From a bacterium (GTDB lineage: Bacteria > Hinthialibacterota > Hinthialibacteria > Hinthialibacterales > Hinthialibacteraceae): a stretch of 64,000 nucleotides of DNA. The DNA is taken from positions 29,450 through 93,449 of the forward strand of contig CAXXSM010000004.1 of the NCBI GenBank assembly GCA_963663405.2. The letters are read 5' to 3'. Each line of letters begins with the position of its first letter. Within the stretch, counting starts at the first letter, position 1. The notes under the pieces are model-generated. The model searched no databases. It was not told where the DNA came from and worked only from the letters and a program-made list of their open reading frames with translations. This document shows, piece after piece, positions 1 through 64,000 of the stretch. The translations under genes were made by a program, and so were the position numbers.

Positions 1-560
1 TGGTCATGCGGTGCACGCCATAGAACGGATACCGGGTGTATTGTTCATCGATCATATTCATCAAACTCATAGTGCAACGGGTCTCGCCTGTTGGTTGATA
101 GTAATAGCCTGACCGGGAGAAACCCACGAGTTCGCATTGACGCAAAATGGAAATGTGTGGATGGTCCGGATCGATCCACGAGCGTTTGACCTCAACCGAA
201 AAGATCAAATTTTTTTTTCAGCCAGTCGAGTTCTACTTTCAACTGGCCGATCTGTTTGTACAACTCATCGATGAGCGCTTCCTGATCCTGGTCCGCTTTC
301 TCGCGCTTGCAGGAAAAGAGATTGGGCAACTCATCCATGACTTTTTTTTTCCATTGTCGGATCTGGTTTGGATGCACTTCGTGCAGACTGGCGAGTTCGG
401 ACAGGGTTTTCTCTCCCTTGATCGCGTTCAGAGCGACTTTGGCTTTGAACGCGCCGCTGAATTGTTTGCGTTTGTTCTTCATGGTCAATCCTCCAAGCCA
501 AGTTGTCGACTCGGCGGATTTCCACCTTAAACCACTGTCCGAATTTTGGAGGGCACTTCA
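1..560 (-). mobile_element. IS3-family insertion sequence, one end; runs off the window start
   Basis: Terminus reads TGAAGTGCCCTCCAAAATTCGGACA on - strand from 560 (IS3-type TG end). orfA at 192-488, then an orfB-like frame (IDPDHPHISILRQCELVGFSRSGYYY...YPFYG) joined through an A9 slippery run at ~210-218. Confidence 0.9.
192..488 (-). CDS. IS3-family transposase OrfA (HTH)
   Basis: RKQFSGAFKAKVAL...HPNQIRQWKK...LYKQIGQLKVELDWLKKK is a typical IS3 OrfA. Confidence 0.9.
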   Translation of the reverse strand: MTMKNKRKQFSGAFKAKVALNAIKGEKTLSELASLHEVHPNQIRQWKKKVMDELPNLFSCKREKADQDQEALIDELYKQIGQLKVELDWLKKKFDLFG

Positions 561-1000
561 CCTTATTTGATTTATCCTTATGTATGCTGACTTCCTTCGG
601 TTATTTCGAGGAGCCTGAAGACGATATTCTTGTTTTGAAGAATCTTTTTACGAATCTTAAACCGGGTGGTTTTTGCGTGATCGATGTAATGGGGAAAGAG
701 ATTCTCTCCAAAATATATCAAGCAACCACTTCTGATCAGACTTCAGATGGGACATTAATGATCGTTCGTCATAAAATCATGAAAGAATGGACGCGTATGG
801 GCAACGAGTGGATATTCGCATGCGATGGAAAAACAAAGACATTTCAAGTCGAACACGCGATCTATTCGGGCTTAGAATTAAAAGAGCGTATGGAGCAAGT
901 TGGATTTAAGGAAATTGATCTCTATGGTGATTTCGATGGAAATGAGTACGGTTATGACGCGCAACGCCTGATCGCTGTAGGGAAACGTCCGAATGACTAA
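561..1000 (+). pseudogene. 3' part of a class I SAM-dependent methyltransferase, interrupted by the IS3
   Basis: FDLSLCMLTSFGYF...LKPGG...IDV motifs start right at the IS end; the N-terminal SAM-binding motif is absent. Confidence 0.8.
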
Positions 1001-1182
1001 ACCAACCAAGTAAGCATTTCTTCTTTCATCTTGATATAGATCATAATTCGGAATTGTAACAGCACGCTGTTGAGACCGGGCATCGCGTTCAACTTCCATT
1101 CGTATTCCGCTTATATAATATGCAAAGGCATGAGGCATTGCTACAGGATTATTTTTCTTCAATATCATTTGGAGGGGCATAA

Positions 1183-3129
1183 ATGGAGAAGACAACATCC
1201 AGGATTCTTCGATCCCAACAGCTGACAGTAATTTGCATTGCTCTTTTCTGCTTCTTCTGGACTACGGCCAACGTTTCGAATAAATCGTTGAATAAAGTGT
1301 TGGGATGGGGAGAATTAATCGAGGCGATACGAGATGAACCTTCATTTCAAAAAGAAATTGATTGGCTTGTGCGACAAGCAAGAGAGGAAGTCAATAAAGG
1401 TTTGGTTCGTCGCGCTTACCGGCTAGAAGATATTGGTCTCCACAGAACATGGTTAGATGGCCGCTCTGAAGCGCTCGAAGATGAAATCCGTGAGACTTTC
1501 GCGCTGGCCATGAGCGATTTCGCGGCTTGCAATACACTATCGAGGATGCTGCCCATGGTAGCGGCCGCCGCGAAGATTACAAACGATACTCTTCTTCGAG
1601 AGCATGTGATCGCTCAGTTGGAAGAGATGAGCGGTTGGCAGCCTTTGCAACGCCCTGGTTGGACACTCTACAAGCCGGGAAACCGGCTGCCATCAGATGG
1701 AAAGGACGGAAATTGGTTAGCAACCGGTACAGGTGTACGCGCGATCATAACGACGCTGGAGATCATGGGAGATGACATCAGTGACACATTAAAAACATCT
1801 CTGGCTGATTTACTCGAAAAAGAAATTACAGGTGTGGTTGAGGATTGGGAATTCAAGAGGCCTTGGTTTGTTCGCAGTAACAACGCTATTACAAATCAAT
1901 GGGTTTTACCGACGGAAGGACTCGTGCGAGCGTGCTTGTATTTGGGTATCGACAAACACAAGGAGGCTTATGAACTGGGTGTAAAGAATTTACTGCAAGC
2001 CCTTTCCGTTCATGGAAAGGCCGGTGAGTTTGAAGAAGGAATCGGATACGCCGCTTTTACCTTAACTTCCATGCTACACACAGCGCGCGCCATGGCTGTC
2101 TTAAATGACCGGCGCGCTATTGAACATCCATTTCTAATCCATTTCCCGACTTGGGCTGTACACCATATCCAACCAGGGAGGATGTCTGTGAACTGTTTCG
2201 ACGCAGGAAACGCACAAATCTCCAAGGAGAATATGGTCTGGCGCTCCCTATTTTCTCTATTGGTATTTGGAACGGGAAGCGAAGTAGCCAACTGGGCTTT
2301 GCAGAACCAGTTTGATGGGCCATCCGAAGATCTAGCTGGTCTAGCGTGCCGCGTATTAAGCCGAGAAATAAGCCAAACGCCTCCCAAATCTTTCGCCGCT
2401 TATGACCGGGCGGCGATGGTTGTCTGGCGTGACAATTGGGGAAACGATGCCACTGGAGTTTGGATTCGTGGCGGTCACGAACTGGATCAGCACGATCACC
2501 AAGACCGGGGACACGTAAACTTTATTGCGCAAGGCAAACCGATACTAATTGAAGCCGGCACACCATCGTATTCCAATCCAGATATGGGTGTTCATTACGC
2601 TTCTGGCGCTGGCCATAACGTGTTGCAGATTGGAACGTTTTTTCCCGAGCGTCCTTATCCCGCGCAGACCACCCCACGCTATACTGGTTGGCAACAACCG
2701 GGTTGTGTATCGTCAATCACCGTACATCAGCTCAATGAGCAAAGAGGAAAAGTCCATGTCGAGTGCAGTGATTGCTATACGGAAACACGACAATGGCTAC
2801 GTGAAGTCGATTGGACAGCGCAAGAACTCTGTATCCGGGATATCGTTAGCCTGAAAGAAAGCAATGAGATCATACTATTTCGCTATCATCTTGGGACTAA
2901 TGAAACCATCCGGATAAAAAACGCAGATCATCGTTATGAAGTTCAGTGGTCCGACGCTGTAATTAATATCCTGGGAAGTGTACCTTTGGAACTTTCCCAG
3001 TATAAAGCGCCAGACTCGACAATAACGGCCAAAGAAGACTTCATGCATACCTGCTTGGAAATAAGAACTAAACAAGCAATCTCCGAAGTAAATATTGAAG
3101 TTACTGTAACGCCTATTCATACAAAATAA
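1183..3129 (+). CDS. Heparinase II/III-like polysaccharide lyase, secreted or membrane-anchored
   Basis: N-terminal hydrophobic segment; EEGIGY, HDHQDRGH, LIEAG..SY and GHNVL motifs. Confidence 0.8.
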   Translation: MEKTTSRILRSQQLTVICIALFCFFWTTANVSNKSLNKVLGWGELIEAIRDEPSFQKEIDWLVRQAREEVNKGLVRRAYRLEDIGLHRTWLDGRSEALEDEIRETFALAMSDFAACNTLSRMLPMVAAAAKITNDTLLREHVIAQLEEMSGWQPLQRPGWTLYKPGNRLPSDGKDGNWLATGTGVRAIITTLEIMGDDISDTLKTSLADLLEKEITGVVEDWEFKRPWFVRSNNAITNQWVLPTEGLVRACLYLGIDKHKEAYELGVKNLLQALSVHGKAGEFEEGIGYAAFTLTSMLHTARAMAVLNDRRAIEHPFLIHFPTWAVHHIQPGRMSVNCFDAGNAQISKENMVWRSLFSLLVFGTGSEVANWALQNQFDGPSEDLAGLACRVLSREISQTPPKSFAAYDRAAMVVWRDNWGNDATGVWIRGGHELDQHDHQDRGHVNFIAQGKPILIEAGTPSYSNPDMGVHYASGAGHNVLQIGTFFPERPYPAQTTPRYTGWQQPGCVSSITVHQLNEQRGKVHVECSDCYTETRQWLREVDWTAQELCIRDIVSLKESNEIILFRYHLGTNETIRIKNADHRYEVQWSDAVINILGSVPLELSQYKAPDSTITAKEDFMHTCLEIRTKQAISEVNIEVTVTPIHTK

Positions 3130-3268
3130 TTCCACCTGGAAATCCTCTTTTAGTTCCAAGCATTTGGATTTCTCAAATTACGCTTTCCCTTTTTCACTTC
3201 TTTTCAACATTGGATCAGTATATAAACTCTTTTTTCAAACACACGATTTTCAAAACGTTGCAGCGTAA

Positions 3269-3284
3269 CCGAAAAATATATAAA
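3269..3284 (+). promoter_or_regulatory. Archaeal-like BRE+TATA motif, probable original promoter of module copy 1; a divergent TATA lies at 3219-3226
   Basis: CCGAAAAA-TATATAAA; positional equivalent of 33841-33856 once the IS at 3307-5414 is removed. Confidence 0.5.
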
Positions 3285-3306
3285 TCCTCTCTTGTTTCCA
3301 CTCTAG

Positions 3307-5414
3307 CCTGAATTTCCACAAGTACTAATTCCCCTAAGAAAACCTATCTAAATTATTGTTATCAATCCATCCCCAGGATCATTTTCTTCAAAGATTGTTC
3401 GGAAAAAATCACATTTTTCAGACTCCGACAAAAATAATGTGTCTTTTTATGCTTAGTTAAATAATAAATCTATAAAGTGCTTGTGTACTTAGATAATACC
3501 AACTATAATATAGATATAAATTACTCTTCTCCAATATATATAGACTTATTTGCGATAGGGTGGATGAGACTATGAGATAGAAGGAGATACAAACCTTATG
3601 TCTACGTTAAGGAATCCGCTAAGACACGAAGCCAAATTCTTCTTGGAACCAGAGAATCCAAAACAACGTCAGTACGAGGCTCTGCGAGCTTATTTTGTTG
3701 AAAATATTCCTGCCAAGGACGCTGCCTACCGTTTTGGATACACACCAGGCGCGTTTCATGTCCTTTGTCACCAGTTTCGCCATGATCCTGATAAAGTATT
3801 TTTTGTCCAAACTCGACCCGGGCCAAAACACAGTCCCAAGAAAGATATTTCTAGAGAACGGATTATTCAACTTCGTAAGAAAAATTATTCGGTGCAGGAT
3901 ATTCACTTCACTTTGAAAGAAGAAGGATTGAACCTCAGTACTGTATCCATTTGGACAATCCTCAAACAAGAAGGTTTTTCACGCCTCCCCAGACGAGCTG
4001 ATGAGGAGCGGCCGAAAAGACCCAGGCCTGAACAAGCCGCTTATGCCGATATTCGGGAACTCTCGTTTACTCCACGCGTTATTGAAACACACCTTGGAGG
4101 TGTATTTTTACTTTATCGAATTCTGGCCGAGATGAAAATTCATAAGATCCCCAAATCTTTACAATGGTATGGATCCAAAATGATCCCTCCAGAAAACGCC
4201 TTTCTCTCTTCTTTATTGCTCAAGTTAATCGGCAAGGAAAGAAAAAGCCACGTCATGGATTTAGTGTTCGATGAAGGGGTGGCTCTTGCGAATGGCCTGA
4301 ACGTCGTTCCCAAGACCGCGTATATTTCAGAATACTCGGAAAGGATTACTCATGAAGACAATCTGAATTTTATGCATTATTGGCTCAAGAATCTTAGAAA
4401 AACGAATTGCATAAAAGGAAAATCCTTCAATTTGGATTTTCAATCCATTCCCTATTTTGGGGAAGAAGATGTGATTGAAAAGCATTATGTTTCCATGCGT
4501 TCTCGCCGTCAAAAAGCCATTTTAGTGTTCTTTGCCCAGGATGCGGAATCGAAAATATTTTGTTACAGCAATTCGGATTTGCGAAAAGGAGAGGAGTCGG
4601 ATGAAATCTTTCGATTTATCGAATTCTGGAAAAAACAAACGGGAAGGAAGCCTCCTCACTTGGTCTTTGATTCACAGCTGACAACCTACAAAAACTTATC
4701 TAAACTGAACCATGAAAATATCACTTTTGTCACTCTAAGGAGGAGAACTCCTCAACTTCTTCAAGAAATTGCGAATGTGCCCCTTTCCGCATGGCGGCGA
4801 ATTAAACTGAGTAATGTGGCCAGGAAATATAAGACTCCGAAAGTGATCGATAAGGAAATACAACTCCGAGATTATAATGGTGTTGTCAGACAACTATTCG
4901 TAAAAGAACTGGGACATGACCTTCCTACTATCATTATTACGAATGATAAAAAAACCTCCTCCTCCGAACTCATTTCACGGTATGCTCGGAGAATGTTGAT
5001 CGAAAATTCTATAGCCAATGGAGTGGATTTCTTTCATAATCGAGCCCTATCATCTTCCGTCGCCATTCGAATTGATTTTGATGTTCTTTTGACTCTTGTC
5101 GGTCAGGCCACTTATCACATATTGGCTAAAAAACTACGAGGATACGAATATTGTGGAGCCGACGTGATTTTCCGAAAATTCATCGATACTCCAGCCAAGA
5201 TCTTCATCGGGAAAAAAGAGATAGAGATACGATTGAACAAACGGGCCAACAATCCTATACTTCTTGAATCGGGCTTAATCAATACTACCTTTAAACTGCC
5301 ATGGGTGAATAACAAAAATTTTATAATTACTCTTCGCTAAGTTTCACAATATGGATTCATGTAATACGTTTATTAGTTAATTTCTTAGATTAATTATTGA
5401 AGTGGAAATCCAGG
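3307..5414 (+). mobile_element. Complete IS with DDE transposase (IS1380/IS4-superfamily-like)
   Basis: Terminal inverted repeats CCTGAATTTCCAC (3307-3319) and GTGGAAATCCAGG (5402-5414), 1 mismatch. CTAG on both flanks (3303-3306, 5415-5418) is a 4-bp target duplication or part of the ends. Confidence 0.9.
3598..5340 (+). CDS. DDE transposase
   Basis: N-terminal HTHs; LDFQSIPYFG / LVFDS / YARRMLIENSI triad; enclosed by inverted repeats. Confidence 0.88.
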   Translation: MSTLRNPLRHEAKFFLEPENPKQRQYEALRAYFVENIPAKDAAYRFGYTPGAFHVLCHQFRHDPDKVFFVQTRPGPKHSPKKDISRERIIQLRKKNYSVQDIHFTLKEEGLNLSTVSIWTILKQEGFSRLPRRADEERPKRPRPEQAAYADIRELSFTPRVIETHLGGVFLLYRILAEMKIHKIPKSLQWYGSKMIPPENAFLSSLLLKLIGKERKSHVMDLVFDEGVALANGLNVVPKTAYISEYSERITHEDNLNFMHYWLKNLRKTNCIKGKSFNLDFQSIPYFGEEDVIEKHYVSMRSRRQKAILVFFAQDAESKIFCYSNSDLRKGEESDEIFRFIEFWKKQTGRKPPHLVFDSQLTTYKNLSKLNHENITFVTLRRRTPQLLQEIANVPLSAWRRIKLSNVARKYKTPKVIDKEIQLRDYNGVVRQLFVKELGHDLPTIIITNDKKTSSSELISRYARRMLIENSIANGVDFFHNRALSSSVAIRIDFDVLLTLVGQATYHILAKKLRGYEYCGADVIFRKFIDTPAKIFIGKKEIEIRLNKRANNPILLESGLINTTFKLPWVNNKNFIITLR

Positions 5415-5418
5415 CTAG

Positions 5419-5790
5419 CGTAAAAACCAAAAACAGCTACCGGAACATTCCATTCTCTGCCACACAAGACAGATGACGAATGTTCGCTTGAGCTGTTAGA
5501 ACTCGAGACCTTTTCGCAAATCCGGGGGATACAGGTGTAATAACCTGAACCGTTGAACGGCGACATCCATTAGGTCTCGCAATTGTACTGTCTACATTGT
5601 TCTCGACGAGAACGTGCGAGACAACGATTTCTGTAGTGAAAACTCTACTCATCTTCGCTTTATAAACACACCAATATTCTACAAGAAAATTCAATCCCAA
5701 TACATTCAAAGAAAGGAGGTCCCGTTTTTAAAATTGAGATGGAATTCATGCCCCGACAGGCGCCCAAGTGACCTGCCGGGTCAAAGAAAA
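5419..5790 (+). ncRNA. Putative structured leader RNA or ssDNA element, copy 1
   Basis: Stems 5432-5438/5491-5497, 5443-5450/5478-5485, 5504-5511/5572-5579, 5752-5760/5772-5780; motifs AACCGTTGAACxGCGA and TAGTGAAxACTCT shared with 33880-34225. Confidence 0.55.
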
Positions 5791-5806
5791 ATGGAGGTAA
5801 AGAACA

Positions 5807-6073
5807 ATGAATCAACCCAATTTAGTGATTGACAAACTTGGAGAGAAATCGATGCAAACAATTGTATCAAGAAGAGTCTTTGAAACATTGACTCCAGAAC
5901 AGATTCATCAAGCGTTTACGATTCTCTTTGAGAAAATGAAAGTTCCTGATCCGGACAATCCCAACCTTTGGACCGTGCATGTCAGGGATCACAGGTTATG
6001 GGGCATTCTGGATGAAGGAGCCGGTACTGATGGGCAAGATCTCGTATCTCTGATCTATCCCGAGGATTATTAG
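5807..6073 (+). CDS. Small MGE protein with C-terminal LIYPEDY motif
   Basis: GGAGG RBS; paralog at 34240-34503; PExY-type tail resembles DUF960-like mobile-element proteins. Confidence 0.85.
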   Translation: MNQPNLVIDKLGEKSMQTIVSRRVFETLTPEQIHQAFTILFEKMKVPDPDNPNLWTVHVRDHRLWGILDEGAGTDGQDLVSLIYPEDY

Positions 6074-6110
6074 TTGAAGTACCAAAAATGATGAAGGAGG
6101 TTAGAACACA

Positions 6111-6545
6111 ATGAAAAATAATAAAGGATATCGAATGATGAAGGTCCATTACACTATCGTAGATGGAGAAGAGGAGTATTTCGTGTCACTTTCAATGAAA
6201 TTAGATCTCAAAAACAATACAGAACAAGCTTACAAAGCGCTCGCTGCAATGTTTTCGTGGGACGACAAAGAGGAAGAGCATGATATCATGACCGCCCTAA
6301 AAACCGATGGAATGGCAATGGTAGGCCATAGAGGAATTAAGGACGTATCTGTTTTGGAATTGGATACAATCACTGTGTTTGTACGTGGTGGCGTTATCCA
6401 GGATATTCAAAACATCCCTGCTGGCGTAAGAATCCGTGTGCAGGATTATGATGTAGGCAGTCTCACCAAACAAGAGTTACTCAAGGAAACTGAACCCGAT
6501 GAGGAAGGCGATCCATGCATAGTCTCCATCTGGGGAAATGAGTAA
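6111..6545 (+). CDS. Acidic hypothetical protein (VRGGVIQDI...VRVQDYD domain)
   Basis: AAGGAGG RBS; paralog at 34536-34973. Confidence 0.85.
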   Translation: MKNNKGYRMMKVHYTIVDGEEEYFVSLSMKLDLKNNTEQAYKALAAMFSWDDKEEEHDIMTALKTDGMAMVGHRGIKDVSVLELDTITVFVRGGVIQDIQNIPAGVRIRVQDYDVGSLTKQELLKETEPDEEGDPCIVSIWGNE

Positions 6546-6676
6546 ACCACTCTCATATCACTCACTCCTTAAACAATCCCACACAAGATATTGATCCCCC
6601 ACAAAAGTGATTCCCTAAGTCAACATATTCAATCGAGATGTTGAATCAAAACTCTTCTATTAATTCACATGGCAAA

Positions 6677-6715
6677 GGCCGGATGGAATCCAGATTCTGT
6701 TCGGCCATTTTTTTT
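6677..6715 (+). terminator. Intrinsic terminator-like hairpin inside the module
   Basis: GGCCGGATGGAAT...ATTCTGTTCGGCC + T8; pairing is kept in copy 2 at 35103-35137. Confidence 0.7.
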
Positions 6716-6752
6716 GTCACAAAAAAAACCAATCAAAGAAAGGAAAAAAGAT

Positions 6753-6989
6753 ATGTGTATCAAAGAAATCCAATGCCCACATTGTGGAAATGAAAATGTG
6801 GAACGTATTCAGCTTTGCGTCGTACTCCCATCCAGCATCTACCGCAATCTCTACCAGGATGAACGCGGTTTGATTTGGGCGGAGGAGGAAATCGAGAGCG
6901 TTGATGACGGCATCAATCCGGTAATGGAATATCTTTACTGCAAAAACTGCGAACGGGATTTCTCCGATCCTGGTATCAAGATCCAATGA
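6753..6989 (+). CDS. Small acidic Zn-ribbon protein (CPHC...CKNC)
   Basis: 78 aa, near-identical to 35182-35418; AAAGGA RBS. Confidence 0.85.
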   Translation: MCIKEIQCPHCGNENVERIQLCVVLPSSIYRNLYQDERGLIWAEEEIESVDDGINPVMEYLYCKNCERDFSDPGIKIQ

Positions 6990-7045
6990 TCTGCTCTCAA
7001 TCTATGAACGAATGATTTCGGGCGTAAAGCCCGCAAACGAACAAA

Positions 7046-7069
7046 CCCGGCAATTGCCGGGATTTTTTT
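7046..7069 (+). terminator. Terminator-like hairpin just before the AAA gene RBS
   Basis: CCCGGCAATTGCCGGG + T7; equivalent hairpin at 37664-37689. Confidence 0.65.
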
Positions 7070-7089
7070 CATTAGAAAGGAGAAAAAAT

Positions 7090-8185
7090 ATGAATACTAT
7101 TACCTGTCAACTTTGTGGAGAATCAATCCATGGCGCTTTATATGGCCACTTGGGTGAATGTCACCGCACAACAGCGCAGGAGTACCTGAAGCAATATCCA
7201 GGCGCTCCATTAGTGGCGCCGGCATTGCTCAATCAGATCCAATCCGGCAAAACCATCAAACGAACACCAGTAAATGCAAGCGAAGAGTTCCGCATTCATG
7301 ACGCGGCGCTCAAAAAGCGTAATGGCGCTAATCCTATGGCGCCTAACCTCGATCCACATTATCAGTTCCCGCCTGAAGCCGCTTACTTGATTCACGCTAT
7401 CAACCATCAGGAAAACGTCATGATTGTTGGTCCCACGGGCACGGGTAAATCATCGTTGGTTATACAGCTTGCTGCCCAAACCAATACTCCTTTACGGCGT
7501 TGCAACCTGAGTGGTGAGACCACGGTCTCTGATTTCTTGGGCCGCTGGACTGTACGTGGTAAAGAGATGGTCTACAGCGAAGGCATCTTACCCACTGCGA
7601 TGAAGAACGGTGACTGGCTATTACTGGATGAGATCGACGCGGCTCTGCCGAACATCCTGTTCGTGCTCCAGAGCGTACTCGAAGAATGCGGTAAACTCGT
7701 GCTTCTCGAAAAAGATGGTGAGATTATCGTTCCTCACCCCAATTTCCGTATCATCGCCACCGCCAACACGATCGGTAATGGGGATGAATCCGGATTGTAT
7801 GCGGGTACTCAGATTCTGAACGAGGCGTTCAAGGACCGTTTCGACACAGTCATCTATCTGGACTACCCGGATGAGAAGATCGAAACGGAAAATTCTGTCT
7901 CAAAAAGTATCCAACCTGAAAAAGACTGATATCAAACGTTTGGTGAAATGCGCACGCCAAGTCCGGGAAGCAGCGGAACGCGAAGAGTGTTATTGCAGTT
8001 TCTCGACACGGCGGTTACTCGCATTTGCTAGAAAGTACGATCAACTCGGTAACCTGATCAAAGCATTGGAACTGACTGTTCTCAACAAACTTTCCCGGGA
8101 TGACCGGCGCGTGGTCGAAGAGATCGCGCAACGGCGCCTGGGAGACCTCATGAATCCCCAACCGGCAGGAGCGAATGAATCATGA
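7090..8185 (+). pseudogene. MoxR/CbbQ/CobS-like AAA+ ATPase with N-terminal C2H2-like Zn finger; frameshift near 7890
   Basis: GPTGTGKS, LLLDEID, IATANT, AFKDRF, FSTRRL; one extra A relative to the intact paralog 37707-38801. Confidence 0.88.
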
Positions 8186-10061
8186 AAAACCTTAACGGAT
8201 TAGAAACCACCATGGAGCGTGTCGGACGGATCTTGTCACGCAAGTACAACATCTCCGTCCGATGCAAAGGAAACGAATGCAAGACCGACGGTCAGACCAT
8301 CTGGTTGCCAGCTTTACCGGACAACATCTCAGAGTCGTTGTGGAATTTAGTTCGTGGCGAGCTCGATCACGAGACCGCCCATATCCTCTTCAGCGACTTT
8401 GATGGCCCTATGAAAGATTTCAAACAGAAATGGGGCGATTTCGGATTTGATACACTCAATGTCATCGAAGACGTTCGAGTCAATTATGCTATGCAGAAAG
8501 AGTATCCGGGCTCACGGCAAAACATTCTGCACAGCATCGAAGAGATCACCCAAACTCATCCCATCGATCAAATGCCTTTGCCAATTCGGTTCTTATGCAG
8601 CCTGTTCCTCGCCGGAATGGATCTGCCATATGACCCGTACGGCGAAGACGCGATTGAAATGGTAGAACAATTTAAGAACGATGCGGAGCGGTTCAAATCC
8701 CTTCGCAATACCAACGAAGCATGTGAGATGGCGGAAAGCATTCTGAAGCGTTTGAAACGCCAAGCAGAGAAAGAGAGACAATCTTCAAGTTCCCAGCAAT
8801 CTAAGAATAAACAAGGGAATCAAGAATCACAGTCTCAATCCTCTTCCTGTGAAACCGACCAACAATCGCCTGAGGAAGATCTCCAATCTTCACAAATCGA
8901 TTCCTCTAGCGGGGATGAACAATCTGATAATCTGCACAGAGATCTTGAGGATCATAAGGATGATCCTGGGGATCAACAAGATGATTCGAGCTCAAAGTCG
9001 CCTTTCAGCTCGAACAGCAGCAAATCAGATAAGACTGGGGATGCTGATCAAAGCGCCTTGGAGCAGGCGCTAGCCGGACAATACTCATCCACCGGTCATC
9101 CATTCGAGCTCCAGGGAACTATCAGAGAGCAAGTACAAGAAGAATTCGGTAGTGGAACAAACCAAGCCTACCGGGTATACGATCCATCGCTGGATAAAGC
9201 CGTTACGCCTCTAGTACTGGATAATGGAGAAACCTATCAGAATCTAAGCAATGTCGTTCGTCCCCATGTAGGCGCTCTTCGACAACAGTTGATTCGGACT
9301 CTCCGATCGCGCGATGCCAGGTTCTGGGTCAGCGACCAGGAATAAGGCCAAGTCAATAGCAAAAGGCTTTACGCGCTGCTCAATCAAGGCTCGAACAAAG
9401 TCTTCCGGCAGATCCGAGAATGCGAATCCGATTCCGTAGCCGTTTCGCTTCTTATCGATCTATCCGGCTCAATGAACGGACCACGGATCTACCTGGCTCG
9501 TCAGGTCGCTATTCTGTTCGCTGAAACACTCAACCAGCTGCGTATCCCCTCGGAAGTGATCGGTTTTACCACCGAACCTTCTAAACGGGCCTTCGCGAGA
9601 TTGACACGGGAAACGGGAATGGATTTACAGGAACTCTCTAAACTCTATACCCGCTTTTTCCCTGCGTCTATTCCATCTTCAAAGCGTTTGAGGAACCGTT
9701 CCGGGCTCTGAAGCCTCGTGTCCCCGCTATGAACGCCCTGGAATACACGCCCATCGACGACGCCATCATTTTCACTGCGAAACGGATTGTCGTTCGGAAG
9801 GAAACTTGGAAGATCATCCTAGTCCTCACGGATGGAGAACCGTACAGCGGGAATCCGGCGATGCAGCTGACTGTCATCAAACATCTCGAAGAGAACCTGC
9901 ACAAATGCGAACAGGCCGGAATCGAGTGTGTGGCTGTTGGCATAAAAACAGACTACGTAAAGAATTTCTTCAAAGAAAACGTAGTCGTTCAAAACCTGCC
10001 TGAACTCCCAAAAGTGTTCTACACCAAGTTCTCCGAACTCCTCCGCAGAAACCGCAAATAA
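8182..10061 (+). pseudogene. CobT-like protein (HExxH domain, acidic linker, vWA); nonsense at 9343-9345 and frameshift near 9655
   Basis: LDHETAH, DLSGSM MIDAS, LTDGEP; GAA>TAA relative to copy 2. Confidence 0.88.
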
Positions 10062-10104
10062 CCTGCAACAAATAACCATTCTGTTTTTGAAAGGAGATTT
10101 ATCA

Positions 10105-10572
10105 ATGGGTAACTCTGTCCAAAATCCGCCCTGTTTCGCCCTGTTTGACCCCATCACACCGGAATGCGCGAGCTGTGGTATCCAAACCGATTGCATGCGT
10201 GAACAAGAGAAACATCTCAGCGATCCTGATTCGTACCAATGTCAATCCAGTGTGAAATCGCCGGAAACATCGAATCCAAAGCCAACAAGAAAGGAGAAAT
10301 TACCTGCAAAATATCAAGTTACCAGTTCTGGAGATGAGCAATACATCCCCGAACACACCCGCAAACCGTTGGAAATCCCACCGGTTGGTTCAACGATTCA
10401 AACCACCTACCGGGGCCAGGTTTACGAAGCCGTCATCGTAGATGATCCATCCAACAAACGCTCTGACGGTCGATCCATCCTGTTCAATGGAACCGTCTAT
10501 CGAACGCTGACAGCAGCAGCGCACGCCATTGCGCCTGGAATCAATTCCGGATCGGTCTGGCAAGAAATCTAA
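10105..10572 (+). CDS. Cys-motif protein with C-terminal RAMA/DUF2924-like domain
   Basis: CF...ECASCGIQTDC N-terminus; GSTIQTTYRG..YEA.I...ILFNGTVYRTLTAAAHAI...NSG..W; paralog at 40722-41192. Confidence 0.75.
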   Translation: MGNSVQNPPCFALFDPITPECASCGIQTDCMREQEKHLSDPDSYQCQSSVKSPETSNPKPTRKEKLPAKYQVTSSGDEQYIPEHTRKPLEIPPVGSTIQTTYRGQVYEAVIVDDPSNKRSDGRSILFNGTVYRTLTAAAHAIAPGINSGSVWQEI

Positions 10573-10593
10573 AAAACCAGAAAGGAAAATATC

Positions 10594-10944
10594 ATGAATA
10601 ATAACGGCAGTAAAACAACAAACGCAAAATCGAACCGTAACGTTGGCCGAGGATTACGCGATATCCTGACCGAACAATCAATCTTTGATAGCAATTTCAA
10701 TGACCTGCAAGAGCATGTCAAAGCAGCACGTATCGGAGCGGCAATTCTCGAACTGATCGATATCGTCGAAGCAAAGTATCAAACTGTCATCTTCAAAAGC
10801 GTCGCCGCCTATCGCTCTGTATCAGAGCAAGAAACTACCGAAGAGATCGGACGGAAACTTTCTGAATTGGAACGTCAACGCATTCATCGTGAAACAGAAA
10901 ACCAGAAGCCAAAACGGCGATGGTATTTTCTGTATTTGCGCTAA
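10594..10944 (+). CDS. Hypothetical protein with GRGL motif and basic-aromatic C-terminal tail
   Basis: Paralog at 41216-41566; AAAGGA RBS. Confidence 0.85.
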   Translation: MNNNGSKTTNAKSNRNVGRGLRDILTEQSIFDSNFNDLQEHVKAARIGAAILELIDIVEAKYQTVIFKSVAAYRSVSEQETTEEIGRKLSELERQRIHRETENQKPKRRWYFLYLR

Positions 10945-10958
10945 TCAAATGTAAATAT

Positions 10959-11010
10959 TGGGGAGAGGAAAATGATTATCTTCTCCCCATTTCTCTTTCT
11001 TTTTTCTTTC
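10959..11010 (+). terminator. Terminator ending module copy 1
   Basis: GGGGAGA...TCTCCCC followed by a T-rich tract. Confidence 0.6.
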
Positions 11011-11333
11011 CTGGCTTAGTGAGAACTCTATCGTTCGGTCTATTCTGGCTGATTTCGTCCTTTATATCGAATAATCCATCTTTACTTTCTCGTCTTGCTT
11101 TGGTCCGATTTCATTATAAACCAATACTTGACTCGATGAGATCATGTGTGATAGATTGTAACGGATTGTTCGTATATATAAACAAGAAACTCTATGAGTG
11201 CGTTTTTTTATCAAGCGAAAGAATATTGGTAAAATTATCATTAAAGACTACTGTATATGGGACTTTAGGCAACGTCTATGAATAATGAACTTGGTTAAAT
11301 ATTTGGAAAGGAGTAACCGATTTAGATTAGGCA

Positions 11334-14300
11334 ATGAATCATAGTCTTAATTTCCCAATTGGACAACGTATAAATTTGCCTGGGCACTTCCCTGAGCCGG
11401 TCGTATTGGAATCCGTGCGCTCTATTGGAGCAGGTTACGAGTGCCGTATCCGCCTGATTGATGGCACTCCTGATGAAGCAATTCTCTCGCTTGAAGAAGC
11501 TACATCCATCTTCGGCAAGACAATTGAAATAGAAACAAAAGTAGCCACTGTGGATGCTGAAAGAATTCGTTTGCTTGTGGAATCTGCGCGAATACGCCTT
11601 GCTTATGCACATGACCGACAATTCGCTGTGAGTCTTTCTGGTATTCGAACACTCCCTCACCAGATAGAGGCAGTCTACTTGAAGATGCTCCCTCAGCCCC
11701 GACTACGCTTTCTGTTGGCCGACGATCCTGGCGCAGGCAAGACTATCATGGCTGGACTGCTGATAAAAGAAATGAAACTCCGACAAGCCATTGATCGTAT
11801 TCTAATTCTTTGTCCTGCTCCCCTCACAATACAGTGGCAGGACGAACTGCTGCGCTGGTTTGGTGAATCTTTTGATATAATTTTCTCTGCTGTTGATCAA
11901 CAGCAGCTAGTGAATCCTTGGCAACGTTGTAACCAAGTCGTTTCTTCTCTTGATTACGCAAAACAGGATGATGTACGAGAGCGTGTCTGGCAGCAGAAAT
12001 GGGATTTACTAATCATAGATGAAGCACACAAATGTAGTGCCCACACAAAACATTCTTCTACCCGTGGTGATGACACTGATAAGACCAAGCGTTACCAATT
12101 AGCTGAACGTCTTGCTGGGCAAGCTGATCATGTTTTACTACTCACAGCAACTCCACATCATGGCGATGATGACCGCTTTGCTCATTTTATTCGGTTGCTA
12201 GACAGCGATCTATTTCCTGAACCACATCGCATGGCTGACAAATCAGGAGAAATCCGCCGGGAGATTCTTCGGCTTGGACCGGAATGCCCTTGGGCGCTAC
12301 GTCGCTTGAAAGAAGATCTCAGTGACATTCACGGACAGCGTCTCTTTCCCGACCGCCATGCCCATACAATGACGTTCAAGTTAAATCGGGATGAATATCA
12401 TCTTTATAAGGAAGTGACGGCTTTCATCAACCGTTTCCTTCCTCAAGCAAGTGGACGTAAAAAAGCGAGCGTTGCGCTTGCACGCACAGTCTTACAACGA
12501 CGATTAGCTAGTTCAACTTATGCTATATGTGAATCAATCCGGCGTCGTCTCGAACGTCAGGATGATCTGCTGAAAGAACTAGAAGAATTACCCCCCAAAC
12601 AACTAGCTAAGAGACTAGCTCAGTTACAAGGCCGTTTGGATGACATGGAGCAGGACGAAGATGACTTGGACGATGAGATCCGTGACAAACTTGTCGATGA
12701 GGTTACCGCCGCTGTCGAACTAGATCAGCTCCGCGCCGAAATTGCTGCGCTTCGTGATCTACACGCCCACGCAAAGCGCGTTCGAGATCATGCGCGCGAT
12801 TCAAAACTCGCCGCCTTGAAAGAATGTCTTGAAAAAGCAGAATTTCAAGAACTAACCGATGGCCGTGGGAAGTTACTTGTGTTCACTGAACACCGTGACA
12901 CATTAACCTATATATGTGAAAAACTTAGGCAGTGGGGATATTCATCCTGCGACATTCACGGCGGTATGAATCCGCACGATCGCAAAAGGGCTCAGGAGCA
13001 ATTCCGAACCTTTAGTCAAATTTGTGTGGCCACAGAAGCGGCAGGTGAAGGAATCAACCTTCAATTCTGTCACCTTATGATCAATTACGATCTGCCTTGG
13101 AATCCAACTCGTCTAGAACAACGGCTTGGTCGAATTCACCGAATTGGGCAGGATCGGGATTGCCATGTATTTAACTTTGTTGCTAGTGATTCTGAAGAGG
13201 GGCAGCCTGTCATTGAGGGACGCATCCTGCATCGTTTATTAGAAAAGATGGACCAGATGCGTGACGTCCTGGATGATCGCGTTTTTGATGTCATCGGTGA
13301 AGTCTTGTCACTGAATAATGTAAATCTACCGGATATGCTTCGTGAAGTGGCTCATGATCCCCGGCGATTGGATGAATATCTTGACTTGATTGAGCACCTA
13401 GATCCACAGAAATTGAAGACTTATGAAGAAGCAACCGGTATAGCTCTAGCACGGGCGAACGTTGATTTTTCAGCTTTCCAACAGTCAAACGCGGAAGCTG
13501 AGGAGCGTCGCCTGATGCCTCGTTATGTTGAGCGACATTTCCTGGATAGTTGCAAAGAAATTGCTCTAAAGATTGAGCCTAGAGCCGATGGTTTATGGCG
13601 GATCCCTCATGTTTTAGCTGATCTACGCTCCGAGCGCCTTGAAGTTATCAGGAGACTTGGGAAATCTGAATCATCCTACCGAAAGGTTACGTTCCACAAA
13701 GAGCATCTTGACCAGGATCAGCACCTTGATGCTATTCTCCTTGGGCCAGGTCATCCGCTCTATGGAGCCGTTGATGAAAGGTTATCCGAAAAACTTTCAG
13801 ATTGCCTAGGTAGTATCGCCGTCTATGTGGATACTATCGCGGATCTGCCATATCGTTTGCATTTTTTTGAGATGGCCATTCGAGGTCAAGGCACTAAAAG
13901 TGAACCTCTCACGCTGAACGCTGAACTTGTAGCTGTGCGTGAAGACCTACAAGAATCTCCTCCCAACTGCTTTTCCATCGTTCCTTCTGACTGTTTGCTT
14001 GATCTCCCCGCTCATCCTAGACCACCCGCCGAGATTGGGAAATTCGATTCCACACCAGCGGCTGACTTCCTGAAGAGCACCTACCAGATGGAAGCGCGTG
14101 GCCGATGTCAAGATGAGCGACAACACTATGTAAAGGTCTGCCGAGACTATCTGATCCGCTCATTCGATGCCCGTATTCGGGCCGCTCAAGATAGGGTCAT
14201 GAGTCTCCGCTCCCGCGAGGAGACTTCCCCGGAAGTTTCACTGGCGCGACAGCGCGCCGAAAACGATCTAGCCGATCTCGAACGAACACGTAAAGAGCGC

Positions 14301-14849
14301 TTGGAGGGACTTGAACGACTTAAAGTAGCGCGGCATGGACCGGTCCGTCACATAGCAACCGCTATCGTTTTCCCACCCGGCGCGGATATCGCCGAACTCC
14401 TAACCGAGGAGATTGATCCTGATATTCGACGTCGATCTGAATTGGCTGCAGAAGACATAACCATTGCGTTTGAGGAGTCTCGTGGTTGGGAATGCGAACG
14501 CGTCGGGCATCTCAAGATCGGTTTCGATATCCGTAGCATAGGACCGGCCGATTCGCAAACCGGATACCGAGATCCTGTTACTGGTATTCGCCGTATTGAG
14601 GTAAAGGGAAGAATACAAGGGCAGCCCATAAGACTCACCACAAATGAGTGGTATAAAGCTGCACAGCTTGGCGATTCTTACTGGCTTTACGTCGTATGGA
14701 ATCCACTTGACAATCCTGATCCCAAACCGCTACGCATTCAGAATCCGGTTAAACACCTTGATCATGCAAAGAAAGAAATCGTGGCGGCGCGCTATTTTGA
14801 TATTCCGGCGGAGGCGGTGGAACAAGCAGCGAAACAGATGAATAGGTAG
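11334..14849 (+). CDS. SNF2-family helicase with C-terminal DUF3883-like nuclease (restriction-like system)
   Basis: LLADDPGAGKT, DEAH, LTATP, EGINLQ, QRLGRIHRIGQ; C-terminal GFDI...IEVKG...LTTNEW. Confidence 0.92.
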   Translation: MNHSLNFPIGQRINLPGHFPEPVVLESVRSIGAGYECRIRLIDGTPDEAILSLEEATSIFGKTIEIETKVATVDAERIRLLVESARIRLAYAHDRQFAVSLSGIRTLPHQIEAVYLKMLPQPRLRFLLADDPGAGKTIMAGLLIKEMKLRQAIDRILILCPAPLTIQWQDELLRWFGESFDIIFSAVDQQQLVNPWQRCNQVVSSLDYAKQDDVRERVWQQKWDLLIIDEAHKCSAHTKHSSTRGDDTDKTKRYQLAERLAGQADHVLLLTATPHHGDDDRFAHFIRLLDSDLFPEPHRMADKSGEIRREILRLGPECPWALRRLKEDLSDIHGQRLFPDRHAHTMTFKLNRDEYHLYKEVTAFINRFLPQASGRKKASVALARTVLQRRLASSTYAICESIRRRLERQDDLLKELEELPPKQLAKRLAQLQGRLDDMEQDEDDLDDEIRDKLVDEVTAAVELDQLRAEIAALRDLHAHAKRVRDHARDSKLAALKECLEKAEFQELTDGRGKLLVFTEHRDTLTYICEKLRQWGYSSCDIHGGMNPHDRKRAQEQFRTFSQICVATEAAGEGINLQFCHLMINYDLPWNPTRLEQRLGRIHRIGQDRDCHVFNFVASDSEEGQPVIEGRILHRLLEKMDQMRDVLDDRVFDVIGEVLSLNNVNLPDMLREVAHDPRRLDEYLDLIEHLDPQKLKTYEEATGIALARANVDFSAFQQSNAEAEERRLMPRYVERHFLDSCKEIALKIEPRADGLWRIPHVLADLRSERLEVIRRLGKSESSYRKVTFHKEHLDQDQHLDAILLGPGHPLYGAVDERLSEKLSDCLGSIAVYVDTIADLPYRLHFFEMAIRGQGTKSEPLTLNAELVAVREDLQESPPNCFSIVPSDCLLDLPAHPRPPAEIGKFDSTPAADFLKSTYQMEARGRCQDERQHYVKVCRDYLIRSFDARIRAAQDRVMSLRSREETSPEVSLARQRAENDLADLERTRKERLEGLERLKVARHGPVRHIATAIVFPPGADIAELLTEEIDPDIRRRSELAAEDITIAFEESRGWECERVGHLKIGFDIRSIGPADSQTGYRDPVTGIRRIEVKGRIQGQPIRLTTNEWYKAAQLGDSYWLYVVWNPLDNPDPKPLRIQNPVKHLDHAKKEIVAARYFDIPAEAVEQAAKQMNR

Positions 14850-14859
14850 GTTTTAGATC

Positions 14860-17503
14860 ATGAAGAAGAAATCCGTATTCAAGACTGATTTCGAATGTAA
14901 CTCGCATACTACTGATCCAGAATCTCTCTTCCGTGACCTGCGCGGTCGTTCGCCTGTAATCAGACACCTATGGTCGCATCAAGCCGACATTCTGAGGGCC
15001 TATTATAAAAATTTCAAGAATTCAAAGGACGTGGCTATCGAACTCCCAACAGGCGCAGGAAAGACACTTGTCGGATTACTCGTCGCCGAATTTCGACGAC
15101 AAGCCGACAGTGAAAGGGTCGCCTATCTGTGTCCGACACGCCAGCTCGCACGACAAGTTGGCACACAAGCGGCCATGTATGGTATCAGAGCACACGTTCT
15201 CATAGGGAAACAAAAAGATTACCCAAAGAAAGAAATTAGCGAATTCCAATCCAGCAAAGCAATTGCAATTACTACCTACAGCGCTATCTTCAACTCTAAT
15301 CCGCGCATCAATGATGCACAGGCGCTCATCCTGGACGATGCCCACTCTAGTGAGAATTACATCGCATATATGTGGTCTGTTGAGATTAATAGAAGCGATA
15401 ACGAGAGTCTCTATAAGGATATAATTGGACTATTTAAAGAAGGATTACCAGACTCCTTTTACGCTGATATTTACAATGTAGATGATACTGATAGACGAAG
15501 ATCAGATTTGATTGAGCTCGTACCTGGTATGTATGTCAGGAATTATGTCTCCGCCCTTCGAGATTTACTCGATAACGGTATAGAAGAGGATACGTCATCA
15601 TGGTATGCATGGGAAATTGTGAAGAAACACTTACACGCTTGCGGTGTTTTTATTTCGTTTAACTCGGTTTTGATTCGTCCGTTTATTCCACCTACTCTCA
15701 CTCACTCCGCATTTACTCATGCAAACCAAAGAGTCTACATGTCCGCCACCCTTGGCGCTGGAGGTGAACTAGAGCGTATCACAGGAGTAAACTCTATTAA
15801 ACGGTTGTCTATACCTCCCGGTTGGGATAAGCGCGGTAGTGGGCGGCGTCTATTCCTTGTTCCACAAGTATCGTTGTCTGATGAGGAGGCAATGGAAATT
15901 ATAAAGGGCGCTGTCACCGTTGTCGATAGAAGCCTTATACTCACTCCCAATTATTATGAATCGGAACCATTTATCAGTGAATTGAAAAGAAAAGACCAAA
16001 CTATTCTTGGGGCGAAAGACATCGAAGATTCGATCGATTCGTTTTCAAGCAAGAAGAATGCTGTTCTAATTCTATCTCGCTATGACGGCTTAGACCTTCC
16101 TGATGAAGCGTGTAGATTGCTAATCATCGGTGGATTGCCCAGCGGGATGAACCTTCAGGAGAAATTCTTATGGTCCAGAATCGCAGCATTCTCATTGCTG
16201 CGAGACCGTATACTCACACGATTTACACAAGGCGTGGGGCGTTGTACCCGTTCTGATAACGATTTCTCTGTGATCTTCGTATTAGGTCGTCCTATGGTAG
16301 ATTTCATTCTTAAGCAGGAAAACCGACGCATCCTCCACCCGGAACTTCAGGCGGAACTTAAGTTCGGAATCGAAAATAGTAGGGATAAGGAATCTGACGA
16401 TTTTATGCAACTCTTGCAGGAATTTATAGAACAAGGTGACGATTGGAAGGAAGCTGAGGGAGCGATCGTCAACCTACGAGAGCAAAGTTCTCGGTATGCC
16501 GATCCCATTTCGGAACGACTGTCCTCTATAGTCAGTGATGAGGTGTCTTACCAGTACGCGCTGTGGAATGGTAATTACGAAGACGCCTTGGTCTCAGCCC
16601 AAACTGTTGCAGACGCCCTAGGTGGCGATGAAACTAAGGGCTATAGAGGCTGGTGGTATTACCTTACAGCTGACGTTGCCCTGGCACTTCACGAAACAAC
16701 TGGAGAAGACAATTTCCTTAATAAAGCCAAAGACTGTCTCAAGCGAGCGGGTAAGTGTTGCTCCGCAATTAGCTGGTTTGCCCGTTTAATCGCGATTGGC
16801 TTCCGAAACTACTGATGCGATCGAGATAGATGAAATCACGGCTCTCGCCATTGAGAATATACGCGCAAAATTAACTGAATGGGGTACAACAGGAGAACAA
16901 TTTGAGAGAATAATCTCTCAAACAATTAAAGACCTTCAGGCAAAAGAACACAAGCAATTCCACTGCGGTTTGAAATCGCTTGGAGAAATGCTTGGTTTCA
17001 ACGCTGAGGTACCTAATGGTACCGGTGATCCAGATTGTGTGTGGTCAATCGGAAGCGATATCCACATAGTTCATGAAGCAAAATCCGACCACACGCCTAA
17101 TGATCCTATAGGGATCAATGATATACGGCAGGCCCAAAGCCATGAGGCATGGGTGCGAGAACATTGCACATGTAACAAAGAAACACAGATTTTACCAACC
17201 ATTGTAAGTCCTCGGACTATAGTAGACGAGAAGGCTCTAGTATACGCCAATTCTCTCACACATTTTCTTCCGACGCAGATGAAGGTTATCTTTGAAGAGA
17301 TCACGAATGTGATCCGTCGAGTGCGCGCCAGCGCTCCCAGCATGAGTGATGAGAAGATAATGGAAAGATTGTATCGTGATGTTAAGACCGAAAAACTGAC
17401 ACCGCACGACATCTTAAAACGTCTATCCACGGAGCCTGTAAAGAAAATGACTTCAGAAAAAAAAACAGAAAGAATGCATTGTGACCAATGGAAAAAAGAC
17501 TGA
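14860..17503 (+). CDS. Hna-like SF2 helicase with PD-(D/E)xK nuclease; split by a frameshift near 16790
   Basis: LPTGAGKT, YLCPTRQL, DDAH, MSAT, QGVGRCTR in 14860-16815; GDPDCVW...HEAKS in the overlapping ORF 16796-17503. Confidence 0.75.
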
Positions 17504-20500
17504 TTGAAGATTACCTGCCGATCAAGGCGATCAGCGCTGAGGCGTCTCGTGAGAAATCCGTTCGCAAAGGGCATATCTCCACGCTTCATCTTTGGTGGGC
17601 GCGGCGGCCATTAGTGGCGTGCCGCGCTGCTGTTTATGGGGCGTTAGTACCCGCGTCACAGTTTGTACCAGAAAATGGGCCTGATAATAAGAAACAATCG
17701 CTTGGACGTGCAAACGCAGCGAAGTTCGTTACGGAACTCTGCAAGTATCCGGGAGCGCCACATACGATTCAGAAAGCGCAGTCTCACATTCTATCTGCCC
17801 ATGCCGAACGCCTTACTCATGAATTGGTAAGGGCGAAAGAAACATCTGAGTGGCCAGGATGGGTTGAAGAATTCAAGTGGGATAGAGAAAAGGAGAAGGT
17901 TACGACTGAAGATATCGTAGAAGGCCGCGCCCCGCGTCCGCGTGTACTCGATATGTTTGCGGGCGGCGGTGCGATTCCGTTGGAAGCGTTACGTCTTGGG
18001 TGTGAAGCGTACGCTCTCGATCTCAATCCCGTTGCGCACATTATTCAGCTGTGTACTCTCGTCTACCCGCAGAAATACGGTATGCCGGATCCGAATGCCC
18101 GTGGTATGACCGGCCCTAAAGGCGCTGATGGAAAGCCAACTTGGGGTGGTCTTGCGAATGAGGTCCGTTACTGGGGTAAATGGGTACTTAAAAAAGTCAA
18201 AGCCGAAATCGGCGACCTCTATCCTCTCATTCCAGATCCTGATTTCAAAGGCCAACGCGATGTAAACCCAGGGGAATTGTTCCAGATGGACAGTGAAAGG
18301 AGTAGTGCCACCTGGATACTTGATGCCCGTCGCTTATCTCTGGACGCGCACGGTTAAATGCAAGAATCCATCATGTGGCGCTACTGTGCCATTGGTTAAA
18401 GCAGACTTGGCTCTGTAAGAAAAAGGGCCGATATGTCGCCATGAAGATGGTACCGGAGATAAATTCAAAACTGGTTCGTTTTGAAATAATCGAAGTAGTG
18501 AATGAAAAGGAAATTGGATTTGATCCATCAGTTGGATCGAAGGGAGGAAATGCTACTTGTCCTTTTTGTGGTACAGTTGCAGATAGCAACTATATAAAAG
18601 CGGAAGGTTGCGCTAAGCGAATCGGAGAACAAATGATGGCTGTCGCTTGCATCAGTCTAAGAAAGAAAGGAAAGGTTTATCTGGATTTTGATCAGTCTGG
18701 TGTCATGTCTATCATTGAAAAAGTCAATAGTCGAATTTCTAAATTATGTGCTGAAAGCGGTATAACTGTACCTGAAGAAACGATCATTACTGATGCGAAA
18801 AATAGTTGTTGGACACACTTGTATGGTCTAACAAGTTTTGGAGAGCTGTTTACTGACCGACAATTGCTTTGTTTACTTACGGTTGCAAATGCAATTCGAA
18901 AATCGGAACTACAAATAGGATACAATAGTAGTGAAGAGAAATGTAAAGCCATTGTAACTTGCCTTGGTATAATTCTTGACCGTTTGGCAGATTTTAATTC
19001 AACAGGATGTACATGGAACTACACAGGTGGAAGAGGTGTGCTTCACACGATGGCCCGTCAAGCAATCCCAATGACATGGGATTTTGCTGAGACAAATCCA
19101 TTTAATCCCAATGGGGCAAGTTGGGTATCTGGCATTCAGGATGTACCACTTTCTTTTGATGAGGCATTAAAAACAGGAAAAGTTCCTGGACGTGTAATAC
19201 GTGCAAACGCAACACATGTACCACTCGACTGTGGTGTTCTTGATGCCGTTATTACTGATCCACCGTACTACGATAATGTTCCTTATGCGGATATTTCTGA
19301 TTTCTTCTATGTTTGGCTTAAGCGAACAGTTTCTCATTTATATCCAGAGCACTTTGCATCGATTGGAACCCCCAAAAAACCTGAGGCTGTTGCTGACGCA
19401 ACAAGGCATAATGGTGATAAGAATCGTGCAACAAAAATGTACGAAGATATAATGGCTCGTTCATTCCGAGAAGCTCATCGAGTATTAAAACCTGGAGGCC
19501 AGATGCTGGTTGTATATGCACACAAAACGACATTGGGATGGGCCACTCTCGTAGATGCTTTGAGATCATCAGGATTCATTGTGACTGAAGCATGGCCACT
19601 AGATACTGAGAGGAGCGGTAGGCTTCGTGCTATGAATTCAGCTGCTCTTGCATCGAGTATTTTCCTTATTGCAAAAAAGCGGAGTGAGTTCGATGTGGGA
19701 AACTATGAAAGTGAAGTAATAAAAGAATTAGAAACTGTAATTTTAGAGCGGATCGATACACTTTGGCATCAGGGGATTTCTGGTGCGGATCTTGTTATAG
19801 CGTGTGTTGGTGCCGGGCTTCGTACATTCACACGTTTCTCTAGGGTCGAATATGCTAATGGTGAAGAGGTCCCAGCAGAAAGATTCCTAGCAGAAGTTGA
19901 AACTGTTGTATTGGAGACAATACTAAATCGTTTGTCCAAAGAAATAGGAGGGAAAGGAAATCGTCAACACAGTTTGATGGGAATAGATCCAACTACACGT
20001 TTCTATATTTTATGGCGCTATACCTATCGTTGGTCTGAGCTAGACGCAGGAGAAGCTATTGTCTTTGCCAACGGTACGCATGTAGAACTTGAAGGTCAGG
20101 GCTCACTCTCCTCTGGGGCCTGCGCATTAGTCGAAAAGAAGAAAAGTAAGTATCGATTGCGCGACTTTGAAGATCGAGGCGAGGACAAGAAACTTGGTTT
20201 GCCTATCGACGGAACAACCGCGCCACTCATCGATATCCTACACCGCTCTCTTTGGCTTATGGAGTATCGTCCCCACAAACTTACCGAGTTTCTACGAGAT
20301 AGCCGAGTAAACCGCGAACAGATGCGTCTCGTGGCCCAAGCCCTAGCTGGTCCCGCTCTTAAAGGAAGTGAGATCGGGGATATCTCGCCAACTGGTGAAT
20401 TAGCCGCTCTTGCCAAGATCACTGCAAACTGGAAAAGCGTTATTGAGGATGCCGCGCTGACACCACAAGAGCGAAAGGATCAACGTAGTGGTCAAAAGAC

Positions 20501-20528
20501 CTTGTTCGAAAAAGAGGAGAGCCAATGA
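17488..20528 (+). CDS. DUF1156 adenine DNA methyltransferase; two frameshifts near 18295 and 18400
   Basis: HLWWARRPL, DMFAGGGAIPLEA, bridging frame PVAYLWTRTVKCKNPSC, TDPPYYD. Confidence 0.9.
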
Positions 20529-23428
20529 ATGCAACGATGATTAAGCCGTGGTTGGAAGTGGTCACTCTTCATCCTGATGTTCTATCGGACGAATTTTCCG
20601 AAGACATTTTTGCTCTGGATCTAGGACCATTAGCGGATGGCAATAAAAATGTGGCTGCAGTCTACCGTGATCCCGAGCATTTTTTCCGGGCATCGTATCT
20701 CACTACTGGCCTTAAGTCTCTCCTGAAGGACGTACTTTCACGCCTAAGTGGTGGCGTAGGCAACCGTGTGCTTAAACTGATTACACCATTCGGCGGCGGT
20801 AAATCGCACACGTTGGCGTCGCTCTTTCACGCTTCTAAAAACCGCCAGGCCCTCGATGTGATCCCAGAGGGCAAAGATCTTCCGAATTCCGGCAAGACAA
20901 ACATTTGTGTCTTCGATGGCCAGTTTTACGATGCTACCAATGGCAAGAAGATGCCTGGAACCGACAAGTACGCACGAACCTTGTGGGGATGGATGGCGTG
21001 GTCTCTCGGCGGACTAAAGGGCTACGAAATGTTGTGCAAACAAGACCAAGCACGCGTCGCTCCTGGCGGTGATGAGATCCTGGAATTACTTAAGAACGGC
21101 CCGAACCTGATTCTTCTCGACGAAGTGCTCAACTATCTTATAAGCGCGGGTGGTTTGAAAATTGAGCAGACTACGCTCCGAGACGAAACCCTTACTTTCC
21201 TACAGCGACTTACCGTGGCTGTTGGCAATACTAATAATACTGCTCTAGTTTTTTCGCTTCAATCGAGTAAGAGAGAATCCTTAGAATACGTGAATCTTCT
21301 CCAAACCGTTGACCACTTAGCCGCTCGCAAAGACCAACGCCGTGAGCCAGTGGAAGGCAATGAGATCCTATCCGTCATCCAGCGTCGTCTTCTCGGCAAG
21401 ATTCCCAACGAACCAGACGCTTCTCCCGCTGCGACAGCGTATCAAGAAATTTTCACACAGATGCGTAGAGCTTATGCTCAAAGCACAGCCGAGGGGAAAC
21501 AGGCCGAAGAAGAAGGACTGGCTTTGCGGGATCGTGTGCGCGCGTCTTATCCCTTCCATCCCGCCCTGATTGACGTAATGCGGGAACGCTGGGCCGCGAT
21601 TCCCGACTTCCAGCGCACACGTGGAGCTTTGCGTTTTCTTGCCGCATGCCTTCGTACGTCACACCGGGAAGGAAAGAGCAGAACTGTCCTTGGCCCAGGT
21701 GATGTGCCAATACATGACGCCGAAGTGCGACTTGCCTTCTTCAAGGAAGTTGGTCAACAGGCAGACTTCCAAGCGGTTCTGGAACACGATCTTATAGGAG
21801 CTAACGCTCGTGCGCGCCGAATTGATGACCGTCGTTCTAGGGAAACACCTTCAGAAGTGGGCAAACGTCATGCAATGCGGTTGGCCACAGCTATTCTCAT
21901 GTATTCTTTCGGGGGTCTACGTCGTGAAGGCGCGAATGATATGTTGCCTCCGGGCATCAGCGAGTCGGAACTTCTCTCTGTCTGCGTTGGCCCTGATTTT
22001 GACAGTACAACTGCGCTTGCGTGCCTTAAGGAACTTAAGGAGCAGTGCCTTTATCTTCACTTCGATGGGGTGCGTTACTGCTTCAAGAAAGATCCTAATG
22101 TCACGCTTCTAGTCGAACAAGAAGCAAATTCCGTCGCTCGCAATGAGGATTATGTCCGTGCGAAGATAAAGGAAATGTTGGAAGAGCGTCTAGCAGGTCA
22201 CCATGAGGCTATTGTATGGCCTGTCAAAACGACTGATATTCCGAATGAGGATCCAAGATTCTTAATTGCTTATCTACCCATTGAATTTAGTGGGCAACCA
22301 AAATCTGTGCAGTTTGAGAAGGCAAAGGAATTCTTTGAAAAGTACGGAGATAAGCCGCGCAAACATCGAAACGGACTAGGGCTTGCAGTTCCATCCGATG
22401 ATCAAATTGAGATACTACGACGATCTGTTCGCTATCTTTTAGCCATCGAACAAGTCAAATCAAAGGCCAAGCAGCTTAACCTTACTGACGAGCAAAAGAG
22501 TCAATTGCGAGAACGGGAATCCACAGAAAAGGCAATCACAGAATCGGCGTTTCTTAAGTTATACACAGATGTATGGCTGCCTCGCACGGAATCGGGTGGC
22601 ATAGACATTGATGCTGTATCGGTGGGTGGTCGTCCTCTTCAGACTACACTTAACGATAGGAAACAAGCTGCAATCCACGAGCGCGTAATGGAATTGCTTT
22701 CGGTCGTCCACAAGCGCCTTTTTGGAAGCCTCGCTCCAACAAAAATTTTGGAATTGTTCAAATTAGGTGAAGGAGATCAACCTCGTTATGGCATTCGATT
22801 ATCAGAAGTTGTTGAAGGTTTCTACTCGTTTATCGGGTTTACTCGACTGACTTCCCAGGATGTGATCCGTAAATCTGTTGCGCGTGGTGTCAAGGAAGGT
22901 ATTGTTGGCTACGTATCCGGCATGGTCCCTGAACTTGAGGATAACGGTAAGTTTAAAATCGCACCGGAACGAATCAGATTTACGGTTAATGTTGCGGATG
23001 ACGAAATCGATCTGGACACCGGATTCATCATGCTTCCGCATTCTGTACCGTTACCGAGTCCACAACAAGCCTGCCCGAAATGTGGTAAGTTCCCTTGCGA
23101 GTGTGTCGAACCACCAGCAGTCTGTCCCAAATGTGGACATATCCCATGCCAGTGCCAGAATCCTCAAGTTTGTTCGAATTGTGGCCAGTGGCCTTGCGTG
23201 TGTGAAATAATACCTCCCCCCATTCTGGAAACAGAGAAAGTGGTCCAAGTCTCATTCTCAGCCGATCGAAATGAGCTTTATACGGCCTGGAACGCTGTAG
23301 CGAATCTCGCAGATCTTGCTGGCAAGGTTAATATCACGATCCATGCAGAATCAGTAGAAGGATTCGATAAGAGTAAACTTCAAAATGGTGTGATGGAGCC
23401 TCTTCGGGAGGCGGATTTAATAGAGTGA
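20525..23428 (+). CDS. DUF499 AAA ATPase with three C-terminal CxxCGxxPCxC repeats
   Basis: TPFGGGKSH, LILLDE, YPFHP, FQRTRGALR. Confidence 0.92.
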   Translation: MNATMIKPWLEVVTLHPDVLSDEFSEDIFALDLGPLADGNKNVAAVYRDPEHFFRASYLTTGLKSLLKDVLSRLSGGVGNRVLKLITPFGGGKSHTLASLFHASKNRQALDVIPEGKDLPNSGKTNICVFDGQFYDATNGKKMPGTDKYARTLWGWMAWSLGGLKGYEMLCKQDQARVAPGGDEILELLKNGPNLILLDEVLNYLISAGGLKIEQTTLRDETLTFLQRLTVAVGNTNNTALVFSLQSSKRESLEYVNLLQTVDHLAARKDQRREPVEGNEILSVIQRRLLGKIPNEPDASPAATAYQEIFTQMRRAYAQSTAEGKQAEEEGLALRDRVRASYPFHPALIDVMRERWAAIPDFQRTRGALRFLAACLRTSHREGKSRTVLGPGDVPIHDAEVRLAFFKEVGQQADFQAVLEHDLIGANARARRIDDRRSRETPSEVGKRHAMRLATAILMYSFGGLRREGANDMLPPGISESELLSVCVGPDFDSTTALACLKELKEQCLYLHFDGVRYCFKKDPNVTLLVEQEANSVARNEDYVRAKIKEMLEERLAGHHEAIVWPVKTTDIPNEDPRFLIAYLPIEFSGQPKSVQFEKAKEFFEKYGDKPRKHRNGLGLAVPSDDQIEILRRSVRYLLAIEQVKSKAKQLNLTDEQKSQLRERESTEKAITESAFLKLYTDVWLPRTESGGIDIDAVSVGGRPLQTTLNDRKQAAIHERVMELLSVVHKRLFGSLAPTKILELFKLGEGDQPRYGIRLSEVVEGFYSFIGFTRLTSQDVIRKSVARGVKEGIVGYVSGMVPELEDNGKFKIAPERIRFTVNVADDEIDLDTGFIMLPHSVPLPSPQQACPKCGKFPCECVEPPAVCPKCGHIPCQCQNPQVCSNCGQWPCVCEIIPPPILETEKVVQVSFSADRNELYTAWNAVANLADLAGKVNITIHAESVEGFDKSKLQNGVMEPLREADLIE

Positions 23429-23429
23429 A

Positions 23430-23667
23430 TACACCTTGCCGATTCCGGGGAAAGCAAACAAAAAAAATGGATGCAACTGTAAAATTCTTTGGGAAGAGAA
23501 AAGTTCTTCGAGATATTCTTCAATAGCCTGTTAGCGAACAACGCAGGCATCGCCCACAACACACCGCCTTGCGCCACATCCAATTCCGTCTCGAAACAAG
23601 TCGGGGCTTTCTCCAACTGCCCGATTGCCGCGCATACCCGCCCTGCCTTCCTAGTATTTTTTTGCCC
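23430..23667 (-). pseudogene. Probable transposase remnant
   Basis: DVAQGGVLWAMPALFANRLL...F.LP..FY resembles an internal transposase segment; cut at the adjacent IS end. Confidence 0.5.
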
Positions 23668-25079
23668 CGTAAGGTCAAAAAACTCGAATGACAATCAAGT
23701 TCTTGTAGAATGCAGACTTGAGATCGGAATTTTGAATAAATCTTGATCGAGCGTGATCCAGTCTTGTACAGTTTTGGTATGTTTCGGTCGTGAAAAGTCA
23801 ACAATAGGCGGTTTGGTGGACAGACTTTCGGAATGGCTTAACTGAAGTAAAGCGCATTACGCTGCATCGCGGTAATAGTATCGTAACATACCACCGAGAC
23901 GCTCACGAGATTGTATGTCACCTGAAATTCTCCCGATTTCTTCACCGGGATCAATGATATGGTTATTCAGGCCTTGGTGGTTTCTTTCATGATGATAATG
24001 AGCAAGGAATTCGCGAACCGCATTACGCAGGGAACGGGCGCCAAAGAAAATCATTCGGTTTAAACATTCCTCTTTTAAGGATCTATGATATCTCTCCAAA
24101 TGGGAATTCAAATTCGGGCTCCGCGGTGGTAAACGGACCGGCTTCACACCGGCGTCTTTCAACAATTTTCTAAAAGCCGGACAGAATATCCCATCCCGAT
24201 CCATGAGCACATAACGCATGCCATTGAGAAATCCATCTTCGGCGTCGGTTAGATTTCGTCCGATTTGCTTCATCCACGCTTCCTCAGGATTGGAGACACA
24301 ACCAGCGAAATGAACGCGCCTTGTCTTGAGTTCCATCACGAAGAGCAGGTAGATGGTAATCAACCCGCCTATTGTCCAGATCTCAACCGTCGTAAAATCA
24401 ATGGCGGCTAAAACGTCCCAATGAGCTTGGATAAATGTGGACCATGTTGTCTGCTGCTTGCGTGTCGGCGCCGGTTCGATTCCATGTTTCTGGAGAATAT
24501 TGCCGACACTTTGATCCGAAATGTCATGACCAAGGTTGGCCAGCGCGCCTTGAATCCGGTCATAGCCCCAGGTGGGATTTTCTTGGGCCATACGGAGAAC
24601 GAGTTCGATGACCTCTTGTGAGATTGGAGGGCGTCCGATCTTCTGTCGATTTTCACTATAATTCCATTTCTGAGCCACAAGTTCACGATGCCAGCGAAGA
24701 ATCGTATCCGGGGTGAAAATTGTCGAGATTTCCTTCAAAATTTTCCGTCCCAGAGTTTTTCCTTTGACCGCGAGCCGGGCCCGCTGTTTATCGTTGAGTA
24801 GAATACGCTTTTTGCCTTGGACTTCGAGGAGTATATCGACCTCTGTCCGCAGAAACTCGATTACCTGTTGTTGCTCTCGATTTACCCAACCTGCAATGAT
24901 GAGCAAAAAGAATTGCCATGGCTGTAAAATGAAATTCATCGTATCCCCAGATTCAAAGTGGTGTCATAGAATCGGGGTAGGGAAGCGGTATGTCAATGGG
25001 CCGAAATCATGGATTTGTAATTTTTCCAAGTCTTTTAATCAAGGGCGGTTACAGTTCAGTCGACTTTTTTGACCTTACG
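23668..25079 (-). mobile_element. IS with rve integrase-core transposase (IS481/IS3-like)
   Basis: 24-bp inverted repeats CGTAAGGTCAAAAAACTCGAATGA / CGTAAGGTCAAAAAAGTCGACTGA (22/24); no target duplication. Confidence 0.88.
23857..24939 (-). CDS. Integrase-core (DDE) transposase
   Basis: NPTWGYDRIQG, AIDF, MDRD, PNLNSHLER...KEECL, RERLGG. Confidence 0.9.
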   Translation of the reverse strand: MNFILQPWQFFLLIIAGWVNREQQQVIEFLRTEVDILLEVQGKKRILLNDKQRARLAVKGKTLGRKILKEISTIFTPDTILRWHRELVAQKWNYSENRQKIGRPPISQEVIELVLRMAQENPTWGYDRIQGALANLGHDISDQSVGNILQKHGIEPAPTRKQQTTWSTFIQAHWDVLAAIDFTTVEIWTIGGLITIYLLFVMELKTRRVHFAGCVSNPEEAWMKQIGRNLTDAEDGFLNGMRYVLMDRDGIFCPAFRKLLKDAGVKPVRLPPRSPNLNSHLERYHRSLKEECLNRMIFFGARSLRNAVREFLAHYHHERNHQGLNNHIIDPGEEIGRISGDIQSRERLGGMLRYYYRDAA

Positions 25080-26870
25080 CCATAGTAGCGGACTTTATGG
25101 AAGCCACGGGGGAGCACATGCATCACGAAGCGCCGCAGAAATTCTTCGCCCCGCATGCGGATAGTTCGCCAATGCTTCTCTTTGAAGGTCTTGTAGCGGA
25201 ACGTTACGTGGGTATCGTCCATTGCCAGAAGCCGATGGTTGGAGATCGCGATGCGATAGACATAGCGCCCCAGGTAATTCAAGATGGCTTTCACACCTTT
25301 GCCATACGGTTTGCAGAACGAGTTCCATCCCGTATTCCAGACTTTGGCATCGATCTCCCGGAAGATATCCGGCTCCGCTTTTTCGAGCCGCTCTTTCAAG
25401 CGCCTGCGAACGAGCAAGCTGAGCGTTCCCACATCGAGGAGCCATTTCGGGTGGCGGAGTTCCATCCAAGAGTGGCCGTCCTCACTCACCCCACCGGCGC
25501 TGACTAATAGATGGACATGCGGATGCAAATCCAGATCCCCTCGCCAAGTGTGCAGCACGGTCAGGATCGCCGGGGTGGCGCCGGCGACCTTTGGATTGCG
25601 CATCAGATCCATGACACAGGAAGCCACCGTCGTCATCAGCAACCCATAGAGAATCTTTTGATGAGCCAAAAAGGCCGCTCGAATGGGCTGGGGAACTGTC
25701 ACGATCACATGAAAGTAACGGCAGCCAAGCATCTGGTCTTCCCGCTTCTCGATCCATTTCCGCATCGCCTGGGAATGACAGGACGGACAGGATCGATTGC
25801 CACACCCGTGATACACCCAGAAGTCTTCACCGCAGTCCTGACAGTGATAACGATGCCCTCCCAGTTCCGCCGTATGGCAGGCCATGATATCGTGCAGCGC
25901 TTTGCGTTGCGACGGCAAGAGACGCTTGCCTTGTTTTTTAATGTAAGCTGGACCGAACCGGCGAACCACGTCGCCGAGTTCGAGGTTCGATGAAGTGCAA
26001 TTCATGATTCCTCCTAACATCAGATCGGCGAACACGGCATTGACACGTTCCTGCACCTCGTGGCGAAGTGGCTCCGTCAAATGGGTGTAGATTTGGGTGG
26101 AACGAAGACTGGAATGACCGAGAAGAATCTGGACGATTCGTATGTTCTCGCCGCTCTCCAGCAATTTGGTGGCAAAGGAGTGGCGTAGCTGGTGCGGCTT
26201 GATGTCGTTTGTCAAACCGATTTCCTCGCAGGCCAAGCGGAACGCTTGACAGAGTGTCGACGCGGGGATGTGGTTAGAGCCCTTTTGGTTGGGGAACAGC
26301 CAAGTGGGATGGTGATGCGTAAACCAGAGTTCTTTCATCGGATCCAGCAACGCGGCGGGGAGAGGAACGATTCGCTCTTTGTCATCCTTCCCAATAATAC
26401 GTAGACACATTTGCTTGGAGTCGATCTTTTTGACCGGAAGCGAGACGGCTTCACTGGTTCGGAGACCGCATGTGTACATCAAAGCCAGGGCCACCCGATA
26501 GGGCGATTTCCTGACGACGGAAAGGAGGGCGCGAACCTGGGAATGGGTTAATGGATGTGGCAGACGCTTTTGGCGGGGCTTGCGAATCTTTTTTTTGCAA
26601 ACAACGGCCACCCCAGATCCAACGTGGTTTGATAGAGAAATTTCAGCGCGCTGTAGTGAACCTGAAACGTTCCGAGAGCGACTTTCTTCACGTCTCGCAA
26701 TTTCAGTAAATAAATCCGGACGAGTTCCTCGCTAATGCATTCTGGCGAGCAACCAAATTCTTGGGCGAATGAGGCGATGGCTCGGACGTATTCTTTTTGC
26801 GTGCCTTCGCTCAATCCTGCTAACGTCATGTCTTCGCGCAACAGTCCTCGGAATTCTGTTTCACCGTCGA
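25080..26870 (-). mobile_element. Truncated IS91-like element: tyrosine recombinase plus Zn-binding IS91 (HUH) transposase
   Basis: Integrase N-terminal domain (LREDMTLAGLSEGTQKEY), frameshift near 26590, then GLRTSE/HQLRHSFA/LGH...TQIY. Transposase C..C...C..RSCPSC, LHTW...HPHVH, YLGRY, RYYG, cut at 25080. Confidence 0.88.
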
Positions 26871-27356
26871 GTAAAATCCATCGAACAACAACTGCGTGTG
26901 AGCGCGGAGGCAAAAATTGAGGAGATTCGCTCCACACGAGAATGGAAAGAAGCGGCGCTCGCGAAAGTTCTCGGACCTACTTTCATGCATCTAGAGCGAA
27001 CGGAACGCGCATTTTGTCGCTGGGAGAAGAAGCAACTCTTTCTAGAGATGGAGGTTATCGGAAAATCCAACCGTTGTGTTCGGGATCTGTTATTGGATAA
27101 TGCCCATCTAATACCCTTGGATCTACTTGACCATGCATCAGATTTAATACACCATTATGACGTGTGGCTGGAGATGTTTCATGAAAAGCGAGAATCAGAA
27201 AATCCCGACCTGAACACAAAATTTATCTTTACCGGCCCAGAGGGCTATGGATTTCCAGATGCCAGCAAAACAGCGTTCCAAAATAAATTTCACGAGTTTC
27301 GTCAGGAACTGTATGGGACAACCCAACAATCGCTTAAACTGGAAGATTCGCGCTAG
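26871..27356 (+). pseudogene. 5'-truncated hypothetical protein
   Basis: Protein-like sequence begins only where the opposite-strand integrase ends; junction approximate. Confidence 0.55.
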
Positions 27357-27553
27357 TAACTAAATACGGTTAAGGATCAGGATACATCAATTTTTGAGCA
27401 GAAGTGATATCAATTTGAATATGAAAATAAACTAGCAATTGATTTGATATAAAAAATCCTCACAAATAATAATGACATAAATTAAACTGGTCACTGAGTT
27501 GAAATTATCCAAAGATTTATAAACCATACATTCTTACTTGGTCTAATGATAAA

Positions 27554-28033
27554 ATGCCCTCAACAAAAGACCATCAACACGCTGCATTCACGCAGAATTT
27601 CATCGAGGCGATGAAGAAACAACAATACTCTTTGGTTGGCTGTGAGATCATGTACAACCATTACGGGGATCGGGGCGTAATTGATGTTGTACTTCGCAAA
27701 GATTATGTGGACCAGAAACGATCGACATGGTTGATCTGTGAAATGAAACCTCGGCTCTACGATATTGGTGAAACCATCCGGCAAGTTCACCGGGCGGAGG
27801 AATATTTCTGTCGCGCGCGGCCGGATATGAAGATGCAAGGTTGGGAGAATGAATATCGTTTTATCCTGGTTCTAGAAGCGGATAAGCAGAATCTGCATCA
27901 AGTCCAATGTCAGCACAGGGATCTCTTTGCTGGGATTGATGTGATGTATCACCACAGTGATTCTCATCAGATCGATGCAATTGAACGTATGAGTGAGATC
28001 ATGAATGCGATTTTGACCGTGCAAAACCACTGA
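27554..28033 (+). CDS. Small PD-(D/E)xK nuclease-fold protein
   Basis: E...GDRGVIDV...ICEMKP...Q...Y pattern; preceded by CCAAAGA-TTTATAAA (27509-27523). Confidence 0.7.
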   Translation: MPSTKDHQHAAFTQNFIEAMKKQQYSLVGCEIMYNHYGDRGVIDVVLRKDYVDQKRSTWLICEMKPRLYDIGETIRQVHRAEEYFCRARPDMKMQGWENEYRFILVLEADKQNLHQVQCQHRDLFAGIDVMYHHSDSHQIDAIERMSEIMNAILTVQNH

Positions 28034-28045
28034 TTTACTAACCCA

Positions 28046-29269
28046 TCAAATTTTCGTTTGATCGATATCCAGCAAGCTAATTCTCAAAATTTTCTTCTCC
28101 AAATCCTGAATCCGCTGGGCGATCAAATAGCCTTCTTTCTTCCAGACTCTCGCTATTCGAATTTTCTTGAGCGCTTCCTCTATTCTTCCAGTCAGAAGAT
28201 TTCTCATGGAATCACGCAACGATTGATTGATCGCGATTTCCCGATTCTCAATCCTCGTTTCTAACTCCTCGATTTCCGATTCCAATCCAACCTTTTGTTG
28301 TTCATCCAGTATTTCTTTTTTCAATTTTCTTCGTTCTTTAAGACTCATTTTTTCCATCAATTGGCGCTGTTTTGCAGAAAACAGACTGGAATCCAGAGCC
28401 AGGAGACGTTCATTAAGTGTTTTGAGAGAATCCAGTGATTTCTTCAAATAGCGGTTCGATTGAAACGTCATTTGTATTTTCTGAGCGAGCAAGGATCTTG
28501 CCCGGGGATTTGCCCCATAATGTTGAATGGCAGAATCCAGTTCATCAAACGATGCCTTTGTCTCTTTCATATTGGACAGCATTTTTTTGATTCCTGGAAT
28601 ACCGAGTTTCTTCAAAGAGTTCGCTTCAGTAGCTAATTCTTCATTTGGGATTCGATTGAAATGATTTTGGGAGAGTTTGCGTAATTTGACCTTCAGAGTT
28701 TTATCCGGATTCCTTACACTCATCTTTGCAAGCGCTTTCAGCAGAAAAACAAGAAATACGATTACAAGAAAAGGATATAGAAAGGGATTGATTGTACTTG
28801 ATAAGTCATACAAGTTAGGATCGATGGTTGTGACCACCAACATCGTCACAATCAATGTCAAAAGAAAAGAGAGAATCGGATTCATTTTCAAATACAAAAA
28901 ACTGTGATAGACCATAATCCCAAACAGAAACGTTAAAAGGACGATCGCCACCGTTCCGAATGAAGAAAGAGTAAAGTGATATTTCTTTTCCACAGAGATC
29001 ATGGAAAAAGCCAATGCCAATCCAATCCCCAAACTGACCGCCCTGCCCGCTCTACCCGGAAATTTCTTTCGGAGACTGAAATGAGCGATTCCAATAAAGA
29101 CAAGAGCAAAGACGAAAAAATCGATGACAGTGGAATAACGAAGATAAACATGGGTTGGATCAAAGATGGTTTCCCATGGAGTCAAAGCAGAAAATCCATT
29201 GGGAATCGACGATCTTGTGATTACCCACGCGTGATGATCTATCCCATTTGCGATTCGATTTCCAATCAT
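28046..29269 (-). CDS. Multi-pass membrane protein with C-terminal coiled coil
   Basis: About five hydrophobic helices then ~220 aa charged helical region; ATG at 29269 lies 31 nt after a TATA motif (29293-29300). Confidence 0.85.
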   Translation of the reverse strand: MIGNRIANGIDHHAWVITRSSIPNGFSALTPWETIFDPTHVYLRYSTVIDFFVFALVFIGIAHFSLRKKFPGRAGRAVSLGIGLALAFSMISVEKKYHFTLSSFGTVAIVLLTFLFGIMVYHSFLYLKMNPILSFLLTLIVTMLVVTTIDPNLYDLSSTINPFLYPFLVIVFLVFLLKALAKMSVRNPDKTLKVKLRKLSQNHFNRIPNEELATEANSLKKLGIPGIKKMLSNMKETKASFDELDSAIQHYGANPRARSLLAQKIQMTFQSNRYLKKSLDSLKTLNERLLALDSSLFSAKQRQLMEKMSLKERRKLKKEILDEQQKVGLESEIEELETRIENREIAINQSLRDSMRNLLTGRIEEALKKIRIARVWKKEGYLIAQRIQDLEKKILRISLLDIDQTKI

Positions 29270-29346
29270 GGATTCATATTTGTTCCTACTCAAATATAAA
29301 TTTTACGATTGGAAATCCGTACAAAATTCGATTGAACTGTGAGAAG

Positions 29347-29486
29347 ATTTCTCATGGAAACTTATTTTCGGTTGTGATATGTATGAAAAAAAATTGGATT
29401 ATTGAATGTATGTTTTTGTTTTCTATATAGTAAGTAATAAAAGAAGTAACAATTAACTTATTTTATAATTACGTTCCACAGGAAAT
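29347..29486. promoter_or_regulatory. Putative archaeal-type origin: inverted mini-ORB pair flanking an AT-rich element
   Basis: GTTCCACAGGAAAT on + (29473-29486) and TTTCCATGAGAAAT on - (29347-29360); ~110 bp very AT-rich between; directly upstream of cdc6. Confidence 0.6.
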
Positions 29487-29525
29487 CTTCCCTTACAGTT
29501 CTCTGTTTTCACTCTTTCAGGACAA

Positions 29526-29540
29526 AAGAAGATTTAAATA
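29526..29540 (+). promoter_or_regulatory. BRE+TATA-like motif upstream of cdc6
   Basis: AAGAAGA-TTTAAATA, 32 nt before an ATG that has no Shine-Dalgarno site. Confidence 0.6.
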
Positions 29541-29564
29541 GTAAAAGGCTCCTTCCTATGCAGC

Positions 29565-30836
29565 ATGAGTCAGAAGATTTCCTATGGAACCGGTACATCT
29601 ACCTCGACAGCGAGCACAGAATCCCTGATACAAGAAGCGTTTCTCCATATCGAAGACAAGAAAATCACGCTGAATCCTTCCTATCTCGATGACGAAAAAC
29701 TGACGGAATCCGAACGGGTGACGGTTCTGCAGGAGATCTTTCAGCGCAATATCCGCCAGCAACAACTGCATCGATTGGCCAAATACTTGTCCCCGGTGCT
29801 CGCCGGTGATTCGCCGGCCAATCTCCTGATCTACGGCCCTTCCGGGGCGGGCAAATCGGTCACCTGCCTACATTTTCTCAACGCTTTGGCTTCCATGTGC
29901 GGCGTCAAACAGATCCAGTTTCAGTATTATTATGTGGATCTCACCACTCCGAAAACTTGTTTTGGCGCCTTGAACGAGCTGGCCTTATCCCTAGATGGGA
30001 CTACCAAACGGTACCGTAAGGGCATCGCGCTGGACCAGATGCAGGAGACTGTCATCCGGGCGCTGACGGCCCGCCATGATCTGGTCTGCATTGTGGTGGA
30101 CGAGGTCGACAATATCACCTCCAACAGCGATCTCTTTTACACATTTTTAGCCAAAACCTTGCCCAAACGGATTCCAGTCCGCCTGTTTTACCTCTTGTTG
30201 ACCAACCGGATCGAATGGGATAAAACCCTTGATCCCCGAATTCTCTCCGTGCTCAAAAAGACGGATATCATTTTTGAGCCCTACGACGCTATGGATCTAA
30301 TTGAAATCTTAAATCTCCGAGTGGAGAAAGCCCTCGACACCCGGAAAGTCGATCCCGCGGCGATCCGGAAAATCGCCGCGTACGCGTCACGGGAGAATGG
30401 CGACGCGCGCAAAGCCATCGAGTTGCTGGTCAAAGGAGTCAAAATCGCCGAAGATTCGACCGGTTATTTAGGCGTCCGTGAAGTGGACGAAGCGGATTCC
30501 TTGCTGGAGATCGACAAAACCGAACAGTTAATCCACGCTCTCGCGCCTCAGCAGAAATGCGCTCTCTTAGCCTGCTATACAGGGTTGCAAAACTCACGAG
30601 AAAAACTCTGGACCGGGCCCGCCTATGATATTTATCGATCCATTTGTGACCGGCGGAATGTGCGAACACTCACGCAGCGGCGGTTCTCCGATATCGTCAG
30701 TTTTTTGGATATCTACGGTTTGATCAACGCCCGGGTGATCTCAAAGGGGCGCTACGGAAAAACCCGGGAGCTGTCTTCCTCTCTCCCAGAAAAAGTCGTT
30801 CAGAAGGTCTTCAAGACCTGCGAACAGAATCTTTAA
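29565..30836 (+). CDS. cdc6: Archaeal-type Orc1/Cdc6 replication initiator (AAA+ plus winged helix)
   Basis: IYGPSGAGKS, VVDEVD, LDPRILS, FEPYD...LIEIL..R, GDARKAIELL, LTQRRFSDIVSFLDIYGLINARVISKGRYGKTR. Confidence 0.93.
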   Translation: MSQKISYGTGTSTSTASTESLIQEAFLHIEDKKITLNPSYLDDEKLTESERVTVLQEIFQRNIRQQQLHRLAKYLSPVLAGDSPANLLIYGPSGAGKSVTCLHFLNALASMCGVKQIQFQYYYVDLTTPKTCFGALNELALSLDGTTKRYRKGIALDQMQETVIRALTARHDLVCIVVDEVDNITSNSDLFYTFLAKTLPKRIPVRLFYLLLTNRIEWDKTLDPRILSVLKKTDIIFEPYDAMDLIEILNLRVEKALDTRKVDPAAIRKIAAYASRENGDARKAIELLVKGVKIAEDSTGYLGVREVDEADSLLEIDKTEQLIHALAPQQKCALLACYTGLQNSREKLWTGPAYDIYRSICDRRNVRTLTQRRFSDIVSFLDIYGLINARVISKGRYGKTRELSSSLPEKVVQKVFKTCEQNL

Positions 30837-31072
30837 TCGTTCATTACCGGAAACAATGAATGTTCCATTTTCTCAATGGTTCGTAAGGTGGACCGAAGAG
30901 TGGTTTCTTCGAACCGGATCTCTGATGAATTCTTTTGAGGATTTCGGTGTAATTTATTTAAGCGATTGCGACTCGCATCAACCATATTGCGCAGATCTCT
31001 GATTCTCTGAATAGTAATCCAATCCAGTGGTTCACTCACTAAAAAAGTCCGGTCTTCAAAGCAGGGATTCAT
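30833..31072 (-). CDS. Small coiled-coil hypothetical protein
   Basis: Start overlaps the stop of the upstream gene 31069-31377. Confidence 0.6.
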   Translation of the reverse strand: MNPCFEDRTFLVSEPLDWITIQRIRDLRNMVDASRNRLNKLHRNPQKNSSEIRFEETTLRSTLRTIEKMEHSLFPVMND

Positions 31073-31377
31073 GGTAGACGGTTAGGGATCGATGGATGGG
31101 GAGGAGACTGTGTCGGCTGATATCCTGACTCTGGTTTCTTGAGTATGAGCACCTCATAAGACTTTTTAAGAACCAGGATCGCCTTGGGGATATCATTGAT
31201 ATCAAGCCGGTGTGTGCTTTTAAAATGACCGCTTTCATCCTTGTAGATCCGTTCCACCGCGACTTTCGCGCTGGTAAACGATTTACCATCGGTGGATTGA
31301 TGTGGATTCATCCAGATAGCGGCGCGAACCGCCCCGGCTTTAAATTCCATCTCCGGTTTAGCGGCTATTCCATTCAT
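31069..31377 (-). CDS. Putative PC4-like ssDNA-binding protein
   Basis: PE.EFKAGAVRAAIW.N...VERIYKD..G.FKST..L...DIPKA.LVL.K.YE; GGTGAT RBS. Confidence 0.7.
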   Translation of the reverse strand: MNGIAAKPEMEFKAGAVRAAIWMNPHQSTDGKSFTSAKVAVERIYKDESGHFKSTHRLDINDIPKAILVLKKSYEVLILKKPESGYQPTQSPPHPSIPNRLP

Positions 31378-31532
31378 GGTTCATCACCGTATTCCGGTTG
31401 TCTTTTGGGCGTGAATCGCCGTTTACAGGATTTGCATTGGCGAATTCGAACGCTTCCTTCTTTCAATTTACGATAGCCCCGCCAAATAGTGTTTGACGAT
31501 GAACAATAAGGACATTCAAATAGTTCTTCCAT
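31374..31532 (-). CDS. 52-aa Zn-ribbon protein, not in the ORF track
   Basis: MEELFECPYCSSSNTIWRGYRKLKEGSVRIRQCKSCKRRFTPKRQPEYGDEP; AGGTGAT RBS; ATGA overlap with the next gene. Confidence 0.8.
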   Translation of the reverse strand: MEELFECPYCSSSNTIWRGYRKLKEGSVRIRQCKSCKRRFTPKRQPEYGDEP

Positions 31533-31567
31533 ACTTGATCACCTGTAAAACAATAGGTCTCGACATC

Positions 31568-31607
31568 TATATAAACCTTTCGTTTTTCCAACCGAAACAT
31601 CTATATG
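31568..31607. promoter_or_regulatory. Divergent pair of BRE+TATA-like motifs
   Basis: - strand CGAAAGG-TTTATATA (31582-31568); + strand CCGAAACA-TCTATATG (31592-31607), 30 nt before the SD-less ATG at 31630. Confidence 0.65.
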
Positions 31608-31629
31608 CTTTGCGCATATCCTCAATAAC

Positions 31630-32403
31630 ATGATCATTACACGAAGGAATCCAAATCCTCTGATTGCGGCGATCGATCGTGTTCACGATCGAGTGACAAC
31701 AATCCAGACCATTGCGCGGAATTTTTACTTGGCAGTGCTGCGGATGCGCTACCGGTGCCCCCACTGCGGCCAAAAAATGAAGGTTCACTCTCCTACGACA
31801 TGGCGATGTTCCTGTGGCGTTCAACTCGATCCGACAATCGAGTTTCAACCAAGCCCCTGTTGCAAAGCCAGGTTAACGAAGAAAGTGTATCATTACGTCT
31901 GTACGCAATGCGGCGCTGCGGTTCCGTCCAAATTTCTCTTCGATGAAAGGCTGTTCGACGCGGACTATTTCAGAGAGCGGATGAAAGAATCACGGGAACG
32001 GAAACAACAACTCCGGGAGAGGCTGAGAAAACAACTTGCTGATTCCCGCTCGAAAGAACTGGAATTGGAGGATTATCCCCAATTGGACACCATCCCAGGA
32101 TTGGAACAAGATTTAAACCGGTTGATTGGAACCGAATCGGGGAATGATGTGTTTGCGTTTAATCGTTCGGAGACGTTCTGCATGACCGATTATCACCGAG
32201 CCATTTCCACTCTTGTCAACCAGCGCGGTGTGCTCTTTTCACAAATCCCCGCGTTGCATCCTTCCACACCGAAGGATCGAATCTGGCGGTTTATCACCTT
32301 GATTTTCATGGAACATGACCGGGAAGTCCATTTGCGGCAAGAGGGGGATGATATCTGGGTGTTCAAACGGGATTGCGATGAAGAGATCGAAAACCTTAAA
32401 TAG
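31630..32403 (+). CDS. Multi-Zn-ribbon protein with ScpA/kleisin-like C-terminal winged helix
   Basis: CPHC, CSC, SPCC, CTQC; C-terminal RFITLIFMEHDREVHLRQEGDDIWV. Confidence 0.75.
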   Translation: MIITRRNPNPLIAAIDRVHDRVTTIQTIARNFYLAVLRMRYRCPHCGQKMKVHSPTTWRCSCGVQLDPTIEFQPSPCCKARLTKKVYHYVCTQCGAAVPSKFLFDERLFDADYFRERMKESRERKQQLRERLRKQLADSRSKELELEDYPQLDTIPGLEQDLNRLIGTESGNDVFAFNRSETFCMTDYHRAISTLVNQRGVLFSQIPALHPSTPKDRIWRFITLIFMEHDREVHLRQEGDDIWVFKRDCDEEIENLK

Positions 32404-32770
32404 AACATCTATCCAAGAGATAAATGTGAAACTAACACAAAAGGATTTGGAGTTTATTCAACGGTTGAAAGGTCTGTTTGAGGAGAACGATCTGTCGATC
32501 GAGCTGAAGCAGACCGATCCGAAGACGTTGGTGTTGCGAAAAAATTACGGGACGAAAATAGAGCGCGCGTTTGGCATGACGCGCCAGGGAATCCGATGGA
32601 GGTTCCAACGGTTATTCAATGATATTTACGTGAACGCGTATACAACGATCTATTGGTTAGAATCCAATTTTGGCTCATACCTACGATCTCAGGCGCTTGA
32701 AATCGCGAAAGAACGAGTGACATTACGCAAACGAGTCAATCATGCCAATCAATCCTACCGCCCCAAATAA
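32378..32770 (+). CDS. Hypothetical HTH-like protein
   Basis: IERAFGMTRQGIRWRF; overlaps both neighbouring genes. Confidence 0.75.
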   Translation: MKRSKTLNRTSIQEINVKLTQKDLEFIQRLKGLFEENDLSIELKQTDPKTLVLRKNYGTKIERAFGMTRQGIRWRFQRLFNDIYVNAYTTIYWLESNFGSYLRSQALEIAKERVTLRKRVNHANQSYRPK

Positions 32771-33185
32771 AATGGCTTCGACAAAAATCGAGATCAATCA
32801 CAACACGATAGCCCGGTTAGAATCCGCGGATGAGTTGGCGAGAATTCTCTTTCCAGATAACTCTAATCATCAAAAGATTTTTCTATCGATCTTTGTGGAA
32901 CTGAAATGGGCCAAGGATCAGTTCTTGCCGGTCCTGGATCCCATCGTGGATCAACTGGGACTGAGCCGCCGGAGTTTGGAAACGGTTCGCGCCAAAATGC
33001 GGCGAATGGGGCTGATCGATCATGTCTCCCGGTTCAACAAAACCTACGGCTATCGGGAAGGCTGGGTGTTTTCAAACAAATTTCCCCGGGCCTTAGTGAA
33101 AGTGGCCAATTTAGTTCTAAAATTCCGTGAGAAGAAGGATTCCGTCCAGGAACAGAAAGAAAGGGATCTGATATTTTACCTTTGA
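32742..33185 (+). CDS. Winged-helix DNA-binding protein
   Basis: IVDQLGLSRRSLETVRAKMRRMGLI; alternative start at 32772. Confidence 0.8.
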   Translation: MPINPTAPNKMASTKIEINHNTIARLESADELARILFPDNSNHQKIFLSIFVELKWAKDQFLPVLDPIVDQLGLSRRSLETVRAKMRRMGLIDHVSRFNKTYGYREGWVFSNKFPRALVKVANLVLKFREKKDSVQEQKERDLIFYL

Positions 33186-33566
33186 GAATTCTCTTTTGAT
33201 TGCTGTAAAATACTCAAAAAATGAGTTCAATTTATGTTTCTCGTCGATAAAGTCATATGCATAAGTTCAATGGACAGCCTACACGATAGTAAAGGTATAT
33301 ACCCTCCTAAAATTTCATCCCATTCCGCAAGAAAACTGCATATTTTTCAATCTTTTAGTTGGAGTTCGCTTGTCCCCCCACCCCCTTGCGCTCAAATCAC
33401 ACGCTTTCGCACGGTTTTCAGTAGGAGATCATTTTTGGAAGATCTCCAAAAGATGAGTCACGAAATTTTAACAAGGAAGAAAAAATGAATTCGTTCAGAA
33501 ACCGTCTATTTTGATCGAAAAGGCAGGGGTAAAAAATAACAATTCAAACCAAGACAACTATTTTGA

Positions 33567-33740
33567 CTAATATTTCTTGACTCTCTTGTCTTTCCACTCG
33601 TTCTCAGCCAACCAAATGCGCGGATCTTCATATCGCAGCCGGTAAATAATGTGTTCGACTTTTAGGTTGACTTCTTTGAGCTGTTCTTCAATCCAATCGG
33701 CGATTTCATTCTCGGGTGTGTGGGGTGTGATTCGTTTCAT
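33567..33740 (-). CDS. 57-aa hypothetical protein, not in the ORF track
   Basis: MKRITPHTPENEIADWIEEQLKEVNLKVEHIIYRLRYEDPRIWLAENEWKDKRVKKY; ATG 31 nt after CCGTAACC-TTTAAATA. Confidence 0.6.
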   Translation of the reverse strand: MKRITPHTPENEIADWIEEQLKEVNLKVEHIIYRLRYEDPRIWLAENEWKDKRVKKY

Positions 33741-33763
33741 GGGACAAGGAGAATTGTCACTAC

Positions 33764-33856
33764 TATTTAAAGGTTACGGTTCGCAGTCACTCAAGAGATA
33801 CAACAATCCTCTCAAAATGAAGTTGTCCAAACGCTAAAAACCGGAAGATTTATAAA
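33764..33856. promoter_or_regulatory. Divergent BRE+TATA-like pair upstream of module copy 2
   Basis: - strand CCGTAACC-TTTAAATA (33779-33764); + strand CCGGAAGA-TTTATAAA (33841-33856). Confidence 0.6.
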
Positions 33857-33879
33857 TCGGAGAGAATTCACTTCTGCGC

Positions 33880-34225
33880 AAGAACAACAAAACACCATCC
33901 GAAAGTAGCATCTTTTCCACCAGGAAAATGAGATGACTTTCGGGTTGGAAAATAAAAAAAAGACCACATGAAACCATTGTCCGTATCCGGTTTTGTCCCA
34001 ACAAACCGTTGAACAGCGAATGAATGGTCTGTGGTCAAGACATGAAATCCATACGGGACATTCCCGTCGATAAACGTAAAATGGCGAGATTCGCCTAGTG
34101 AATACTCTCTGCCTCTCTTCTCGATCGATCCGATCGCATTTTCTATTCAAAACCGCATCCAAATAGCAAAACAACCTGGCAGGGCAGATACTGGCCTGCC
34201 AGGCCGTTTTGCCTCAACCATAACA
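33880..34225 (+). ncRNA. Putative structured leader RNA or ssDNA element, copy 2
   Basis: Stems 33899-33906/33936-33943, 33962-33968/34030-34036, 34175-34183/34195-34203; shared motifs at 34004-34019 and 34096-34108. Confidence 0.55.
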
Positions 34226-34239
34226 ATGGAGGTTCCAAA

Positions 34240-34503
34240 ATGAAAGAAACCAATCGAACAAGCAGTACCGTAGAAAGCCAGCCCCAGATCGTTGTGTCAC
34301 GAGCCGTATACGAAACATTGACACCGGAGGAAATCCATCACGCGTTCACGATTCTCTTTGAGAAGATGAAGGTTCCCGATCCAGCCAATCCCAACCTATG
34401 GACCGTCCAGATCAATGGAAGCCGGTTGTGGGGCATCCTGGATGAAGGAGCCGGAACCGATGGACAGAATCTCGTGTCGTTGATTTTTCCAGAGGATTAC
34501 TAA
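34240..34503 (+). CDS. Small PEDY-tail protein, paralog of 5807
   Basis: GGAGG RBS; high similarity to copy 1. Confidence 0.85.
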   Translation: MKETNRTSSTVESQPQIVVSRAVYETLTPEEIHHAFTILFEKMKVPDPANPNLWTVQINGSRLWGILDEGAGTDGQNLVSLIFPEDY

Positions 34504-34535
34504 TTCAATAAAAAAAATGAGGAGGTATCAAAACA

Positions 34536-34973
34536 ATGAAAAACACCAAAAGAAAAGGAAATCGAACGATGAAGGTCCATTACACTATCGTGGATGGAGA
34601 ACACGAGTACTGTGAGACGATCTTCATAAAATCGGATGGTGAAAACAAAGAAGATCAAGCTTACAAGGAACTCGCTGCGATGTACGCGTATGATGCGGAG
34701 GAAGAACGTGAAATCATGGCCAACCTTAAAAGCGATGGAATGGCGATGATCGGTTGCCGGGCCATCAAGGATGTTACAGTCATGGATTTGGATGAAGTAA
34801 CCGTCTTTGTGCGCGGTGGCGTCATCCAGGATATTCAAAACATCCCCGCTGGCGTAAGAATCCGTGTCCAGGATTACGATGTGGACAGTCTCACCGCACA
34901 AGAGCTACGCGAGAAAACGGAACCGGATGAAGAAGGTGATCCATGTATGGTCTCCACTTGGGGAAGTGAGTAA
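34536..34973 (+). CDS. Acidic hypothetical protein, paralog of 6111
   Basis: GAGGAGG RBS; similarity to copy 1. Confidence 0.85.
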   Translation: MKNTKRKGNRTMKVHYTIVDGEHEYCETIFIKSDGENKEDQAYKELAAMYAYDAEEEREIMANLKSDGMAMIGCRAIKDVTVMDLDEVTVFVRGGVIQDIQNIPAGVRIRVQDYDVDSLTAQELREKTEPDEEGDPCMVSTWGSE

Positions 34974-35102
34974 TCCACTTTCCTTTTTCTCACTCCTCGA
35001 ATCATCCTACAAGTTATCCTTCCCCCGCATAGATGATGCGCTACCTCAACATCAATGACATCGATGTTGATTAGTTCTATTTGAATCAATTCATAGGCAA
35101 AA

Positions 35103-35137
35103 GGCCGGATGGAACTCAGGTTCTATCCGGTCTTTTT
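35103..35137 (+). terminator. Internal terminator-like hairpin
   Basis: GGCCGGATGGAAC...GTTCTATCCGGTC + T5. Confidence 0.7.
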
Positions 35138-35181
35138 CAATTTCACCGTAAACCACACGAATCAAAGAAAGGAAAAAGAAA

Positions 35182-35418
35182 ATGTGCATCAAAGAAATCC
35201 AATGCCCGCATTGTGGAAATGAAAATGTGAAACGTATCCAGCTCTGCGTCGTGCTCCCTTCCAGCATCTATCGGAATCTCTACCAGGACGATCGTGGTTT
35301 GATCTGGGCGGAAGAGGAAATCGATTCTGTCGAAGACGGAATCAATCCAGTAATGGAATATCTCTACTGCCAAAACTGTGAGAAAGATTTCACCGATCCT
35401 GGAATCAAGATCCAATGA
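35182..35418 (+). CDS. Small acidic Zn-ribbon protein, paralog of 6753
   Basis: CPHC...CQNC. Confidence 0.85.
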   Translation: MCIKEIQCPHCGNENVKRIQLCVVLPSSIYRNLYQDDRGLIWAEEEIDSVEDGINPVMEYLYCQNCEKDFTDPGIKIQ

Positions 35419-35588
35419 GCTGATAACACTCATTGGAGCCAAGAATAAAGACGAACAGCTCTTAAGCTAAATAGATCCGCCTTCTTTTTGTTTTAAGAGA
35501 TGATATGAACATTGTTACCCACCAACGCTGCAGAGAATCAATTTATGTTACTAGGTTTTACCATTTTAGCGAACGTATCAAGCGATAT

Positions 35589-36329
35589 CTAATTTTTCAA
35601 TTGATTGAAGCGATTGGGATTAGCGTTGTATAAATCATTGGCTAGATGTTCAATGAATTGGTAGGGATCTTGGTTCGTCATTAATATCCTCAAGTGTCCA
35701 GTATCCTGAAAAAATAATTCTCTTTGACGTGGATCAATTGCCTTTTTTGAAAGAAAAAAGAAACAGAAAAAACCACCCAACATTATTCCCACCCATGCAG
35801 TTTCATCAATATCTGACATTCCTATACAGTGTATCATATTAGATGTGATGTCGATATGCTTTGAGGAATAGAGTATGACACACCCGTAAGTTTCTGTATC
35901 CCCTGGCACCTCCGAAAGGAGCATATTCCTGATAGTAGTCTCATGTTTTCCTAGGTTAATAGATGAGAATCCGTCTTGTGTACTTATTCCAACACGCCAA
36001 AGGATCGAAAGTTGAAATAATTTAAACTTTTTATAATCAATTTCACATTCAAAACCTTTTGCACTTTTTGTTGTGGTAGCAATGCATTCTCTCTCATATA
36101 GAACTTTGTGAGCATAACCTTCCCATTGGCTTAATTTGTTTTCACAATTCTTACATAATAATTTTTCACGGATTCCTTTTTGTACAATACGAGGATGCTT
36201 CCTATGCTCCGTGGAGAGAATATTAAAGCGATGCTTGCAGTCATAAAGCTGCATTTTTTCGTAAAAGAATTCCGGAATCACATGCGAGTTACATAGTTTT
36301 GCTTGTTGTAAGCATAGACGGCATTTCAT
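35589..36329 (-). CDS. HNH-like Zn-binding endonuclease-family protein (cargo)
   Basis: CRLC...SHVIP...LLCKNCEN; AT-rich gene. Confidence 0.7.
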   Translation of the reverse strand: MKCRLCLQQAKLCNSHVIPEFFYEKMQLYDCKHRFNILSTEHRKHPRIVQKGIREKLLCKNCENKLSQWEGYAHKVLYERECIATTTKSAKGFECEIDYKKFKLFQLSILWRVGISTQDGFSSINLGKHETTIRNMLLSEVPGDTETYGCVILYSSKHIDITSNMIHCIGMSDIDETAWVGIMLGGFFCFFFLSKKAIDPRQRELFFQDTGHLRILMTNQDPYQFIEHLANDLYNANPNRFNQLKN

Positions 36330-36506
36330 AATATCGTACATTCTTTGCAATCTTTCGTGAACATCACCTTATTAGTATAAATTCTTTTAGAGGTAGTCGA
36401 TCAGAGAATCCTACTTTTAAATTATTTGATTCAGCATACCTTTATCATCAGTTCCAACTGTCAGGCTTGCCAACTTATAACGATATTTTTTACATAAATA
36501 TCACCA

Positions 36507-37412
36507 TCAATTAGCTTTATAGTTAGAGTGCTTGATCTGTGTCACACTCATGTCGCTGTGTATTTGATAAATATATATGTGAAAGTTCTCACCACTAATA
36601 TTTAGTTGGTTCTCGGCATCATCCTGAAGTTCCTTAATACTATCGTAAGAAAGGTTAAGTGGATTGAAGAGCATACTGCGAACCACAACAAGAACTGCGT
36701 CAGCTTCTTTAATGCTAACTTCCATATATCCCAATCTTGCCTTGATTGATCTAGCTTCCATTGATGTAGAAACACTTGGTGCAATCACGGCTACGCGTAG
36801 TCCAGACGATGTAGTATTTTGCTGATCTGAAACATGTGGTGGCTGTTGTGTGGTTCTTGAGCTATCTCCCGCTTGCGCAACAGTAATTAAAAGTAGTTCC
36901 ACGTGTTTGCGTAATACCTCCTTTTCTTCATCTGTAAGTTTATGTAATCCCATTTCATGTTGATTAGCTGGAGGGAAAATATTGTCAAATGTAAGTAACA
37001 CTTTGCCTGGAGTCATGTTGGCTTGTTTCAAACTTAACTCCATATGCAAAAGTTCTTCCAAAGAGTATTGCTTCCAATCAATGTCTTTTTTTGAAGTCTG
37101 CACTATTCGCTTTGCAGTGTTTATCCTCGCTTCAGCATCAATTAACTGTTGCAAGGAGGAATTTTGCCAATCAAGGGTGATCGCGTGTTCGCGTTTGATT
37201 CTTGCCACAGTGTCAAGCCGCAATTCAATGTTAGATATTTCAAGAAGGGAAGCGTTTCGCCAGTCAACATCTATGCCATGGGTTTTCTTGATACGTAAAG
37301 CGGCGCTTTCACGCATATGAGAATCATCTATCTTTGATTGTCCATCTACATAAGTGATGGTAAAAAAGAAAAAAGTGATAAAAGTTGGAAGTAGTTTTAA
37401 ATATGTTCTCAT
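36507..37412 (-). CDS. Secreted hypothetical protein with three ~31-aa repeats (cargo)
   Basis: Signal peptide MRTYLKLLPTFITFFFF; repeats RI......DW...SL..L...E; GGAGG RBS. Confidence 0.75.
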   Translation of the reverse strand: MRTYLKLLPTFITFFFFTITYVDGQSKIDDSHMRESAALRIKKTHGIDVDWRNASLLEISNIELRLDTVARIKREHAITLDWQNSSLQQLIDAEARINTAKRIVQTSKKDIDWKQYSLEELLHMELSLKQANMTPGKVLLTFDNIFPPANQHEMGLHKLTDEEKEVLRKHVELLLITVAQAGDSSRTTQQPPHVSDQQNTTSSGLRVAVIAPSVSTSMEARSIKARLGYMEVSIKEADAVLVVVRSMLFNPLNLSYDSIKELQDDAENQLNISGENFHIYIYQIHSDMSVTQIKHSNYKAN

Positions 37413-37663
37413 TTCAATCAATCCTCCCTTGAGTACTTGATGCATCAGTTCTGTCTACTTCATACAATTGGAAAAAGAGTACGAGAATGACTTTGATTAA
37501 TTGGCCACTCTTATAATTGTTATTTTTTGTGACGCGATCAATTCAATTATGGTTTCTTTTTTATTATAGGCTCAAATAAATGGAGTATACAAGCTGGAGG
37601 TATCAAAAAATAATATATGTAAGATTTACGAACATTTACAGTTTTTTTAATTTCACACATTAA

Positions 37664-37689
37664 CCTGGCTCTTTTGCCAGGATTTTTTT
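37664..37689 (+). terminator. Terminator-like hairpin before the AAA gene
   Basis: CCTGGC-TCTTTT-GCCAGG + T7. Confidence 0.65.
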
Positions 37690-37706
37690 ATTAGAAAGGA
37701 AACGAG

Positions 37707-38801
37707 ATGAATACTATCACCTGTCAGCTTTGTGGAGAGTCAATCCATGGCTCCTTGTATGGTCACTTGGGTGAATGTCACCGTACAACAGCGCAAGAGT
37801 ACCTGAAGCAATATCCGGGCGCGCCTTTGGTGGCTCCCGAATTACTCAACCAGATTCAATCCGGCAAAACCGTCAAACGAACACCGGTTCAAGCCACAGC
37901 GGAATTCCGGATACATGACGCGGCGCTCAAAAAGAGAAATGGCGCAAATCCGATAGTGCCTAACTCTGATCCGCATTACCAATTCCCGCCCGAGGCCGCT
38001 TACCTGATCCACTCCATCAACCACCAGGAAAACGTGATGATCGTCGGTCCGACCGGCACAGGGAAAAGTTCGCTGGTCATGCAGCTCGCCGCCCAGACCA
38101 ATACGCCTTTGCGGCGCTGCAACCTAAATGGCGAGACTACGGTCTCTGATTTCTTGGGACGCTGGACTGTTCGCGGCAAAGAGATGGTCTACAGCGAGGG
38201 CATCCTGCCCACCGCCATGAAGAATGGAGATTGGTTGCTGCTCGATGAGATCGACGCGGCGCTGCCGAATATTCTATTCGTGCTCCAAAGCGTGCTCGAA
38301 GAATGCGGCAAGCTCACACTCCTTGAAAAAGACGGCGAGATTATCGCTCCCCATCCCGATTTTCGCATCATCGCCACTGCCAATACGCTTGGTAATGGAG
38401 ATGAGTCCGGACTATACGCTGGAACGCAGATACTCAACGAAGCCTTCAAAGACCGCTTTGACACAGTCATATATTTGGACTACCCGGATGAGAAGACCGA
38501 AACCGAAATCCTCTCTCAAAAAGTCTCCAACCTAAAAAAGACTGACATCAGACGACTGGTGAAATGCGCTCGCCAGGTCCGGGAAGCGGCGGAACGCGAA
38601 GAGTGCTATTGCAGTTTTTCCACCCGTCGCTTGCTCGCATTCGCCAGGAAATACGATCAACTCGGTAATTTAACTAAAGCGTTGGAACTGACCGTTCTCA
38701 ACAAACTCTCCCGTGATGACCGGCGCGTCGTTGAAGAAATCGCGCAGCGGCGACTGGGAGATCTCATGAATCCCCAACCGAAAGGAGCAAATGAATCATG
38801 A
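37707..38801 (+). CDS. MoxR/CbbQ/CobS-like AAA+ ATPase, intact
   Basis: Zn finger C..C...H...H, GPTGTGKS, LLLDEID, IATANT, FSTRRL. Confidence 0.92.
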   Translation: MNTITCQLCGESIHGSLYGHLGECHRTTAQEYLKQYPGAPLVAPELLNQIQSGKTVKRTPVQATAEFRIHDAALKKRNGANPIVPNSDPHYQFPPEAAYLIHSINHQENVMIVGPTGTGKSSLVMQLAAQTNTPLRRCNLNGETTVSDFLGRWTVRGKEMVYSEGILPTAMKNGDWLLLDEIDAALPNILFVLQSVLEECGKLTLLEKDGEIIAPHPDFRIIATANTLGNGDESGLYAGTQILNEAFKDRFDTVIYLDYPDEKTETEILSQKVSNLKKTDIRRLVKCARQVREAAEREECYCSFSTRRLLAFARKYDQLGNLTKALELTVLNKLSRDDRRVVEEIAQRRLGDLMNPQPKGANES

Positions 38802-40679
38802 AGAATCTAAGCGGATTAGAAACAACCTTGGAACGTGTTGGTCGAATCTTGTCACGCAAGTACAACATCTCGGTCCAATGCAAAGGAAACGAATGCAAGA
38901 CCGACGGCCGGACTATCTGGCTGCCGGCGCTGCCGGACGAGATCTCTGAGTCGTTATGGAGTTTGGTCCGTGGCGAGCTGGATCATGAGACCGCCCATAT
39001 CCTCTTCAGCGACTTTGATGGCCGCATGAAGAATTTCAAACAGAAATGGGGCGATTTCGGATTCGACACACTTAATGTCATTGAAGACGTGAGAGTCAAT
39101 TACGCCATGCAGAAGGAGTATCCGGGTTCCCGTCACAACATCCTGCACAGTATCGCGGAGATCACTCGTACCCATCCCATCGATCAAATGCCTCTCCCAG
39201 TCCGGTTCTTGTGTGGTCTGTTCCTCGCTGGAATGGATCTGCTCTATGACCAGTATGGCGAAGACGCGATCGGAATGGTGGAACAATTCAAGAACGATGC
39301 GGAGCGGTTCAAATCCCTCCGTAACACTGACGAAGCCTGCGCAATGGCGGAAAGTATCCTGGAACGCCTCAAGCATAAAGCTGAGCAAGAAAGACAACCT
39401 TCAAATTCAAAGCAGCAAAATAGCGCGGAAAAGAACCAAGAATCACACTCACAATCCTCATCCGGTGAATCCAAACAAGAATCAACAGAGAAGGAGCAGC
39501 GATCAGCAAAATCCGCTTCCTCTAACGGTCAAGAAGAATCTGACAATCGGCAAAACAGTTCTGGGGAACAAAAGGATGATTCTATGGATAAACAAAAATG
39601 GTTCTAGTTCAGATGCGCATTCAAACATGAAAAGCAGTCCACAAGATGAATCTGAGAATGGAAATCAAGGAGCTATGGAGCAAGCCCTACACGGACAATA
39701 CTCATCCACCGGCCATCCATTCGAGCTCCAAGGCACTATCAGAGAGCAAGTCCAAGAAGAATTCAGCAATGGAACAAACCAAGCCTACCGGGTATACGAT
39801 CCATCGCTGGATAAAGCTGTCACGCCTCTATCATTGGATAACGGTGAAACCTATCAAAACCTGAGCAATGTCGTTCGGCCTCATGTAGGCGCTCTTCGTC
39901 AGCAGTTGATTCGAACTCTCCGCTCGCGCGATACCCGGTTCTGGGTCAACGACCAAGAAGAAGGCCAGGTCAATAGCAAAAGGCTTTATACGCTACTCAA
40001 CCAGGGCTCGAACAAAGTCTTCCGACAAATCCAGGAATGCGAATCGGACTCGGTGGCGGTGTCGCTTCTTATCGATCTATCCGGCTCGATGAACGGCCCA
40101 CGCATCTACCTGGCCCGCCAGGTCGTCATTCTGTTCGCTGAAACACTCAACCAGCTGCGTATCCCGTCAGAGGTGATCGGTTTTACAACCGAGCCTTCCA
40201 AACGGGCCTTCGCTCGATTGACACGGGAAACGGGGATGGATTTGCAACAACTCTCCACACTCTACACCCGTTTCTTTCCCTGTGTCTATTCCATCTTCAA
40301 GGCGTTCGACGAACCATTCCGAGCGTTGAAACCGCGCGTTCCCGCCATGAACGCCCTGGAGTACACGCCCATCGATGACGCTATCATTTTCGCCGCTAAA
40401 CGGATCGTCTTTCGGAAGGAAACGCGAAAAATCATCCTTGTCCTTACCGATGGAGAACCGTATAGCGGAAATCCAACGATGCAGCTGGCTGTCATCAAAC
40501 ATCTTGTAGAAAATCTGCGCAAATGCGAACAGGCCGGAATCGAGTGTGTGGCCGTTGGCATCCAAGCGGATTACGTAAAGAATTTCTTCAAAGAGAACGT
40601 AGTCGTTCAAAACCTGCCCGAACTCCCCAAAGCGTTCTACACGAAGTTCTCGGAATTGCTCCGCAGAAACCGCAAATAA
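38798..40679 (+). CDS. CobT-like HExxH + vWA protein; one frameshift near 39595 in an A run
   Basis: LDHETAH; DLSGSM; LTDGEP; two overlapping ORFs join in the linker. Confidence 0.88.
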
Positions 40680-40721
40680 CCTGCAACAAATAACCATTTA
40701 ATTTCGAAAGGAGATTTATCA

Positions 40722-41192
40722 ATGGGTACCTGTGTCCAAAATCCATCCTGCTTCGCCCTGTTTGATCCCATCGCTCCGGAATGCGCGAGCTGTGGCATAC
40801 AAACCAATTGTATGCGTGAACAAGAAAGACGCCTTGGCGATTGTGATTCAAAACAACCGCAGCAGAGCGTCGAAACGACGCCAACATCGAATCAAAGCTT
40901 AAAACCGAAAAGAAAGGAGAAAATCCAAACCAAGATTCCAAGCCAAACCGGAGATGAGCAATACATCCCCGAACATACTCGCAAACCATTGGAAATCCCG
41001 CCGGTTGGCTCCACGATTCAAACCACCTACCGTGGTAAAACCTACGAAGCGATCATCGTGGACGATCCATCCAACAAACGCTGCGATGGCCGATCCATCC
41101 TGTTCAACGGAACCGTCTATCGAACACTGACCGCCGCCGCGCACGCCATTGCGCCTGGAATCAATTCTGGATCGGTCTGGCAAGAAATCTAA
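40722..41192 (+). CDS. Cys-motif plus RAMA/DUF2924-like protein, paralog of 10105
   Basis: As copy 1. Confidence 0.78.
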   Translation: MGTCVQNPSCFALFDPIAPECASCGIQTNCMREQERRLGDCDSKQPQQSVETTPTSNQSLKPKRKEKIQTKIPSQTGDEQYIPEHTRKPLEIPPVGSTIQTTYRGKTYEAIIVDDPSNKRCDGRSILFNGTVYRTLTAAAHAIAPGINSGSVWQEI

Positions 41193-41215
41193 AAAAAACC
41201 AGAAAGGAAAACACC

Positions 41216-41566
41216 ATGAATAATAACGGCAGTAAAACAGCTAACGCAAAATCAAACCGAAACGTCGGCCGTGGATTACGTGACATCCTGACCGAACAAT
41301 CGATCTTCGACAGCCATTTCAACGATCTTCAAGAGCATGTTAAAGCCGCCCGGATCGGCGCGGCGATTCTCGAACTGATCGATATCGTCGAAGCCAAATA
41401 TCAACCGGTCATCTTCAAAAGCGTCACCGCCTATCGCGCTGTAGCTCAGGAAGAATCCACCGAAGAAATCGGACGAAAACTTAACGATCTGGAACGTCAA
41501 CGTATCCATCGTGAAACGGAATGTCAGAAACCGAAACGGCGATGGTATTTTCTATTCTTACGGTAG
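41216..41566 (+). CDS. GRGL-motif hypothetical protein, paralog of 10594
   Basis: As copy 1. Confidence 0.85.
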   Translation: MNNNGSKTANAKSNRNVGRGLRDILTEQSIFDSHFNDLQEHVKAARIGAAILELIDIVEAKYQPVIFKSVTAYRAVAQEESTEEIGRKLNDLERQRIHRETECQKPKRRWYFLFLR

Positions 41567-41585
41567 GATTGATTGCGATGAATTG

Positions 41586-41608
41586 AAGGGGAGAAATCCC
41601 CTTTTTTT
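41586..41608 (+). terminator. Terminator ending module copy 2
   Basis: AAGGGGA-GAAA-TCCCCTT + T run. Confidence 0.75.
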
Positions 41609-41747
41609 AAGGAATTATCTTCCATATTGAAAATTATTAGTGGACATAATCCAGCTGGATTCTCTGAATTATTTCATGCTTTTACTTACTTCGATGAGAT
41701 CCTCCAGCCAACTGGTCCAACGGTGGCCAGTTAGCCGGAGGATACAA

Positions 41748-42596
41748 ATGAAACCAAACCAAAATACCAAAGATCGGATCCAACAAAGCCGGAAAATCAT
41801 CCAGGAGACCATCGCCAAATTGGGGGAACAGCTGGAGAAAGGATACTCCATTGAGATGACTCGATACCTGAAAACCATGGCGCTTTTCCATGCGTACTCC
41901 ACCTCCAATCAGTTTCTCATTTTGGCCCAGCGCCCCGAAGCCACGCAAGTCGCCGGATTTCAAACCTGGAAACGCCTCCATCGATCCATTAAACGCGGCG
42001 AAAAAGCCATCCGCATCCTCGCTCCGGTTTGCTACAAGAAGAAAACAACTTCAACACAGTCAAAAGAAACAAAGCAAGAAGACTCGAAAGAGCCAGTCGA
42101 GGAAGACCTAATATATTCCTTCCGCACGGTCTGTGTTTTCGATCAAGCACAGACGTATGGCGCAAAACTACCGGAACCGTTTCGGGCACAAGGTGAAGCG
42201 AGGCAATGTCTTTCCATGCTGGAGCAAACTGTCCGAAGAAATGGAATCCAACTTGATTATGGATACACAGGCCGGGCGTACGGCTATTCCAAAAAAGGAT
42301 CCATTACGATCAAAAAGGGGATGAATTCCGCGGAAACCTTCGCTGTGCTCGCGCATGAGTTTGCCCATGAATTGCTTCATCAAAGACAAACGTCCAACGA
42401 TTCCTGCTCGTTGCGTGAATTGGAAGCTGAAGCCGTCGCCTGTGTTGTCTGTGAACGGTTCAGCGTACAGGCTATCCAAGCGTCGTCCGATTACATCCGT
42501 CTCTGGGAAGGTGACAAAACCAAGCTACTCAATCGTCTGGAGAAGATCCGCCGATGCGCATCCACAATCATTACTCAGATCGAATCTCTCACATAA
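41748..42596 (+). CDS. ardC: ArdC-like ssDNA-binding / metallopeptidase antirestriction protein
   Basis: FHAYS..NQ.LI..Q.P.ATQVAGF..W......IKRGEKAIRI.AP; VFD..QT.G; HEFAH; ELEAE; GGAGG RBS. Confidence 0.85.
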   Translation: MKPNQNTKDRIQQSRKIIQETIAKLGEQLEKGYSIEMTRYLKTMALFHAYSTSNQFLILAQRPEATQVAGFQTWKRLHRSIKRGEKAIRILAPVCYKKKTTSTQSKETKQEDSKEPVEEDLIYSFRTVCVFDQAQTYGAKLPEPFRAQGEARQCLSMLEQTVRRNGIQLDYGYTGRAYGYSKKGSITIKKGMNSAETFAVLAHEFAHELLHQRQTSNDSCSLRELEAEAVACVVCERFSVQAIQASSDYIRLWEGDKTKLLNRLEKIRRCASTIITQIESLT

Positions 42597-42840
42597 AAGG
42601 GGAAGAATTTACACTACGCAGGGATTGATTGAAAATCAATTGTCACATGCAGTGGTTGGTCGTGAATCTTGGAATCATTCAACGGATTCTTCCGAATGGA
42701 GGTATTCCAAGATTCTATTTATCCTAGACTGGAATAGGCTCTATAGAACGTCAATCGAAATGTAAAAGGCAAATACTCCTGGAATCACTGAAATCGGATT
42801 CTCTTTCCGCAATGCTTCACTCCAATGACTTTATTTTCCC

Positions 42841-44823
42841 TTATTTTACAAAATCTTGGACTTGTTTCACTTTGATGGGGATCTTTGTATTCGTTTCCTC
42901 AATCACTTTTAATATCTGATTCTGCGCCTCTGAATTGGTGGTTAGAATAAAAATACCTCGATAATCTCCCGCTAGATTTTTACGAATATTTTCCCGCCAA
43001 TTTGATTTTCCCGTTTCGATCTCTACTGCGATTCTCTGGCCATTCTTTTCCGCCACAAGATCGGTATATCCATGGCCGGATTCTTCTTTCGTTACAGTCC
43101 AACCCAAATGAACGAATTGTTGCGCGGCTTTCTCTTTCCAAAATTCATGTTCCAGACTGCCCCAACGAGATTTATCCGGAACATCAAGATCCATATTTCG
43201 TAGACAGACTCTGCCCTTTGGCGTTAATCCCAACAGAACCGTTTTCCCGCTGTGTGTCCGTATCTCTTCCGGTACGATCAATCCTTTTTCGATGCATGAT
43301 TCCCGAATTACGTTTCCTTTCCGGCGGCTTAGATGAAGATGCCGGTACCGTTCCACCGCGCCAAACAGTGGATTCTGAAACACATTGATTAAAAAGGTTT
43401 TTTCATTCTCATTCAATTCAACAGTGGTAGCATCCTCATCACCATTTACGATCTCATCATAATCAGCATAGGGATTCAGGATATTCCGTTCTACCATGTG
43501 CTGCGCCAAAGCGGTATCGTTCACCGAACCTTTAGGGATTTTTCGATGGGGAATCGAGATCTCAAATGGTTGCAGCCAACGCCCCTGGAGTTTGACGACT
43601 GCTCGACCGATTGGCAGCCGGCCCAATAATTCCCGCTCTTCATTGTCAATCAGCATCGCCCCTCCCGCCGCGTTGACATCGGACCGGTGTTTCAGATTCA
43701 TGCAAATCGTGGCGTAGGTGTTACCCATCGCGGGAATCGAGATCAAACTCGGATGCTGATCCACCAATACGATCCCTTCTCCCAGTTCCCGGATTTCACG
43801 GAGAATGGTGTCTGTGATCGCTTCACCGCCGCTTCCGGCGCCGGATCGTTTCAATAAAATATGATGGGCTTCCTCGATGATCATGGCGTGTTTGAAGGTC
43901 TCCCGGTCCGGCTGCGTCAAACGATAATGATGAATCCAAAGCAAGAGAGACTCGATCGTGAACGTTTTATCCGCATTCGTCAGGCTATCCAATTCCAAAA
44001 TTACATTTTGGTTTAAGAGATCCCCCACATTCGATTGAACGCTGGTGTTCATCACGTTTCCCATATGCCCAAAACAGATCGATCGAACACCCCGCAGGGC
44101 GGAATCCATCCATTGCGCTTTTCGCCCTTTGACTGGATGTTTTTCGAGCCATTCCAGAACATCTTGAAAGGTTGGATATTTAGGTGGATTTCCTTTGTAC
44201 ACATTGAAGGAGTGATACACCGCATCGATCGCTTCCTGGAGAAGATACATGACGCCTTCTCCCAAGTAGTAGGAGTGAGCGATAATCTCGATCATTTTTT
44301 TGAGCCAAACCGCCGCGCTGGTTCCTTCCGGAGGAATCAGTGGATTGAACGCGAAGGGAACGGTCTGCCCTCCAACTGTATAAACCAAGATTTCATCCTT
44401 CCGCACGGATAAAAGATCCCGGTAATTCCGCTTCCAGTCAAACAAAAGGAACGGCTTTTTTTGATCCAGCAAACTCTCCAGAAGGACAAACACCGTATTG
44501 GTTTTTCCCGCTCCCGACCGGCCAAAGATCGCTGTATGTTGAATCAGTTCATCTTCCCGCAGCCCAAATGCATGAAGCGGCCGATCGCAATAGACCACCG
44601 AACCGAGGTTATATTGGCCAAATGCTTTATCCGCTGGCGGCGCGGATAAATGAACATCAGGAACCTGAACGTTCACGCCCAGGTGTTGAGCGGCTAACAA
44701 CTGTAACGCGATCTCCAATTCCTGTTTCCCGCGATTGTCCTCGGCCAGATAGGCCAACCACAATCGATCCGCTCGATCGCCTAACACGGGTTTCAGCTTC
44801 CGGCATAATTCATAAACCTCCAT
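42841..44823 (-). CDS. HerA/VirB4/TrwB-like P-loop ATPase with C-terminal winged helix and PD-(D/E)xK-like domain
   Basis: HTAIFGRSGAGKT, FDWK, FNPL, IIEEAH, REIRELG...DQHPS; YTDLV...IAVEIETG; AGGTGAT RBS. Confidence 0.88.
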   Translation of the reverse strand: MEVYELCRKLKPVLGDRADRLWLAYLAEDNRGKQELEIALQLLAAQHLGVNVQVPDVHLSAPPADKAFGQYNLGSVVYCDRPLHAFGLREDELIQHTAIFGRSGAGKTNTVFVLLESLLDQKKPFLLFDWKRNYRDLLSVRKDEILVYTVGGQTVPFAFNPLIPPEGTSAAVWLKKMIEIIAHSYYLGEGVMYLLQEAIDAVYHSFNVYKGNPPKYPTFQDVLEWLEKHPVKGRKAQWMDSALRGVRSICFGHMGNVMNTSVQSNVGDLLNQNVILELDSLTNADKTFTIESLLLWIHHYRLTQPDRETFKHAMIIEEAHHILLKRSGAGSGGEAITDTILREIRELGEGIVLVDQHPSLISIPAMGNTYATICMNLKHRSDVNAAGGAMLIDNEERELLGRLPIGRAVVKLQGRWLQPFEISIPHRKIPKGSVNDTALAQHMVERNILNPYADYDEIVNGDEDATTVELNENEKTFLINVFQNPLFGAVERYRHLHLSRRKGNVIRESCIEKGLIVPEEIRTHSGKTVLLGLTPKGRVCLRNMDLDVPDKSRWGSLEHEFWKEKAAQQFVHLGWTVTKEESGHGYTDLVAEKNGQRIAVEIETGKSNWRENIRKNLAGDYRGIFILTTNSEAQNQILKVIEETNTKIPIKVKQVQDFVK

Positions 44824-44825
44824 TT

Positions 44826-45422
44826 TTATCGATCACCTGACAGCAGATAACCTTTGCGATTCTCCTGGGAAAACTCGCGCATAACTTCGCGTAAATCGCT
44901 TTTTAACCGGGTGATATCTCGCCAGCACGCCACCGATTCCATCCGCTTCTCACGTTCAAACGCAATCATCTCCCGTTCGAGATTGGAGCGCAGTTTATCG
45001 ATGTTGGGATTCAGGCCGATGGGAATGTAGTAGATTTCATACAGTTTCTGGGAGATGTAACAGGAATCCCGATCGATCCGGTAACAGTTCGTATCCCGTA
45101 AATATTCTCGTTCATAAATCATCCCCAAAATATCTTCCACGCTTTTCGATAAAAACGCTTTCTTATCCGCCAGAAAATGGTTGATCGGATCCCTCGTTTT
45201 TTCAGATCGGATTCCATCAGTCAGCGCATCCAGATGAGTGGGGGACAAAACTTTGTCCGAGTCAATCTCTCCAGAGTAAGTTTCCGGTTGTTTAAGGGAC
45301 AAGGATTTAGATTGGGAATAAACCGATGAAGAAGGATTCAAATAATCCGTTCTCGATTCCAAGCCCATATAAGGCGTATGTTGATTGTAGTTTGATTGTC
45401 CGAAATTCAATGTAATCACCAC
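44826..45422 (-). CDS. Hypothetical coiled-coil protein, co-oriented with the ATPase
   Basis: Second copy at 63597-63980; CGTAACA-TTTATATA at 45470-45456. Confidence 0.8.
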   Translation of the reverse strand: MVITLNFGQSNYNQHTPYMGLESRTDYLNPSSSVYSQSKSLSLKQPETYSGEIDSDKVLSPTHLDALTDGIRSEKTRDPINHFLADKKAFLSKSVEDILGMIYEREYLRDTNCYRIDRDSCYISQKLYEIYYIPIGLNPNIDKLRSNLEREMIAFEREKRMESVACWRDITRLKSDLREVMREFSQENRKGYLLSGDR

Positions 45423-45602
45423 GGCTGTTGTTTCTATATAGTGGTGATGAAGTGATATATAAATGTTACGATTTTGAGCCGAAAAATCTACAATCCTCTT
45501 ACAACATAGTATTTTTTTTTTTACTTATTCATGGCTTATATCATAATACCTAAAAATTACAAAATAAGAAGCCATATTTTTTCTATGTTTTGTGATTAAC
45601 AC

Positions 45603-48005
45603 TTAACGCCATCCATTCATACTGTAATAAGTCCACCAATTTTGTCTTTCTTGTATGGCATATCCTGAGATTGTATTACCACTTACTGTTCCAAATATAT
45701 TCCATTCATCTCTATCGCTATCAAATCCAGTAATCACAAAAGAATCTGCATACATTAATCCATAATAATTAGTTCCATCGGGCAATCTCATATCTAAATT
45801 GTTACCTACAGAATTGACATTAACACCGGGTACAGTAAAATACTCTCCTTCATCATTTCCATCTAAACCATTTAACGATAACGTCCAGTTTCCTGAAATA
45901 TTAACATTTGTACCTGGCTGATATTTTTTTCCATTTGCTTTACCCCACCCGTATGTAGAACCATTTTCCCAGGAAATAACACCTTCAAAGTATTCATTGC
46001 TTAAAAATTTAATGCTGAAATTATCATCACCTGACTCACCTTCTCCATAATTTCCTGCAATATAAGCATTGTATACTTTGTTTGTGATAAGATCTTTCAT
46101 AATAAATGATGAAAGATTTCCACTTGTTAGTACTTTTTCAAAACTTAAAAACATCTTACCTTTAGCAAGAATACCTCCAGATGATTTATACATATTTTGA
46201 CTATCTATAATCCATACTCCATCGTAATTATTGGATGGATGAGTAATTTTATGAAAAATGAATGAATAATTATCTTGATCATCTTCTCCTTCATTGTTTG
46301 TATAAGTTCCTAGAATAACAGCGTCTTTTTTTTCTCCAGATAAAAATTGTTTTCCATCAAATGATGTTGCCTCGCAAGAATTTTCATTTACGTTAACATT
46401 ATACTTTGAATTAGTCAAAACATGATACGCAATTAATTCGTTGTTGTTTTGTTCAATATTAAATATTCTACAAAGAAATGTTACGTCATCGCTTTCAAGA
46501 GAATTTTGTTCGTTCATCTCTCCAGCCCATAATCCAATATATTGTTGGTAAATATCAGGCGTTGATGTAGGTGTAGGTGTATTTGGAGGTTTTGGAGTAA
46601 ATGTTAGTGTAGGAATTAATATTGGTGTAAATGTAGGTTCCGGGTGGATTGTATTATTTGGAGTAACTGTTGGTAGTAAATTTTCGTTTCTATTGATATC
46701 CAACAAGATTCTTAAACCACTATATGGATTCTTTGTTCTATTGGATACACTATCTCGTTGTGAACACGTACAAAAAGTGGAATTTGAAAGAAATGATCCA
46801 CCACGTAAAACACAATTTGAACTGGAGTAAAGTGTCGAGGTGATTTCAGAAACATTGCCTAGCATGTCATATAGATTGTTTTGATTGGGTTTCTTTTGAC
46901 CTACTTCGTGTGTTATACCTCTAGAATTTAAATTATACCATGCGTAATCTTCAATCGATTCTCCACTCCAAGAACAAGCGTTTTCCCACTCGGACTCAGT
47001 TGGTAAGCGAAATTTACATGTATCATCAACCAATCTCATAGCGTTGAGGGCACTCACAAATTTATCTGCATCATCAGGTGAAATCCTATTCACAGGATGA
47101 TTAGCGCCTCGGAATTGTGATGGATTACTCCCCATCACCGCTTCCCATTGCGCCTGTGTGATTTCGTATTTCCCCATCCCAATATTGCAGCCAATCTGGA
47201 CCAATTCCAATTTTTTAGCATTGGCTTGAAGGCCAGGAATATCGATTACAGGAGGTATAATGATCGTTGGCTCAGGGATAGGAGTATCCGTCGGTGCTTT
47301 TGTTGGTGAAGGAATCACGGTAGGTACACTTGTGCTTCTAGCCTCTGGTGTAGGAGTTTCACCAACTTTAATATCCTCAGAAGAAATACTAATTAATGAA
47401 GGATCGTTTTCATCTCCATTCAAAAAATCCCCATGGTAATATCGATCAGGAAGAATTGGGTAAATATCCAAGTTATCGATTGAAATTAAGACGCTTTCAG
47501 CCTCACTGGTGTTCACGACTTGGATTAATGGTTGAAAACCTGTCGATGGAGGGACGCAGAACGTGCAAAGCCGTTTATATTGATTTAGGAAAAATCCTCC
47601 ATTATTGGGTGAGTTTGTCGAGATAAATACGTTGGGGCCTTGGTCGATTGTGGCAAGAGTAACCGCCACGTGAGGTTTATTCGTTCGTACGGAACAACGG
47701 ATCATTGCGGCGTAGGGCATATCGAGTTGAGGGCCAATGATCATAACCGTTTCTCCCCCATCAGCCCCGATTAAAACACCATGCCCATCGGTAGCGTCTT
47801 CAAAAGCGTTATCCGTAGCGATGTCCTTAAAAAAAACATCCGCCAATGAATACGTCCCAAACCCTGCCCCCATTATCGTCACGTTATTCTCTTTAGCCGT
47901 AGCCCCAGAAAAATCAAACCGAATCCGCTCCTGCGCATTCCCTAAAACCACGAAACTAAACAATACGAAGACGAAATAAAAACCAGTAATTCTCCGATTT
48001 TTCAT
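45603..48005 (-). CDS. Secreted FGE-sulfatase (SUMF1) domain protein with PT linkers
   Basis: Signal peptide MKNRRITGFYFVFVLF; KYEITQAQW, RLPTESEWE, LYDMLGNV, RGGS. Confidence 0.85.
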   Translation of the reverse strand: MKNRRITGFYFVFVLFSFVVLGNAQERIRFDFSGATAKENNVTIMGAGFGTYSLADVFFKDIATDNAFEDATDGHGVLIGADGGETVMIIGPQLDMPYAAMIRCSVRTNKPHVAVTLATIDQGPNVFISTNSPNNGGFFLNQYKRLCTFCVPPSTGFQPLIQVVNTSEAESVLISIDNLDIYPILPDRYYHGDFLNGDENDPSLISISSEDIKVGETPTPEARSTSVPTVIPSPTKAPTDTPIPEPTIIIPPVIDIPGLQANAKKLELVQIGCNIGMGKYEITQAQWEAVMGSNPSQFRGANHPVNRISPDDADKFVSALNAMRLVDDTCKFRLPTESEWENACSWSGESIEDYAWYNLNSRGITHEVGQKKPNQNNLYDMLGNVSEITSTLYSSSNCVLRGGSFLSNSTFCTCSQRDSVSNRTKNPYSGLRILLDINRNENLLPTVTPNNTIHPEPTFTPILIPTLTFTPKPPNTPTPTSTPDIYQQYIGLWAGEMNEQNSLESDDVTFLCRIFNIEQNNNELIAYHVLTNSKYNVNVNENSCEATSFDGKQFLSGEKKDAVILGTYTNNEGEDDQDNYSFIFHKITHPSNNYDGVWIIDSQNMYKSSGGILAKGKMFLSFEKVLTSGNLSSFIMKDLITNKVYNAYIAGNYGEGESGDDNFSIKFLSNEYFEGVISWENGSTYGWGKANGKKYQPGTNVNISGNWTLSLNGLDGNDEGEYFTVPGVNVNSVGNNLDMRLPDGTNYYGLMYADSFVITGFDSDRDEWNIFGTVSGNTISGYAIQERQNWWTYYSMNGWR

Positions 48006-48137
48006 GATGAATCCTTTCAGCGCGTAGTTTTTAAAATGATTTTGACTTTGTATATGAATTACAATAATTAAGTCGCTTTGCCTGAAATTTCTGGTCACTT
48101 CTTCCCGCTTTTTTTTTAAAAAGATGGAGGAAACATC

Positions 48138-48548
48138 ATGACTCAAAAAATCGATTCGAAAGACTTGAAATTGGCGTACTTGATTGCGGAATACCGGCTT
48201 TTGACGGTCAAGCAAATCGCCGTCCTGGAAGGCGCCCATGTTCGGACTGTCCGCAGGCGGATGTCGAAATTGTTTTGCTTGGATTACGTGATTGAAAGAA
48301 AGCGAGTTGTACGCGGGCAGTCAGGGCGGCCGGAATTCATTTATTCTCTCTCCCAGAAAGGCGTTCAACGGCTGCACGAAAAAGGCGCATTGGAAGAAGA
48401 ACATTCGTATGATAAACGAATTCTCAATCAGGGTTTGGGCGCCCCTATCTGGATCCAGGATGATGGTTCCCTTGCTAATCGAGTGTCGATCCTAGGCCGC
48501 CAGTTCGCATTGAAAGACTCAAGCATACTATCCCGCATGAAAGACTGA
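48138..48548 (+). pseudogene. N-terminal fragment of a Replic_Relax-like winged-helix protein
   Basis: D...LIAEYRLLTVKQIA.L...RTVRRRMSKL...IYSLS.KG; only 136 aa, no nuclease-like half seen; GGAGG RBS. Confidence 0.6.
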
Positions 48549-48561
48549 AATTCATAAGCCC

Positions 48562-50133
48562 TTATTTGTAATCGTTAAACGGGAAAAAAGAAGAAGGATT
48601 GCCGTATTCAATAATGGTGAGACTCTGGTTGGTATTTTGATCGATCAAATAGACTTCGGGGTATCCATCCTGATTCGCGTCCCCAAAAACAGCGGTTTTA
48701 TAGGATGGAGGAATTGGAATGGAGGTTTTTTCATTCAGATCTGTATCCAGGACAATCAATTCAAACTCACCCGAGGCATTACTTATAACAACAATATCAT
48801 ACTCACCGCCGCCATCCATATCCGCCGCCCCAATCAGTTCTAATTGCACGATGGAATTGTCGGATAATTCCACAATTTTACTCTGGCCATTTTGGATATT
48901 GTATTGGATTAAATGGGGAAGTTCGTAAATTCGTGTGTAAATCCTATCGCTATGGGGTGGAGCGATGATATGCTCAAACGATAATCCCTCATCGGCTTGA
49001 AATTCATAAATTGTCTCTCCTGTCTCTAAATCAAAAATGCGTAATCCTCCAGCGGATAGCGGATCCCAAGCGCGAACGATATGCCATAAATCTACGGCAA
49101 GGTATCTATTCTGAGAGTCTTGGATAATTGCTGAGTTGATGGAACAGTAATCCGCGTTTTTTGAATACCAGCGTAATTGGAGCGCGTCTTCGTTCAGCGA
49201 TCCATCATAGTTCAAACAGATACTATAACCTTCTTTGTCGGTTACGACCTTTTCATCCAAGATTTCACTTACATTAATCTCATTTCCATCTTCATCGTAT
49301 TGAATCTCTCCATTGATCCGTATCCAATTATCAGGAGTGTGAGACCAAAGCGTCATCAATATTTCATCGGTTTCCGTTTTCAGCAATGAAATCATCCGTG
49401 TGCTTGTGGCCGTATGAAATTGCGCCTCCAGCTGACCGCTTTCAACGTTGTATATATTGATCGATCTTGGTTTGTAATCCTCATGACCGGCCGACATGTA
49501 CGCGGCCATTTTCCATTGATCCGTTTGGTCCTTAAATAAAATGGAAGCGCTTTCGCACCCGCTCCACATCCCATCTCCACTCCGGTCTTCAATGGTAATA
49601 CCAGAAAATCGATGAATGACCTTTTTTAAACGGGGAGAAACAATCTGGTAAAATGTTGGTTTGCCATCATAATATGATCCGGGAACGACTGGCAGGACTT
49701 CGCAGAAAATCTCCAATCCAGGTTCGTCATCATAATCCACCAGTTGATTAATCGCATATTCGATTTCAGTATCCTCTTCTGTCAGATGAGGACTCTTTTC
49801 TAATGGAATCTGTTCGTATGATTCATTCGTAAGATCCACGATTAAAATCGAAGGTGGATCATGAATCAACGAAACGAACTCGGTTTTTCCATCTCCAGTG
49901 ACGTCCGCCGTATAGAAAAAGTCTTCTACAGGGAATGGCAATTGGATTGTCCTTTTTGTCAATAGGGTGGCTTTTAGAGAAGGAATATAGTCCGATGAAA
50001 AATACCGAGTCCTTTGGGGATTTCCCCATTGCGTGAGCCATTGGTTAGACGTGTGTGAGTAAGAGACTGTGACGAATAGAAACAAGAACAGAAGACAAGT
50101 CAATCGATTTAGTGAATTCATTTTACTTTCCAA
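48562..50133 (-). CDS. Secreted FG-GAP/VCBS-repeat protein
   Basis: Signal peptide; ADVTGDGKTEF, DYDDEPGLEI, ADMDGGGEYDI, GDANQDGYPEV. Confidence 0.85.
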   Translation of the reverse strand: MESKMNSLNRLTCLLFLFLFVTVSYSHTSNQWLTQWGNPQRTRYFSSDYIPSLKATLLTKRTIQLPFPVEDFFYTADVTGDGKTEFVSLIHDPPSILIVDLTNESYEQIPLEKSPHLTEEDTEIEYAINQLVDYDDEPGLEIFCEVLPVVPGSYYDGKPTFYQIVSPRLKKVIHRFSGITIEDRSGDGMWSGCESASILFKDQTDQWKMAAYMSAGHEDYKPRSINIYNVESGQLEAQFHTATSTRMISLLKTETDEILMTLWSHTPDNWIRINGEIQYDEDGNEINVSEILDEKVVTDKEGYSICLNYDGSLNEDALQLRWYSKNADYCSINSAIIQDSQNRYLAVDLWHIVRAWDPLSAGGLRIFDLETGETIYEFQADEGLSFEHIIAPPHSDRIYTRIYELPHLIQYNIQNGQSKIVELSDNSIVQLELIGAADMDGGGEYDIVVISNASGEFELIVLDTDLNEKTSIPIPPSYKTAVFGDANQDGYPEVYLIDQNTNQSLTIIEYGNPSSFFPFNDYK

Positions 50134-50488
50134 ATTTTCAATATGATGAATTATTCTATAAAATTATTGAACAAATGAATAATTGCTAAGGAAATTCAAT
50201 AATCGCTTTCTCCCGTATTCAATCCAATGAGAATGCAAGAAAAGATTTATACGTTTTTTTGATTTCGATATTACGAAATCGAACGTTTTTTAGATGAATC
50301 GATCCCATACAAAAACTATAGACTTTTTTCATATCATTAGTAAAGTGTTACGAAACGTTAAATGGAGAATGAAGATATTTCTTCCATCCTTCTTTTTATG
50401 GGTGATAATTAAACATTTTGATGACCAAATGTACGTGAAATACCGACTATACTAAAGAAAACCATTTTGAATTCGATATTGACTCCGA

Positions 50489-51922
50489 ATGATTTATTTC
50501 TTTATTTTGTTGATAGGTATACTCACTTCTCCAATTTCTGCGAATCCGGAGAGTGATTGGGATCATCCTTTTGCCAACAGGAGATCCAGCGCATTTTTAG
50601 AATTTCCTTTCACTGAAAAGAACATACAGAATTTCTTAAATGTTGACTCTATTCATATCCCTAAGGTCATCGAAAATCTGTTGTGCGCCGATCTGGATCA
50701 GGATGGAATGCAAGAAGTGATCGGCCAATCGGTTGATCACCAGAACATTTATATTATCGATTTTACAACCCAATCCATTGACACGATCCCAATGATTGGC
50801 TCCACAAAACCATCGATTCACCTTAGCGCTTTGGTTGATGTTGATAACGATCAAGTAAAAGACGTTTTATACTCAGCCTATTTCAACGGTAAAACAGAAC
50901 ATCGAGCCTATAGTGTCTTAAATGAAAGTCATCTCTTTCAAATTCCTGGGAAAGATGAGAATGCAAACGAGAAGATTTTTACGGCAGTGGATATCAATTA
51001 TGATGGTTCTCTCGAATTGATTACTTACGAGAATACGGAGAACGCTAATAACTTTGTGAGAATGTATGATATATCACGAAAAAACCATAAAACAACAATC
51101 GATTTTCCCGCTCCCATTTCACCGGCGGTTATGGCGATCATTCAAGATGATCTGTTCAAGGAATCGTATCTGATTCTAGCGGCGACCAATTTACCCGATC
51201 TCTCTCAATCTACATCTTCTACCTCTATATACGCCTATCTGTTCAGCCAAGAATCGGATGAGCCTGTTTTGCTGTGGGAGCAGCCGATTCGGTCTGATCT
51301 GTTTATCTCTCGTTTAACTATCGGTCAATCCAATTATGGCGATCCCATTGTGATCGCGGGAACCGCGCTTCATCAGGATTCCGATGCGAGTATTCCCCGG
51401 TCGGTATTCCTGTTGGATCTGTTTGACGGCCGGTTTATTCGTGAATTTGTTCTACAGCAGGAAGATTGCCTGACTCTTTCGGTCGGGAACTGGGATGAAG
51501 ATGAGGAATCGGAGATCGTTTTTTTTACAAGCGGTTCGAATCTCAACTGGATGAATCCATCGCAGAATCGTGTCCGGGTTTTCACTGTTTTGAACGCCGA
51601 ACCGTTTTCTGGAGCGGCCAATATGCAATGGAATCCATTTGCGGAAATCCCAGCCGTACAAAAAGTAGGAGAGCGATTCATTCTATATATTTTTACGGAA
51701 GATTTATCGACCGCTGGAATCCCTCCTTACTATATTCCAGGTACGCTCAAGAGGACACCGATATTGGGTGACACTGATGGCAATGGAGCCGCGGAAGTTA
51801 TTTTTGTGACAGAAAATCAATCCAGTTTCTTAAACCGAATCTACTTCAATGACCCAAACACAACACCGGCGCCCACTCCAACTCCAGTGAATAGCGTGGT
51901 TGAGAATTGGAAAAATCATTAA
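50489..51922 (+). CDS. Secreted FG-GAP/VCBS-repeat protein
   Basis: Signal peptide; ADLDQDGMQEV, DVDNDQVKD, DINYDGSLEL, GDTDGNGAAEV; PT linker and short tail. Confidence 0.85.
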   Translation: MIYFFILLIGILTSPISANPESDWDHPFANRRSSAFLEFPFTEKNIQNFLNVDSIHIPKVIENLLCADLDQDGMQEVIGQSVDHQNIYIIDFTTQSIDTIPMIGSTKPSIHLSALVDVDNDQVKDVLYSAYFNGKTEHRAYSVLNESHLFQIPGKDENANEKIFTAVDINYDGSLELITYENTENANNFVRMYDISRKNHKTTIDFPAPISPAVMAIIQDDLFKESYLILAATNLPDLSQSTSSTSIYAYLFSQESDEPVLLWEQPIRSDLFISRLTIGQSNYGDPIVIAGTALHQDSDASIPRSVFLLDLFDGRFIREFVLQQEDCLTLSVGNWDEDEESEIVFFTSGSNLNWMNPSQNRVRVFTVLNAEPFSGAANMQWNPFAEIPAVQKVGERFILYIFTEDLSTAGIPPYYIPGTLKRTPILGDTDGNGAAEVIFVTENQSSFLNRIYFNDPNTTPAPTPTPVNSVVENWKNH

Positions 51923-52020
51923 TTTTTTTGACCAAATTTTGATTTGAAGTCGACTATCCAATATAGATAGGTGTAATCGTTTTTATATACGAATAAAACT
52001 TATAGTCGAAGTGCCCTTAG

Positions 52021-52638
52021 TTGATCGCGTTACTCATATTGGTCTTTAGAATGGAAACGATTCCGAAATTTCATGAGGAAACTATTCAATCATCACATTT
52101 GAGCCTGGAAAAACTGTTAGGCGCTGGATCCGAATATGCGTTCCGGAAAATAATCCGTTTGTTCCAAGATCCATTACGGAAATTTGTGATTGGTCAAACT
52201 GGGATCATTGAAGAAGTGGATGATATTGTGCATGATTCATTTCTGTTGCTGTGGACCAATTATGTGTTGAAAGGAAAGACCATCTACAATGCTCGCGCTC
52301 TTCTGTTCCAAATTGCGCATCATTCGTGTATCAATCATATCCGGCGGGAACGGATTGCCCAGATATTTCGCTGTAAAGGAAGCGACGCGGAACCGGTTGC
52401 GACTCCGTGCGAAAGACTCGATGAGAAGGAAAAAAACTCTATAGCCCTACAGATATTTTTCCGGCTGCCAAGGAAAGACCGGGAAATTTTAACGTTATAC
52501 TATATCGAACAAATTCCATGAGAAGAAATCGCAAACATTCTTTCGATCCATTTTGAGGCTGTAAATAGCCGCCTGCGGCGCGCGCGCTCAAAATTGAATA
52601 CCCTTTTTCATCAAAAATGGAGTAATTCTGATGAATAA
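52021..52638 (+). pseudogene. ECF sigma factor with in-frame TGA (52519-52521) in region 4
   Basis: DDIVHDSF...LFQIA...INHIRR; after TGA the frame continues EEIANILSI...VNSRLRRARSKL to TAA at 52638. Confidence 0.88.
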
Positions 52639-53386
52639 AGAAAAAAGTGATTCCATCGTTGATTCTTTGATGGATAAAGTTTCAAATGAAATCCAATCTC
52701 GGATCCCGACCCAGAATCTAGAATCCAGAATTCTACATTCCATTCATGACATTGAATCGAAATCGCATTTCTCGTGGCGAACGGCGCCCATTACTGTGTC
52801 CGTTTCGATTTTCATTCTTTTCCCCATTGCTATTTATTGCTTCTATGCGCCACAATCAAGTCTGAAAATGAAGATAATACACGGCCAAGGAGCCATCCAT
52901 ATCGATGACAAAGAACAGATCGCCGGCGCCAATGAATTCAAATTACCTGTCCATAGCGTAATCACCACTCTAAACAATCAAATTTATGCGCAACTGAATC
53001 AAGAGACCGCCATAATTCTCGATCGAAATACGACAATTCAGTATGATGAGAACCAGCAAATTCAATTCATAGAAGGCCGATTACAGTATATACACACGGA
53101 TGATACTGAACCAGAATGGAGTATCAGAACATCGATTGCGGATGTCCAAGCATTGGGAACGGAATATTGTATTGTGCTTGAAAATCAGAAAATATTTTTG
53201 GACGTATTCGAGGGAAGAGTACAAGTTCTAACTCAATCATATCGGAAAGAAATTCAATCTGGAGAGTCATTCACTATTGATCGAAACCAATGCGTGAAGC
53301 GAGACCAATTCATGAACCAAAAAGTATGGTGGAATGAAACAGAGACAATTCCTTGGACTCAATTATTGAGAAGATCGAAAAAATAA
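52631..53386 (+). CDS. FecR-domain anti-sigma factor
   Basis: One TM helix; VQALGTEY...LDVFEGRV; overlaps the sigma gene end. Confidence 0.85.
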   Translation: MNKEKSDSIVDSLMDKVSNEIQSRIPTQNLESRILHSIHDIESKSHFSWRTAPITVSVSIFILFPIAIYCFYAPQSSLKMKIIHGQGAIHIDDKEQIAGANEFKLPVHSVITTLNNQIYAQLNQETAIILDRNTTIQYDENQQIQFIEGRLQYIHTDDTEPEWSIRTSIADVQALGTEYCIVLENQKIFLDVFEGRVQVLTQSYRKEIQSGESFTIDRNQCVKRDQFMNQKVWWNETETIPWTQLLRRSKK

Positions 53387-53492
53387 TTGGATTTTTATAT
53401 CCCACTTGACAAAGACATCTTGAATCCGGTAGAGTGAAAAAAATGATACATCGCTATTTAGAAAAGTATGAATTTTTAGCAAAATTATCCGG

Positions 53493-54101
53493 ATGCGTGG
53501 TATATTTTGTAATAAATCATCCTTCACTCTTACTGAACTCATTATCTCGATCTCAATTCTATCGATTTTGAGTCTGATAACGATTGCTTCCTATCATCAC
53601 ATTGTATCCCGCGCCAAAATCGCTCAATTACATTCGAAATGTCACGTTCTCTCACAGCGGTATATCGAATTCTATACGGCAAATCAACGCTACCCAGAAG
53701 ATCTCGTATTTATTCCTCCTCCTACATGGGGAGATGGTTCTATTGAATGGACAAGCGCATTCAACGCGTATAATTTCTTTTACTTATCTTTATCGAAGGA
53801 CCTGGGCCAGATCTTTTTCCATGATCCATTCCCAGATCGCTACGAGGATGAATACTTCCTTGTCGCTTCCTCAAAAAAAGAACTCAACGATCAATTCACG
53901 TTCCGAGGGGGCGATCAAAAAGGATGCGTAATCGTCAGCCGCGGCCCTAATTCATTTATGGAGAAAACATCATCCTACAGTATCGAATCAGAACAAATAA
54001 TTTTTGATCTAACAAACGGTATGAATAGCGCGGGCGACCTATTCATCACCATTCCAAATAATTCCACTCCTGAATTTTATGAATCGAGTTATAGCAGGTA
54101 A
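53493..54101 (+). CDS. Prepilin-type (type IV pilin / T2SS pseudopilin-like) protein
   Basis: SFTLTELIISISILSIL; C-terminal SRGPN...FDLTNG..S.GDL. Confidence 0.8.
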   Translation: MRGIFCNKSSFTLTELIISISILSILSLITIASYHHIVSRAKIAQLHSKCHVLSQRYIEFYTANQRYPEDLVFIPPPTWGDGSIEWTSAFNAYNFFYLSLSKDLGQIFFHDPFPDRYEDEYFLVASSKKELNDQFTFRGGDQKGCVIVSRGPNSFMEKTSSYSIESEQIIFDLTNGMNSAGDLFITIPNNSTPEFYESSYSR

Positions 54102-54216
54102 ACTGATTACCTGACGCCGTATGTTGAAAGATTCCTACTCATCAGATTTTATGTTTCTTTTTTTTGTGAAAAGAACAGCCTTAAGGATTCTTTTCTGTGG
54201 ATCGTATAGAATGCGT

Positions 54217-57200
54217 TTATAAACACTCTTCAACAATTCCCAAATCCAATAACTCTTCATACAACCAATACGGTACTTCCAGTAAATTGACCTGATCGCC
54301 GCAGTCGATGATGATTACGATTGGAAGTTGTGGATAGGTTATGTAATCAGGTTGAATCTCGTTCGTGCACACATAATCATGGATCCAATTCACGAGCGTT
54401 GGCTGCCAAGTGATTCCGCCGCCTTCGATGGATCCTGCGTCCCAAGGAAATTGATAGTCAAATCCATTAAATAACAACATCCAGATTACCGCCTGAATAT
54501 CGTTGTTTGTAACATTAAACACTTCTCCATTGATTTCAATTCCACTGGAGAAAAAGTCCGTTCGATATAAAAACAACAGGTCATTCACTAAAGGAAAGTT
54601 GGCTGGATTCCCAACGAGGTAGCAACTGGACGCCGTAAGTGAAGAATAACATCCAGTATTATCGTACCACCATCCCATTTTGATCGGCGTATCCAAATCG
54701 GCGCACCATCCGGGATAATTGAGTTTCCCACCAACTGCTAATGTTGGAATGAACCAAGCGTCAAAATATCCTTGTTCCCCTGGCCAATATTTCCCGCTTC
54801 CTTCGCCCAGGCCGTCTCCATTCACGAGATAATTATTGTTGATATTGAATATTCCATTTTGAGAGACGATGACAATGACCCAATCGGTGTCAGACTCAAC
54901 TCCATCTGATACAGTCAGTGAAATGGAATAGAAGCCAACAGGGAGGATGAAATCGATCTTATTTTCAGATGTTGTCGTTGTTGGAATACCGTTTCCAGAC
55001 CATGTGTATGTCAACGCATCGCCATCAGGATCAACCGATCCGCTTCCATCCAAGGTCACCTGAATTTCAAGCGCATCACCACAATCAAGAGATTGATCGG
55101 TACCAGCGTCCGCTACGGGAGCCGAGTTTCCAGAGTCAGAATTCCCTACAAAAACATCATCACCACCCAGCAGTGGATTCACTTCTCCAATCGGCCCCAT
55201 TCCAGTGGGAGTAAACCACTCCGACACAGGCAATTCTGTTATTCCATTTGTAAGGTATTGTTCGGTATGTCCAAGGAGAAACATAGACGCGTGATCGTGC
55301 AATTCCTGAAATGTTAGACCATCGGCTTTCAAATCCGCTCTTGGAATCCCCACAGCCGTCTGTGTAAGGCCATCAATTAAACCGAGAGTATAGATAGCGC
55401 GGCCGTTGTCGATGTTTCGATATGAATGCTCAAATTCTCCAGAGGAGGCGAGTAATGTGCAGTTTGGTACAGAAGAAAGAGCGTCATTCCAAAAACCACC
55501 TGAATAACAAGTATCCAATATAATAATCTTCTCAACGGTTTCCGGTAAACTATCTTTCAATAGATTTCCCAAGTCTTCATCAACAATCATATCACCAAAT
55601 GTGTTCCCCAATCCGCTATTGAAAGGTTCTCCCACACTTAAAGCTTGGGCCGTGCTGTCAGGTTGATCGGTTGCGCCATGGCCAGAGTAGTAAAACACAA
55701 ACGTACCTGTAGGCGCATATAATTCCATGTATTCTCCAATTCTTTCCAAAGCGTTGATGATTGCTTGCGCGTTGACATCTTCATTTTTAGGGATTGGACT
55801 TTCGTATTCGAGTTCCATGATTGTGTCGATACCGTCAATCTCAGAAAATTGCATATACTCATCAAGCATCGCTTCTAAACAACGGGCGTCCGCATGCGCG
55901 TCATTTGGCAAATTTGGTAACGAAATCCATCCATAATCAACAAGATGAAAACCATGATGAGAACCAATGAATAATCCATAGTTAATTTTTTCGTATGTGG
56001 TTGAACTAGATTCATTAGAGTATTCTGATAATCCATTTTTATTAAAGGCTAGTATACGATATATGTATGTTGTGTTTGAAAGTAAGCATGTATCTCTATA
56101 TGTCGTGACATTGGACTTTACTTGATTAATCTCCTGCCAAGTTCCTATATCCATTATCCTTCGTTCGATCTTAAATCCTTCTTCATCATCAGAGTTATCT
56201 TGCCAAGATAACTGTATTCGATCCGATGATATTGTTTTAGATATTAAATATGATGGTGTGTTTGGTATTGACAAATGCTCATGATATATCGTTCCATCTT
56301 CAGCATAAGAATGATATCCATATCCACCTTTTGAAGATATTGTACCATTAAAGTCATTAGAATTATAATATATAGCTATTCGCCCACCACCACCACCACC
56401 AGCATTAAAATTTTTTGAATGCTTTGATCCTCCATTAGCTGATATGATACCATTTCCATTTATCATAGATGCGATAATGTAAACACTCCCACCAGATCCA
56501 CCGCCACTACCATAATAACTATAATCTTTATAAGTATATGTACCATTTGCTCCATTCGATGTTATTTCACCATTATTACTTAAAATTCCATTAATTTCTA
56601 ATTTGATAAGACCACCGCCCCTTCCACCATGCGTTCCATAACGTGTATTTTTACCTCCGCCACTTCCAAAATTAGAAGGTTCTGTTACAGACCCATATGT
56701 CATCCCTCCATTATTTCCTTCTGAACTACTTCCTCCATGACCACCATAACCACCACCTCCTCCATTATAATATCCATCACCACCAGCTCCTGGTCCTGAT
56801 TCCGGTCCATAACCTTGTCCATTAGATGATATTGTAGATTCATTTTCAATAATCAAATCTCCACCTACAGAACAAGTAATATTTGCTTCTATTTTTGAGT
56901 CACTTTTTAATTCACCATTACCTGTAATATTTAAATTAATTGGCTTACTTGATATAATTTCTCCACCTGATGATAATAATAAGTTATTTCCTATATCGAA
57001 ACCAAAATATCCTATCATACTACCATTGATTTTTATGTCATTCGACACATCTATTACCAATATTTTATTTATGCTATTAGTAAAAGAACATTCAGATCCA
57101 AGTTCAAAATTATGTGTGTTTATCTTGTCTAAATTTGATGCATTAAGATCTACTCCTGAATTGAATATCATATTTTTAAAAGAAATATTCTTTATGTTAT

Positions 57201-60200
57201 CTAGATCAGTTGGAGCGCTCTTAATATTATTATATGGGTTGGCTATTAACAAATCTCCAAATTCTTCTATAGACGCTTTTAAATAGATTGTTCCTGCCCC
57301 ACCATAAACATATCCGACATAAGATTGTGGACCACAATATCCTCCATAAGATGTAATTGTTCCACTAAATTTATTTGTGTCATAATAAACAGCTATACGT
57401 CCACCACCTCCTCCACGAGCAAAATAAACTTTTGAATACTTTGAACCACCATTTGTAGATATAATACCATTCCCTTCTATCGTTGACGCAATTATGTAGA
57501 CACTTCCACCCGATCCACCACAACTACCATTATAATTATAATCTTGATATGTACATCCTCCATTAGAACCATTTGAGGTAATCGATCCATTTAAACGTAA
57601 AGTCCCAGAAATATAAAACTTTATTGCCCCACCACCACGTCCTCCATATACTCCATATTGAACATTGCGACCTCCACCACTTCCTAGATCTGTTGGTTCG
57701 GTTATTGAACCATATGTTATCCCACCATCTGTACCTATACCACCACTTCCTCCATAACTTCCTCCGAAACCATCTGCACCGGCTCCAGGACCAGAACCTG
57801 GTCCATAACCTTGTCCATCAGAGGATATTGAAGCATCATTTTCAATAATCAAATCTCCGCCTATAGAACAAGTAATATTTGCTTCTATTTTTGAGTCACT
57901 TTTTAATTCACCATTACCTGTAATATTTAAATTAATTGGCTTACTTGATATAATTTCTCCACCTGATGATAATAATAAATTATTTCCTATATCGAAACCA
58001 AAATATCCTATCATACTACCATTGATTTTCATGTCATTTAACACATCTATTACCAATTTTTTATTAATACTATTAGTAAAAGAACAATCCGATCCAAGTT
58101 CAAAATTTTGTGTGTTTATCTTGTCTAAATTTGATGCATTAAGATCTACTCCTGAATTGAATATCATATTTTTAAAAGAAATATTCTTTATGTTATCTAG
58201 ATCAGTTGGAGCGCTCTTAATATTATTATATGGAGATGAGTTGGCTATTAACAAATCTCCAAATTCTTCTATAGACGCTTTTAAATATATTGTTCCTGCC
58301 CCACCATAAACATATCCGACATTTGATTGGTGACCACAATATCCACCATAAGATGTAATTGTTCCACTAAATTTATTTGTGTCGTAATAAACAGCTATAC
58401 GTCCACCACCTCCTCCACGAGCAAAATAAACTTTTGAATACTTTGAACCACCATTTGTAGATATAATACCATTCCCTTCTATCGTAGACGCAATTATGTA
58501 GACACTTCCACCCGATCCCCCACAACTACCATTATAATTATAATCTTGATATGTACATCCTCCATTAGAACCATTTGAGGTAATCGATCCATTTAAAAGT
58601 AAAGTCCCAGAAATATAAAACTTTATGGCTCCACCACCACGTCCTCCATATACTCCATATTGAACATTGCGACCTCCTCCACTTCCTAGATCTGATGGTT
58701 CGGTTATTGAACCATATGTTATCCCACCATCAGCACCTATACCACCACGTCCTCCATAACTTCCTCCGAAGCCGTCTCCACCGGCTCCAGGACCAGAACC
58801 TGGTCCATAACCTTGTCCATCAGAGGATATTTTAGACTTCAAATCTACATTTAAATTTTCACAATAAATATCTACTCTCCCCGCACATGTTAAAGTTGCG
58901 TTATTTGTTATATGGAGATTATCACATTTATAAGCCCCTTCCACCCAAGTAGTATTTTCGCTAATCGTTACATCCTGATAAATATTATTGAACGTCCTAG
59001 AACTAGATTCATTTGAATATACAGATTTTTTATTGATATCATAAGCATAGACACGGTATGTATAGATTGTTTCAGGAAGTAAACCTGTATCTTGATATGT
59101 TGTAACATCTTTCGAAACATCATTGATCACTTCCCATGTTTCATCAGAGTCATTTTTTCGTTCTATTATAAAGCCATCTTCATTATATGAGTTGTCTTGC
59201 CATTGCAAATTAATATTTAGTGAGGAGGTAGCTGTAGCAAGAAGATTTGTTGGTGGTTCGATAATTTCATCCTTAAATAATAATTCAATATTATCTATCG
59301 AAACGTATCCACTTAAAGGACTTTCTTCATCATTTAACTTGTAGCGAAATGATATTTTCCAAACATTCCCAGGGATATCAGAAAAATCGTTGCTGAAAGT
59401 ATAGTTTAGTGTTTTTGGTTCATCGTCTATTGAATTCAAATAAAAAAAATCATATATTCTTTCACTATCTGATTGCAAATCAATAAATGAAATCACAATC
59501 CGATCATAAGGATATGGAACTGAAATGACTTTTTTGTCAAATTTAAAACCTATCGTATTTTTTGGAATATAAGATACATTGTGAGACAGATTTGAATATG
59601 ATTTATTTAAAATAACATGATTTTGATATGGTTCTTCATTATAAAATTCTCCACCTTGTTGACTCCATCCTGGAAAAGTATTGTTATTATAAAAAGAAAA
59701 GTCACCAAAAAGTAACCAAGAGTATCCAGCTTCTATAGTTATTTCACCATTATCAATATCATATTCTCTATGAATATTTTCATATCCTGGCCTTACACCA
59801 ATAGTATGATCTGTACGAATTATTTCACTTGGAGTTCCATAACAATTTTTTAATCTTGAATGGTCATATCCATAATAATAATTATTATTGAATGGATACC
59901 ATTCATTTCTGTAACCTTCGATAATACCTGAATCACCGTCATTATCTGCAAGTTTATCAATGGAACCGTGATACCACGTATGAATGTATGAATGGTCCAT
60001 ACACTTTTTTTCATCAGTATCATAGTAGCCTGTCCCCTCTGAATTTAAATGAGAAAGATCTTTAGCAAATAGGCATCCAGGTAAAGCGTTACAGAGCTTT
60101 TGGGTATCTGACAAGTCCAATCCTATTGGATGTAAAAGATTAGTTGCATTTCTTTGGTAATAGACATCCATATAACCAACATTTTTCCAACACTCAACAC

Positions 60201-62963
60201 CAGCGCCTTTAGAATTTACTAAATAATCTTGAGCATCAAAAAATACATGATCTTCAGGATCTTTATCAGTTAGATCGAGAGTATTTGGTAAAAACCATGG
60301 ATGTGGATCAAGCATTGTAACATGGATTTCACGATCGATTTTATTATGAAGATTTAGTGGTAAAAAAGCTTCATTATCAACATCAGAAACACGATCAAGT
60401 CGTTCAATTGTCTCACTATTCACAATACAACCACGACTATGCCCAATAAAATGTAAATGTTCTAAACTCCAAAGACTATCCAAAGCTCCGCGGATTAATA
60501 ATGCAAATAATGAATCGCCAGCAGCTTCTGAATATCCATATTTATCCCAATCAGATTCTTCGATCCAATCAAATATGATTACATTTTCTCTAAGAGGATC
60601 AAAGTTTTCTTTCAAAGCTATATCAAAGTATTTTTTGATAACATCTTTATCAATATCAGATTCATCACCAATTTCGGGATCTGATAGAATATCATTACAG
60701 TTATATCCATATTTTAGAGTATATATTATCCCTTTTCTTAGAAAAAAAACACGTTTATTTGCAGACGGTATTGCCCCTGCCATACTGAATTGCCATTTAT
60801 AAGCTTTCCATTCAGTAGAACCGGTAAAATTCAGTTTATAGCCATGTGTGATGATAGTTGTACCATAGGTAATATTGCAATCTCGGGGAAGAAAAATCCT
60901 GAATCCACCAGAATTTCCTGGATCACTGGGATCGTACGTATGATTTTTACTACGAAATGCGGAGCGACATCGTTTCGCGTTGCTAGCCCAAGTACCACTT
61001 TTTGCTACACGCTGAATTCCATTCAATGGTCCAATCGGATCAATTTGAGATCCTCGGCTATAGGGATCTTCCCACCAATCATTGCACCATTCCCAAACAT
61101 TACCGTGCATATCGTATAATCCCCATGAATTAGGAAGTTTCAATCCAACTACTTTTGATCCATATGGATTGAATTTAGTTCCATACCACCACATATATTG
61201 ATCGTGCGTTTCACAAATCGTGGTATCATCTTCATCTACGCAATTTAGTACATCTCCATGTGAAAATCTTGTTTTTGTACCCGCTCTACATGCATATTCC
61301 CATTCGGCTTCTGTTGGTAACCTGTATCCATTTGCGTTCCAATCTGTCTCCCATGTATATTCGTTATAAACAGGTGTACGACCGTCAATCTCACTCAAAC
61401 GATTACAAAAAATAGCGCAGTCGTACCAATTTAGATAATATGCAGGATAATTATACCCTATTCCAAAATTCTCTGCAGGATTATTCCCCATAACTGCTTC
61501 CCACTGAGCCTGTGTAATCTCATATTTACCTAAGTAAAAATCATTTGATATCATTACTTGGTGATCTGACCATTCAAATTCTGATTCACGACCTCGTTCA
61601 TCTACTGGACTTCCCATTATAAATGATCCAGATGGTATCAAAGCCATCTCTAACGATTTTGCACCATCAGGTAATCCAGGTATAGAAATTGTAATATTTG
61701 AATTTCCTACAATGAGATGTATTTCTTTTTCTGAGAGTAATACATCATTTAATTGAAGTTGGACTTTTAACGTATGGACACCATCCGCTTCATAGCCAAT
61801 ATGCCATAGAAATTTATAAGGCTCAACATTATCAATATATCTTTCTTCGCCATCAACATAGAATATGAAACATGAGTTAGTCAGGGATCGTTCAGCAATT
61901 AGAGTTGTATCTACATCAATTTCATACTCATTTCCAAAAATATCATCATAGTCAATGATAGGCGTATTATTATGAGCTAAAGATAATTCAATATGAGTAT
62001 CTTCCCAAAACAATTTAAAAAGCGCCGCGGTATACTGAAACGCAAGCGGCATGAGTTGATCAGCGATTTCACGGCAAGTTGTATCTGAATTTTCCGTAGA
62101 TTCACGGATATTTTCCTCAAATTTCCAATATTCTTCGAAATTATTATCCCAAATATCATAGTGATCTGGTAAATCATTTCCTGACTCATTATCACTTGCG
62201 ACATATTGAGTGATCTGAGCTAAATCATAGAAAATATCATGCAAATTATTAAAATCTGCTATTTGTTCATCTCCATAAGCATTCCAGTCATATGGATGAT
62301 CGCCTACAAAATCTTCATAATGATCTGGATTGATTATTGGAGGATGTAAATCGAGATGAACATGCGCAGGTACAGACATATCTGCTAAAAGATGCGCGGC
62401 GCGGCCAAGATAGTAGTAGGCCAATCCTTTTTCATCTCGTTTATAAAGAGAAATAGCTCCTTCAAATGTATAAGGGACTAAATACCATACTATAGAAGAA
62501 GAAATGACATCAAATTTATATAATTCACCTGAACCTCCATAAAGATATAAATATGCTATCTCATAGGCGCTTTTATCGATAAAATATCCTTTAGAATCTC
62601 CTTGATCAGGATCCCAGAAGTGATGAAAGAAATTATCAGAATTGATCGCAGCAAGAAACCAATTATCACTAGGTTGATTTCTTAAAACATCATAGAAATC
62701 TTCTTCTTGAGCTCCTTCAACAATATCATCGCCAGTGGTGTAATTTACTGGAACATTTCCATTATCAAGAAAAATAGAAAATTCATCCTTAGCTTCCTGA
62801 TTGTCGCTATTGTAGGGCCAAATATAATGAGCTTGCCGAACGATTTGTTGATGGACCGGCTTTTCGTCAGAACTTTTATGACTATAAACACTTGGAACAA
62901 TAAAGAAGAAAAAAAAAAAATAGCCATACAACTACATGAATGAAAAAAACTGGAACGTTTCAT
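54217..62963 (-). CDS. Giant secreted multidomain protein: Zn-PLC/P1-nuclease-like, Ig, FGE, alpha/beta hydrolase, FN3, three Gly-rich repeats, FN3, caspase-like, PKD; start region probably frameshifted
   Basis: HHFWDP, YYYLGRAAHLLADMSVPAH, HYE; RLPTEAEWEYA; IGHSRG; WQDNS..E.GF.IER; YSGHG...LDTCYSG; N.APVADAG. ATG at 62963 is out of frame with the 2904-aa ORF across T7 and T12 runs. Confidence 0.88.
56290..58830 (-). repeat. Intragenic tandem repeat: two near-identical ~1-kb units plus a diverged partial third
   Basis: Anchor GA(G/T)GATAT at 56825, 57821 and 58823 (periods 996 and 1002 bp). Confidence 0.92.
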
Positions 62964-63354
62964 TATTTAAATATCCTTTTTTGATCAAGATATCTATCCA
63001 ACGAAATAATTTCATTGAGTCGATTAAGTTTTTCATTTGAGATTTAGAAAGAGGATTCACCACTCGTGTACTGGTTTTTCCCCTTAGTGATCGGTTTAAG
63101 AAAAAGAGAGATTTCACTGAGCATGAATTTCTTACTATATCGATTCTTTTTAAATCAAGAACCCCATGATTAAGGAAAATAAAAAAAAGCATTATATCGT
63201 TACATGCTCAGTACCAAATAATTCTGCTTTCCCATCAATCACAAAATTTCATTCTCCATTCAAAGACATTTGAGTTTTAATTGAACCAAAAGCCCAACCG
63301 AAGTATGAACGCGTTGACCGAAATTTACCCGTGTAGCATTCCTAGAATGTCTTT

Positions 63355-63580
63355 TTGATTATTAAGTCGATTTCCAAGAAATTTCTGGTCAAAATTTTCT
63401 CATTTTTTATAAAAAAGTTGAAAGAAAAATTTCAATCCCAAAAATAGATTCGAAAGACTTGGTGCTTTTGTACTTGAGGATGGAATACCGGATATTGAAG
63501 ATCAAGCAATTCGCAGTCCAGGAGGCTACTTCATTACGAACCGTCCACAAGCGGATGGCCAAACTGTATTCAATGTCATT
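63355..63580 (+). pseudogene. Degenerate second copy of the 48065-48280 region (Replic_Relax-like start)
   Basis: ATTAAGTCG...GAAATTTCTGGTCA...GATTCGAAAGACTTG; encodes QKIDSKDL...EYRIL.IKQ.AV.E...RTV..RM.KL without a start codon. Confidence 0.75.
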
Positions 63581-63596
63581 AAGTTAGCGAGTTTGC

Positions 63597-63980
63597 TTAT
63601 AGGGAATCGGATATATAACAGGAATCGCGATCGATACGGTAACAGTTCGTATCCCGCAAAAATTCCCGTTCATAAATCATCCCCAAAATATCTTCCACGC
63701 TCTTTGATAAAAACGCTTTCTTGTCCGCGAGAAAATGTTGGATCGGATCTCTCGTTTTTTCGGATTGGATCCCCTCAGTCAGCGCATCCAAGTGAGTGGG
63801 GGAGGAGACAGCGTCCGACTCAATCTCTCCAGAGTAAGCATCCGGTTGATTCAGGGACAAGGATTTAGATTGGGAATAAACCGATGAAGAAGGATTCAAA
63901 TAATCCGTTCTCGATTCCAAGCCCATATAGGGCGTATGTTGATTGTAGTTTGGTTGTCCGAAATTCACTGCTATCACCAC
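63597..63980 (-). pseudogene. 3'-truncated paralog of 44826-45422
   Basis: Near-identical N-terminal ~123 aa, ending after RDSCYIS. Confidence 0.85.
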
Positions 63981-64000
63981 TGGTGTTGTTTCTATAGAGT

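What the first reader, a model, noticed from the sequence alone, without database searches (positions are those of the whole stretch)
3219..45470. Recurrent archaeal-like BRE+TATA motif at near-fixed distance from start codons
Instances, with distance from first T of TATA to start: CGTAAAA-TTTATATT (-, ATG 29269, 31 nt); AAGAAGA-TTTAAATA (+, cdc6, 32); CCGAAACA-TCTATATG (+, 31630, 30); CCGTAACC-TTTAAATA (-, 33740, 31); CCAAAGA-TTTATAAA (+, 27554, 38); CGTAACA-TTTATATA (-, 45422, 41); CGAAAGG-TTTATATA (-, 31532, 43, with RBS); and CCGGAAGA-TTTATAAA (33841) and CCGAAAAA-TATATAAA (3269) before the two leaders. The four 30-32 nt cases lack SD sites, as expected for near-leaderless archaeal mRNAs. 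I saw them at element-core genes and did not notice them at the secreted cargo genes (not scanned exhaustively). Either the element is expressed in an archaeal host, or an element-encoded factor lets bacterial RNA polymerase read them.
Basis: partly seen in the sequence, partly recalled or inferred. Interest (0 to 1): 0.9.

Follow-up and report, generated by a model that had tools for sequence, protein, structure and literature searches.

The report
Archaeal-style promoters in bacterial mobile element
A widespread family of mobile DNA elements that sit in bacterial chromosomes starts each of its operons with a sequence that looks, and is spaced, exactly like an archaeal promoter, although the host bacteria lack the proteins known to read such promoters.

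Summary
All nine strings are at the stated coordinates with the stated distances. The strict form CGNAANNTTTAWAWA occurs 4 times in the window against 0.12 expected. It occurs 21 times in the 8.4-Mb genome, and 15 of those lie in four ~90%-identical copies of one ~18-kb element. Every transcription unit of the element core begins with the motif. The host is a bacterium with bacterial rRNA and 40 sigma-70-family matches, and no TBP, TFB or Rpb5 match.

The same Orc1/Cdc6 element family lies in bacterial chromosomes of several phyla, including cultured Desulfobacterota. In 140 sites from 62 other loci, ATG piles up 30-34 nt after the first T of the TATA box (47 against 13.8 expected). In 19 further sites a Shine-Dalgarno sequence starts at 31-33 nt. 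The CCGAAA block reappears without being selected for. No -35 or -10 element accompanies it.

Sequence and spacing equal the published methanogen BRE/TATA plan. No RNA data were available, so start sites and the reading factor remain unknown.

The parts
27507..45475 (.). Core of the integrated Orc1/Cdc6 element. Three further copies at about 88-93% identity lie on C141, C110 and C86 of the same genome.
   Evidence: blastn of the window against its genome; dN/dS between copies 0.02-0.25 for most genes.
27508..27523 (+). BRE/TATA-like site TCCAAAGA-TTTATAAA at the left edge of the element, 38 nt before ATG 27554.
29293..29308 (-). BRE/TATA-like site TCGTAAAA-TTTATATT, 31 nt before ATG 29269 (407-aa membrane and coiled-coil protein), no Shine-Dalgarno (SD) sequence.
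29525..29540 (+). BRE/TATA-like site AAAGAAGA-TTTAAATA, 32 nt before the cdc6 ATG at 29565. A TATA-like box at about the same place is kept upstream of cdc6 orthologues in other phyla, even in loci of 56-60% GC.
29565..30836 (+). Orc1/Cdc6 AAA+ initiator (423 aa).
   Evidence: Pfam Cdc6_C, Cdc6_lid, AAA_16; closest solved structures are archaeal Orc1 proteins 2qby_A and 2v1u_A, E about 1e-45.
29343..29590 (.). Three 18-21-nt boxes GAAGATTTCC(N3)GGAAC at 29343-29360 (+), 29473-29490 (-) and 29573-29590 (+). Two inverted boxes flank a 100-nt A+T-rich stretch. This is a putative origin next to cdc6 and it overlaps the cdc6 promoter.
   Evidence: the repeat finder; similar TTCCnnnTGGAA palindromes upstream of cdc6 in other loci.
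31568..31583 (-). BRE/TATA-like site ACGAAAGG-TTTATATA. Exactly 23 nt later comes AGGTGAT (SD), then ATG 31532 (operon of three small genes, the first a 52-aa Zn-ribbon protein).
31592..31607 (+). BRE/TATA-like site CCGAAACA-TCTATATG, 30 nt before ATG 31630, back to back with the previous site.
31630..33185 (+). Conserved operon of three proteins without a known family. 31630-32403: two Zn ribbons, a coiled coil and a C-terminal winged helix. 32426-32770: helix-turn-helix-like (HTH) protein. 32742-33185: winged HTH. These are candidates, not shown, for the factor that reads the motif.
   Evidence: alignments A3, A4, A2; models; fold searches without significant hits; present within 5-10 kb of cdc6 in 13-16 of 26 long loci.
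32387..32402 (+). It overlaps the stop codon of the previous gene and lies 31 nt before GTG 32426, the start supported by orthologues.
33764..33779 (-). BRE/TATA-like site CCGTAACC-TTTAAATA, 31 nt before ATG 33740 (57-aa protein).
33841..33856 (+). BRE/TATA-like site CCGGAAGA-TTTATAAA. It heads a conserved non-coding leader of about 390 nt and the long rightward operon (34240 to 42596).
45456..45471 (-). BRE/TATA-like site TCGTAACA-TTTATATA at the right edge of the core, 41 nt before GTG 45422 (198-aa protein, then the HerA/FtsK-like ATPase 42841-44823).
3269..3284 (+). BRE/TATA-like site CCGAAAAA-TATATAAA outside the core, about 320 nt before ORF 3598-5340. Window 3303-5421 is identical to a stretch of C141.

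Best explanation
The motif is the core promoter of a large family of Orc1/Cdc6-encoding integrated elements that live in bacterial chromosomes. Each transcription unit of the element starts with aCCGAAAnn-TTTAWAWA. This is the same composite as an archaeal BRE plus TATA box, of the methanogen type. I infer that transcripts begin 22-25 nt after the octamer. The mRNA would then start either with the AUG (leaderless) or directly with the Shine-Dalgarno sequence. The hosts have no TBP or TFB, and no -35 or -10 element accompanies the motif. The most likely reader is therefore the bacterial RNA polymerase guided by an unidentified element-encoded DNA-binding factor. Candidates are the conserved Zn-ribbon and winged-helix proteins at 31374-33185.

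Shown: the motif, its specificity to the element, its conservation across phyla, and the fixed spacing.

Inferred: the start site and the factor.
For: Element-specific:
- 15 of 21 strict matches in the genome lie in four element copies.
- 2830 TTTAWAWA octamers elsewhere in the host genome show a flat ATG profile.
- Eight of eight transcription units of the core are headed by the motif.

Independent genomes:
- A matrix trained only on the window's nine sites found 140 non-redundant sites in 62 other loci.
- ATG lies at 30-34 nt in 47 of them against 13.8 expected (Poisson P about 2e-12).
- An SD-like tetramer starts at 31-33 nt in 19 sites.
- There is no ATG peak at 14-20 nt.
- Forty of the 56 ATG-linked sites open ORFs of at least 40 aa, and these fall into 16 protein families.
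- In orthologues of the 52-aa gene, 12 of 14 sites have 23-25 nt between the octamer and AGGTGA, although the spacer sequence has diverged.

Non-circular test of the BRE:
- Sites were chosen only by the octamer plus an ATG opening an ORF of at least 60 codons at 30-34 nt (n=30).
- Upstream frequencies there are C .47, C .63, G .53, A .63, A .87, A .87.
- In 357 control octamers the same positions give .19.20.23.36.37.43.

Match to archaea, from Zhang, Li and Olsen 2009, section 'Sequence features' read:
- TATA box TWTATATA or TTTATATA.
- BRE is the nine positions upstream, with position -34 conserved and A, C, C, G over-represented at -40 to -37.
- T. kodakarensis has BRE CGAAA (passages).

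Against bacterial promoter types:
- Information is below 0.1 bit at every position from -48 to -10, and at most about 0.2 bit from +8 to +57.
- TANNNT at the place needed for a bacterial leaderless start occurs in 2 of 56 sites.
- Sigma-70-like sites number 24 in the core against 31.7 +/- 5.8 in shuffles.

Bacterial residence:
- All 35 genome loci carry bacterial titles, including Desulfosarcina variabilis, NaphS2 and Desulfocarbo indianensis.
- dN/dS between copies in this genome is 0.02-0.25.
Against: - No transcription start site was mapped.
- No element protein resembles TBP, TFB, sigma or an RNA polymerase. The two models gave no significant fold match (best E 0.011 and 0.49).
- The three candidate genes were detected near cdc6 in only 13-16 of 26 long loci, and 10 loci lack all three within the stretch held.
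- No mechanism is known by which bacterial RNA polymerase opens DNA without a -10-type element.
- The octamer begins a TAWAWA hexamer that shares the T and A of a -10 box, so reading by sigma-70 cannot be excluded.
Only searches are free of that bias at the positions they test.
Confidence: 0.45

Rival explanations
1. Ordinary bacterial reading. The TAWAWA part of the octamer acts as a -10 box, for the host housekeeping sigma or for a small phage-type sigma in the manner of T4 late promoters (TATAAATA, recalled). Transcripts would start about 7 nt after the octamer and carry 16-20-nt leaders. The CCGAAA block would be an operator or an inherited accessory.
For: Octamer positions 3 and 4 are T (137 of 149) and A (135 of 149), like the first two bases of a -10 box. 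The hosts are bacteria with many sigma-70-family genes. A+T-rich boxes often serve as -10 elements (general knowledge).
Against: - There is no information where a -35 element would lie.
- The last position of the hexamer is A in 123 of 149 sites, not the T of TANNNT.
- CCGAAA would fall in the spacer (-22 to -17), where no sigma-70 contact explains a signal as strong as the octamer itself.
- This model gives no reason for the ATG (47 against 13.8 expected) and the start of the SD (19 sites) to pile up at the same 30-34 nt.
- Spacer length stays constant while spacer sequence diverges.
Confidence: 0.25
2. The motif is a binding site for an element-encoded regulator, or an RNA-level signal, and not itself the core promoter. 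Transcription would start from weak host-type promoters nearby that were not recognised.
For: The element encodes several small HTH, winged-helix and Zn-ribbon proteins. In L008/L009 one octamer is flanked by inverted CCRAAAG blocks, which could be read as a palindromic operator.
Against: - Most sites are not palindromic.
- They are strand-specific and head every transcription unit. In divergent intergenic regions there is one site per direction, leaving no room for another promoter.
- No second conserved block accompanies them.
- A fixed distance to the first translation signal is not expected for an operator.
Confidence: 0.12
3. True archaeal reading. The elements would be expressed by TBP, TFB and archaeal RNA polymerase in archaeal hosts and shuttle between domains. 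Alternatively, the promoters are relics of a recent archaeal origin.
For: Sequence and spacing are those of archaeal promoters. The replication module is archaeal in type: Orc1/Cdc6 with ORB-like boxes. Leaderless mRNAs are translated in all domains (general knowledge).
Against: - 0 of 35 genome loci lie in an archaeal record.
- The named relatives of Cdc6 and of the 147-aa protein are all bacterial. The Atlas clusters nearest to two core proteins are listed as 100% Bacteria.
- There are four or more copies per bacterial genome under purifying selection.
- cdc6 GC content follows that of the far flanks (r = 0.79, n = 19).
- The motif is kept across about 45% protein divergence, which relics would not be.
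- The search patterns were specific to this subfamily, so archaeal relatives could have been missed.
Confidence: 0.07

Closest known systems
Archaeal core promoters (BRE + TATA box), methanogen/Thermococcales type
   Same: - Octamer TTTAWAWA against TWTATATA/TTTATATA.
- Upstream aCCGAAA against A, C, C, G at -40 to -37 and a conserved A at -34.
- The BRE lies on the upstream side and sets the direction.
- 22-26 nt lie between the octamer and the first mRNA signal, against 23 +/- 2 nt to the start site.
- There is one case of a shared TATA box with BREs on both sides.

   Different: The hosts are bacteria without TBP, TFB or Rpb5. Start sites are not mapped. The SD begins at the inferred 5' end, whereas in M. 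jannaschii the G-rich SD signal lies at +14 to +19. No A+T-rich proximal element is evident, only a weak pyrimidine bias.
Bacterial sigma-70 promoters (-35 TTGACA, -10 TATAAT) and -10-only or extended -10 variants
   Same: An A+T-rich box containing TA, in bacterial hosts.
   Different: No -35 signal, A instead of T at the last hexamer position, a strongly conserved block in the would-be spacer, and a fixed distance to ATG or SD of 30-34 nt.
ECF sigma promoters (-35 GAAC/GAAAC-type with a T tract, -10 CGT-type; consensus recalled, not from a call)
   Same: CGAAAC or CGTAAC followed by T-rich sequence resembles an ECF -35. The distance from that block to the ATG (about 37 nt) would also place the start near the ATG.
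   Different: No conserved -10 block appears 16-17 nt downstream. The full TTTAWAWA octamer is conserved as strongly as the upstream block. The only sigma gene linked to the element (52021-52521) is cargo, absent from all 115 related loci.
Archaeal Orc1/Cdc6 replicons (chromosomal origins, plasmids and integrated elements with ORB boxes next to the initiator gene)
   Same: Full-length Orc1/Cdc6 (E about 1e-45 to solved archaeal Orc1 proteins) with inverted repeats flanking an A+T-rich stretch beside the gene. A HerA/FtsK-type ATPase is also present.
   Different: The family is found in bacterial chromosomes only, in what was searched. No MCM was seen in the element. It travels with ArdC, MoxR/VWA pairs and bacterial-type lipoproteins.

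Membership tests
Archaeal BRE/TATA core promoter | A+T-rich TATA octamer of the TTTAWATA/TWTATATA type | tested here: met
   Nine of nine window sites. The octamer is kept upstream of orthologues in other phyla, also in loci of 56-60% GC.
Archaeal BRE/TATA core promoter | Purine-rich BRE directly upstream, with conserved A at -34/-35 and an ACCG extension at -40 to -37; it sets the direction | tested here: met
   It emerges without selection: -8 to -3 read C C G A A A at .47-.87, against .19-.43 in controls. Position -9, outside the matrix, is A in 81 of 149 sites. Consensus taken.
Archaeal BRE/TATA core promoter | [quoted passage not shown] | tested here: inconclusive
   No RNA data. Indirect evidence: ATG lies at 22-26 nt, and the SD starts at 23-25 nt, after the octamer.
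Archaeal BRE/TATA core promoter | Read by TBP, TFB and an archaeal-type RNA polymerase present in the cell | tested here: not met
   No match to PF00352, PF00382, PF08271 or PF01191 in the window's genome, which is 82% complete. No TBP or TFIIB match in five other carrier genomes. The controls matched in the 4 archaeal genomes.
Sigma-70 housekeeping promoter | -35 and -10 hexamers 16-18 bp apart; TANNNT ending about 7 nt before the start | tested here: not met
   No information at -48 to -10. Consensus scan gives 24 sites against 31.7 +/- 5.8 in shuffles, none at the motif sites. TANNNT at the leaderless position in 2 of 56 sites. Use of the octamer itself as a -10 is not excluded.
ECF sigma promoter | AAC-type -35 plus a conserved CGT-type -10 16-17 bp downstream | tested here: not met
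   The -35-like block is present, but no position between the octamer and the ATG exceeds about 0.2 bit. The consensus is recalled.
Orc1/Cdc6 initiator | AAA+ domain with lid and a C-terminal winged helix, full-length similarity to archaeal Orc1 | tested here: met
   Pfam Cdc6_C 7e-21, Cdc6_lid, AAA_16. 2qby_A and 2v1u_A match at E about 1e-45 over residues 64-413.

The most novel reading that the evidence does not exclude
A family of bacterial mobile elements carries its own transcription-initiation system, independent of TBP and TFB. It makes the bacterial RNA polymerase, or an enzyme not yet recognised, start about 23 nt downstream of an archaeal-type BRE/TATA promoter and produce leaderless or SD-first mRNAs. 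This would be an archaeal promoter grammar working inside bacteria. It would be either convergent or inherited from an archaeal ancestor of the element, together with its Orc1/Cdc6 origin module.
Probability: 0.35. Interest if true: 0.95.

Novelty: new variant of a known kind. Interest (0 to 1): 0.8.

Why it matters
Promoter architecture is one of the sharpest molecular divides between Bacteria and Archaea. Here, a complete archaeal-type promoter grammar is conserved under selection in elements that reside, multiply and evolve in bacterial chromosomes of at least six phyla. That grammar comprises an extended BRE, a TATA box, a 23-nt spacing and direction set by the BRE. The elements sit next to an archaeal-type Orc1/Cdc6 origin module.

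If the inferred start sites are confirmed, bacteria must contain a way to initiate transcription from such promoters that has not been described. The likely source is one of the abundant, family-less DNA-binding proteins of the element; one of them has at least 1414 relatives in public data. That would bear on how transcription systems can be exchanged between domains. It would also give a portable, host-independent expression module.

If the start sites instead lie 7 nt after the box, the finding reduces to an unusual but ordinary -10-type promoter, with an unexplained upstream block and an unexplained spacing rule.

Three cultured carriers make the question directly testable.

Tried and rejected
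- RNA evidence: no RNA holder was listed for window 27400-37000.
- IMG/VR: no relative of the Cdc6 protein.
- Rfam: no family in 27000-46000 at E up to 0.1.
- Footprinting among the four copies in this genome: the intergenic regions are about as conserved as the genes, so this was not informative.
- Search for an element-encoded reader:
  - Pfam, NCBIfam and PHROGs gave no transcription-factor family for the unknown core proteins.
  - PDB sequence searches gave nothing significant.
  - The AlphaFold model of the 257-aa protein (pLDDT 75) shows Zn ribbons and a C-terminal winged helix; best fold E is 0.011.
  - The model of the 114/130-aa protein (pLDDT 80) has best fold E 0.49.
  - The 407-aa protein is a membrane and coiled-coil protein.
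  - The 2904-aa ORF is a surface-type multidomain protein, not a polymerase.
- The ECF-like sigma and FecR pair next to three copies has no homologue in the 115 related loci.
- Shared-TATA bidirectional promoters: only L008/L009 are clear. I could not anchor both start points there, so I make no claim about the 52-bp rule.
- Misbinned archaeal contig: rejected. Contig C4 carries a sigma-70-family gene, and the element family lies in complete bacterial chromosomes.
- Literature: five full-text searches found no paper on Orc1/Cdc6 elements of bacteria or on archaeal-type promoters in bacteria. The library lacks most subscription journals.
Full report
**1. The observation.** The distances from the first T of the A+T-rich octamer to the start codon are as reported: 31, 32, 30, 31, 38, 41 and 43 nt. 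Aligned on the octamer, the sites read (a)CCGnAAnn-TTTAWAWA.

The strict form CGNAANNTTTAWAWA occurs 4 times in the window. The mean in 100 dinucleotide-preserving shuffles is 0.12, and no shuffle reaches 4. With one mismatch allowed there are 8 matches against 3.19 +/- 1.85, and all 8 face a downstream gene. TCGAAAAC-CTTAAATA at 32387 overlaps the stop codon of gene 31630-32403. It lies 31 nt before the GTG at 32426, which the orthologue alignment shows to be the real start of the next gene.

**2. Where the motif lives.** The window is part of contig C4 of an 8.44-Mb, 170-contig assembly with 47% GC. The assembly has bacterial 16S and 23S rRNA. The bacterial SSU model scores 1545 bits against 1067 bits for the archaeal model. 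It has 40 sigma-70 region-2 matches, one of them inside the window. It has no match to TBP, TFIIB/TFB, the TFB zinc ribbon or Rpb5, at 82% completeness; the archaeal control genomes did match.

The strict pattern occurs 21 times in the whole genome. Fifteen of these lie in four copies of one element: window 27507-45475, and stretches of C141, C110 and C86 at about 88-93% identity. The remaining 6 equal what base composition predicts (about 6, my arithmetic).

The 2830 TTTAWAWA octamers elsewhere in the genome show no preferred distance to an ATG. The motif is therefore a property of the element, not of the host's promoters. Within the core, each of the eight transcription units begins with the motif. 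In the three divergent intergenic regions there is one site per direction. The variable and cargo parts have no site in promoter position. These parts are the defence-type island at 11334-23428, the insertion at 35424-37674, the FG-GAP, sigma/FecR and pseudopilin genes, and the 2904-aa surface protein.

**3. The element family.** The core encodes a full-length Orc1/Cdc6. It matches Pfam Cdc6_C and lid domains, and the archaeal Orc1 structures 2qby_A and 2v1u_A at E about 1e-45. Three 18-21-nt boxes lie next to the gene, and two inverted boxes flank a 100-nt A+T-rich stretch.

The core also encodes:
- a HerA/FtsK-type ATPase;
- an ArdC-like protein;
- a MoxR/VWA pair;
- several small proteins without a family.

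Relatives of the Cdc6 protein at 53-70% identity were found in 35 genome loci, and every record title is bacterial. The phyla are Hydrogenedentota, Sumerlaeota, Desulfobacterota (Thermodesulfobacteriota), Spirochaetota, Bacteroidales and Zixibacteria. They include the isolates Desulfosarcina variabilis Montpellier (complete chromosome), strain NaphS2 and Desulfocarbo indianensis, as well as closed MAG chromosomes of 4.8-8.2 Mb. Eighty further loci came from metagenomes, and none from IMG/VR.

Five carrier genomes have no TBP or TFIIB match. The 147-aa winged-helix protein has 1414 relatives at E up to 1e-5, and the named ones among the 120 listed are bacterial. The copies within this genome differ at dS about 0.1-0.7 with dN/dS 0.02-0.25 for most genes. 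The GC content of cdc6 follows that of the far flanks (r = 0.79, n = 19). The elements are therefore long-term, functional residents of bacteria. A misbinned archaeal contig is excluded.

**4. Conservation and geometry in independent genomes.** I trained a position weight matrix on the window's nine sites only and scanned 115 loci from other genomes (1.01 Mb). After removing near-duplicates, 149 sites scored at least 13 bits. Nine are from the window and 140 come from 62 other loci.

In the 140 sites, ATG occurs at 30, 31, 32, 33 and 34 nt from the first T in 12, 14, 4, 12 and 5 sites. That is 47 against 13.8 expected from the other distances (Poisson P about 2e-12). There is no excess at 14-20 nt, nor at mirrored upstream positions. 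Of the 56 sites with an ATG at 29-35 nt, 40 open ORFs of at least 40 aa, and these fall into 16 protein families. Examples are Cdc6, the 257-aa protein, the 407-aa membrane protein, ParA-like ATPases and lipoproteins. The other 16 sites are about the number expected by chance. Within a family the distance drifts only between 30 and 34 nt.

A second class has a Shine-Dalgarno sequence. SD-like tetramers start at 31-33 nt in 19 of the 140 sites, against a low background elsewhere. In orthologues of the 52-aa Zn-ribbon gene, 12 of 14 non-redundant sites have 23-25 nt between the octamer and AGGTGA, and 10 have exactly 24. The spacer sequences have diverged. So the first translation signal, whether AUG or SD, begins at the same place, 22-25 nt after the octamer. 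The simplest reading is that the RNA begins there.

**5. The BRE is not an artefact of selection.** I chose sites in the other genomes by the octamer regex alone, plus an ATG opening an ORF of at least 60 codons at 30-34 nt (n = 30, non-redundant). The six positions from -8 to -3 then read C .47, C .63, G .53, A .63, A .87, A .87. In 357 control octamers the values are .19.20.23.36.37.43. Position -9, outside the matrix, is A in 81 of 149 sites.

**6. Comparison with published promoters.** For Methanocaldococcus jannaschii, Zhang, Li and Olsen 2009 (PMC2699501; I read the introduction and the section 'Sequence features of protein promoters') report:
- a TATA box TWTATATA, like the methanogen 'A box' TTTATATA;
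- a BRE spanning the nine positions upstream, with -34 highly conserved;
- A, C, C, G over-represented at -40 to -37;

If the octamer is placed at -31 to -24, the element motif gives A, C, C, G at -40 to -37 and near-invariant A at -35 and -34. It also gives 22-26 nt to the ATG or SD. This is the same grammar, position by position.

A preprint on divergent transcription (10.1101/2020.01.31.928960, passages read) gives BRE 5'-CGAAA-3' for Thermococcus kodakarensis, with shared TATA boxes at bidirectional promoters. In L008/L009 one octamer is flanked by inverted CCRAAAG blocks and serves two divergent genes. I could not anchor both start points there, so I make no claim about the 52-bp rule.

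**7. Bacterial promoter types.** No position from -48 to -10 carries information (below 0.1 bit), so there is no -35 element. No position from +8 to +57 exceeds about 0.2 bit, so there is no -10-type block before the ATG. TANNNT at the place required for a bacterial leaderless start occurs in 2 of 56 sites. A consensus scan finds fewer sigma-70-like sites in the core than in shuffles (24 against 31.7 +/- 5.8), and none at the motif sites.

The upstream block resembles an ECF-type -35 (consensus recalled), but the matching -10 is absent. The only sigma gene linked to the element, a divergent ECF-like gene with a FecR partner beside three of the copies, has no homologue in the 115 related loci.

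What cannot be excluded is that the TAWAWA part of the octamer serves as a -10 box. Its first two bases fit. Its last base is A in 123 of 149 sites. That model explains neither the CCGAAA block nor the spacing rule.

**8. Who reads it.** This is the open part. No TBP-, TFB-, TFE-, sigma- or polymerase-like protein was found in the element by Pfam, NCBIfam or PHROGs. PDB sequence searches found none either.

Two models were built:
- The conserved 257-aa protein (pLDDT 75) has a long helix, two Zn ribbons, a coiled coil and a C-terminal winged helix. Its best fold match is E 0.011.
- The HTH-like protein was modelled from the upstream ATG at 32378 as 130 aa; from the GTG at 32426 that the orthologues support it is 114 aa. 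The model has pLDDT 80. It has no fold match better than E 0.49.

Together with the 147-aa winged-helix protein and the 52-aa Zn-ribbon protein, these are the most conserved companions of Cdc6. They were detected within the stretch held in only 13-16 of 26 long loci. I therefore name them as candidates only.

**9. Verdict.** The motif is real, specific to the element, conserved across bacterial phyla, and almost certainly the element's promoter. Its sequence and spacing are those of an archaeal BRE/TATA promoter.

My probabilities are:
- about 0.45: transcripts start 22-25 nt after the box and an element-encoded factor guides the bacterial polymerase;
- about 0.25: the box is used as a -10 element;
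- about 0.12: it is a regulator site or an RNA-level signal;
- about 0.07: truly archaeal reading (a shuttle element or a relic).
The remainder is unassigned.

Five full-text searches found no description of such elements or promoters. The library is incomplete, so prior description in subscription journals cannot be excluded. The decisive experiment is 5'-end mapping in one of the three cultured carriers.

Noticed in passing
window 29343-29590: Three 18-21-nt boxes GAAGATTTCC(N3)GGAAC. Two inverted boxes flank a 100-nt A+T-rich stretch, and the third lies inside the first codons of cdc6. This looks like an Orc1-type origin with ORB-like boxes. Similar TTCCnnnTGGAA palindromes lie before cdc6 in other loci (for example TTCCAGTGGAAA in L021/L024).
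   Followed up: partly
window 33857-34239: The promoter at 33841 is followed by a non-coding stretch of about 390 nt, conserved among the four copies. It ends in a GC-rich hairpin plus T run (about 34180-34215) just before the SD-led gene at 34240. It could be an sRNA, a riboregulator or an attenuator. No Rfam family matches.
   Followed up: partly
window 3269-3597: A second site, CCGAAAAA-TATATAAA, is followed by an A+T-rich leader of about 320 nt before ORF 3598-5340 (580 aa, no family). It shares only the 20-nt promoter block with the 33841 leader. Window 3303-5421 is 100% identical to a stretch of C141.
   Followed up: partly
window 5882-10945 and 37674-41553: A second, diverged copy (82-84% identity) of the module holding MoxR, the VWA protein and two small genes lies outside the core, next to the defence-type island.
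   Followed up: no
window 11334-23428: Island of an SNF2 helicase with a NOV_C domain, a DEAD/Helicase_C_2 helicase, DUF1156, a DNA methylase-like protein and DUF499. It looks like a restriction- or BREX-like defence system. It has no BRE/TATA-like sites.
   Followed up: no
window 23666-26836: Two insertion sequences directly left of the element. One is an rve/DDE transposase. The other is an IS91-like Y2 transposase fused to a phage-integrase domain, present in about 15 copies at about 89% identity across the genome.
   Followed up: no
window 48083-54082: A block with FG-GAP proteins, a very divergent ECF-like sigma (23-29 bits), FecR and an N-methyl pseudopilin is repeated at about 91% identity beside the C86 and C110 copies. 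It is absent from all 115 related loci, so it is cargo specific to this lineage.
   Followed up: yes
window 63609-64000: The last 392 nt of the window (and of contig C4) repeat 45051-45442 at 90% identity. Another element copy therefore begins where the contig breaks.
   Followed up: no
L008 11672-11695 (same in L009): A single octamer flanked by inverted BRE-like blocks (CCAAAAGG-TATTTATA-CTTTTCGG) sits between two divergent core genes. This is the layout described for shared-TATA bidirectional promoters of Thermococcus.
   Followed up: partly
L115 (metagenome contig, 41% Cdc6): A contig with a phage tail-tube protein and a Sak single-strand annealing protein also carries a distant Cdc6 relative and two motif-like sites. 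It may be a tailed virus with the same kind of replication gene; its host domain is unknown.
   Followed up: partly
L017, L029, L042, L046 (ORFs of 171-194 aa): A family of predicted lipoproteins with bacterial-type lipobox signal peptides is expressed from motif sites 30-33 nt upstream of the ATG. This is a bacterial export signal under an archaeal-style promoter.
   Followed up: no

Follow-up and report, generated by a model that had tools for sequence, protein, structure and literature searches.

Which role can be given to a folded, non-coding stretch of about 360-390 nt that stands directly ahead of the same small gene at two places in the window, the whole 64,000-nt stretch of DNA analysed here? 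The earlier note had described an unrecognised structured leader and had offered four options for it: an antiterminator, a riboswitch, a ribozyme or a single-strand promoter. We found that a conserved folded leader heads an establishment-type operon of a Cdc6/HerA integrative element. Copy 1 (5420..5806, +) is counted from a predicted start, the 24th base past a promoter-like box when an intervening insertion sequence (IS) is discounted, to the base preceding the start of the PEDY gene; copy 2 (33880..34239, +) runs from its predicted start to the last base ahead of PEDY. The leader is not present just twice, as had been thought: the genome has five units of leader plus PEDY. Besides the two of the window, three more are on contigs C86, C110 and C141, and the leaders on these three contigs share 88-96% identity with copy 2.

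The motifs described for the leader, and their spacings, were read correctly. ATCCGG lies at 5520-5525 in copy 1 and at 33985-33990 in copy 2, followed by a core 16-mer (5548-5563 and 34004-34019) that is identical at 15 of 16 positions. Further downstream are TCGA..ACGT, GCGAGA and the tail, with the pattern TAGTGAA[A/C/T]ACT; together they occupy 5603..5646 (+) in copy 1. In copy 2 the corresponding region (34067..34136, +, with the tail at 34096-34108) ends in a hairpin of 6 bp with a short T run (34122-34136), for which copy 1 has no counterpart. The tail, TAGTGAA[A/T]ACTCT in these two copies, starts at 5634 and 34096, so that core and tail are 86 nt apart in copy 1 and 92 nt in copy 2. 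The 3´ part of copy 1 also contains a second TATA-like palindrome (5659-5666) and an orphan ribosome-binding-like word (5714-5722), both absent from copy 2. Contigs from four sequencing runs yielded leader variants only; one variant of copy 1, on a single low-depth contig, still has both the tail and the closing stem's 3´ arm, and a mismatch of the final hairpin is mended in it.

The homology of the two leaders goes beyond what chance would give. Their local alignment scores 70, against 36 +/- 6 for dinucleotide shuffles, and none of 1000 shuffles scored as high. Overall identity is 56% (50% for shuffles), which is below the 71-86% found for the downstream genes and spacer of the same two copies. 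The likeness therefore lies in conserved islands within a more diverged stretch.

The stems were followed in the predicted RNA ensemble. Folded as RNA, copy 2 is far more stable than its shuffles (z -6.2) and copy 1 moderately so (z -2.3). A long 5´ hairpin is predicted in both, irregular in copy 1 (5433..5496, +; pair probability 0.99 at its base) and at 33897..33945 (+; 0.94) in copy 2. It is followed by a closing stem around a domain that holds ATCCGG and the core 16-mer. In copy 1 this stem has 8 bp, 5504-5511 pairing with 5572-5579 (domain 5504..5579, +; 0.97), and in copy 2 an outer and an inner stem close the domain (33962..34036, +), with the outermost arms at 33962-33968 and 34030-34036. 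The claim that both copies have the same stems in the same order thus holds for the 5´ hairpin, the closing stem and the final hairpin (pair probabilities 0.87-1.0 in both copies) and fails for the structural context of the middle motifs, where the pair probability of CGG/CCG falls from 0.98 in copy 2 to 0.01 in copy 1. Small hairpins drawn from the core and from the tail have probabilities of about zero in both copies and were dropped.

The notion that conserved loops sit on exchanged stems has to be qualified as well. Closing stems exist in both copies, but they are not exchanged column by column: in the alignment, GAGACC/GGTCTC of copy 1 falls on GAAACC/GGTCT of copy 2, and GACCACA/TGTGGTC is an outer helix extension peculiar to the copy-2 group. 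Because the two stems stand in different registers, the covariation argument for the closing stem is weaker than had been stated, and true compensation comes down, by eye, to about one pair (T-A versus A-T). Within the copy-2 group of four leaders, 13 of 154 paired columns vary compared with 39 of 194 unpaired columns (Fisher p=0.002), with the helices drawn from these same sequences, which favours such a result. This lower variation in paired columns, together with the covariation of the final hairpin, supports the view that the stretch is a functional folded nucleic acid.

The final hairpin is the best-supported structure of the whole region. It lies at 5751..5780 (+) in copy 1 and at 34166..34212 (+) in copy 2, just ahead of the ribosome-binding sites (RBS) at 5793-5797 and 34228-34232. 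A C[A/T]GG-N10/11-CC[T/A]G core is found in 10 of 12 leaders of first genes; the other two have a hairpin with a different core. Across ten loci, which include two pairs of closely related ones, covariation is seen in the outer stem, in which Watson-Crick pairs fill 46 of 60 cells, compared with about 21 when arms of different loci are combined, and only one in 20,000 permutations was as high. For this count the hairpins were re-anchored by script, since the MAFFT alignment was mis-registered; RNAalifold on that alignment gave no pairs, and even there the pair count exceeded that of shuffles. The final hairpin is a separate module that is more widely shared than the core domain. As its 3´ arm is complementary to the RBS in most loci (by eye), it is likely to protect the message or to keep the RBS free.

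The leader family proved to be as unfamiliar as had been supposed. No Rfam 15 family matches the window at its gathering score, and the best matches below the threshold are far below it and unrelated. A covariance model of the core retrieved exactly the five leaders in 35 genomes of the phylum, all in this one genome and none in the other 34, and nothing further above noise in 57 sources. The sensitivity of this model (R1) to distant forms is limited because its MAFFT alignment misplaces the 3´ stem arm of copy 1. In viral contigs the exact core-plus-tail pattern gave no match. Several candidates were set aside: eight pattern matches in GTDB genomes, all eight within open frames of at least 100 codons and taken as chance; ten viral matches to ATCCGG plus core, none with a tail, of which L067 and L068 have a suggestive fold but are located antisense inside a phage ORF and score 19 and 14 bits with the covariance model; and nhmmer matches on C155 (E 0.0085, inside a sulfatase ORF) and C21 (E 0.84, chance level).

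PEDY has homologs in two other genomes of the phylum (three loci) and at 14 metagenome loci, one of them spurious. Where PEDY lies inside an operon (four loci), there is no leader. Where PEDY opens an operon elsewhere, it is again preceded by a folded leader; these leaders fall into at least three other sequence types, none of which aligns with the leader described here. One second, wider type was seen at four metagenome loci (L024, L025, L026/L023 and L028), with a GCGGCG..GCCGCCGC stem, a hairpin with a five-base loop and the final hairpin. A likeness to the core, with 12 nt identical in L028 and 16 nt nearly identical in L024 (E 0.07 each), is not significant and gives at most a hint of old kinship. 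Our literature search, which covered listings and the beginnings of abstracts, with subscription papers and supplements outside its scope, found no description of the leader or of the element. This narrow range, with the core in a single genome, limits the importance of the leader for now.

The operon itself looks like the anti-defence-type operon of a mobile element. Its general order is PEDY (88 aa), a gene for about 144-145 aa, a zinc-ribbon gene, a CobS-like AAA+ gene, a CobT/vWA-like gene and genes for about 155-156 aa and 116 aa; copy 2 (34240..42596, +) in addition has two inserted opposite-strand ORFs behind the zinc-ribbon gene and ends with ArdC. Judged by gene content (ArdC, DUF2924 in a homolog of the gene for about 155-156 aa, and the CobS/CobT-like pair), these appear to be genes of the establishment or leading-region type, which we take to be typical of such regions. 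PEDY of copy 1 (5807..6073, +) resembles DUF960, DUF3768 and DUF6573 proteins and has no Pfam or NCBIfam match. Its language-model look-alikes in the Atlas carry DUF960, DUF3768, DUF6876 and DUF6573, and the best fold match is 2r41 with a middling score (Z 6.6, rmsd 2.6, 66 residues aligned). A profile search gave just 24 representatives; there was no match in PLSDB plasmids and one weak match in viral contigs.

The CobS-like gene of copy 1 (7012-8185) and the CobT/vWA-like genes of both copies (8182-10061 and 38798-40679) are split into two or three frames; on C110 and C161 the same genes are unbroken, with single frames of 364 and 626 aa. Copy 1 looks decayed, and its left backbone is absent. 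Past it lies cargo (11334-23428) that resembles a defence cluster, with an SNF2 helicase with NOV_C domain, a DEAD helicase, DUF1156, a methylase and DUF499, and a 520-aa frame at 25049-26611 (-) fuses a tyrosine integrase domain to an IS91-type Y2 transposase and a zinc-binding domain. The site seems to be a cargo hot spot: the place of leader and operon is taken in two other genomes by two small genes (L071:1171-1440 and L073:1171-1440), which by eye we take to resemble a HicB/HicA-type toxin-antitoxin pair. In G003 (L042) a cassette of three recombinases (2066-5315) breaks the operon right past PEDY, and a Cas3 gene (15509-17794) follows the operon.

The element that carries the operon encodes a tyrosine integrase, a HerA/TrwB-like ATPase and an Orc1/Cdc6 protein that passes the cut-off of TIGR02928. 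The tail of the ATPase (the C-terminal 200 aa, 42841-43443, -; pLDDT 89) is a winged helix plus a PD-(D/E)xK nuclease and has a weak match to the MobC relaxase (E 0.074), an identity for which Pfam as well as PDB sequence and fold searches gave no confirmation. The protein is possibly a fusion of coupling protein and relaxase; at E<=1e-20 it is found in 13 of the 35 genomes of the phylum. HerA had no match in viral contigs. Just past its stop codon a 16-nt tandem repeat (42779-42794, -) was observed, present at 8 of 15 loci (also L032, L034, L035, L038, L039, L045 and L057), always in the sense of the gene and often followed by a long palindrome. In G012 and G004 it forms the invariant 3´ arm of a hairpin with a variable 5´ arm, and contig C27 retains a remnant next to a disrupted backbone gene. 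This repeat is a candidate for the transfer origin or nick site. The operon points toward it in this genome; in G012 and G003 the operon has the opposite orientation, in G012 away from the repeat.

Upstream of the leader, a promoter-like box suggests how the leader could be transcribed. In copy 2 it lies at 33841..33856 (+), with a TATA-like octamer at 33849-33856. The homologous box of copy 1 (3269..3284, +), a purine-rich stretch followed by the octamer 3277-3284, is cut from its leader by the IS; the 60 nt upstream are 60% identical between the copies. The same TATA-like box (33764-33771) precedes a divergent 57-aa gene (33567-33740; both within 33567..33771, -) by 23 nt, counted to the ATG, and this gene has no RBS. 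By eye, the same box stands 22-23 nt ahead of the start codon of a small gene without RBS at 11 loci in seven genomes of the phylum, and the spacing recurs at four metagenome loci with a different intervening sequence. Such a spacing is presumably the geometry of archaeal leaderless genes. The small proteins form a family of about 55-70 aa (DH/DYII..LR.ED.R; here 33567-33740, and L024, L025, L026, L028 and L071-L078), again without RBS and with the box 22-23 nt ahead of the start; the gene is divergent from the leader in the window and co-directional with it, upstream of it, at the metagenome loci. The family is a candidate regulator.

Applied to the leaders, the box-to-start spacing of the small gene predicts transcription starts at 5420 and 33880, and an A-rich leader stretch does begin at the 24th base past the box in both copies. 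Similar boxes head the other backbone units of the element (9 of 37 TATA-like matches, those chosen for examination at unit heads or in the leader); TATA-like boxes at unit heads were seen at 27516, 29533, 31568, 33771 (-), 33849, 45463 (-) and 3277. In the host genome, which is 82% complete, no TBP or TFB was found. Genome-wide the bare box has no peak at 23 nt (27 of 5305); with the extended box, 4 of 118 matches are at 23 nt, and all four belong to the small gene without RBS. A TATA-like box with a TTTA/TATA core was not found ahead of the zinc-ribbon or CobS genes of copy 1.

The IS (3307..5414, +) is 2108 bp long with 13-bp terminal inverted repeats, and CTAG is duplicated on its two sides (3303-3306 and 5415-5418). 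Its 580-aa transposase (3598-5340) has weak IS1380/IS1634-like profile matches, none above the cut-off, and an identical IS copy is found on C141. Copy 1 of the leader starts 5 nt past the end of the IS, which sits between leader and box. Despite this closeness the leader is not an IS end or a dispersed repeat: the IS ends at 5414, the leader begins after the duplicated CTAG, and all five copies precede PEDY. The insertion has likely silenced or re-wired the unit of copy 1.

Inside the operon, hairpins followed by T runs resemble intrinsic terminators. Ahead of the zinc-ribbon gene they lie at 6677..6714 (+; 13 pairs, with G-T pairs on the + strand) in copy 1 and, with approximate ends, at 35101..35136 (+) in copy 2; ahead of the CobS-like gene they lie at 7046..7069 (+, directly ahead of the gene) and 37664..37689 (+). 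A GC-rich hairpin with T run 27-36 nt ahead of the CobS start was found at 10 of 11 loci, and at four of the five outside this genome. By the same test the site ahead of the zinc-ribbon gene is found in all six copies of this genome and at none of the five loci elsewhere (6 of 11), and one ahead of ArdC at four of seven. None was flagged directly ahead of the genes for about 144-145 aa, about 155-156 aa and 116 aa. Counted over the whole operon, hairpins with T runs exceed shuffles slightly or not at all, with 15 against 10.1 +/- 2.5 in one case and 7 against 7.6 in the other. Terminators within the downstream operon, a trait of conAn, put and EAR systems, are present here as predicted sites.

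Of the four options, an antiterminator fits these data best, though on indirect evidence, and we tentatively propose, as a possibility that falls somewhat short of probable, that the leader is a transcribed RNA acting as antiterminator. The TATA-like box of the element would be the promoter, with transcription starting 24 nt downstream; a 5´ RNA of 360-390 nt would be made from it and would be the species that folds. The hairpins with T runs in the operon would terminate, the leader RNA would let RNA polymerase pass them, and the core domain, from ATCCGG to the core 16-mer, would contact the transcription complex. If these hairpins do terminate, transcription must read through them to reach the distal anti-defence-type genes, and the obvious candidate for bringing this about is then a long leader specific to its lineage. 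As PEDY operons elsewhere carry unrelated leaders, the antiterminating part would have to be interchangeable. Also counting against the proposal are the divided strand signals, the confinement of the core domain to one genome, the missing leaders where PEDY lies inside an operon, the lack of TBP and TFB matches in the host and of a genome-wide 23-nt peak for the bare box, the whole-operon hairpin counts and the lack of a ConAn1-like gene ahead of the leader. A fuller version, which we regard as decidedly unlikely, would make the leader a new class of RNA-only processive antiterminator, in an element with an archaeal-style origin and TATA promoters that drive a terminator-studded anti-defence operon, with a core that element lineages could swap and a conserved hairpin guarding the first RBS. 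Clean tests are possible, with the predicted start, the near-invariant 16-mer, the covarying hairpin and the copy split by the IS, a natural mutant in which the promoter is separated from the leader.

The leader could instead be transcribed without causing antitermination, either as a gate that, like EGeRS1, blocks or tunes expression coming from upstream, or as a stabiliser of the message that sets PEDY translation through the final hairpin. EGeRS1 of pLS20 blocks read-through from an upstream promoter (PMC8708921), and the final hairpin is the one part common to the leader types (10 of 12). A T run follows this hairpin in L025 and L028, and a simple scan found two terminator-like sites within copy 2, but none in copy 1. 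A stricter test returned none in the four leaders of the copy-2 type and a single, unrelated site in copy 1, so no terminator is conserved in this leader class. An attenuator is unsupported for the same reason, as copies 1 and 2 have no terminator in common. A gate or stabiliser would also give no reason for the conserved 16-mer and for the hairpins with T runs downstream, and we consider it rather unlikely.

It is unlikely, too, that the leader acts as folded single-stranded DNA after transfer, as a single-strand promoter or primer signal (Frpo- or ssi-like) for early expression of the operon, even though the genes are of the leading-region type and point toward the post-HerA repeat here, and the ATPase has a nuclease tail and a weak MobC match. 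The relaxase identity and single-strand transfer are themselves putative. The pairing data on the strand are divided. In the outer closing stem of the copy-2 group all three pairs that vary are G-U on the + strand, the terminator-like hairpin ahead of the zinc-ribbon gene has its G-T pairs there too, and leaders of the G012/G004 type have GNRA-type loops (GCAA/GAAA/GGAA) on that strand. The final hairpin has five A-C and one G-T among 60 cells on the + strand, and in the core hairpin of copy 2 a C-A mismatch of the + strand becomes a wobble on the - strand; such A-C mismatches would be G-T wobbles on the template strand. In the shared stems of 13 leaders, with C110, C141, C86 and L020 left out as near-duplicates, four G-T face five A-C mismatches, and DNA folding z-scores are similar on both strands (-6.9/-6.3 and -2.7/-3.3). 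In copy 2 a promoter-proximal segment (33860..33872, +), upstream of the predicted start, is complementary to the tail motif in 12 of 13 pairs; in copy 1 the minus-strand duplex is the better one.

A failed test for its boxes speaks against a single-strand promoter: a sigma-70-type scan found a single site in each leader, where 1.1 and 1.0 were expected, and the two sites are not homologous in position. A conventional-looking box stands upstream. In addition, the operon is reversed in G012 and G003. If the post-HerA repeat is the transfer origin, the final hairpin is not bound to one transferred strand, because the operon runs toward the repeat here and away from it in G012 and both have the hairpin; on that condition the orientation favours RNA or duplex DNA for this hairpin.

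Duplex DNA would be the relevant form if the conserved words were binding sites for a regulator encoded by the element, with most stems incidental or cruciform. A tail-like 11-mer, in a pattern derived from these very sites, occurs four times in about 25 kb of element DNA compared with 83 times in 8.4 Mb, and all four lie in leaders or just downstream of two divergent boxes; a related TTCACT word follows the box at the metagenome loci. There is precedent in p576, whose establishment genes are under heptamer operators and a small repressor (PMC6294495, PMC8708921). Binding sites would account neither for the lower variation of paired columns nor for the covariation seen in the outer stem of the final hairpin, and this explanation appears improbable to us.

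A new class of ligand-sensing riboswitch or self-cleaving ribozyme, to which a near-invariant 16-nt segment within a stable stem ahead of an operon might point, is very improbable: no Rfam family matches at or meaningfully below its gathering score (HDV-like and group I intron readings were dropped on this ground), the core was not found in the 34 other genomes and is not kept in other PEDY leaders, the exact-pattern matches in GTDB and viral sequences looked like chance, no expression platform is conserved, and the downstream genes suggest no metabolite.

How anti-defence genes are switched on during establishment is understood in few plasmids, through single-strand promoters, a repressor and EGeRS1. 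EGeRS1 of pLS20 is an inverted-repeat-rich region of 400-600 bp ahead of ardC operons, with a mechanism that the account in PMC8708921 describes as unknown, undecided between RNA and ssDNA; ardC is typical of establishment regions (PMC8708921). The leader resembles it as a region of several hundred nucleotides, rich in inverted repeats, that occurs in several diverged copies directly ahead of establishment operons containing ardC (PMC8708921). By their description, several EGeRS1 copies lie on one plasmid, are 62-95% alike, GC-richer than the plasmid and without detectable promoter (PMC8708921), whereas each element here has one leader, with 56% identity between the two types and an upstream TATA-like box. 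A distant blastn search with copy 2 against PLSDB (72,556 plasmid records) gave 21-22 nt chance matches only.

Like Frpo and ssi sequences, the leader is a folded non-coding stretch ahead of genes of the leading-region type (PMC9849209, PMC11541004). In Frpo a single stem restores both the -35 and the -10 box (PMC9849209, PMC11541004); the leader, in contrast, has several hairpins instead of one stem-loop, no such pair of boxes in a stem as far as the sigma-70-type scan goes, and occurs with the operon in both orientations relative to the ATPase-nuclease gene. With cATT, the zipper-type attenuator in the 456-nt leader of the pLS20 conjugation operon, it shares its length and a long imperfect stem (PMC13401043). 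cATT is described as needing an intrinsic terminator complementary to an upstream stem-loop (PMC13401043), and copies 1 and 2 share no terminator.

In its working the leader resembles EGeRS1 and possibly also the antiterminating RNAs conAn2, put or EAR, without fitting the defining features of any of them. On conjugative plasmids, conAn2 RNAs span about 260-600 bp, are only 30-40% alike and antiterminate (PMC8191782). The leader is similar to these RNAs of Gram-positive plasmids in its size and its poor conservation, and it likewise heads a mobile-element operon that has terminators inside it, predicted ones in the present case (PMC8191782). conAn2 follows the gene of the conAn1 protein in the transfer operon and needs this protein at long range (PMC8191782). 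The leader, a candidate antiterminator, differs in its place ahead of PEDY in an establishment-type operon, and upstream of it, where the divergent 57-aa gene or the IS is located, no gene like ConAn1 was recognised. The antiterminators put of HK022 and EAR act as RNA alone, in cis and near the start of the operon (PMC8191782), as we propose for the leader. Both are much smaller than conAn2 (PMC8191782), and the leader has no Rfam match. A leader that just stabilises or gates its message would be of modest interest; one that antiterminates would join put, EAR and conAn2 on a very short list (PMC8191782).

What the first reader, a model, noticed from the sequence alone, without database searches (positions are those of the whole stretch)
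27500..45480. Bacterial integrated element with an archaeal-type core (Orc1/Cdc6, ORB-like origin, BRE-TATA promoters)
Seen: an intact Orc1/Cdc6 gene, a flanking inverted mini-ORB pair, repeated BRE+TATA-like motifs, GGTGAT-type RBSs, and small Zn-ribbon, winged-helix, ssDNA-binding-like and membrane proteins. These are interleaved with clearly bacterial DNA (ECF sigma/FecR, GGAGG sites, intrinsic terminators). Known: Orc1/Cdc6-ORB replicators and TBP/TFB promoters are archaeal, while bacteria use DnaA and sigma factors. Inference: an archaea-derived or cross-domain mobile element whose cis-signals have not decayed, so they may still be used or were acquired recently. No MCM, TBP, TFB, core integrase or T4SS is in the window, so how it replicates, is transcribed and moves is open. 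I cannot confirm it is undescribed.
Basis: partly seen in the sequence, partly recalled or inferred. Interest (0 to 1): 0.95.

Follow-up and report, generated by a model that had tools for sequence, protein, structure and literature searches.

The report
Bacterial element with archaeal-type replication origin
A repeated mobile element in a bacterial genome carries a replication-initiator gene of the archaeal kind right beside the DNA boxes such proteins bind, and the same layout recurs in many other bacteria, so it is an old bacterial lineage and not a fresh import from archaea.

Summary
The core observation is real. Window 27507-45475 is one of at least 4 copies (88-91% nt identity) of a mobile element in this 8.4 Mb bacterial MAG. 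It encodes a canonical Orc1/Cdc6 (TIGR02928 246 bits, cut-off 181; best solved relatives are the ORB-bound Orc1-1 initiators). Three 17-nt ORB-like boxes sit at -222(+), -91(-) and +8(+) of its ATG, and the inverted pair flanks a 114-bp AT-rich stretch.

This layout recurs around homologous genes down to 34% identity. In 26 metagenome loci, 58 of 106 box hits fall in a 301-bp zone (4 expected). An AT-rich central element and a TATA-like box at a fixed offset are also conserved.

The gene belongs to a diversified bacterial clade (Hydrogenedentota, Desulfarculia, one cultured Desulfocarbo). It is about 30% identical to archaeal plasmid genes and evolves at dN/dS 0.04. The genome shows DnaA but no TBP, TFB or true MCM.

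This copy is degenerate: no integrase, a frameshifted CobT-like gene and a 2.25 kb insertion. Best reading (0.5): an integrative plasmid-like element with an Orc1-ORB replicon and an unknown helicase. Main rival (0.27): an Orc1-centred regulatory switch.

The parts
27507..45475 (.). This copy of the repeated element. Both limits are limits of homology to the other copies. The left one is a truncation.
   Evidence: 27507-35424 and 37675-45475 match C141, C110 and C86 at 88-91%; the flanks of the other copies are alike among themselves and unlike the window's. Logan contig X1 record 1 (940 nt, 0 differences) bridges 26723-27662.
27554..28033 (+). 159-aa ORF of unknown function. It is cut at the 5' end relative to the 216-aa gene of the C110 copy.
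   Evidence: no family; the C110 homologue at 46340-46990 is 216 aa. Homology in the window begins only at 27507.
28046..29293 (-). 415-aa protein of no known family. By eye it has a hydrophobic N-terminal half and a long charged helical C-terminal half. It is transcribed away from cdc6.
   Evidence: no family. Translation. Weak relatives in L054, L014 and L006.
28195..28211 (+). Fourth exact ORB-like box, inside the 415-aa gene.
29343..29359 (+). Distal ORB-like box (GAAGATTTCTCATGGAA), at -222 from the cdc6 ATG.
   Evidence: A box in the same orientation at -189 to -253 is seen in many related loci.
29360..29473 (.). AT-rich spacer between the inverted boxes, a candidate unwinding region. 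It holds the conserved central element at 29421-29440.
   Evidence: Sequence. Central element TTCTATATAGAAAATAAATA (up to 5 of 20 mismatches) in 20 of 27 loci, 46-69 nt before the inverted box. Shuffles: mean 0.45, maximum 2 of 300.
29474..29490 (-). Proximal inverted ORB-like box (GAAGATTTCCTGTGGAA on the - strand), at -91.
29533..29540 (+). TATA-like box TTTAAATA, 42 nt after the inverted box and 24 nt before the ATG. There is no Shine-Dalgarno between it and the ATG.
   Evidence: 17 of 27 loci have TTTAWATA (up to 1 mismatch), 16 of them at offset 39-48. Shuffles: mean 3.2, maximum 9 of 1000.
29565..30836 (+). orc1/cdc6, 423 aa, with intact ATPase and winged-helix motifs.
   Evidence: invariants include G91, G94, G96, K97, D179, E180, T213, N214, G279-R282, R372, R373, G395, R396 and G398. 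dN/dS 0.04.
29573..29589 (+). Start-proximal ORB-like box. It overlaps codons 3-9 here and lies just before the ATG in other loci.
   Evidence: positions -22 to +17 in related loci.
31069..31377 (-). 102-aa protein of no known family. It recurs right after cdc6 in some relatives.
   Evidence: No Pfam hit. Homologues at 35-63% in L014, L054, L055 and L063. No match in PLSDB.
31630..32403 (+). 257-aa double Zn-ribbon protein, a conserved partner of cdc6.
   Evidence: 60 relatives at E up to 1e-5. Invariant Cys pairs. Present in 6 of 9 genome loci. No PDB or PLSDB match.
32772..33185 (+). 137-aa probable winged-helix protein, the most conserved partner. The ORF as listed starts at 32742; relatives start at the Met at 32772.
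   Evidence: 782 relatives, of which the best 120 are listed: 5 near-identical (96-99%), the rest 59-71% identical. Present in 8 of 9 genome loci. Lies next to Cdc6-like genes in G015, G017, G030 and G031. dN/dS 0.03-0.04. Weak wHTH hits.
35425..37673 (-). 2.25 kb low-GC insertion special to this copy, with two ORFs (253 and 312 aa) of no family.
   Evidence: gap in homology. (GC 0.36-0.40). (no Pfam); contigs of X1, X2 and X3 join 35418/35424 to 37674-37700.
37707..38801 (+). CobS/MoxR-type AAA+ ATPase.
   Evidence: AAA_5 1.8e-24. phrog_249 2e-73. dN/dS 0.02-0.05.
38798..40679 (+). CobT-like VWA protein, frameshifted here between 39596 and 39660.
   Evidence: residues 1-266 and 288-626 of the intact 626-aa C110 protein lie in two frames. 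The gene is intact in C110 and C161.
41640..42596 (+). ArdC-like protein: ssDNA-binding N-domain plus a zincin-like peptidase.
   Evidence: ArdcN 2.3e-11. phrog_7245 'anti-restriction protein' 4e-16.
42841..44823 (-). 660-aa HerA/FtsK-type P-loop ATPase, a candidate DNA translocase.
   Evidence: DUF87 5.9e-11 and TraG P-loop 3e-5. CedD 2.8e-19, well under its cut-off. The nearest plasmid relatives are mostly bacterial, at 27-29% identity. A homologue lies beside the cdc6 trio in L062.
44826..45422 (-). 198-aa protein of no family, upstream of the ATPase in one operon. A TTTCTATATAG motif sits at 45431-45441.
   Evidence: Homologues in L012 and L062. A further partial copy lies at 63609-64000.

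Best explanation
The interval is a degenerate copy of an integrative, plasmid-like mobile element of a bacterial lineage. The nearest named relatives of its genes are Hydrogenedentota.

Its conserved core is a replicon of archaeal design. An Orc1-1-type Orc1/Cdc6 initiator binds ORB-like boxes. Two inverted boxes flank a 114-bp AT-rich segment directly upstream of the gene, and this is where the duplex would be opened. A third box over the start of the gene would let the protein repress itself.

After excision by a tyrosine integrase, the circle would replicate from this origin. The integrase is present at the end of the C110 copy and lost here. The genome holds no MCM. A bacterial helicase, or the element's own HerA-type ATPase, must therefore be recruited, perhaps through the conserved Zn-ribbon and winged-helix partners. 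The ArdC-like protein and the HerA/FtsK-type ATPase would serve transfer and establishment.

Shown: the gene family, the boxes, their conserved layout, purifying selection, bacterial hosts, multi-copy status and patchy spread. Inferred: binding, origin firing, excision, the helicase and the roles of the partners.
For: - Canonical Orc1/Cdc6 with intact motifs.
- The closest solved relatives are the two Orc1 initiators crystallised on ORB DNA. The C-terminal winged-helix stretch is nearly the same as in Sulfolobus Orc1-1.
- Four exact 17-nt boxes cluster within 1.4 kb, against 0.73 expected at up to 2 mismatches.
- The box core equals the Pyrococcus ORB core (PMC1904270 passages).
- The +/-/+ layout recurs. 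In 7 genome loci, 11 of 20 hits fall in 1.7% of the sequence (0.34 expected, P 4e-15). In 26 metagenome loci, 58 of 106 hits fall in 3.8% of the sequence (4.0 expected, P 1.5e-53), and 24 of 26 loci have at least one hit.
- The layout is kept even where the partner genes are missing and at 34-41% Cdc6 identity. The invariant unit is therefore initiator plus boxes.
- A conserved AT-rich central element occurs in 20 of 27 loci.
- dN/dS is 0.04 for cdc6 and for the 137-aa gene, at dS 0.3-0.4.
- Mobile context: at least 4 copies, an integrase at the C110 end, TIGR02928 over its cut-off in only 5 of 41 related genomes, varied defence cargo and a Replic_Relax gene in the Desulfarculia loci, and ArdC and HerA-type genes.
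Against: - No experiment bears on binding or firing.
- No MCM or other archaeal replisome part was found. The PF00493 hits reach at most 30.5 bits, and that model also rings in all 10 bacterial control genomes.
- No circular form was seen. There was no back-joint in the contigs of 4 runs and no terminal overlap in 27 whole contigs.
- Every family member whose replicon could be judged is chromosomal: chromosomes of 4.8 and 6.5 Mb, and an 8.2 Mb contig.
- None of the 100 plasmid rows shown was bacterial.
- A published precedent exists for an Orc1/Cdc6 homologue on an integrated element that acts as a regulator and not as an initiator (PMC10123103 abstract).
- No copy in this genome was seen complete. 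The window copy lacks the integrase and has a broken CobT-like gene. The C110 cdc6 has an indel near its 3' end.
- No att repeats were found.
Confidence: 0.5

Rival explanations
1. The Orc1/Cdc6, the winged-helix protein and the Zn-ribbon protein form a regulatory switch of the element, deciding between maintenance and excision or transfer, perhaps in response to DNA damage. The boxes would be operators and not an origin. Replication would be left to other genes or to the host.
For: - PMC10123103 (abstract) describes a three-gene module in haloarchaeal proviruses: a wHTH repressor, a small protein and an Orc1/Cdc6 homologue. It controls integrase expression.
- The trio here has the same make-up.
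- One box lies over the gene's own start, and another lies 42 nt before a conserved TATA-like box. That is a typical operator position.
- All judged instances are integrated.
- Desulfarculia relatives carry a separate Replic_Relax gene.
Against: - The protein is far closer to cellular ORB-binding initiators (1.7e-45 over its full length) than to the SNJ2 protein (24% identity over 53% of the length, AAA+ part only).
- The inverted boxes flank a conserved AT-rich segment, as in origins.
- The box layout persists in at least five loci with 4 kb or more of flank that lack both partners: L060, L066, L069, L071 and L076. L071 had no box hit at the 3-mismatch threshold.
- The two roles are not exclusive.
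Confidence: 0.27
2. One reading: a recently acquired archaeal or cross-domain element whose BRE/TATA promoters and ORB origin are still read by archaeal-type machinery.
For: - A TTTAAATA box with an A-rich stretch before it lies 24 nt upstream of a start codon that has no Shine-Dalgarno.
- The box is conserved at a fixed offset in 17 of 27 loci.
- The nearest labelled non-bacterial relative in the tree is a Micrarchaeota Cdc6.
Against: - There were 0 hits for TBP and TFIIB in the genome, while all 4 archaeal controls rang. The genome is 82% complete.
- The gene sits in a deep clade whose labelled members are all bacterial.
- Identity to archaeal plasmid genes is about 30%.
- dS between resident copies is 0.3-0.4.
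- The partner genes are absent from 72,556 plasmid records, including the archaeal Orc1 plasmids.
- The ATPase's relatives are mostly bacterial.
- Other element genes have GGAGG-type sites.
Confidence: 0.03
3. The module is an anti-phage or anti-plasmid defence system built on an ORC/Cdc6-clade ATPase. BrxC and DUF499 proteins are examples of such ATPases.
For: - ORC/Cdc6-clade ATPases are common in BREX-related systems, and HerA/FtsK partners recur there (PMC12839542 passages).
- The relatives lie among defence cargo.
Against: - PADLOC gives only a P-loop-level hit for Cdc6 (mad8, 3.9e-4) and a Csa3 hit at 0.0031 for the winged-helix partner. It gives nothing for the Zn-ribbon partner.
- The architecture is the plain initiator one, with no effector domain.
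- Specific boxes sit at its own gene in dozens of loci.
Confidence: 0.05
4. Assembly or binning artefact: an archaeal contig piece joined to bacterial DNA.
For: The genome is a MAG of 170 contigs, and the region is a mosaic of repeats.
Against: - A separate assembly bridges the left junction without a difference.
- The same gene and boxes lie in two complete bacterial chromosomes and in a cultured isolate.
- The window itself holds IS91-type, ECF sigma/FecR and prepilin-type genes.
Confidence: 0.02

Closest known systems
Archaeal Orc1-1/ORB origins (Sulfolobus oriC, Aeropyrum, Pyrococcus oriC)
   Same: - Initiator architecture, and the closest solved relatives.
- Box core ATTTCC..TGGA (PMC1904270 passages).
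- Inverted boxes around an AT-rich stretch, next to the initiator gene.
   Different: - The host is a bacterium with DnaA and without MCM, TBP or TFB.
- The flank of the box is C-rich, and not the G-string of the long Pyrococcus ORB (judged by eye).
- Extra conserved partners are unknown in archaeal plasmids.
- Origin activity is untested.
Orc1/Cdc6 replicons of archaeal plasmids (for example pNRC200, pHM300, the Methanosarcina barkeri plasmid, pCaT2)
   Same: An initiator of the same family on a mobile replicon.
   Different: - Only 22-32% identity.
- They fall in other parts of the tree.
- Those are free plasmids, whereas every member of this family that could be judged is integrated in a bacterial chromosome.
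SNJ2-type Orc1/Cdc6-centred three-gene switch of haloarchaeal proviruses (PMC10123103, abstract)
   Same: An Orc1/Cdc6 homologue plus a wHTH protein plus a third small protein, on an integrated element with a tyrosine integrase.
   Different: - The SNJ2 protein aligns with the AAA+ part only, at 24% identity.
- No homology of the partners was tested or seen.
- Here the boxes have an origin-like layout.
Integrative and conjugative or mobilisable elements of bacteria, including actinomycete elements that move DNA with a single FtsK-like ATPase (recalled)
   Same: Tyrosine integrase at one end (C110 copy), ArdC-like gene, P-loop translocase, defence cargo, many copies and patchy spread.
   Different: - No relaxase, T4SS or known bacterial Rep protein was found in the window copy.
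- The initiator is of the archaeal type.

Membership tests
Orc1/Cdc6 initiator family (TIGR02928) | AAA+ module with Walker A/B and sensor motifs, a lid domain and a C-terminal winged helix | tested here: met
   Invariant motif residues.
Orc1/Cdc6 initiator family (TIGR02928) | Score above the curated family cut-off | tested here: met
   246.1 bits against 181.3.
Orc1/Cdc6 initiator family (TIGR02928) | Orthology with an archaeal chromosomal ORC1-type equivalog (NF001625 and others) | tested here: not met
   The best equivalog, NF001625, scores 238 bits against a cut-off of 501.
Orc1/Cdc6 initiator family (TIGR02928) | Binds origin boxes and starts replication, loading MCM | not testable with these tools
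   No true MCM in the genome. Binding is untested.
Archaeal ORB-type origin | Repeated boxes with the TTCC...GGAA(A) core | tested here: met
Archaeal ORB-type origin | Inverted boxes flanking an AT-rich unwinding stretch next to the orc1/cdc6 gene | tested here: met
   By strict ranges, 10 of 26 metagenome loci show the inverted pair.
Archaeal ORB-type origin | Long-ORB extension with a G-string | tested here: inconclusive
   The flank after the core is conserved (TTTAC TC.CC.AC) but C-rich. It was compared by eye with the ORB1-3 sequences.
Archaeal ORB-type origin | Origin activity (autonomous replication, marker frequency) | not testable with these tools
   Only contigs of runs were on hand.
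Archaeal BRE/TATA promoter | TATA box TTTAWATA with an A-rich element before it | tested here: met
   At 29533-29540. Found in 17 of 27 loci, against 3.2 expected. The BRE part was judged by eye only.
Archaeal BRE/TATA promoter | TBP and TFB present to read it | tested here: not met
   0 hits for PF00352 and PF00382. The controls rang in 4 of 4 archaea. The genome is 82% complete.
Archaeal BRE/TATA promoter | Transcript start about 25 nt after the box | not testable with these tools
   No raw RNA reads were on hand.
Integrative (conjugative/mobilisable) element | Integrase at an end | tested here: inconclusive
   Absent from the window copy. PF00589 at 5e-32 lies next to the left end of the C110 copy. 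The C47 copy diverges before that point.
Integrative (conjugative/mobilisable) element | Flanking att repeats | tested here: not met
   No shared word of 14 nt or more between the C110 integrase end and the far side. The true ends are not defined.
Integrative (conjugative/mobilisable) element | Relaxase or transfer ATPase | tested here: inconclusive
   No relaxase in the window. The HerA/DUF87 ATPase has weak TraG/VirB4/TraD hits. Replic_Relax is present in L007, L012, L059 and L062.
Defence systems with ORC/Cdc6-clade ATPases (BREX-related) | Match to a known defence protein model | tested here: not met
   PADLOC gives only mad8 at 3.9e-4 for Cdc6 and Csa3 at 0.0031 for the winged-helix partner. 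It gives nothing for the Zn-ribbon partner.

The most novel reading that the evidence does not exclude
A widespread family of bacterial mobile elements replicates through a hybrid pathway. An archaeal-type Orc1/Cdc6 recognises ORB-type boxes and opens an AT-rich origin. With no MCM present, it hands over to a bacterial helicase or to the element's HerA-type ATPase, through bacteria-specific partners (the Zn-ribbon and the 137-aa winged-helix protein). The archaeal box-A-like TATA element, kept at a fixed distance from the box, would be a working part of this origin-promoter unit in cells that lack TBP and TFB.
Probability: 0.3. Interest if true: 0.9.

Novelty: new variant of a known kind. Interest (0 to 1): 0.72.

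Why it matters
Orc1/Cdc6-ORB initiation is treated as a hallmark of archaea and eukaryotes, and DnaA or plasmid Rep proteins as the bacterial way. Here a conserved, selected Orc1-plus-ORB unit rides on mobile elements in at least two bacterial phyla. One host is a cultured strain, Desulfocarbo indianensis SCBM.

This makes an old question directly testable: can an Orc1-type initiator work with a bacterial replisome, and what does it load when MCM is absent? It also offers a natural case for studying how initiator-origin specificity survives a change of domain. The box core is the same as in Pyrococcus, although the proteins share only about 30% identity with archaeal ones.

If the unit proves to be a regulator instead, it would extend the Orc1-centred switch of haloarchaeal proviruses to bacteria.

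Five searches of the held library turned up no description of such bacterial elements. Subscription journals and supplementary files were not searchable, so prior description cannot be excluded.

Tried and rejected
The folds of the 257-aa, 137-aa, 415-aa and 102-aa proteins, and any binding to Cdc6, therefore remain unknown.
The first Atlas call gave only unnamed bacterial clusters and an 'FdhE family' label at 0.94.
- Profile searches of the two partners against PDB sequences gave nothing below E 0.28. hhalign of the 137-aa family against the Cdc6 family gave probability 0.9%, so there is no relation.
- Naming tree neighbours. Three cluster look-ups of 30 proteins gave one useful organism name, a Micrarchaeota archaeon for the cluster of P0142. 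Most non-bacterial rows of the tree are therefore unlabelled. The host's own phylum name was not obtained; its DnaA cluster carries no name.
- Viral origin. Two scans of IMG/VR confirmed no relative (0 of 4 and 0 of 203 candidate stretches). The phage collection gave only 3 haloarchaeal virus records at 24-26%.
- Free plasmid form. None of the 100 PLSDB rows shown for Cdc6 was bacterial, though 334 or more records were not listed. The three partner proteins have no PLSDB match. None of 27 whole contigs has a terminal overlap. No back-joint was seen in the laid contigs. Contigs drop rare forms, so this does not show that circles are absent.
- Expression: no RNA holder listed.
- Att sites: none of 14 nt or more. 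No tRNA, Rfam family or tandem repeat in the window or interval.
- The loose 10-nt core with one mismatch was rejected as a test because it occurs 1.1-1.7 times per kb everywhere.
- Sigma-70-like promoter explanations for the TATA-like box were tried by eye and fit poorly. This is not a test.
- Supplementary files of papers were closed. The ORB alignments and the module tables of PMC1904270 and PMC10123103 could not be seen.

Full report
WHAT IS THERE. The window is G000:C4:29450-93449 of an 8.44 Mb MAG with 170 contigs, 82% complete and 2.4% contaminated. The window ends at the contig end.

Blastn of the window on its own genome shows that 27507-45475 is repeated at 88-91% identity on C141 (397-16260), C110 (46867-30595) and C86 (contig end to 26887). 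Partial copies lie on C47, C38 and C161. An older partial copy lies inside the window itself, at 5882-10945 with 81-84% identity.

They are not the ends of the element, for four reasons:
- The left flanks of C141, C110 and C47 are alike among themselves, and so are the right flanks of C141, C110 and C86. Both sets are unlike the window's flanks.
- In C110 the homology runs on for 235-395 nt. A tyrosine integrase then follows (PF00589, 5e-32), with a glycosyl-hydrolase-like gene after it.
- On the right, 48083-54082 (two FG-GAP proteins, ECF sigma, FecR and a prepilin-type protein) also travels with the C110 and C86 copies. It may be cargo or a preferred neighbourhood.
- No att repeat was found.

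STATE OF THIS COPY. The window copy is degenerate:
- It starts inside a gene that is 216 aa in C110 and 159 aa here.
- It has no integrase.
- Its CobT-like gene is split between 39596 and 39660. The gene is intact at 626 aa in C110 and C161.
- It carries a 2.25 kb low-GC insertion at 35425-37673. The other copies lack it, and contigs of three runs join across it.
- The C110 copy in turn has an indel near the 3' end of its cdc6.

A separate assembly of run X1 bridges the left junction (26723-27662) without a difference. Run X1 may be the source sample.

THE GENES. The annotated genes are:
- 29565-30836: a canonical Orc1/Cdc6.
- 37707-38801 and 38798-40679: a CobS/MoxR-type ATPase and a CobT-like VWA protein, a pair also found in phages (phrog_249 at 2e-73, phrog_1576 at 5e-50).
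- 41640-42596: an ArdC-like protein.
- 42841-44823: a HerA/FtsK-type ATPase. Its best curated match, far under the cut-off, is CedD. Its nearest plasmid relatives are mostly bacterial: 46 records, including Streptomyces 19, Lactococcus 5 and Halanaeroarchaeum 2.

The remaining ORFs have no family in Pfam, PHROGs, NCBIfam or PADLOC.

IS THE CDC6 ARCHAEAL OR BACTERIAL? The word-indexed search found 432 relatives among the 8000 candidates scored. The best 120 were 55-96% identical. The few that carried organism names were Hydrogenedentes, Thermodesulfobacteriota or 'bacterium', and some lay on contigs of up to 8.2 Mb.

The genome collection gave 9 loci:
- four Hydrogenedentota MAG contigs;
- two complete Desulfarculia chromosomes;
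- two scaffolds of the cultured Desulfocarbo indianensis SCBM;
- one uncultured bacterium.

Against 72,556 plasmid records there were 434 matches, all under 60% identity. The 100 rows shown (40 best, 60 spread) are all archaeal, at 22-32% identity. The exhaustive search of 50% representatives found 2773 at E up to 1e-3. After the family's own cluster (67%), identity drops to 45%, then 38-40%, then about 30%.

An IQ-TREE of 83 rows was built from the window, 9 bacterial loci, 4 archaeal plasmid genes and 69 of the 150 representatives. L020 and L021 were left out because they gave no tblastn hit. It places the window as follows:
- in a 7-row Hydrogenedentota-type group (SH-aLRT 97);
- inside a 14-row clade in which all labelled rows are bacterial (98);
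- inside a 19-row clade (98, stem 0.5);
- nested in a 31-row clade (100) that holds the cluster of a Micrarchaeota Cdc6.

The archaeal plasmid genes fall elsewhere. The FastTree of 127 rows agrees. Most other rows are unlabelled, so neither the direction of transfer nor bacterial monophyly is formally tested.

TIGR02928 passes its cut-off in 5 of 41 related genomes, which is a patchy spread. Between resident copies, dS is 0.29-0.41 and dN/dS is 0.04 for cdc6. This is an old, selected bacterial lineage. The copies may sit in one genome or in co-binned strains; the data cannot tell which.

THE BOXES. The 17-nt pattern read from the window has four exact hits, all within 28195-29589. Relative to the ATG they lie at -222(+), -91(-) and +8(+). 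The inverted pair encloses 114 bp of AT-rich DNA.

PMC1904270 (passages) prints the Pyrococcus sites: ORB1 ...TCATTTCCACTGGAACC and mini-ORB GATTTCCACTGGAGG. It states that 'TTCC' and 'GAA' are the perfectly conserved core. The start-proximal box of locus L006 contains GATTTCCACTGGAG, the same 14 letters as in the mini-ORB.

The window-derived pattern was then applied to loci it was not derived from:
- In 7 genome loci, 11 of 20 hits (up to 3 mismatches) lie in the 301-nt zone from -260 to +40. The expected number is 0.34, with binomial P 4e-15.
- In 26 metagenome loci with enough upstream sequence, 58 of 106 hits lie in the zone. The expected number is 4.0, with P 1.5e-53. Of the 26 loci, 24 have at least one hit, and 10 have the inverted pair within strict ranges.

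The loci are kin, so these P-values overstate independence. The spacers between the boxes are otherwise unalike.

Two more conserved elements emerged from 27 loci that have a proximal inverted box, out of 41 examined:
- A central AT-rich element, TTCTATATAGAAAATAAATA, occurs in 20 of 27 loci, 46-69 nt before the inverted box. Shuffles give a mean of 0.45.
- A TTTAWATA box occurs in 17 of 27 loci, and in 16 of them it lies 39-48 nt after the inverted box. Shuffles give a mean of 3.2 and a maximum of 9 in 1000.

The protein side fits. The best solved relatives are the two Orc1 proteins crystallised on ORB DNA, and the winged-helix stretch is close to identical to that of Sulfolobus Orc1-1. The motif residues are invariant in the family.

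THE PARTNERS.
- The 137-aa protein is the best conserved. It has 782 relatives, of which the best 120 are listed: 5 near-identical (96-99%), the rest 59-71% identical. It occurs in 8 of 9 genome loci, once in fragments. It lies next to Cdc6-like genes, even of a divergent clade, in G030 and G031.
- The 257-aa Zn-ribbon protein occurs in 6 of 9 genome loci.
- Among 36 metagenome loci, many of them short, the two partners were seen in 7 and 6 loci. At least five loci with 4 kb or more of flank have neither.
- None of the partners matches any PLSDB record.

The invariant unit is thus cdc6 plus boxes. The partners are bacterial-side additions in part of the family.

TRANSCRIPTION SIGNALS. The genome gave no TBP and no TFIIB, while all four archaeal controls rang. 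Its only MCM-model hits are weak AAA+ hits of a kind that ring in every control. It has a normal DnaA at 227 bits.

Several element genes carry GGAGG or AAGGAG sites. cdc6 and the 257-aa gene have none, and each has a TATA-like box 24-32 nt upstream. The conserved TTTAAATA box is therefore real. Its use as an archaeal promoter has no support, and its role in a bacterium is unexplained. I could not fit it to a sigma-70 pattern by eye, and no RNA data were on hand.

VERDICT. The 'recent cross-domain import read by archaeal machinery' reading is not.

The best account is an integrative plasmid-like element family whose replicon is an Orc1-ORB unit long domesticated in bacteria. The main rival is an Orc1-centred regulatory switch, as shown for SNJ2 proviruses (PMC10123103 abstract). 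The two may coexist. Five library searches found no description of bacterial Orc1/Cdc6-ORB elements. This does not prove that none exists.

Noticed in passing
window 11334-23428: A BREX-related (DUF499-type) defence cluster follows the older partial copy of the element. It comprises an SNF2 helicase with NOV_C, a DEAD/Helicase_C_2 helicase, a 235-aa ORF, a DUF1156 methylase read as two ORFs (17488-18357 and 18375-20528, so possibly broken) and a DUF499 ATPase. The same SNF2-NOV_C gene follows the cdc6 module in the Desulfarculia chromosome locus L007.
   Followed up: partly
window 25049-26611: A 520-aa protein fuses an N-terminal tyrosine-recombinase domain (Phage_integrase, 1e-37) to an IS91-type Zn-binding domain and a Y2 transposase. 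The 1.76 kb unit 25080-26836 has at least 15 other copies in the genome, at about 89% identity to this one.
   Followed up: partly
window 5882-10945 and 3303-5421: There is an older partial copy of the element's right half (81-84% identity), with its own broken CobT-like gene. It is preceded by a 580-aa gene that is 100% identical to C141:19467-21585. The contig is a mosaic of recombined element parts.
   Followed up: partly
window 54217-62931: A giant 2904-aa ORF with FGE-sulfatase, fn3, caspase (Peptidase_C14) and PKD domains. It contains internal repeats of about 1 kb at 56.3-58.9 kb and has a strong negative GC skew. Its N-terminal region resembles that of the 878-aa FGE-sulfatase protein at 45603-48239.
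   Followed up: no
window 63609-64000 (contig end): A third copy of the first two thirds of the 198-aa gene and its upstream TTTCTATA motif, 90% identical to 45051-42. It is cut by the contig end and is not followed by the ATPase gene.
   Followed up: no
window 45476-48082 versus C110, C141, C86: In the other copies only the first 150-330 nt of the 878-aa gene (48083-48415) lie about 107 nt from the element's right limit. In the window the whole gene is present. Either the gene is variable cargo or it is a hot spot for rearrangement.
   Followed up: no
L012 (Desulfocarbo indianensis) and L007 (Desulfarculia chromosome): A Replic_Relax (PF13814) gene lies about 4.5 kb downstream of the cdc6 trio on the other strand. 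Homologues are in L059 and L062. Nearby cargo includes a DncV-like cyclase (CBASS-type), a KAP NTPase, TatD and caspase-domain proteins.
   Followed up: partly
G030:C293 and G031:C251 (loci L023, L021): A divergent Cdc6-like gene of about 365 aa scores 57-128 bits on TIGR02928, under its cut-off. It lies directly after a homologue of the 137-aa winged-helix protein (57-58% identity). The partner is therefore shared with a second Cdc6-like clade.
   Followed up: no
window 42841-44823 and 27554-28033: By eye, the C-terminal 100 residues of the HerA-type ATPase and the 159-aa ORF each show a D...E.K pattern of the restriction-endonuclease-like kind. No tool was run on this.
   Followed up: no

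Follow-up and report, generated by a model that had tools for sequence, protein, structure and literature searches.

The locus lies in a 64-kb stretch of bacterial DNA (64,000 nucleotides, hereafter the window) and centers on an orc1/cdc6 gene (29565..30836, + strand) encoding 423 aa with Pfam matches to Cdc6_C (7.3e-21), Cdc6_lid (3e-11), and AAA. A divergent gene upstream (28046..29269, − strand; the open reading frame as listed runs to a TTG at 29293, and we read the ATG at 29269 as the start) encodes a membrane/coiled-coil protein of no family. Downstream, on the + strand, follow genes for a 257-aa zinc-ribbon protein (31630..32403), a small protein with an HTH-like segment (32315..32770), and a 147-aa winged-helix DNA-binding protein (32742..33185). 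The Orc1/Cdc6 protein scored above the cut-off of NCBIfam TIGR02928 (246.1 bits versus 181.3; model positions 20–365 of 366) and below those of the archaeal equivalog models (NF001625 and others), and is therefore a member of the Orc1/Cdc6 family and no ortholog of a named archaeal Orc1. The PDB entries 2qby_A (1.7e-45) and 2v1u_A (2.8e-45) aligned continuously over residues 64–413, with no insertion, and the ORB-binding initiators Sso Orc1-1 and Ape ORC1 aligned end to end with the element's protein (E ~1e-45). Across 21 family members, the ATPase residues of Walker A (G91, G94, G96, K97) and Walker B (D179, E180), sensor 1 N214, R225, and GDAR R282 were invariant, as were the DNA-contact motifs of the HTH (QRR; Q371, R372, R373) and the wing (GRxG; G395, R396, G398); the AAA+ motifs (Walker A/B, sensor 1, Arg finger, sensor 2) were assigned by reading the alignment to 2qby_A. 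There, the winged helix and the initiator-specific motif pair as TQRRFSDI/TQRRVSDI, GRYGKTRE/GRYGKTKE, and KGIA/TGLS. Mutations of Orc1-1 R341, R365, and G120/L121 weaken origin binding, as reported in the accessible text of PMC3089459, and these residues correspond, with an inferred numbering offset, to HTH, wing, and KGIA residues of our protein. Judged by its sequence, this Orc1/Cdc6 is complete in length and retains its ATPase and DNA-contact motifs intact.

Between the two divergent genes, a sequence-only reading had proposed inverted mini-ORB boxes around an AT-rich element. Both box sequences were recovered where they had been placed: GTTCCACAGGAAAT stands at 29473–29486 (+), and the reverse complement of 29347–29360 reads TTTCCATGAGAAAT. 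The full box unit comprises 18 nt (consensus kTTCCAYMGGAMATYTWC). Scored with a matrix built from the family, box B (29473..29490, +; GTTCCACAGGAAATCTTC) is the strongest at 27.4 bits, and box A (29343..29360, −; TTTCCATGAGAAATCTTC), inverted relative to it, reaches 19.6 bits. Box C (29573..29590, −; GTTCCATAGGAAATCTTC, 26.3 bits) covers codons 3–9 of cdc6 and is a candidate autoregulatory operator of that gene, and a distal box (28195..28212, −; ATTCCATGAGAAATCTTC, 15.0 bits) lies within the 3′ part of the upstream gene. Two weaker variants suggested at 29282 and 29303 had to be dropped, scoring −12.7 and −6.2 bits versus 19.6–27.4 for the real boxes. Exact matches to TTCCANNNGAAAT in the window numbered four (28199, 29347, 29474, and 29577) against 0.51 expected, with at least four in 0/100 shuffles, and all were confined to 1.4 kb around cdc6. 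Allowing up to three mismatches, the 18-mer GTTCCANNGGAAATCTTC matched five times in the window (1.12 expected; at least five in 0/100 shuffles), namely at these four loci and at one unrelated site (2975, three mismatches). The clustering of boxes near cdc6 is not due to chance. Box C, the distal box, the 18-nt box length, the palindromic motif in mid-spacer, and the bacterial nature of the host had not featured in the sequence-only reading.

Boxes A and B enclose an AT-rich spacer (29361..29472), a candidate DNA-unwinding element. It measures 112 bp at 80.4% AT versus 56.5% for the window, in agreement with the ~110 bp of very AT-rich DNA described before, and its best 80-mer (83.75% AT) falls in the top 0.011% of the window's 80-mers. 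Midway through the spacer lies a conserved motif, TTTTCTATATAG (29419..29430). Across the family, it takes the consensus form TTTCTATATAGAAA, a palindrome whose left arm is rich in T and whose right arm is rich in A. Among 55 relative loci, 30 contained TTCTATAT (1.7 in shuffles), and the palindrome itself, with at most one mismatch and within 110 nt upstream of box B, occurred in 46 of 50 loci (200 shuffles: mean 9.7, maximum 18). The hairpin potential of the palindrome region did not reach significance either in the window (z −0.18) or in locus L065 (z −0.10), which counts against an origin, and was stronger in L007 (z −2.25) and L012 (z −3.02); a cruciform at the palindrome was rejected as a general property on these values. 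Scans of the 64-kb window for tRNAs and Rfam families returned nothing.

The layout is widely shared. We compared 55 non-redundant upstream regions of relatives from at least two bacterial phyla. Unbiased 8-mer counts, which are independent of both the seed of the box matrix (the window's own box) and its 9-bit threshold (our choice), yielded top words that tile the box: CCACAGGA occurred in 30/55 regions (1.2 in shuffles) and ACAGGAAA in 34/55 (1.4 in shuffles). The matrix scan that the sequence-only reading had suggested gave 3.09 boxes per locus versus 0.02–0.07 in shuffles, with at least three boxes in 48 of the 55 loci. Conservation upstream of orthologous cdc6 genes, likewise named there as a check, was evident: in 46/55 loci a (−) box, an AT-rich spacer with a TTTCTATATAGAAA-type palindrome, a (+) box, and a (−) box at the start codon follow in this order. 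The spacer between boxes A and B ranges from 86 to 262 nt in relatives (70% AT versus 56% in the flanks) and includes a block of ~50 nt with 79–84% AT located 30–80 nt upstream of box B; a further AT peak lies 50–70 nt downstream of the start of box B (50 loci). Boxes B and C are separated by a median of 79 nt (range 53–99, 46 loci), and box C lies anywhere between −24 and +17 from the ATG. The upstream gene differs from locus to locus, and the window's own is not a conserved neighbour of cdc6 in relatives; because this gene is not conserved between loci, the origin-like region evidently travels with cdc6.

The host genome contains several copies of the locus. Comparing the window with its own genome by blastn placed cdc6 within a multi-copy integrative element (27507..54082), whose left side is cut off by an IS-rich region and which carries window-specific inserts at ~35424–37675 and ~45475–48083. 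The element is present approximately four times, with copies of 88–91% identity on contigs C110, C141, and C47+C86 and partial copies on C161 and C38. Its context, with an integrase, ArdC, a HerA/VirB4-like ATPase, and, in relatives, Replic_Relax, speaks for a mobile replication module, and in the C110 copy a tyrosine integrase lies just past the cdc6-side end. A search of the whole genome (8.44 Mb) for box matches of at least 25 bits gave 11, each of them at one of the four cdc6 copies; no other site exceeded 22.1 bits. Clusters of at least five matches were restricted to the cdc6 loci on C4, C110, and C141, and the fourth copy, split over two contigs, held 3 + 2. With every top-scoring box at cdc6, the genome therefore offers no other evident Orc1/Cdc6 targets. 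Box B is identical in all four copies, which diverge at dS 0.29–0.41, and cdc6 shows a dN/dS of 0.042–0.045 between copies. Box A scores better in the other copies (25.9–27.7 bits) than in the window, and the distal box has an equal-scoring counterpart in the corresponding position of C141 and of C47 (14.3 bits in C110).

These features could also belong to a regulatory switch without any origin, in which the Orc1/Cdc6 protein regulates transcription by sequence-specific binding, in the manner of SNJ2 Orf8 or Sulfolobus Orc1-2. Jointly with its winged-helix neighbours it would then control its own operon and the dormancy or excision of the element; the boxes would be operators, the spacer would be promoter DNA, and the element would replicate passively or by another system, such as relaxase-driven rolling circle. 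Such uses of the family are on record: in the accessible text of PMC10123103, the haloarchaeal provirus SNJ2 has an Orc1/Cdc6 homologue in a three-gene module with a wHTH repressor that acts in the passage from lysogeny to induction, and Orc1-2 figures as a non-initiator regulator in the accessible portions of PMC9738581 and PMC6061795. That known mobile-element homologues of Orc1 act as regulators and not as initiators, as the available part of PMC10123103 describes, also counts against an origin. At our locus, boxes B and C sit at their ~79-nt spacing around the start codon and a promoter-like element, TTTAAATA (29533..29540, +; ~25 nt upstream of the ATG), which by an uncounted reading by eye recurs in most rows of a box C-anchored alignment of relatives. 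The sequence-only reading had allowed that the sites might be only autoregulatory, and for this part of the region, where boxes B and C bracket the cdc6 promoter, that caveat stands. A clade at 43% identity (L017–L019) retains box C alone, with boxes A and B and the palindrome absent, which favors regulation and speaks against an origin. The spacer also holds sigma-70-like hexamers (TTGAAT-18-TATAGT), which we counted on the same side although they are no more frequent than in shuffles (the sigma-70 promoter scan gave 2 sites versus 1.9, and is uninformative). A regulator of this kind would be expected to have targets beyond its own promoter, yet the 11 high-scoring boxes of the 8.44-Mb genome are confined to cdc6 itself. 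Moreover, the inverted box A, the AT-rich block, and the palindrome are kept in 46 of the 55 loci despite a non-conserved upstream gene, a layout that fits an origin rather than a simple operator, and the initiator ATPase motifs are all invariant. We regard regulation alone as the chief competing explanation, unlikely, if with appreciable weight.

The sequence-only reading had interpreted the region as an oriC of standard archaeal layout. The inverted ORB-like boxes, the AT-rich element, and the genuine adjacent orc1/cdc6 gene stand; the chromosomal assignment falls, the host being a bacterium with DnaA and the locus lying in an integrative element. An origin on the chromosome of an archaeon would account for the layout and for the match of the box core to archaeal origins. 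However, a genuine DnaA is encoded in the genome (226.8 bits), the same contig carries sigma-70/FecR and prepilin-type genes, and the locus exists in four diverged copies. The cdc6 family is moreover patchy (5/35 genomes of the phylum), and the named relatives are bacterial, among them the isolate Desulfocarbo indianensis and complete chromosomes of Desulfarculia. These observations refute the archaeal interpretation, to which we attach practically no probability. Its place within a multi-copy integrative element rules out a chromosomal oriC; any origin here would serve a bacterial mobile element. MCM (PF00493) reached at best 30.5 bits in the genome (82% complete), where 14/14 control genomes, E. 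coli included, also exceeded the cut-off, and none was detected among 86 ORFs of six relative loci. The lack of a host MCM above this control level counts against an origin.

Evidence for a free replicon was sought in several collections. All relatives on long contigs or complete chromosomes are integrated, and relatives carry Replic_Relax genes; both points favor the purely regulatory interpretation, and the former counts against an origin. In PLSDB, no close relative was found on a plasmid, the best 100 of 421 records being all archaeal at ≤32% identity. The phage collection returned no match, and IMG/VR only eight P-loop-level matches, so the element is not a recognised virus. The lack of close relatives among these matches is a further point against an origin. 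A 31-kb Desulfocarbo scaffold has an end that overlaps its start by 92 + 123 nt, and shares only ~9.5 kb with the chromosomal copy. Its circularity is ambiguous, with the overlap inside what reads as an IS transposase.

The three downstream genes form a conserved module with cdc6. Homologues of the 257-aa protein (37–47% identical) adjoin cdc6 in 26 loci, those of the second neighbour (44–61%) in 13 loci, and the 147-aa protein has 13 aligned homologues (54–64%). For the second neighbour, homology starts at residue ~31–37, and the true start is probably downstream of 32315. Searches of Pfam, NCBIfam, and PHROG assigned no family to any of the three. Fold searches with the 257-aa and 147-aa proteins returned only winged-helix matches, all above E 0.001. 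For the former (model pLDDT 76.9), the best folds of the C-terminal domain were the AF1382 and ScpA C-terminal winged helices at non-significant E-values (3e-3 to 6e-3), and Atlas gave a weak ScpA lead (0.77); for the latter (pLDDT 78.8), only generic MarR/SlyA and TFE-alpha winged-helix folds appeared (E ≥3.7e-3). The conserved module comprises zinc-ribbon or winged-helix partners and no helicase, primase, or polymerase, which counts against an origin. That DNA-binding accessory genes always follow cdc6, with no helicase among them, speaks in turn for a regulatory switch. This neighbourhood also recalls the conflict or defence systems that pair Orc/Cdc6 with HerA/FtsK, in which the ATPase would localise a restriction-like apparatus and the boxes would serve self-marking or regulation. 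Bacterial Orc/CDC6-family ATPases do occur with HerA/FtsK, REase, and wHTH in mobile neighbourhoods with a proposed role in immunity, as the accessible part of PMC10853773 relates, and our element encodes a HerA/FtsK-like ATPase (42841–44823) besides its wHTH neighbours. In the systems covered by that part of the report (PMC10853773), an inactive REase invariably lies between the AAA+ core and the wHTH, whereas residues 64–413 here are continuous with archaeal Orc1. No nuclease domain was found in the conserved core, the HerA-like gene is 12 kb off and has no match in 11 relative loci (tblastn), and the origin-like cis layout would be left unexplained. We consider a conflict system very improbable.

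In bacterial dnaA-oriC regions and iteron plasmids, initiator boxes adjoin an AT-rich unwinding element and double as operators through which the initiator represses the promoter of its own gene. Our locus would follow the same logic with a different initiator family and box sequence. TCCACA is common to our box and the DnaA box, and a DnaA-box assignment was considered and rejected, since variation falls on just those positions that a DnaA box requires. In the relatives' matrix, the two middle positions vary and GGAMA is fixed; the box is therefore not a DnaA box. Archaeal origins consist of an AT-rich DUE with ORBs on both sides, as the accessible text of PMC5333045 puts it, and the closest counterpart is Sulfolobus oriC1. 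There, according to the accessible text of PMC12141716, two inverted ORBs flank the DUE in an ORB3-DUE-ORB2 unit of 130 bp, which has at its center an essential motif recognized by an accessory protein; a further ORB is present, and orc1-1 lies next to the origin. Like Sulfolobus/Saccharolobus oriC1, our locus has three boxes, two of them inverted around an AT-rich region of similar size (148 bp, box A through box B, against 130 bp there), a short motif approximately midway in this region, and an adjacent initiator gene of the Orc1-1 type (best PDB match 2qby_A). It differs in its bacterial host, with DnaA and no MCM above control level, and in its position on an integrative element rather than a chromosome. 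The G-string of full ORBs is absent, as had been noted from the sequence, and so is the longer ORB extension; instead, the core is followed by ATYTWC and a pyrimidine-rich tail. TTTCTATATAGAAA, at the center of our locus, is distinct from the 11-bp ucm (given as an oligonucleotide in the methods of the Sulfolobus paper), and one box covers the start codon of the initiator gene.

Many archaea use the mini-ORB alone, according to the available text of PMC3089459, so the missing G-string is compatible with the mini-ORB subclass. Pyrococcus ORBs have an invariant 'TTCC' and 'GAA' in the accessible portion of PMC1904270, and the 13-bp core of the Pyrococcus/Methanothermobacter mini-ORB shares both with our boxes (TTCCAGTGGAACT in the same text, PMC1904270, versus TTCCACAGGAAAT here). 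In contrast to these systems, our locus has 3–4 boxes and no large cluster, its boxes bear a conserved 5-nt 3′ extension, and it belongs to another domain of life. The orc1/cdc6 replicons of haloarchaeal and Methanosarcina plasmids in PLSDB likewise combine a mobile replicon, orc1/cdc6, and repeated upstream boxes. By our reading, the 420 nt that precede orc1 in the Halomarina plasmid locus L135 hold three copies of GTTTCACCGGAAAC, with both orientations represented, and this sequence matches the bacterial core at 10/13 positions. The plasmid systems differ from ours in protein identity (22–32%) and in the G-rich extension of their boxes; the bacterial 18-nt matrix found no match near orc1 in L134 or L135 and one 9.1-bit match 791 nt away in L133. 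SNJ2 (Betapleolipovirus) resembles our element in that its Orf4-Orf7-Orf8 switch sets an Orc1/Cdc6 homologue of an integrating element beside small DNA-binding proteins (accessible text of PMC10123103). A module of that type would couple an Orc1 homologue to a wHTH repressor and an Orf7-like antagonist; our element has wHTH neighbours and an integrase. Differences are the archaeal host of SNJ2, the action of its Orc1 at a neighbouring gene's promoter, and the layout, the accessible part of the report describing no inverted boxes around an AT-rich origin (PMC10123103).

On balance, we lean towards reading 29343–29590 as the replication origin of the element, fused to the autoregulatory operator of cdc6 and arranged like Sulfolobus oriC1. 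The region would be the cis-acting center of an archaeal-type Orc1/Cdc6 replication module on an integrative mobile element of a bacterium. We hypothesize that the protein binds the 18-nt boxes via its winged helix and initiator-specific motif, as its conserved contact residues and the co-occurrence of boxes and gene suggest. Boxes A (−) and B (+) would face each other across the AT-rich block with its central 14-bp palindrome, and this block, to go by the layout, may be unwound after excision of the element, when autonomous replication is needed. Orc1/Cdc6 may also repress its own gene via boxes B and C; self-repression is proposed because these boxes keep a fixed distance from one another around the promoter and start codon. 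One of the conserved DNA-binding accessory proteins from the three downstream genes may recognize the palindrome. With no MCM found in the element or, above control level, in the host, a host DnaB-type helicase or another route would be needed.

Replication initiation is among the sharpest divides between bacteria (DnaA/DnaB) and archaea and eukaryotes (Orc/Cdc6/MCM). Our literature search, with most subscription journals outside its reach, found no description of a bacterial Orc1/Cdc6 origin, and even a mere regulatory switch would be the first case of a bacterial Orc1 acting as a regulator found in that search. A family of bacterial mobile elements that keeps the whole combination of Orc1/Cdc6 and box-spacer-box layout raises the question of how an Orc-type initiator could start a bacterial replisome. 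The locus offers a small, sequence-defined test system made up of an initiator with its three boxes, a palindrome, and three small partner proteins, and the cultured host Desulfocarbo indianensis has a related copy. More tentatively, and with some doubt, we propose that an archaeal Orc1/Cdc6-ORB module crossed into bacteria and works without MCM as the origin of integrative elements in Hydrogenedentota, Desulfobacterota/Desulfarculia, and possibly Planctomycetota. If so, an initiator of archaeal/eukaryotic type would have been rewired to pass a melted origin to a bacterial DnaB-type replisome, with the handover perhaps made via the conserved zinc-ribbon/winged-helix partners and the central palindrome.

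Both inverted boxes proposed by the sequence-only reading are present where it placed them, beside the start of an orc1/cdc6 gene. The word TTCCANNNGAAAT has exactly four exact matches in the 64-kb window (28199, 29347, 29474, and 29577), all within 1.4 kb, against 0.51 expected; none of 100 shuffles reached four. The full repeat unit is 18 nt long (GTTCCAnnGGAAATCTTC). Box A (29343–29360, minus strand) and box B (29473–29490, plus strand) are inverted relative to each other, box C (29573–29590, minus strand) lies over codons 3–9 of the downstream cdc6, and a weaker distal box occupies 28195–28212. The AT-rich DNA described between the boxes was borne out, as the A–B spacer spans 112 bp at 80.4% AT and includes those 80-mers that have the highest AT content anywhere in the window. 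Two further "weaker variants" scored −12.7 and −6.2 bits on the family matrix and were discarded as sites. The boxes are thus genuine, and their occurrence greatly exceeds chance.

The adjacent open reading frame (29565–30836) encodes a 423-aa protein that passes the NCBIfam orc1/cdc6 family model (246.1 bits, curated cut-off 181.3) and carries the Cdc6 lid and C-terminal winged-helix domains. Residues 64–413 align (E ~1e-45) with the two archaeal initiators that were co-crystallised with ORB DNA, namely Sso Orc1-1 and Ape ORC1. The ATPase motifs, the helix-turn-helix (HTH) QRR, the wing GRYGKT, and the initiator-specific motif G-I are conserved, most being invariant in 21 family members. With an inferred numbering offset, the conserved motif residues align with Orc1-1 residues the mutation of which weakens origin binding according to the excerpted text of PMC3089459. 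Alignment to archaeal Orc1 revealed no inserted domain in the protein. A defence-system reading is very unlikely, as the inserted nuclease domain that defines such systems in the excerpt of PMC10853773 is absent from the 423-aa protein.

Loci for comparison were drawn from species genomes (9), the phylum, and metagenomes (80). A tblastn match was obtained at 95 loci, of which 68 extended through the N-terminus to 450 nt or more upstream; removal of near-duplicates (at least 90% over at least 300 nt) left 55, window included, four of them from a divergent clade (43–48%). In seedless 8-mer counts the top words tiled the box: CCACAGGA in 30/55 loci (1.2 in shuffles), ACAGGAAA in 34/55 (1.4), and GGAAATCT in 34/55 (2.6). 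A matrix (consensus kTTCCAYMGGAMATYTWC) found 3.09 boxes per locus compared with 0.02–0.07 in shuffles, with at least three boxes in 48/55 loci and none in one. A plus-strand box stood 70–135 nt before the ATG in 50/55 loci, and the complete (−)(+)(−) order was kept in 46/55, so the conservation upstream of orthologous cdc6 genes that had been suggested as a check is evident. The A–B spacer of relatives measures 86–262 nt (median 143) at 70% AT versus 56% in the flanks, and the B–C spacer is tightly held (median 79 nt). Box C holds its spacing to box B even as its offset from the ATG ranges from −24 to +17, so its conservation is not due to coding. A second motif, TTCTATAT, also stood out in the 8-mer counts (30/55 loci, 1.7 in shuffles). 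It marks a palindrome (consensus TTTCTATATAGAAA) flanked by T-rich and A-rich arms within an AT-rich block (79–84% AT) 30–80 nt upstream of box B; allowing at most one mismatch to TTCTATAT, it was found in 46 of 50 loci (shuffles: mean 9.7, maximum 18). The gene upstream of the box region differs from locus to locus. At one metagenomic locus (L076), similarity to the Desulfocarbo locus (L012) ends exactly at the palindrome centre, ~170 nt upstream of cdc6, where unrelated GC-rich DNA adjoins TTCTATATAG; this single case may represent a recombination or processing breakpoint at the motif.

The boxes are also specific within the source genome (8.44 Mb, 170 contigs). A matrix scan of the entire assembly gave 512 matches of at least 9 bits, yet all 11 sites of at least 25 bits lie at the four cdc6 loci (next best 22.1 bits). 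Clusters of at least five matches are confined to three cdc6 loci, those on contigs C4, C110, and C141; the fourth copy, split over two contigs, has 3 + 2 matches. Since top sites and clusters are all at cdc6, the protein has no evident target beyond the region beside its own gene. The four cdc6 copies (protein identity 96–100%) lie within a ~26-kb element recurring on C110, C141, and C47+C86 at 88–91% nucleotide identity, and box B is identical in all four, with cdc6 dS at 0.29–0.41 and dN/dS ~0.04. The C110 copy has a tyrosine integrase just past its cdc6-side end, an end that is cut by an IS-rich region in the window; other element genes encode ArdC, a HerA/VirB4-like ATPase, and a MoxR-CobT/VWA pair. 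The gene family is patchy (5/35 genomes of the phylum, this one included), with named relatives in Hydrogenedentota MAGs, on complete Desulfarculia chromosomes, and in the isolate Desulfocarbo indianensis. The host encodes a true DnaA (226.8 bits), its genome gave no MCM beyond weak matches of a sort that all control genomes, among them E. coli, gave too, and the window's contig also carries sigma-70/FecR, prepilin-type, and IS91-type genes. As the host is bacterial and the locus mobile, the term oriC, if taken to mean the origin of an archaeal chromosome, is wrong: the kind of locus (ORB-like boxes, AT-rich element, cdc6) was recognized correctly, and its setting is a bacterial mobile element.

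On C110, a ~501-nt MITE-like insertion with terminal inverted repeats and a target duplication (CTTATTTTA) sits in the AT-rich spacer between palindrome and box B (G000:C110:44409–44909, equivalent to window ~29456–29465); eight more copies (98.7–100% identity) lie on other contigs. The same copy's cdc6 (G000:C110:43032–44301) has one extra base in an A-run within the GRYGKT wing codons, placing the last ~27 residues out of frame. Origin region and gene may be in joint decay, or the A-run may be a homopolymer sequencing error. The fourth element copy is split exactly inside the AT-rich spacer (C47 end, 59236; C86 end, 39251), the assembly break falling at the palindromic block.

Further features surround the locus. 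A HerA/FtsK-like ATPase of the element (42841–44823, minus strand) best matches CedD in NCBIfam (69 bits, cut-off 600), with weaker VirB4 and TraD matches; CedD, described there as a DNA-translocating ATPase, belongs to an archaeal DNA-exchange system, and the element's ATPase may be another archaeal-flavoured component. The element's MoxR-like AAA_5 ATPase and CobT/VWA module (34312–41553) has a second, diverged copy (77–84%) at 5855–10945, in which the VWA gene appears fragmented. A defence-island-like set (11334–23428) comprises an SNF2 helicase with NOV_C domain (1171 aa), a DEAD/Helicase_C_2 helicase, a DUF1156 protein, an N6_N4 methylase-like protein (717 aa), and a DUF499 protein (967 aa). 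A fused tyrosine-recombinase and IS91-type Y2 transposase (25049–26611, minus strand, 520 aa) lies in a 1.76-kb insertion sequence with 17 more full-length genomic copies (88–90% identity). Just beyond the element's conserved part, a 2904-aa protein (54217–62931, minus strand) combines FGE-sulfatase, fn3, caspase, and PKD domains with internal ~1.5-kb repeats (56320–58831).

Archaeal origins comprise a DNA unwinding element (DUE) that is AT-rich and has ORBs on either side (excerpt of PMC5333045), and Pyrococcus ORB/mini-ORB repeats share an invariant "TTCC" and "GAA", e.g. TTCCAGTGGAACT (excerpt of PMC1904270). In the excerpted account of Sulfolobus oriC1 (PMC12141716), ORB2 and ORB3, out of a total of three ORBs, lie in inverted orientation about the DUE in a 130-bp unit, with an essential motif midway, bound by an accessory protein, and orc1-1 adjacent. 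The bacterial locus shows each feature of this layout, with a central motif that differs. A Halomarina plasmid has three GTTTCACCGGAAAC boxes upstream of orc1, matching the bacterial core at 10/13 positions as read by eye. These archaeal boxes have G-rich tails, and in none of the three archaeal loci scanned did the bacterial matrix pick up a box close to orc1. By its sequence features, the locus would resemble a mini-ORB origin minus three archaeal traits: the G-string, already noted as missing by the sequence-only reading, an MCM partner, and an archaeal host. In the literature searched, which lay outside most subscription journals, we found no description of a bacterial Orc1/Cdc6 system of this kind.

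Boxes B and C, a degenerate box just upstream of C, and the TTTAAATA element between them would form a cdc6 operator through which the protein could repress its own gene. Both the degenerate box and TTTAAATA were spotted by eye in the alignment and are uncounted. The latter (TTTAAATA/TTATATA, 29533–29540, with a matching place in relatives) lies ~25–30 nt upstream of the cdc6 start after an A-rich run, and is as similar to an archaeal BRE/TATA promoter, judged against the archaeal consensus, as it is to a bacterial −10. In many relatives, TTTCATGTGGAGG just upstream of box C combines the degenerate box with a GGAGG ribosome site. The main rival holds that the locus is this regulatory switch only, with no origin, which we consider rather unlikely. 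Several observations count against an origin: the conserved module (cdc6, a 257-aa zinc-ribbon/winged-helix protein, and two small HTH proteins) contains no helicase or primase, relatives on long contigs are all integrated, and no bacterial plasmid with this gene appeared among the matches listed from PLSDB (100 of 421). Orc1 homologues of mobile elements can also be pure regulators, such as SNJ2 Orf8 (excerpt of PMC10123103). Likewise counting against an origin, a 43% clade (L017, L018, and L019, from genomes G012 and G003) keeps only the box over codons 3–9, with boxes A and B and the palindrome absent; an AT-rich, TATA-like stretch precedes the remaining box, by eye. Operator and origin-like parts thus seem separable. 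On the origin side, box A, box B, and the AT-rich palindromic block between them would constitute the element's origin, where the protein could bind and the DNA could be unwound. We regard a mobile-element origin joined to an autoregulatory operator, both of archaeal type and residing in bacteria, as the best reading and a somewhat probable one.
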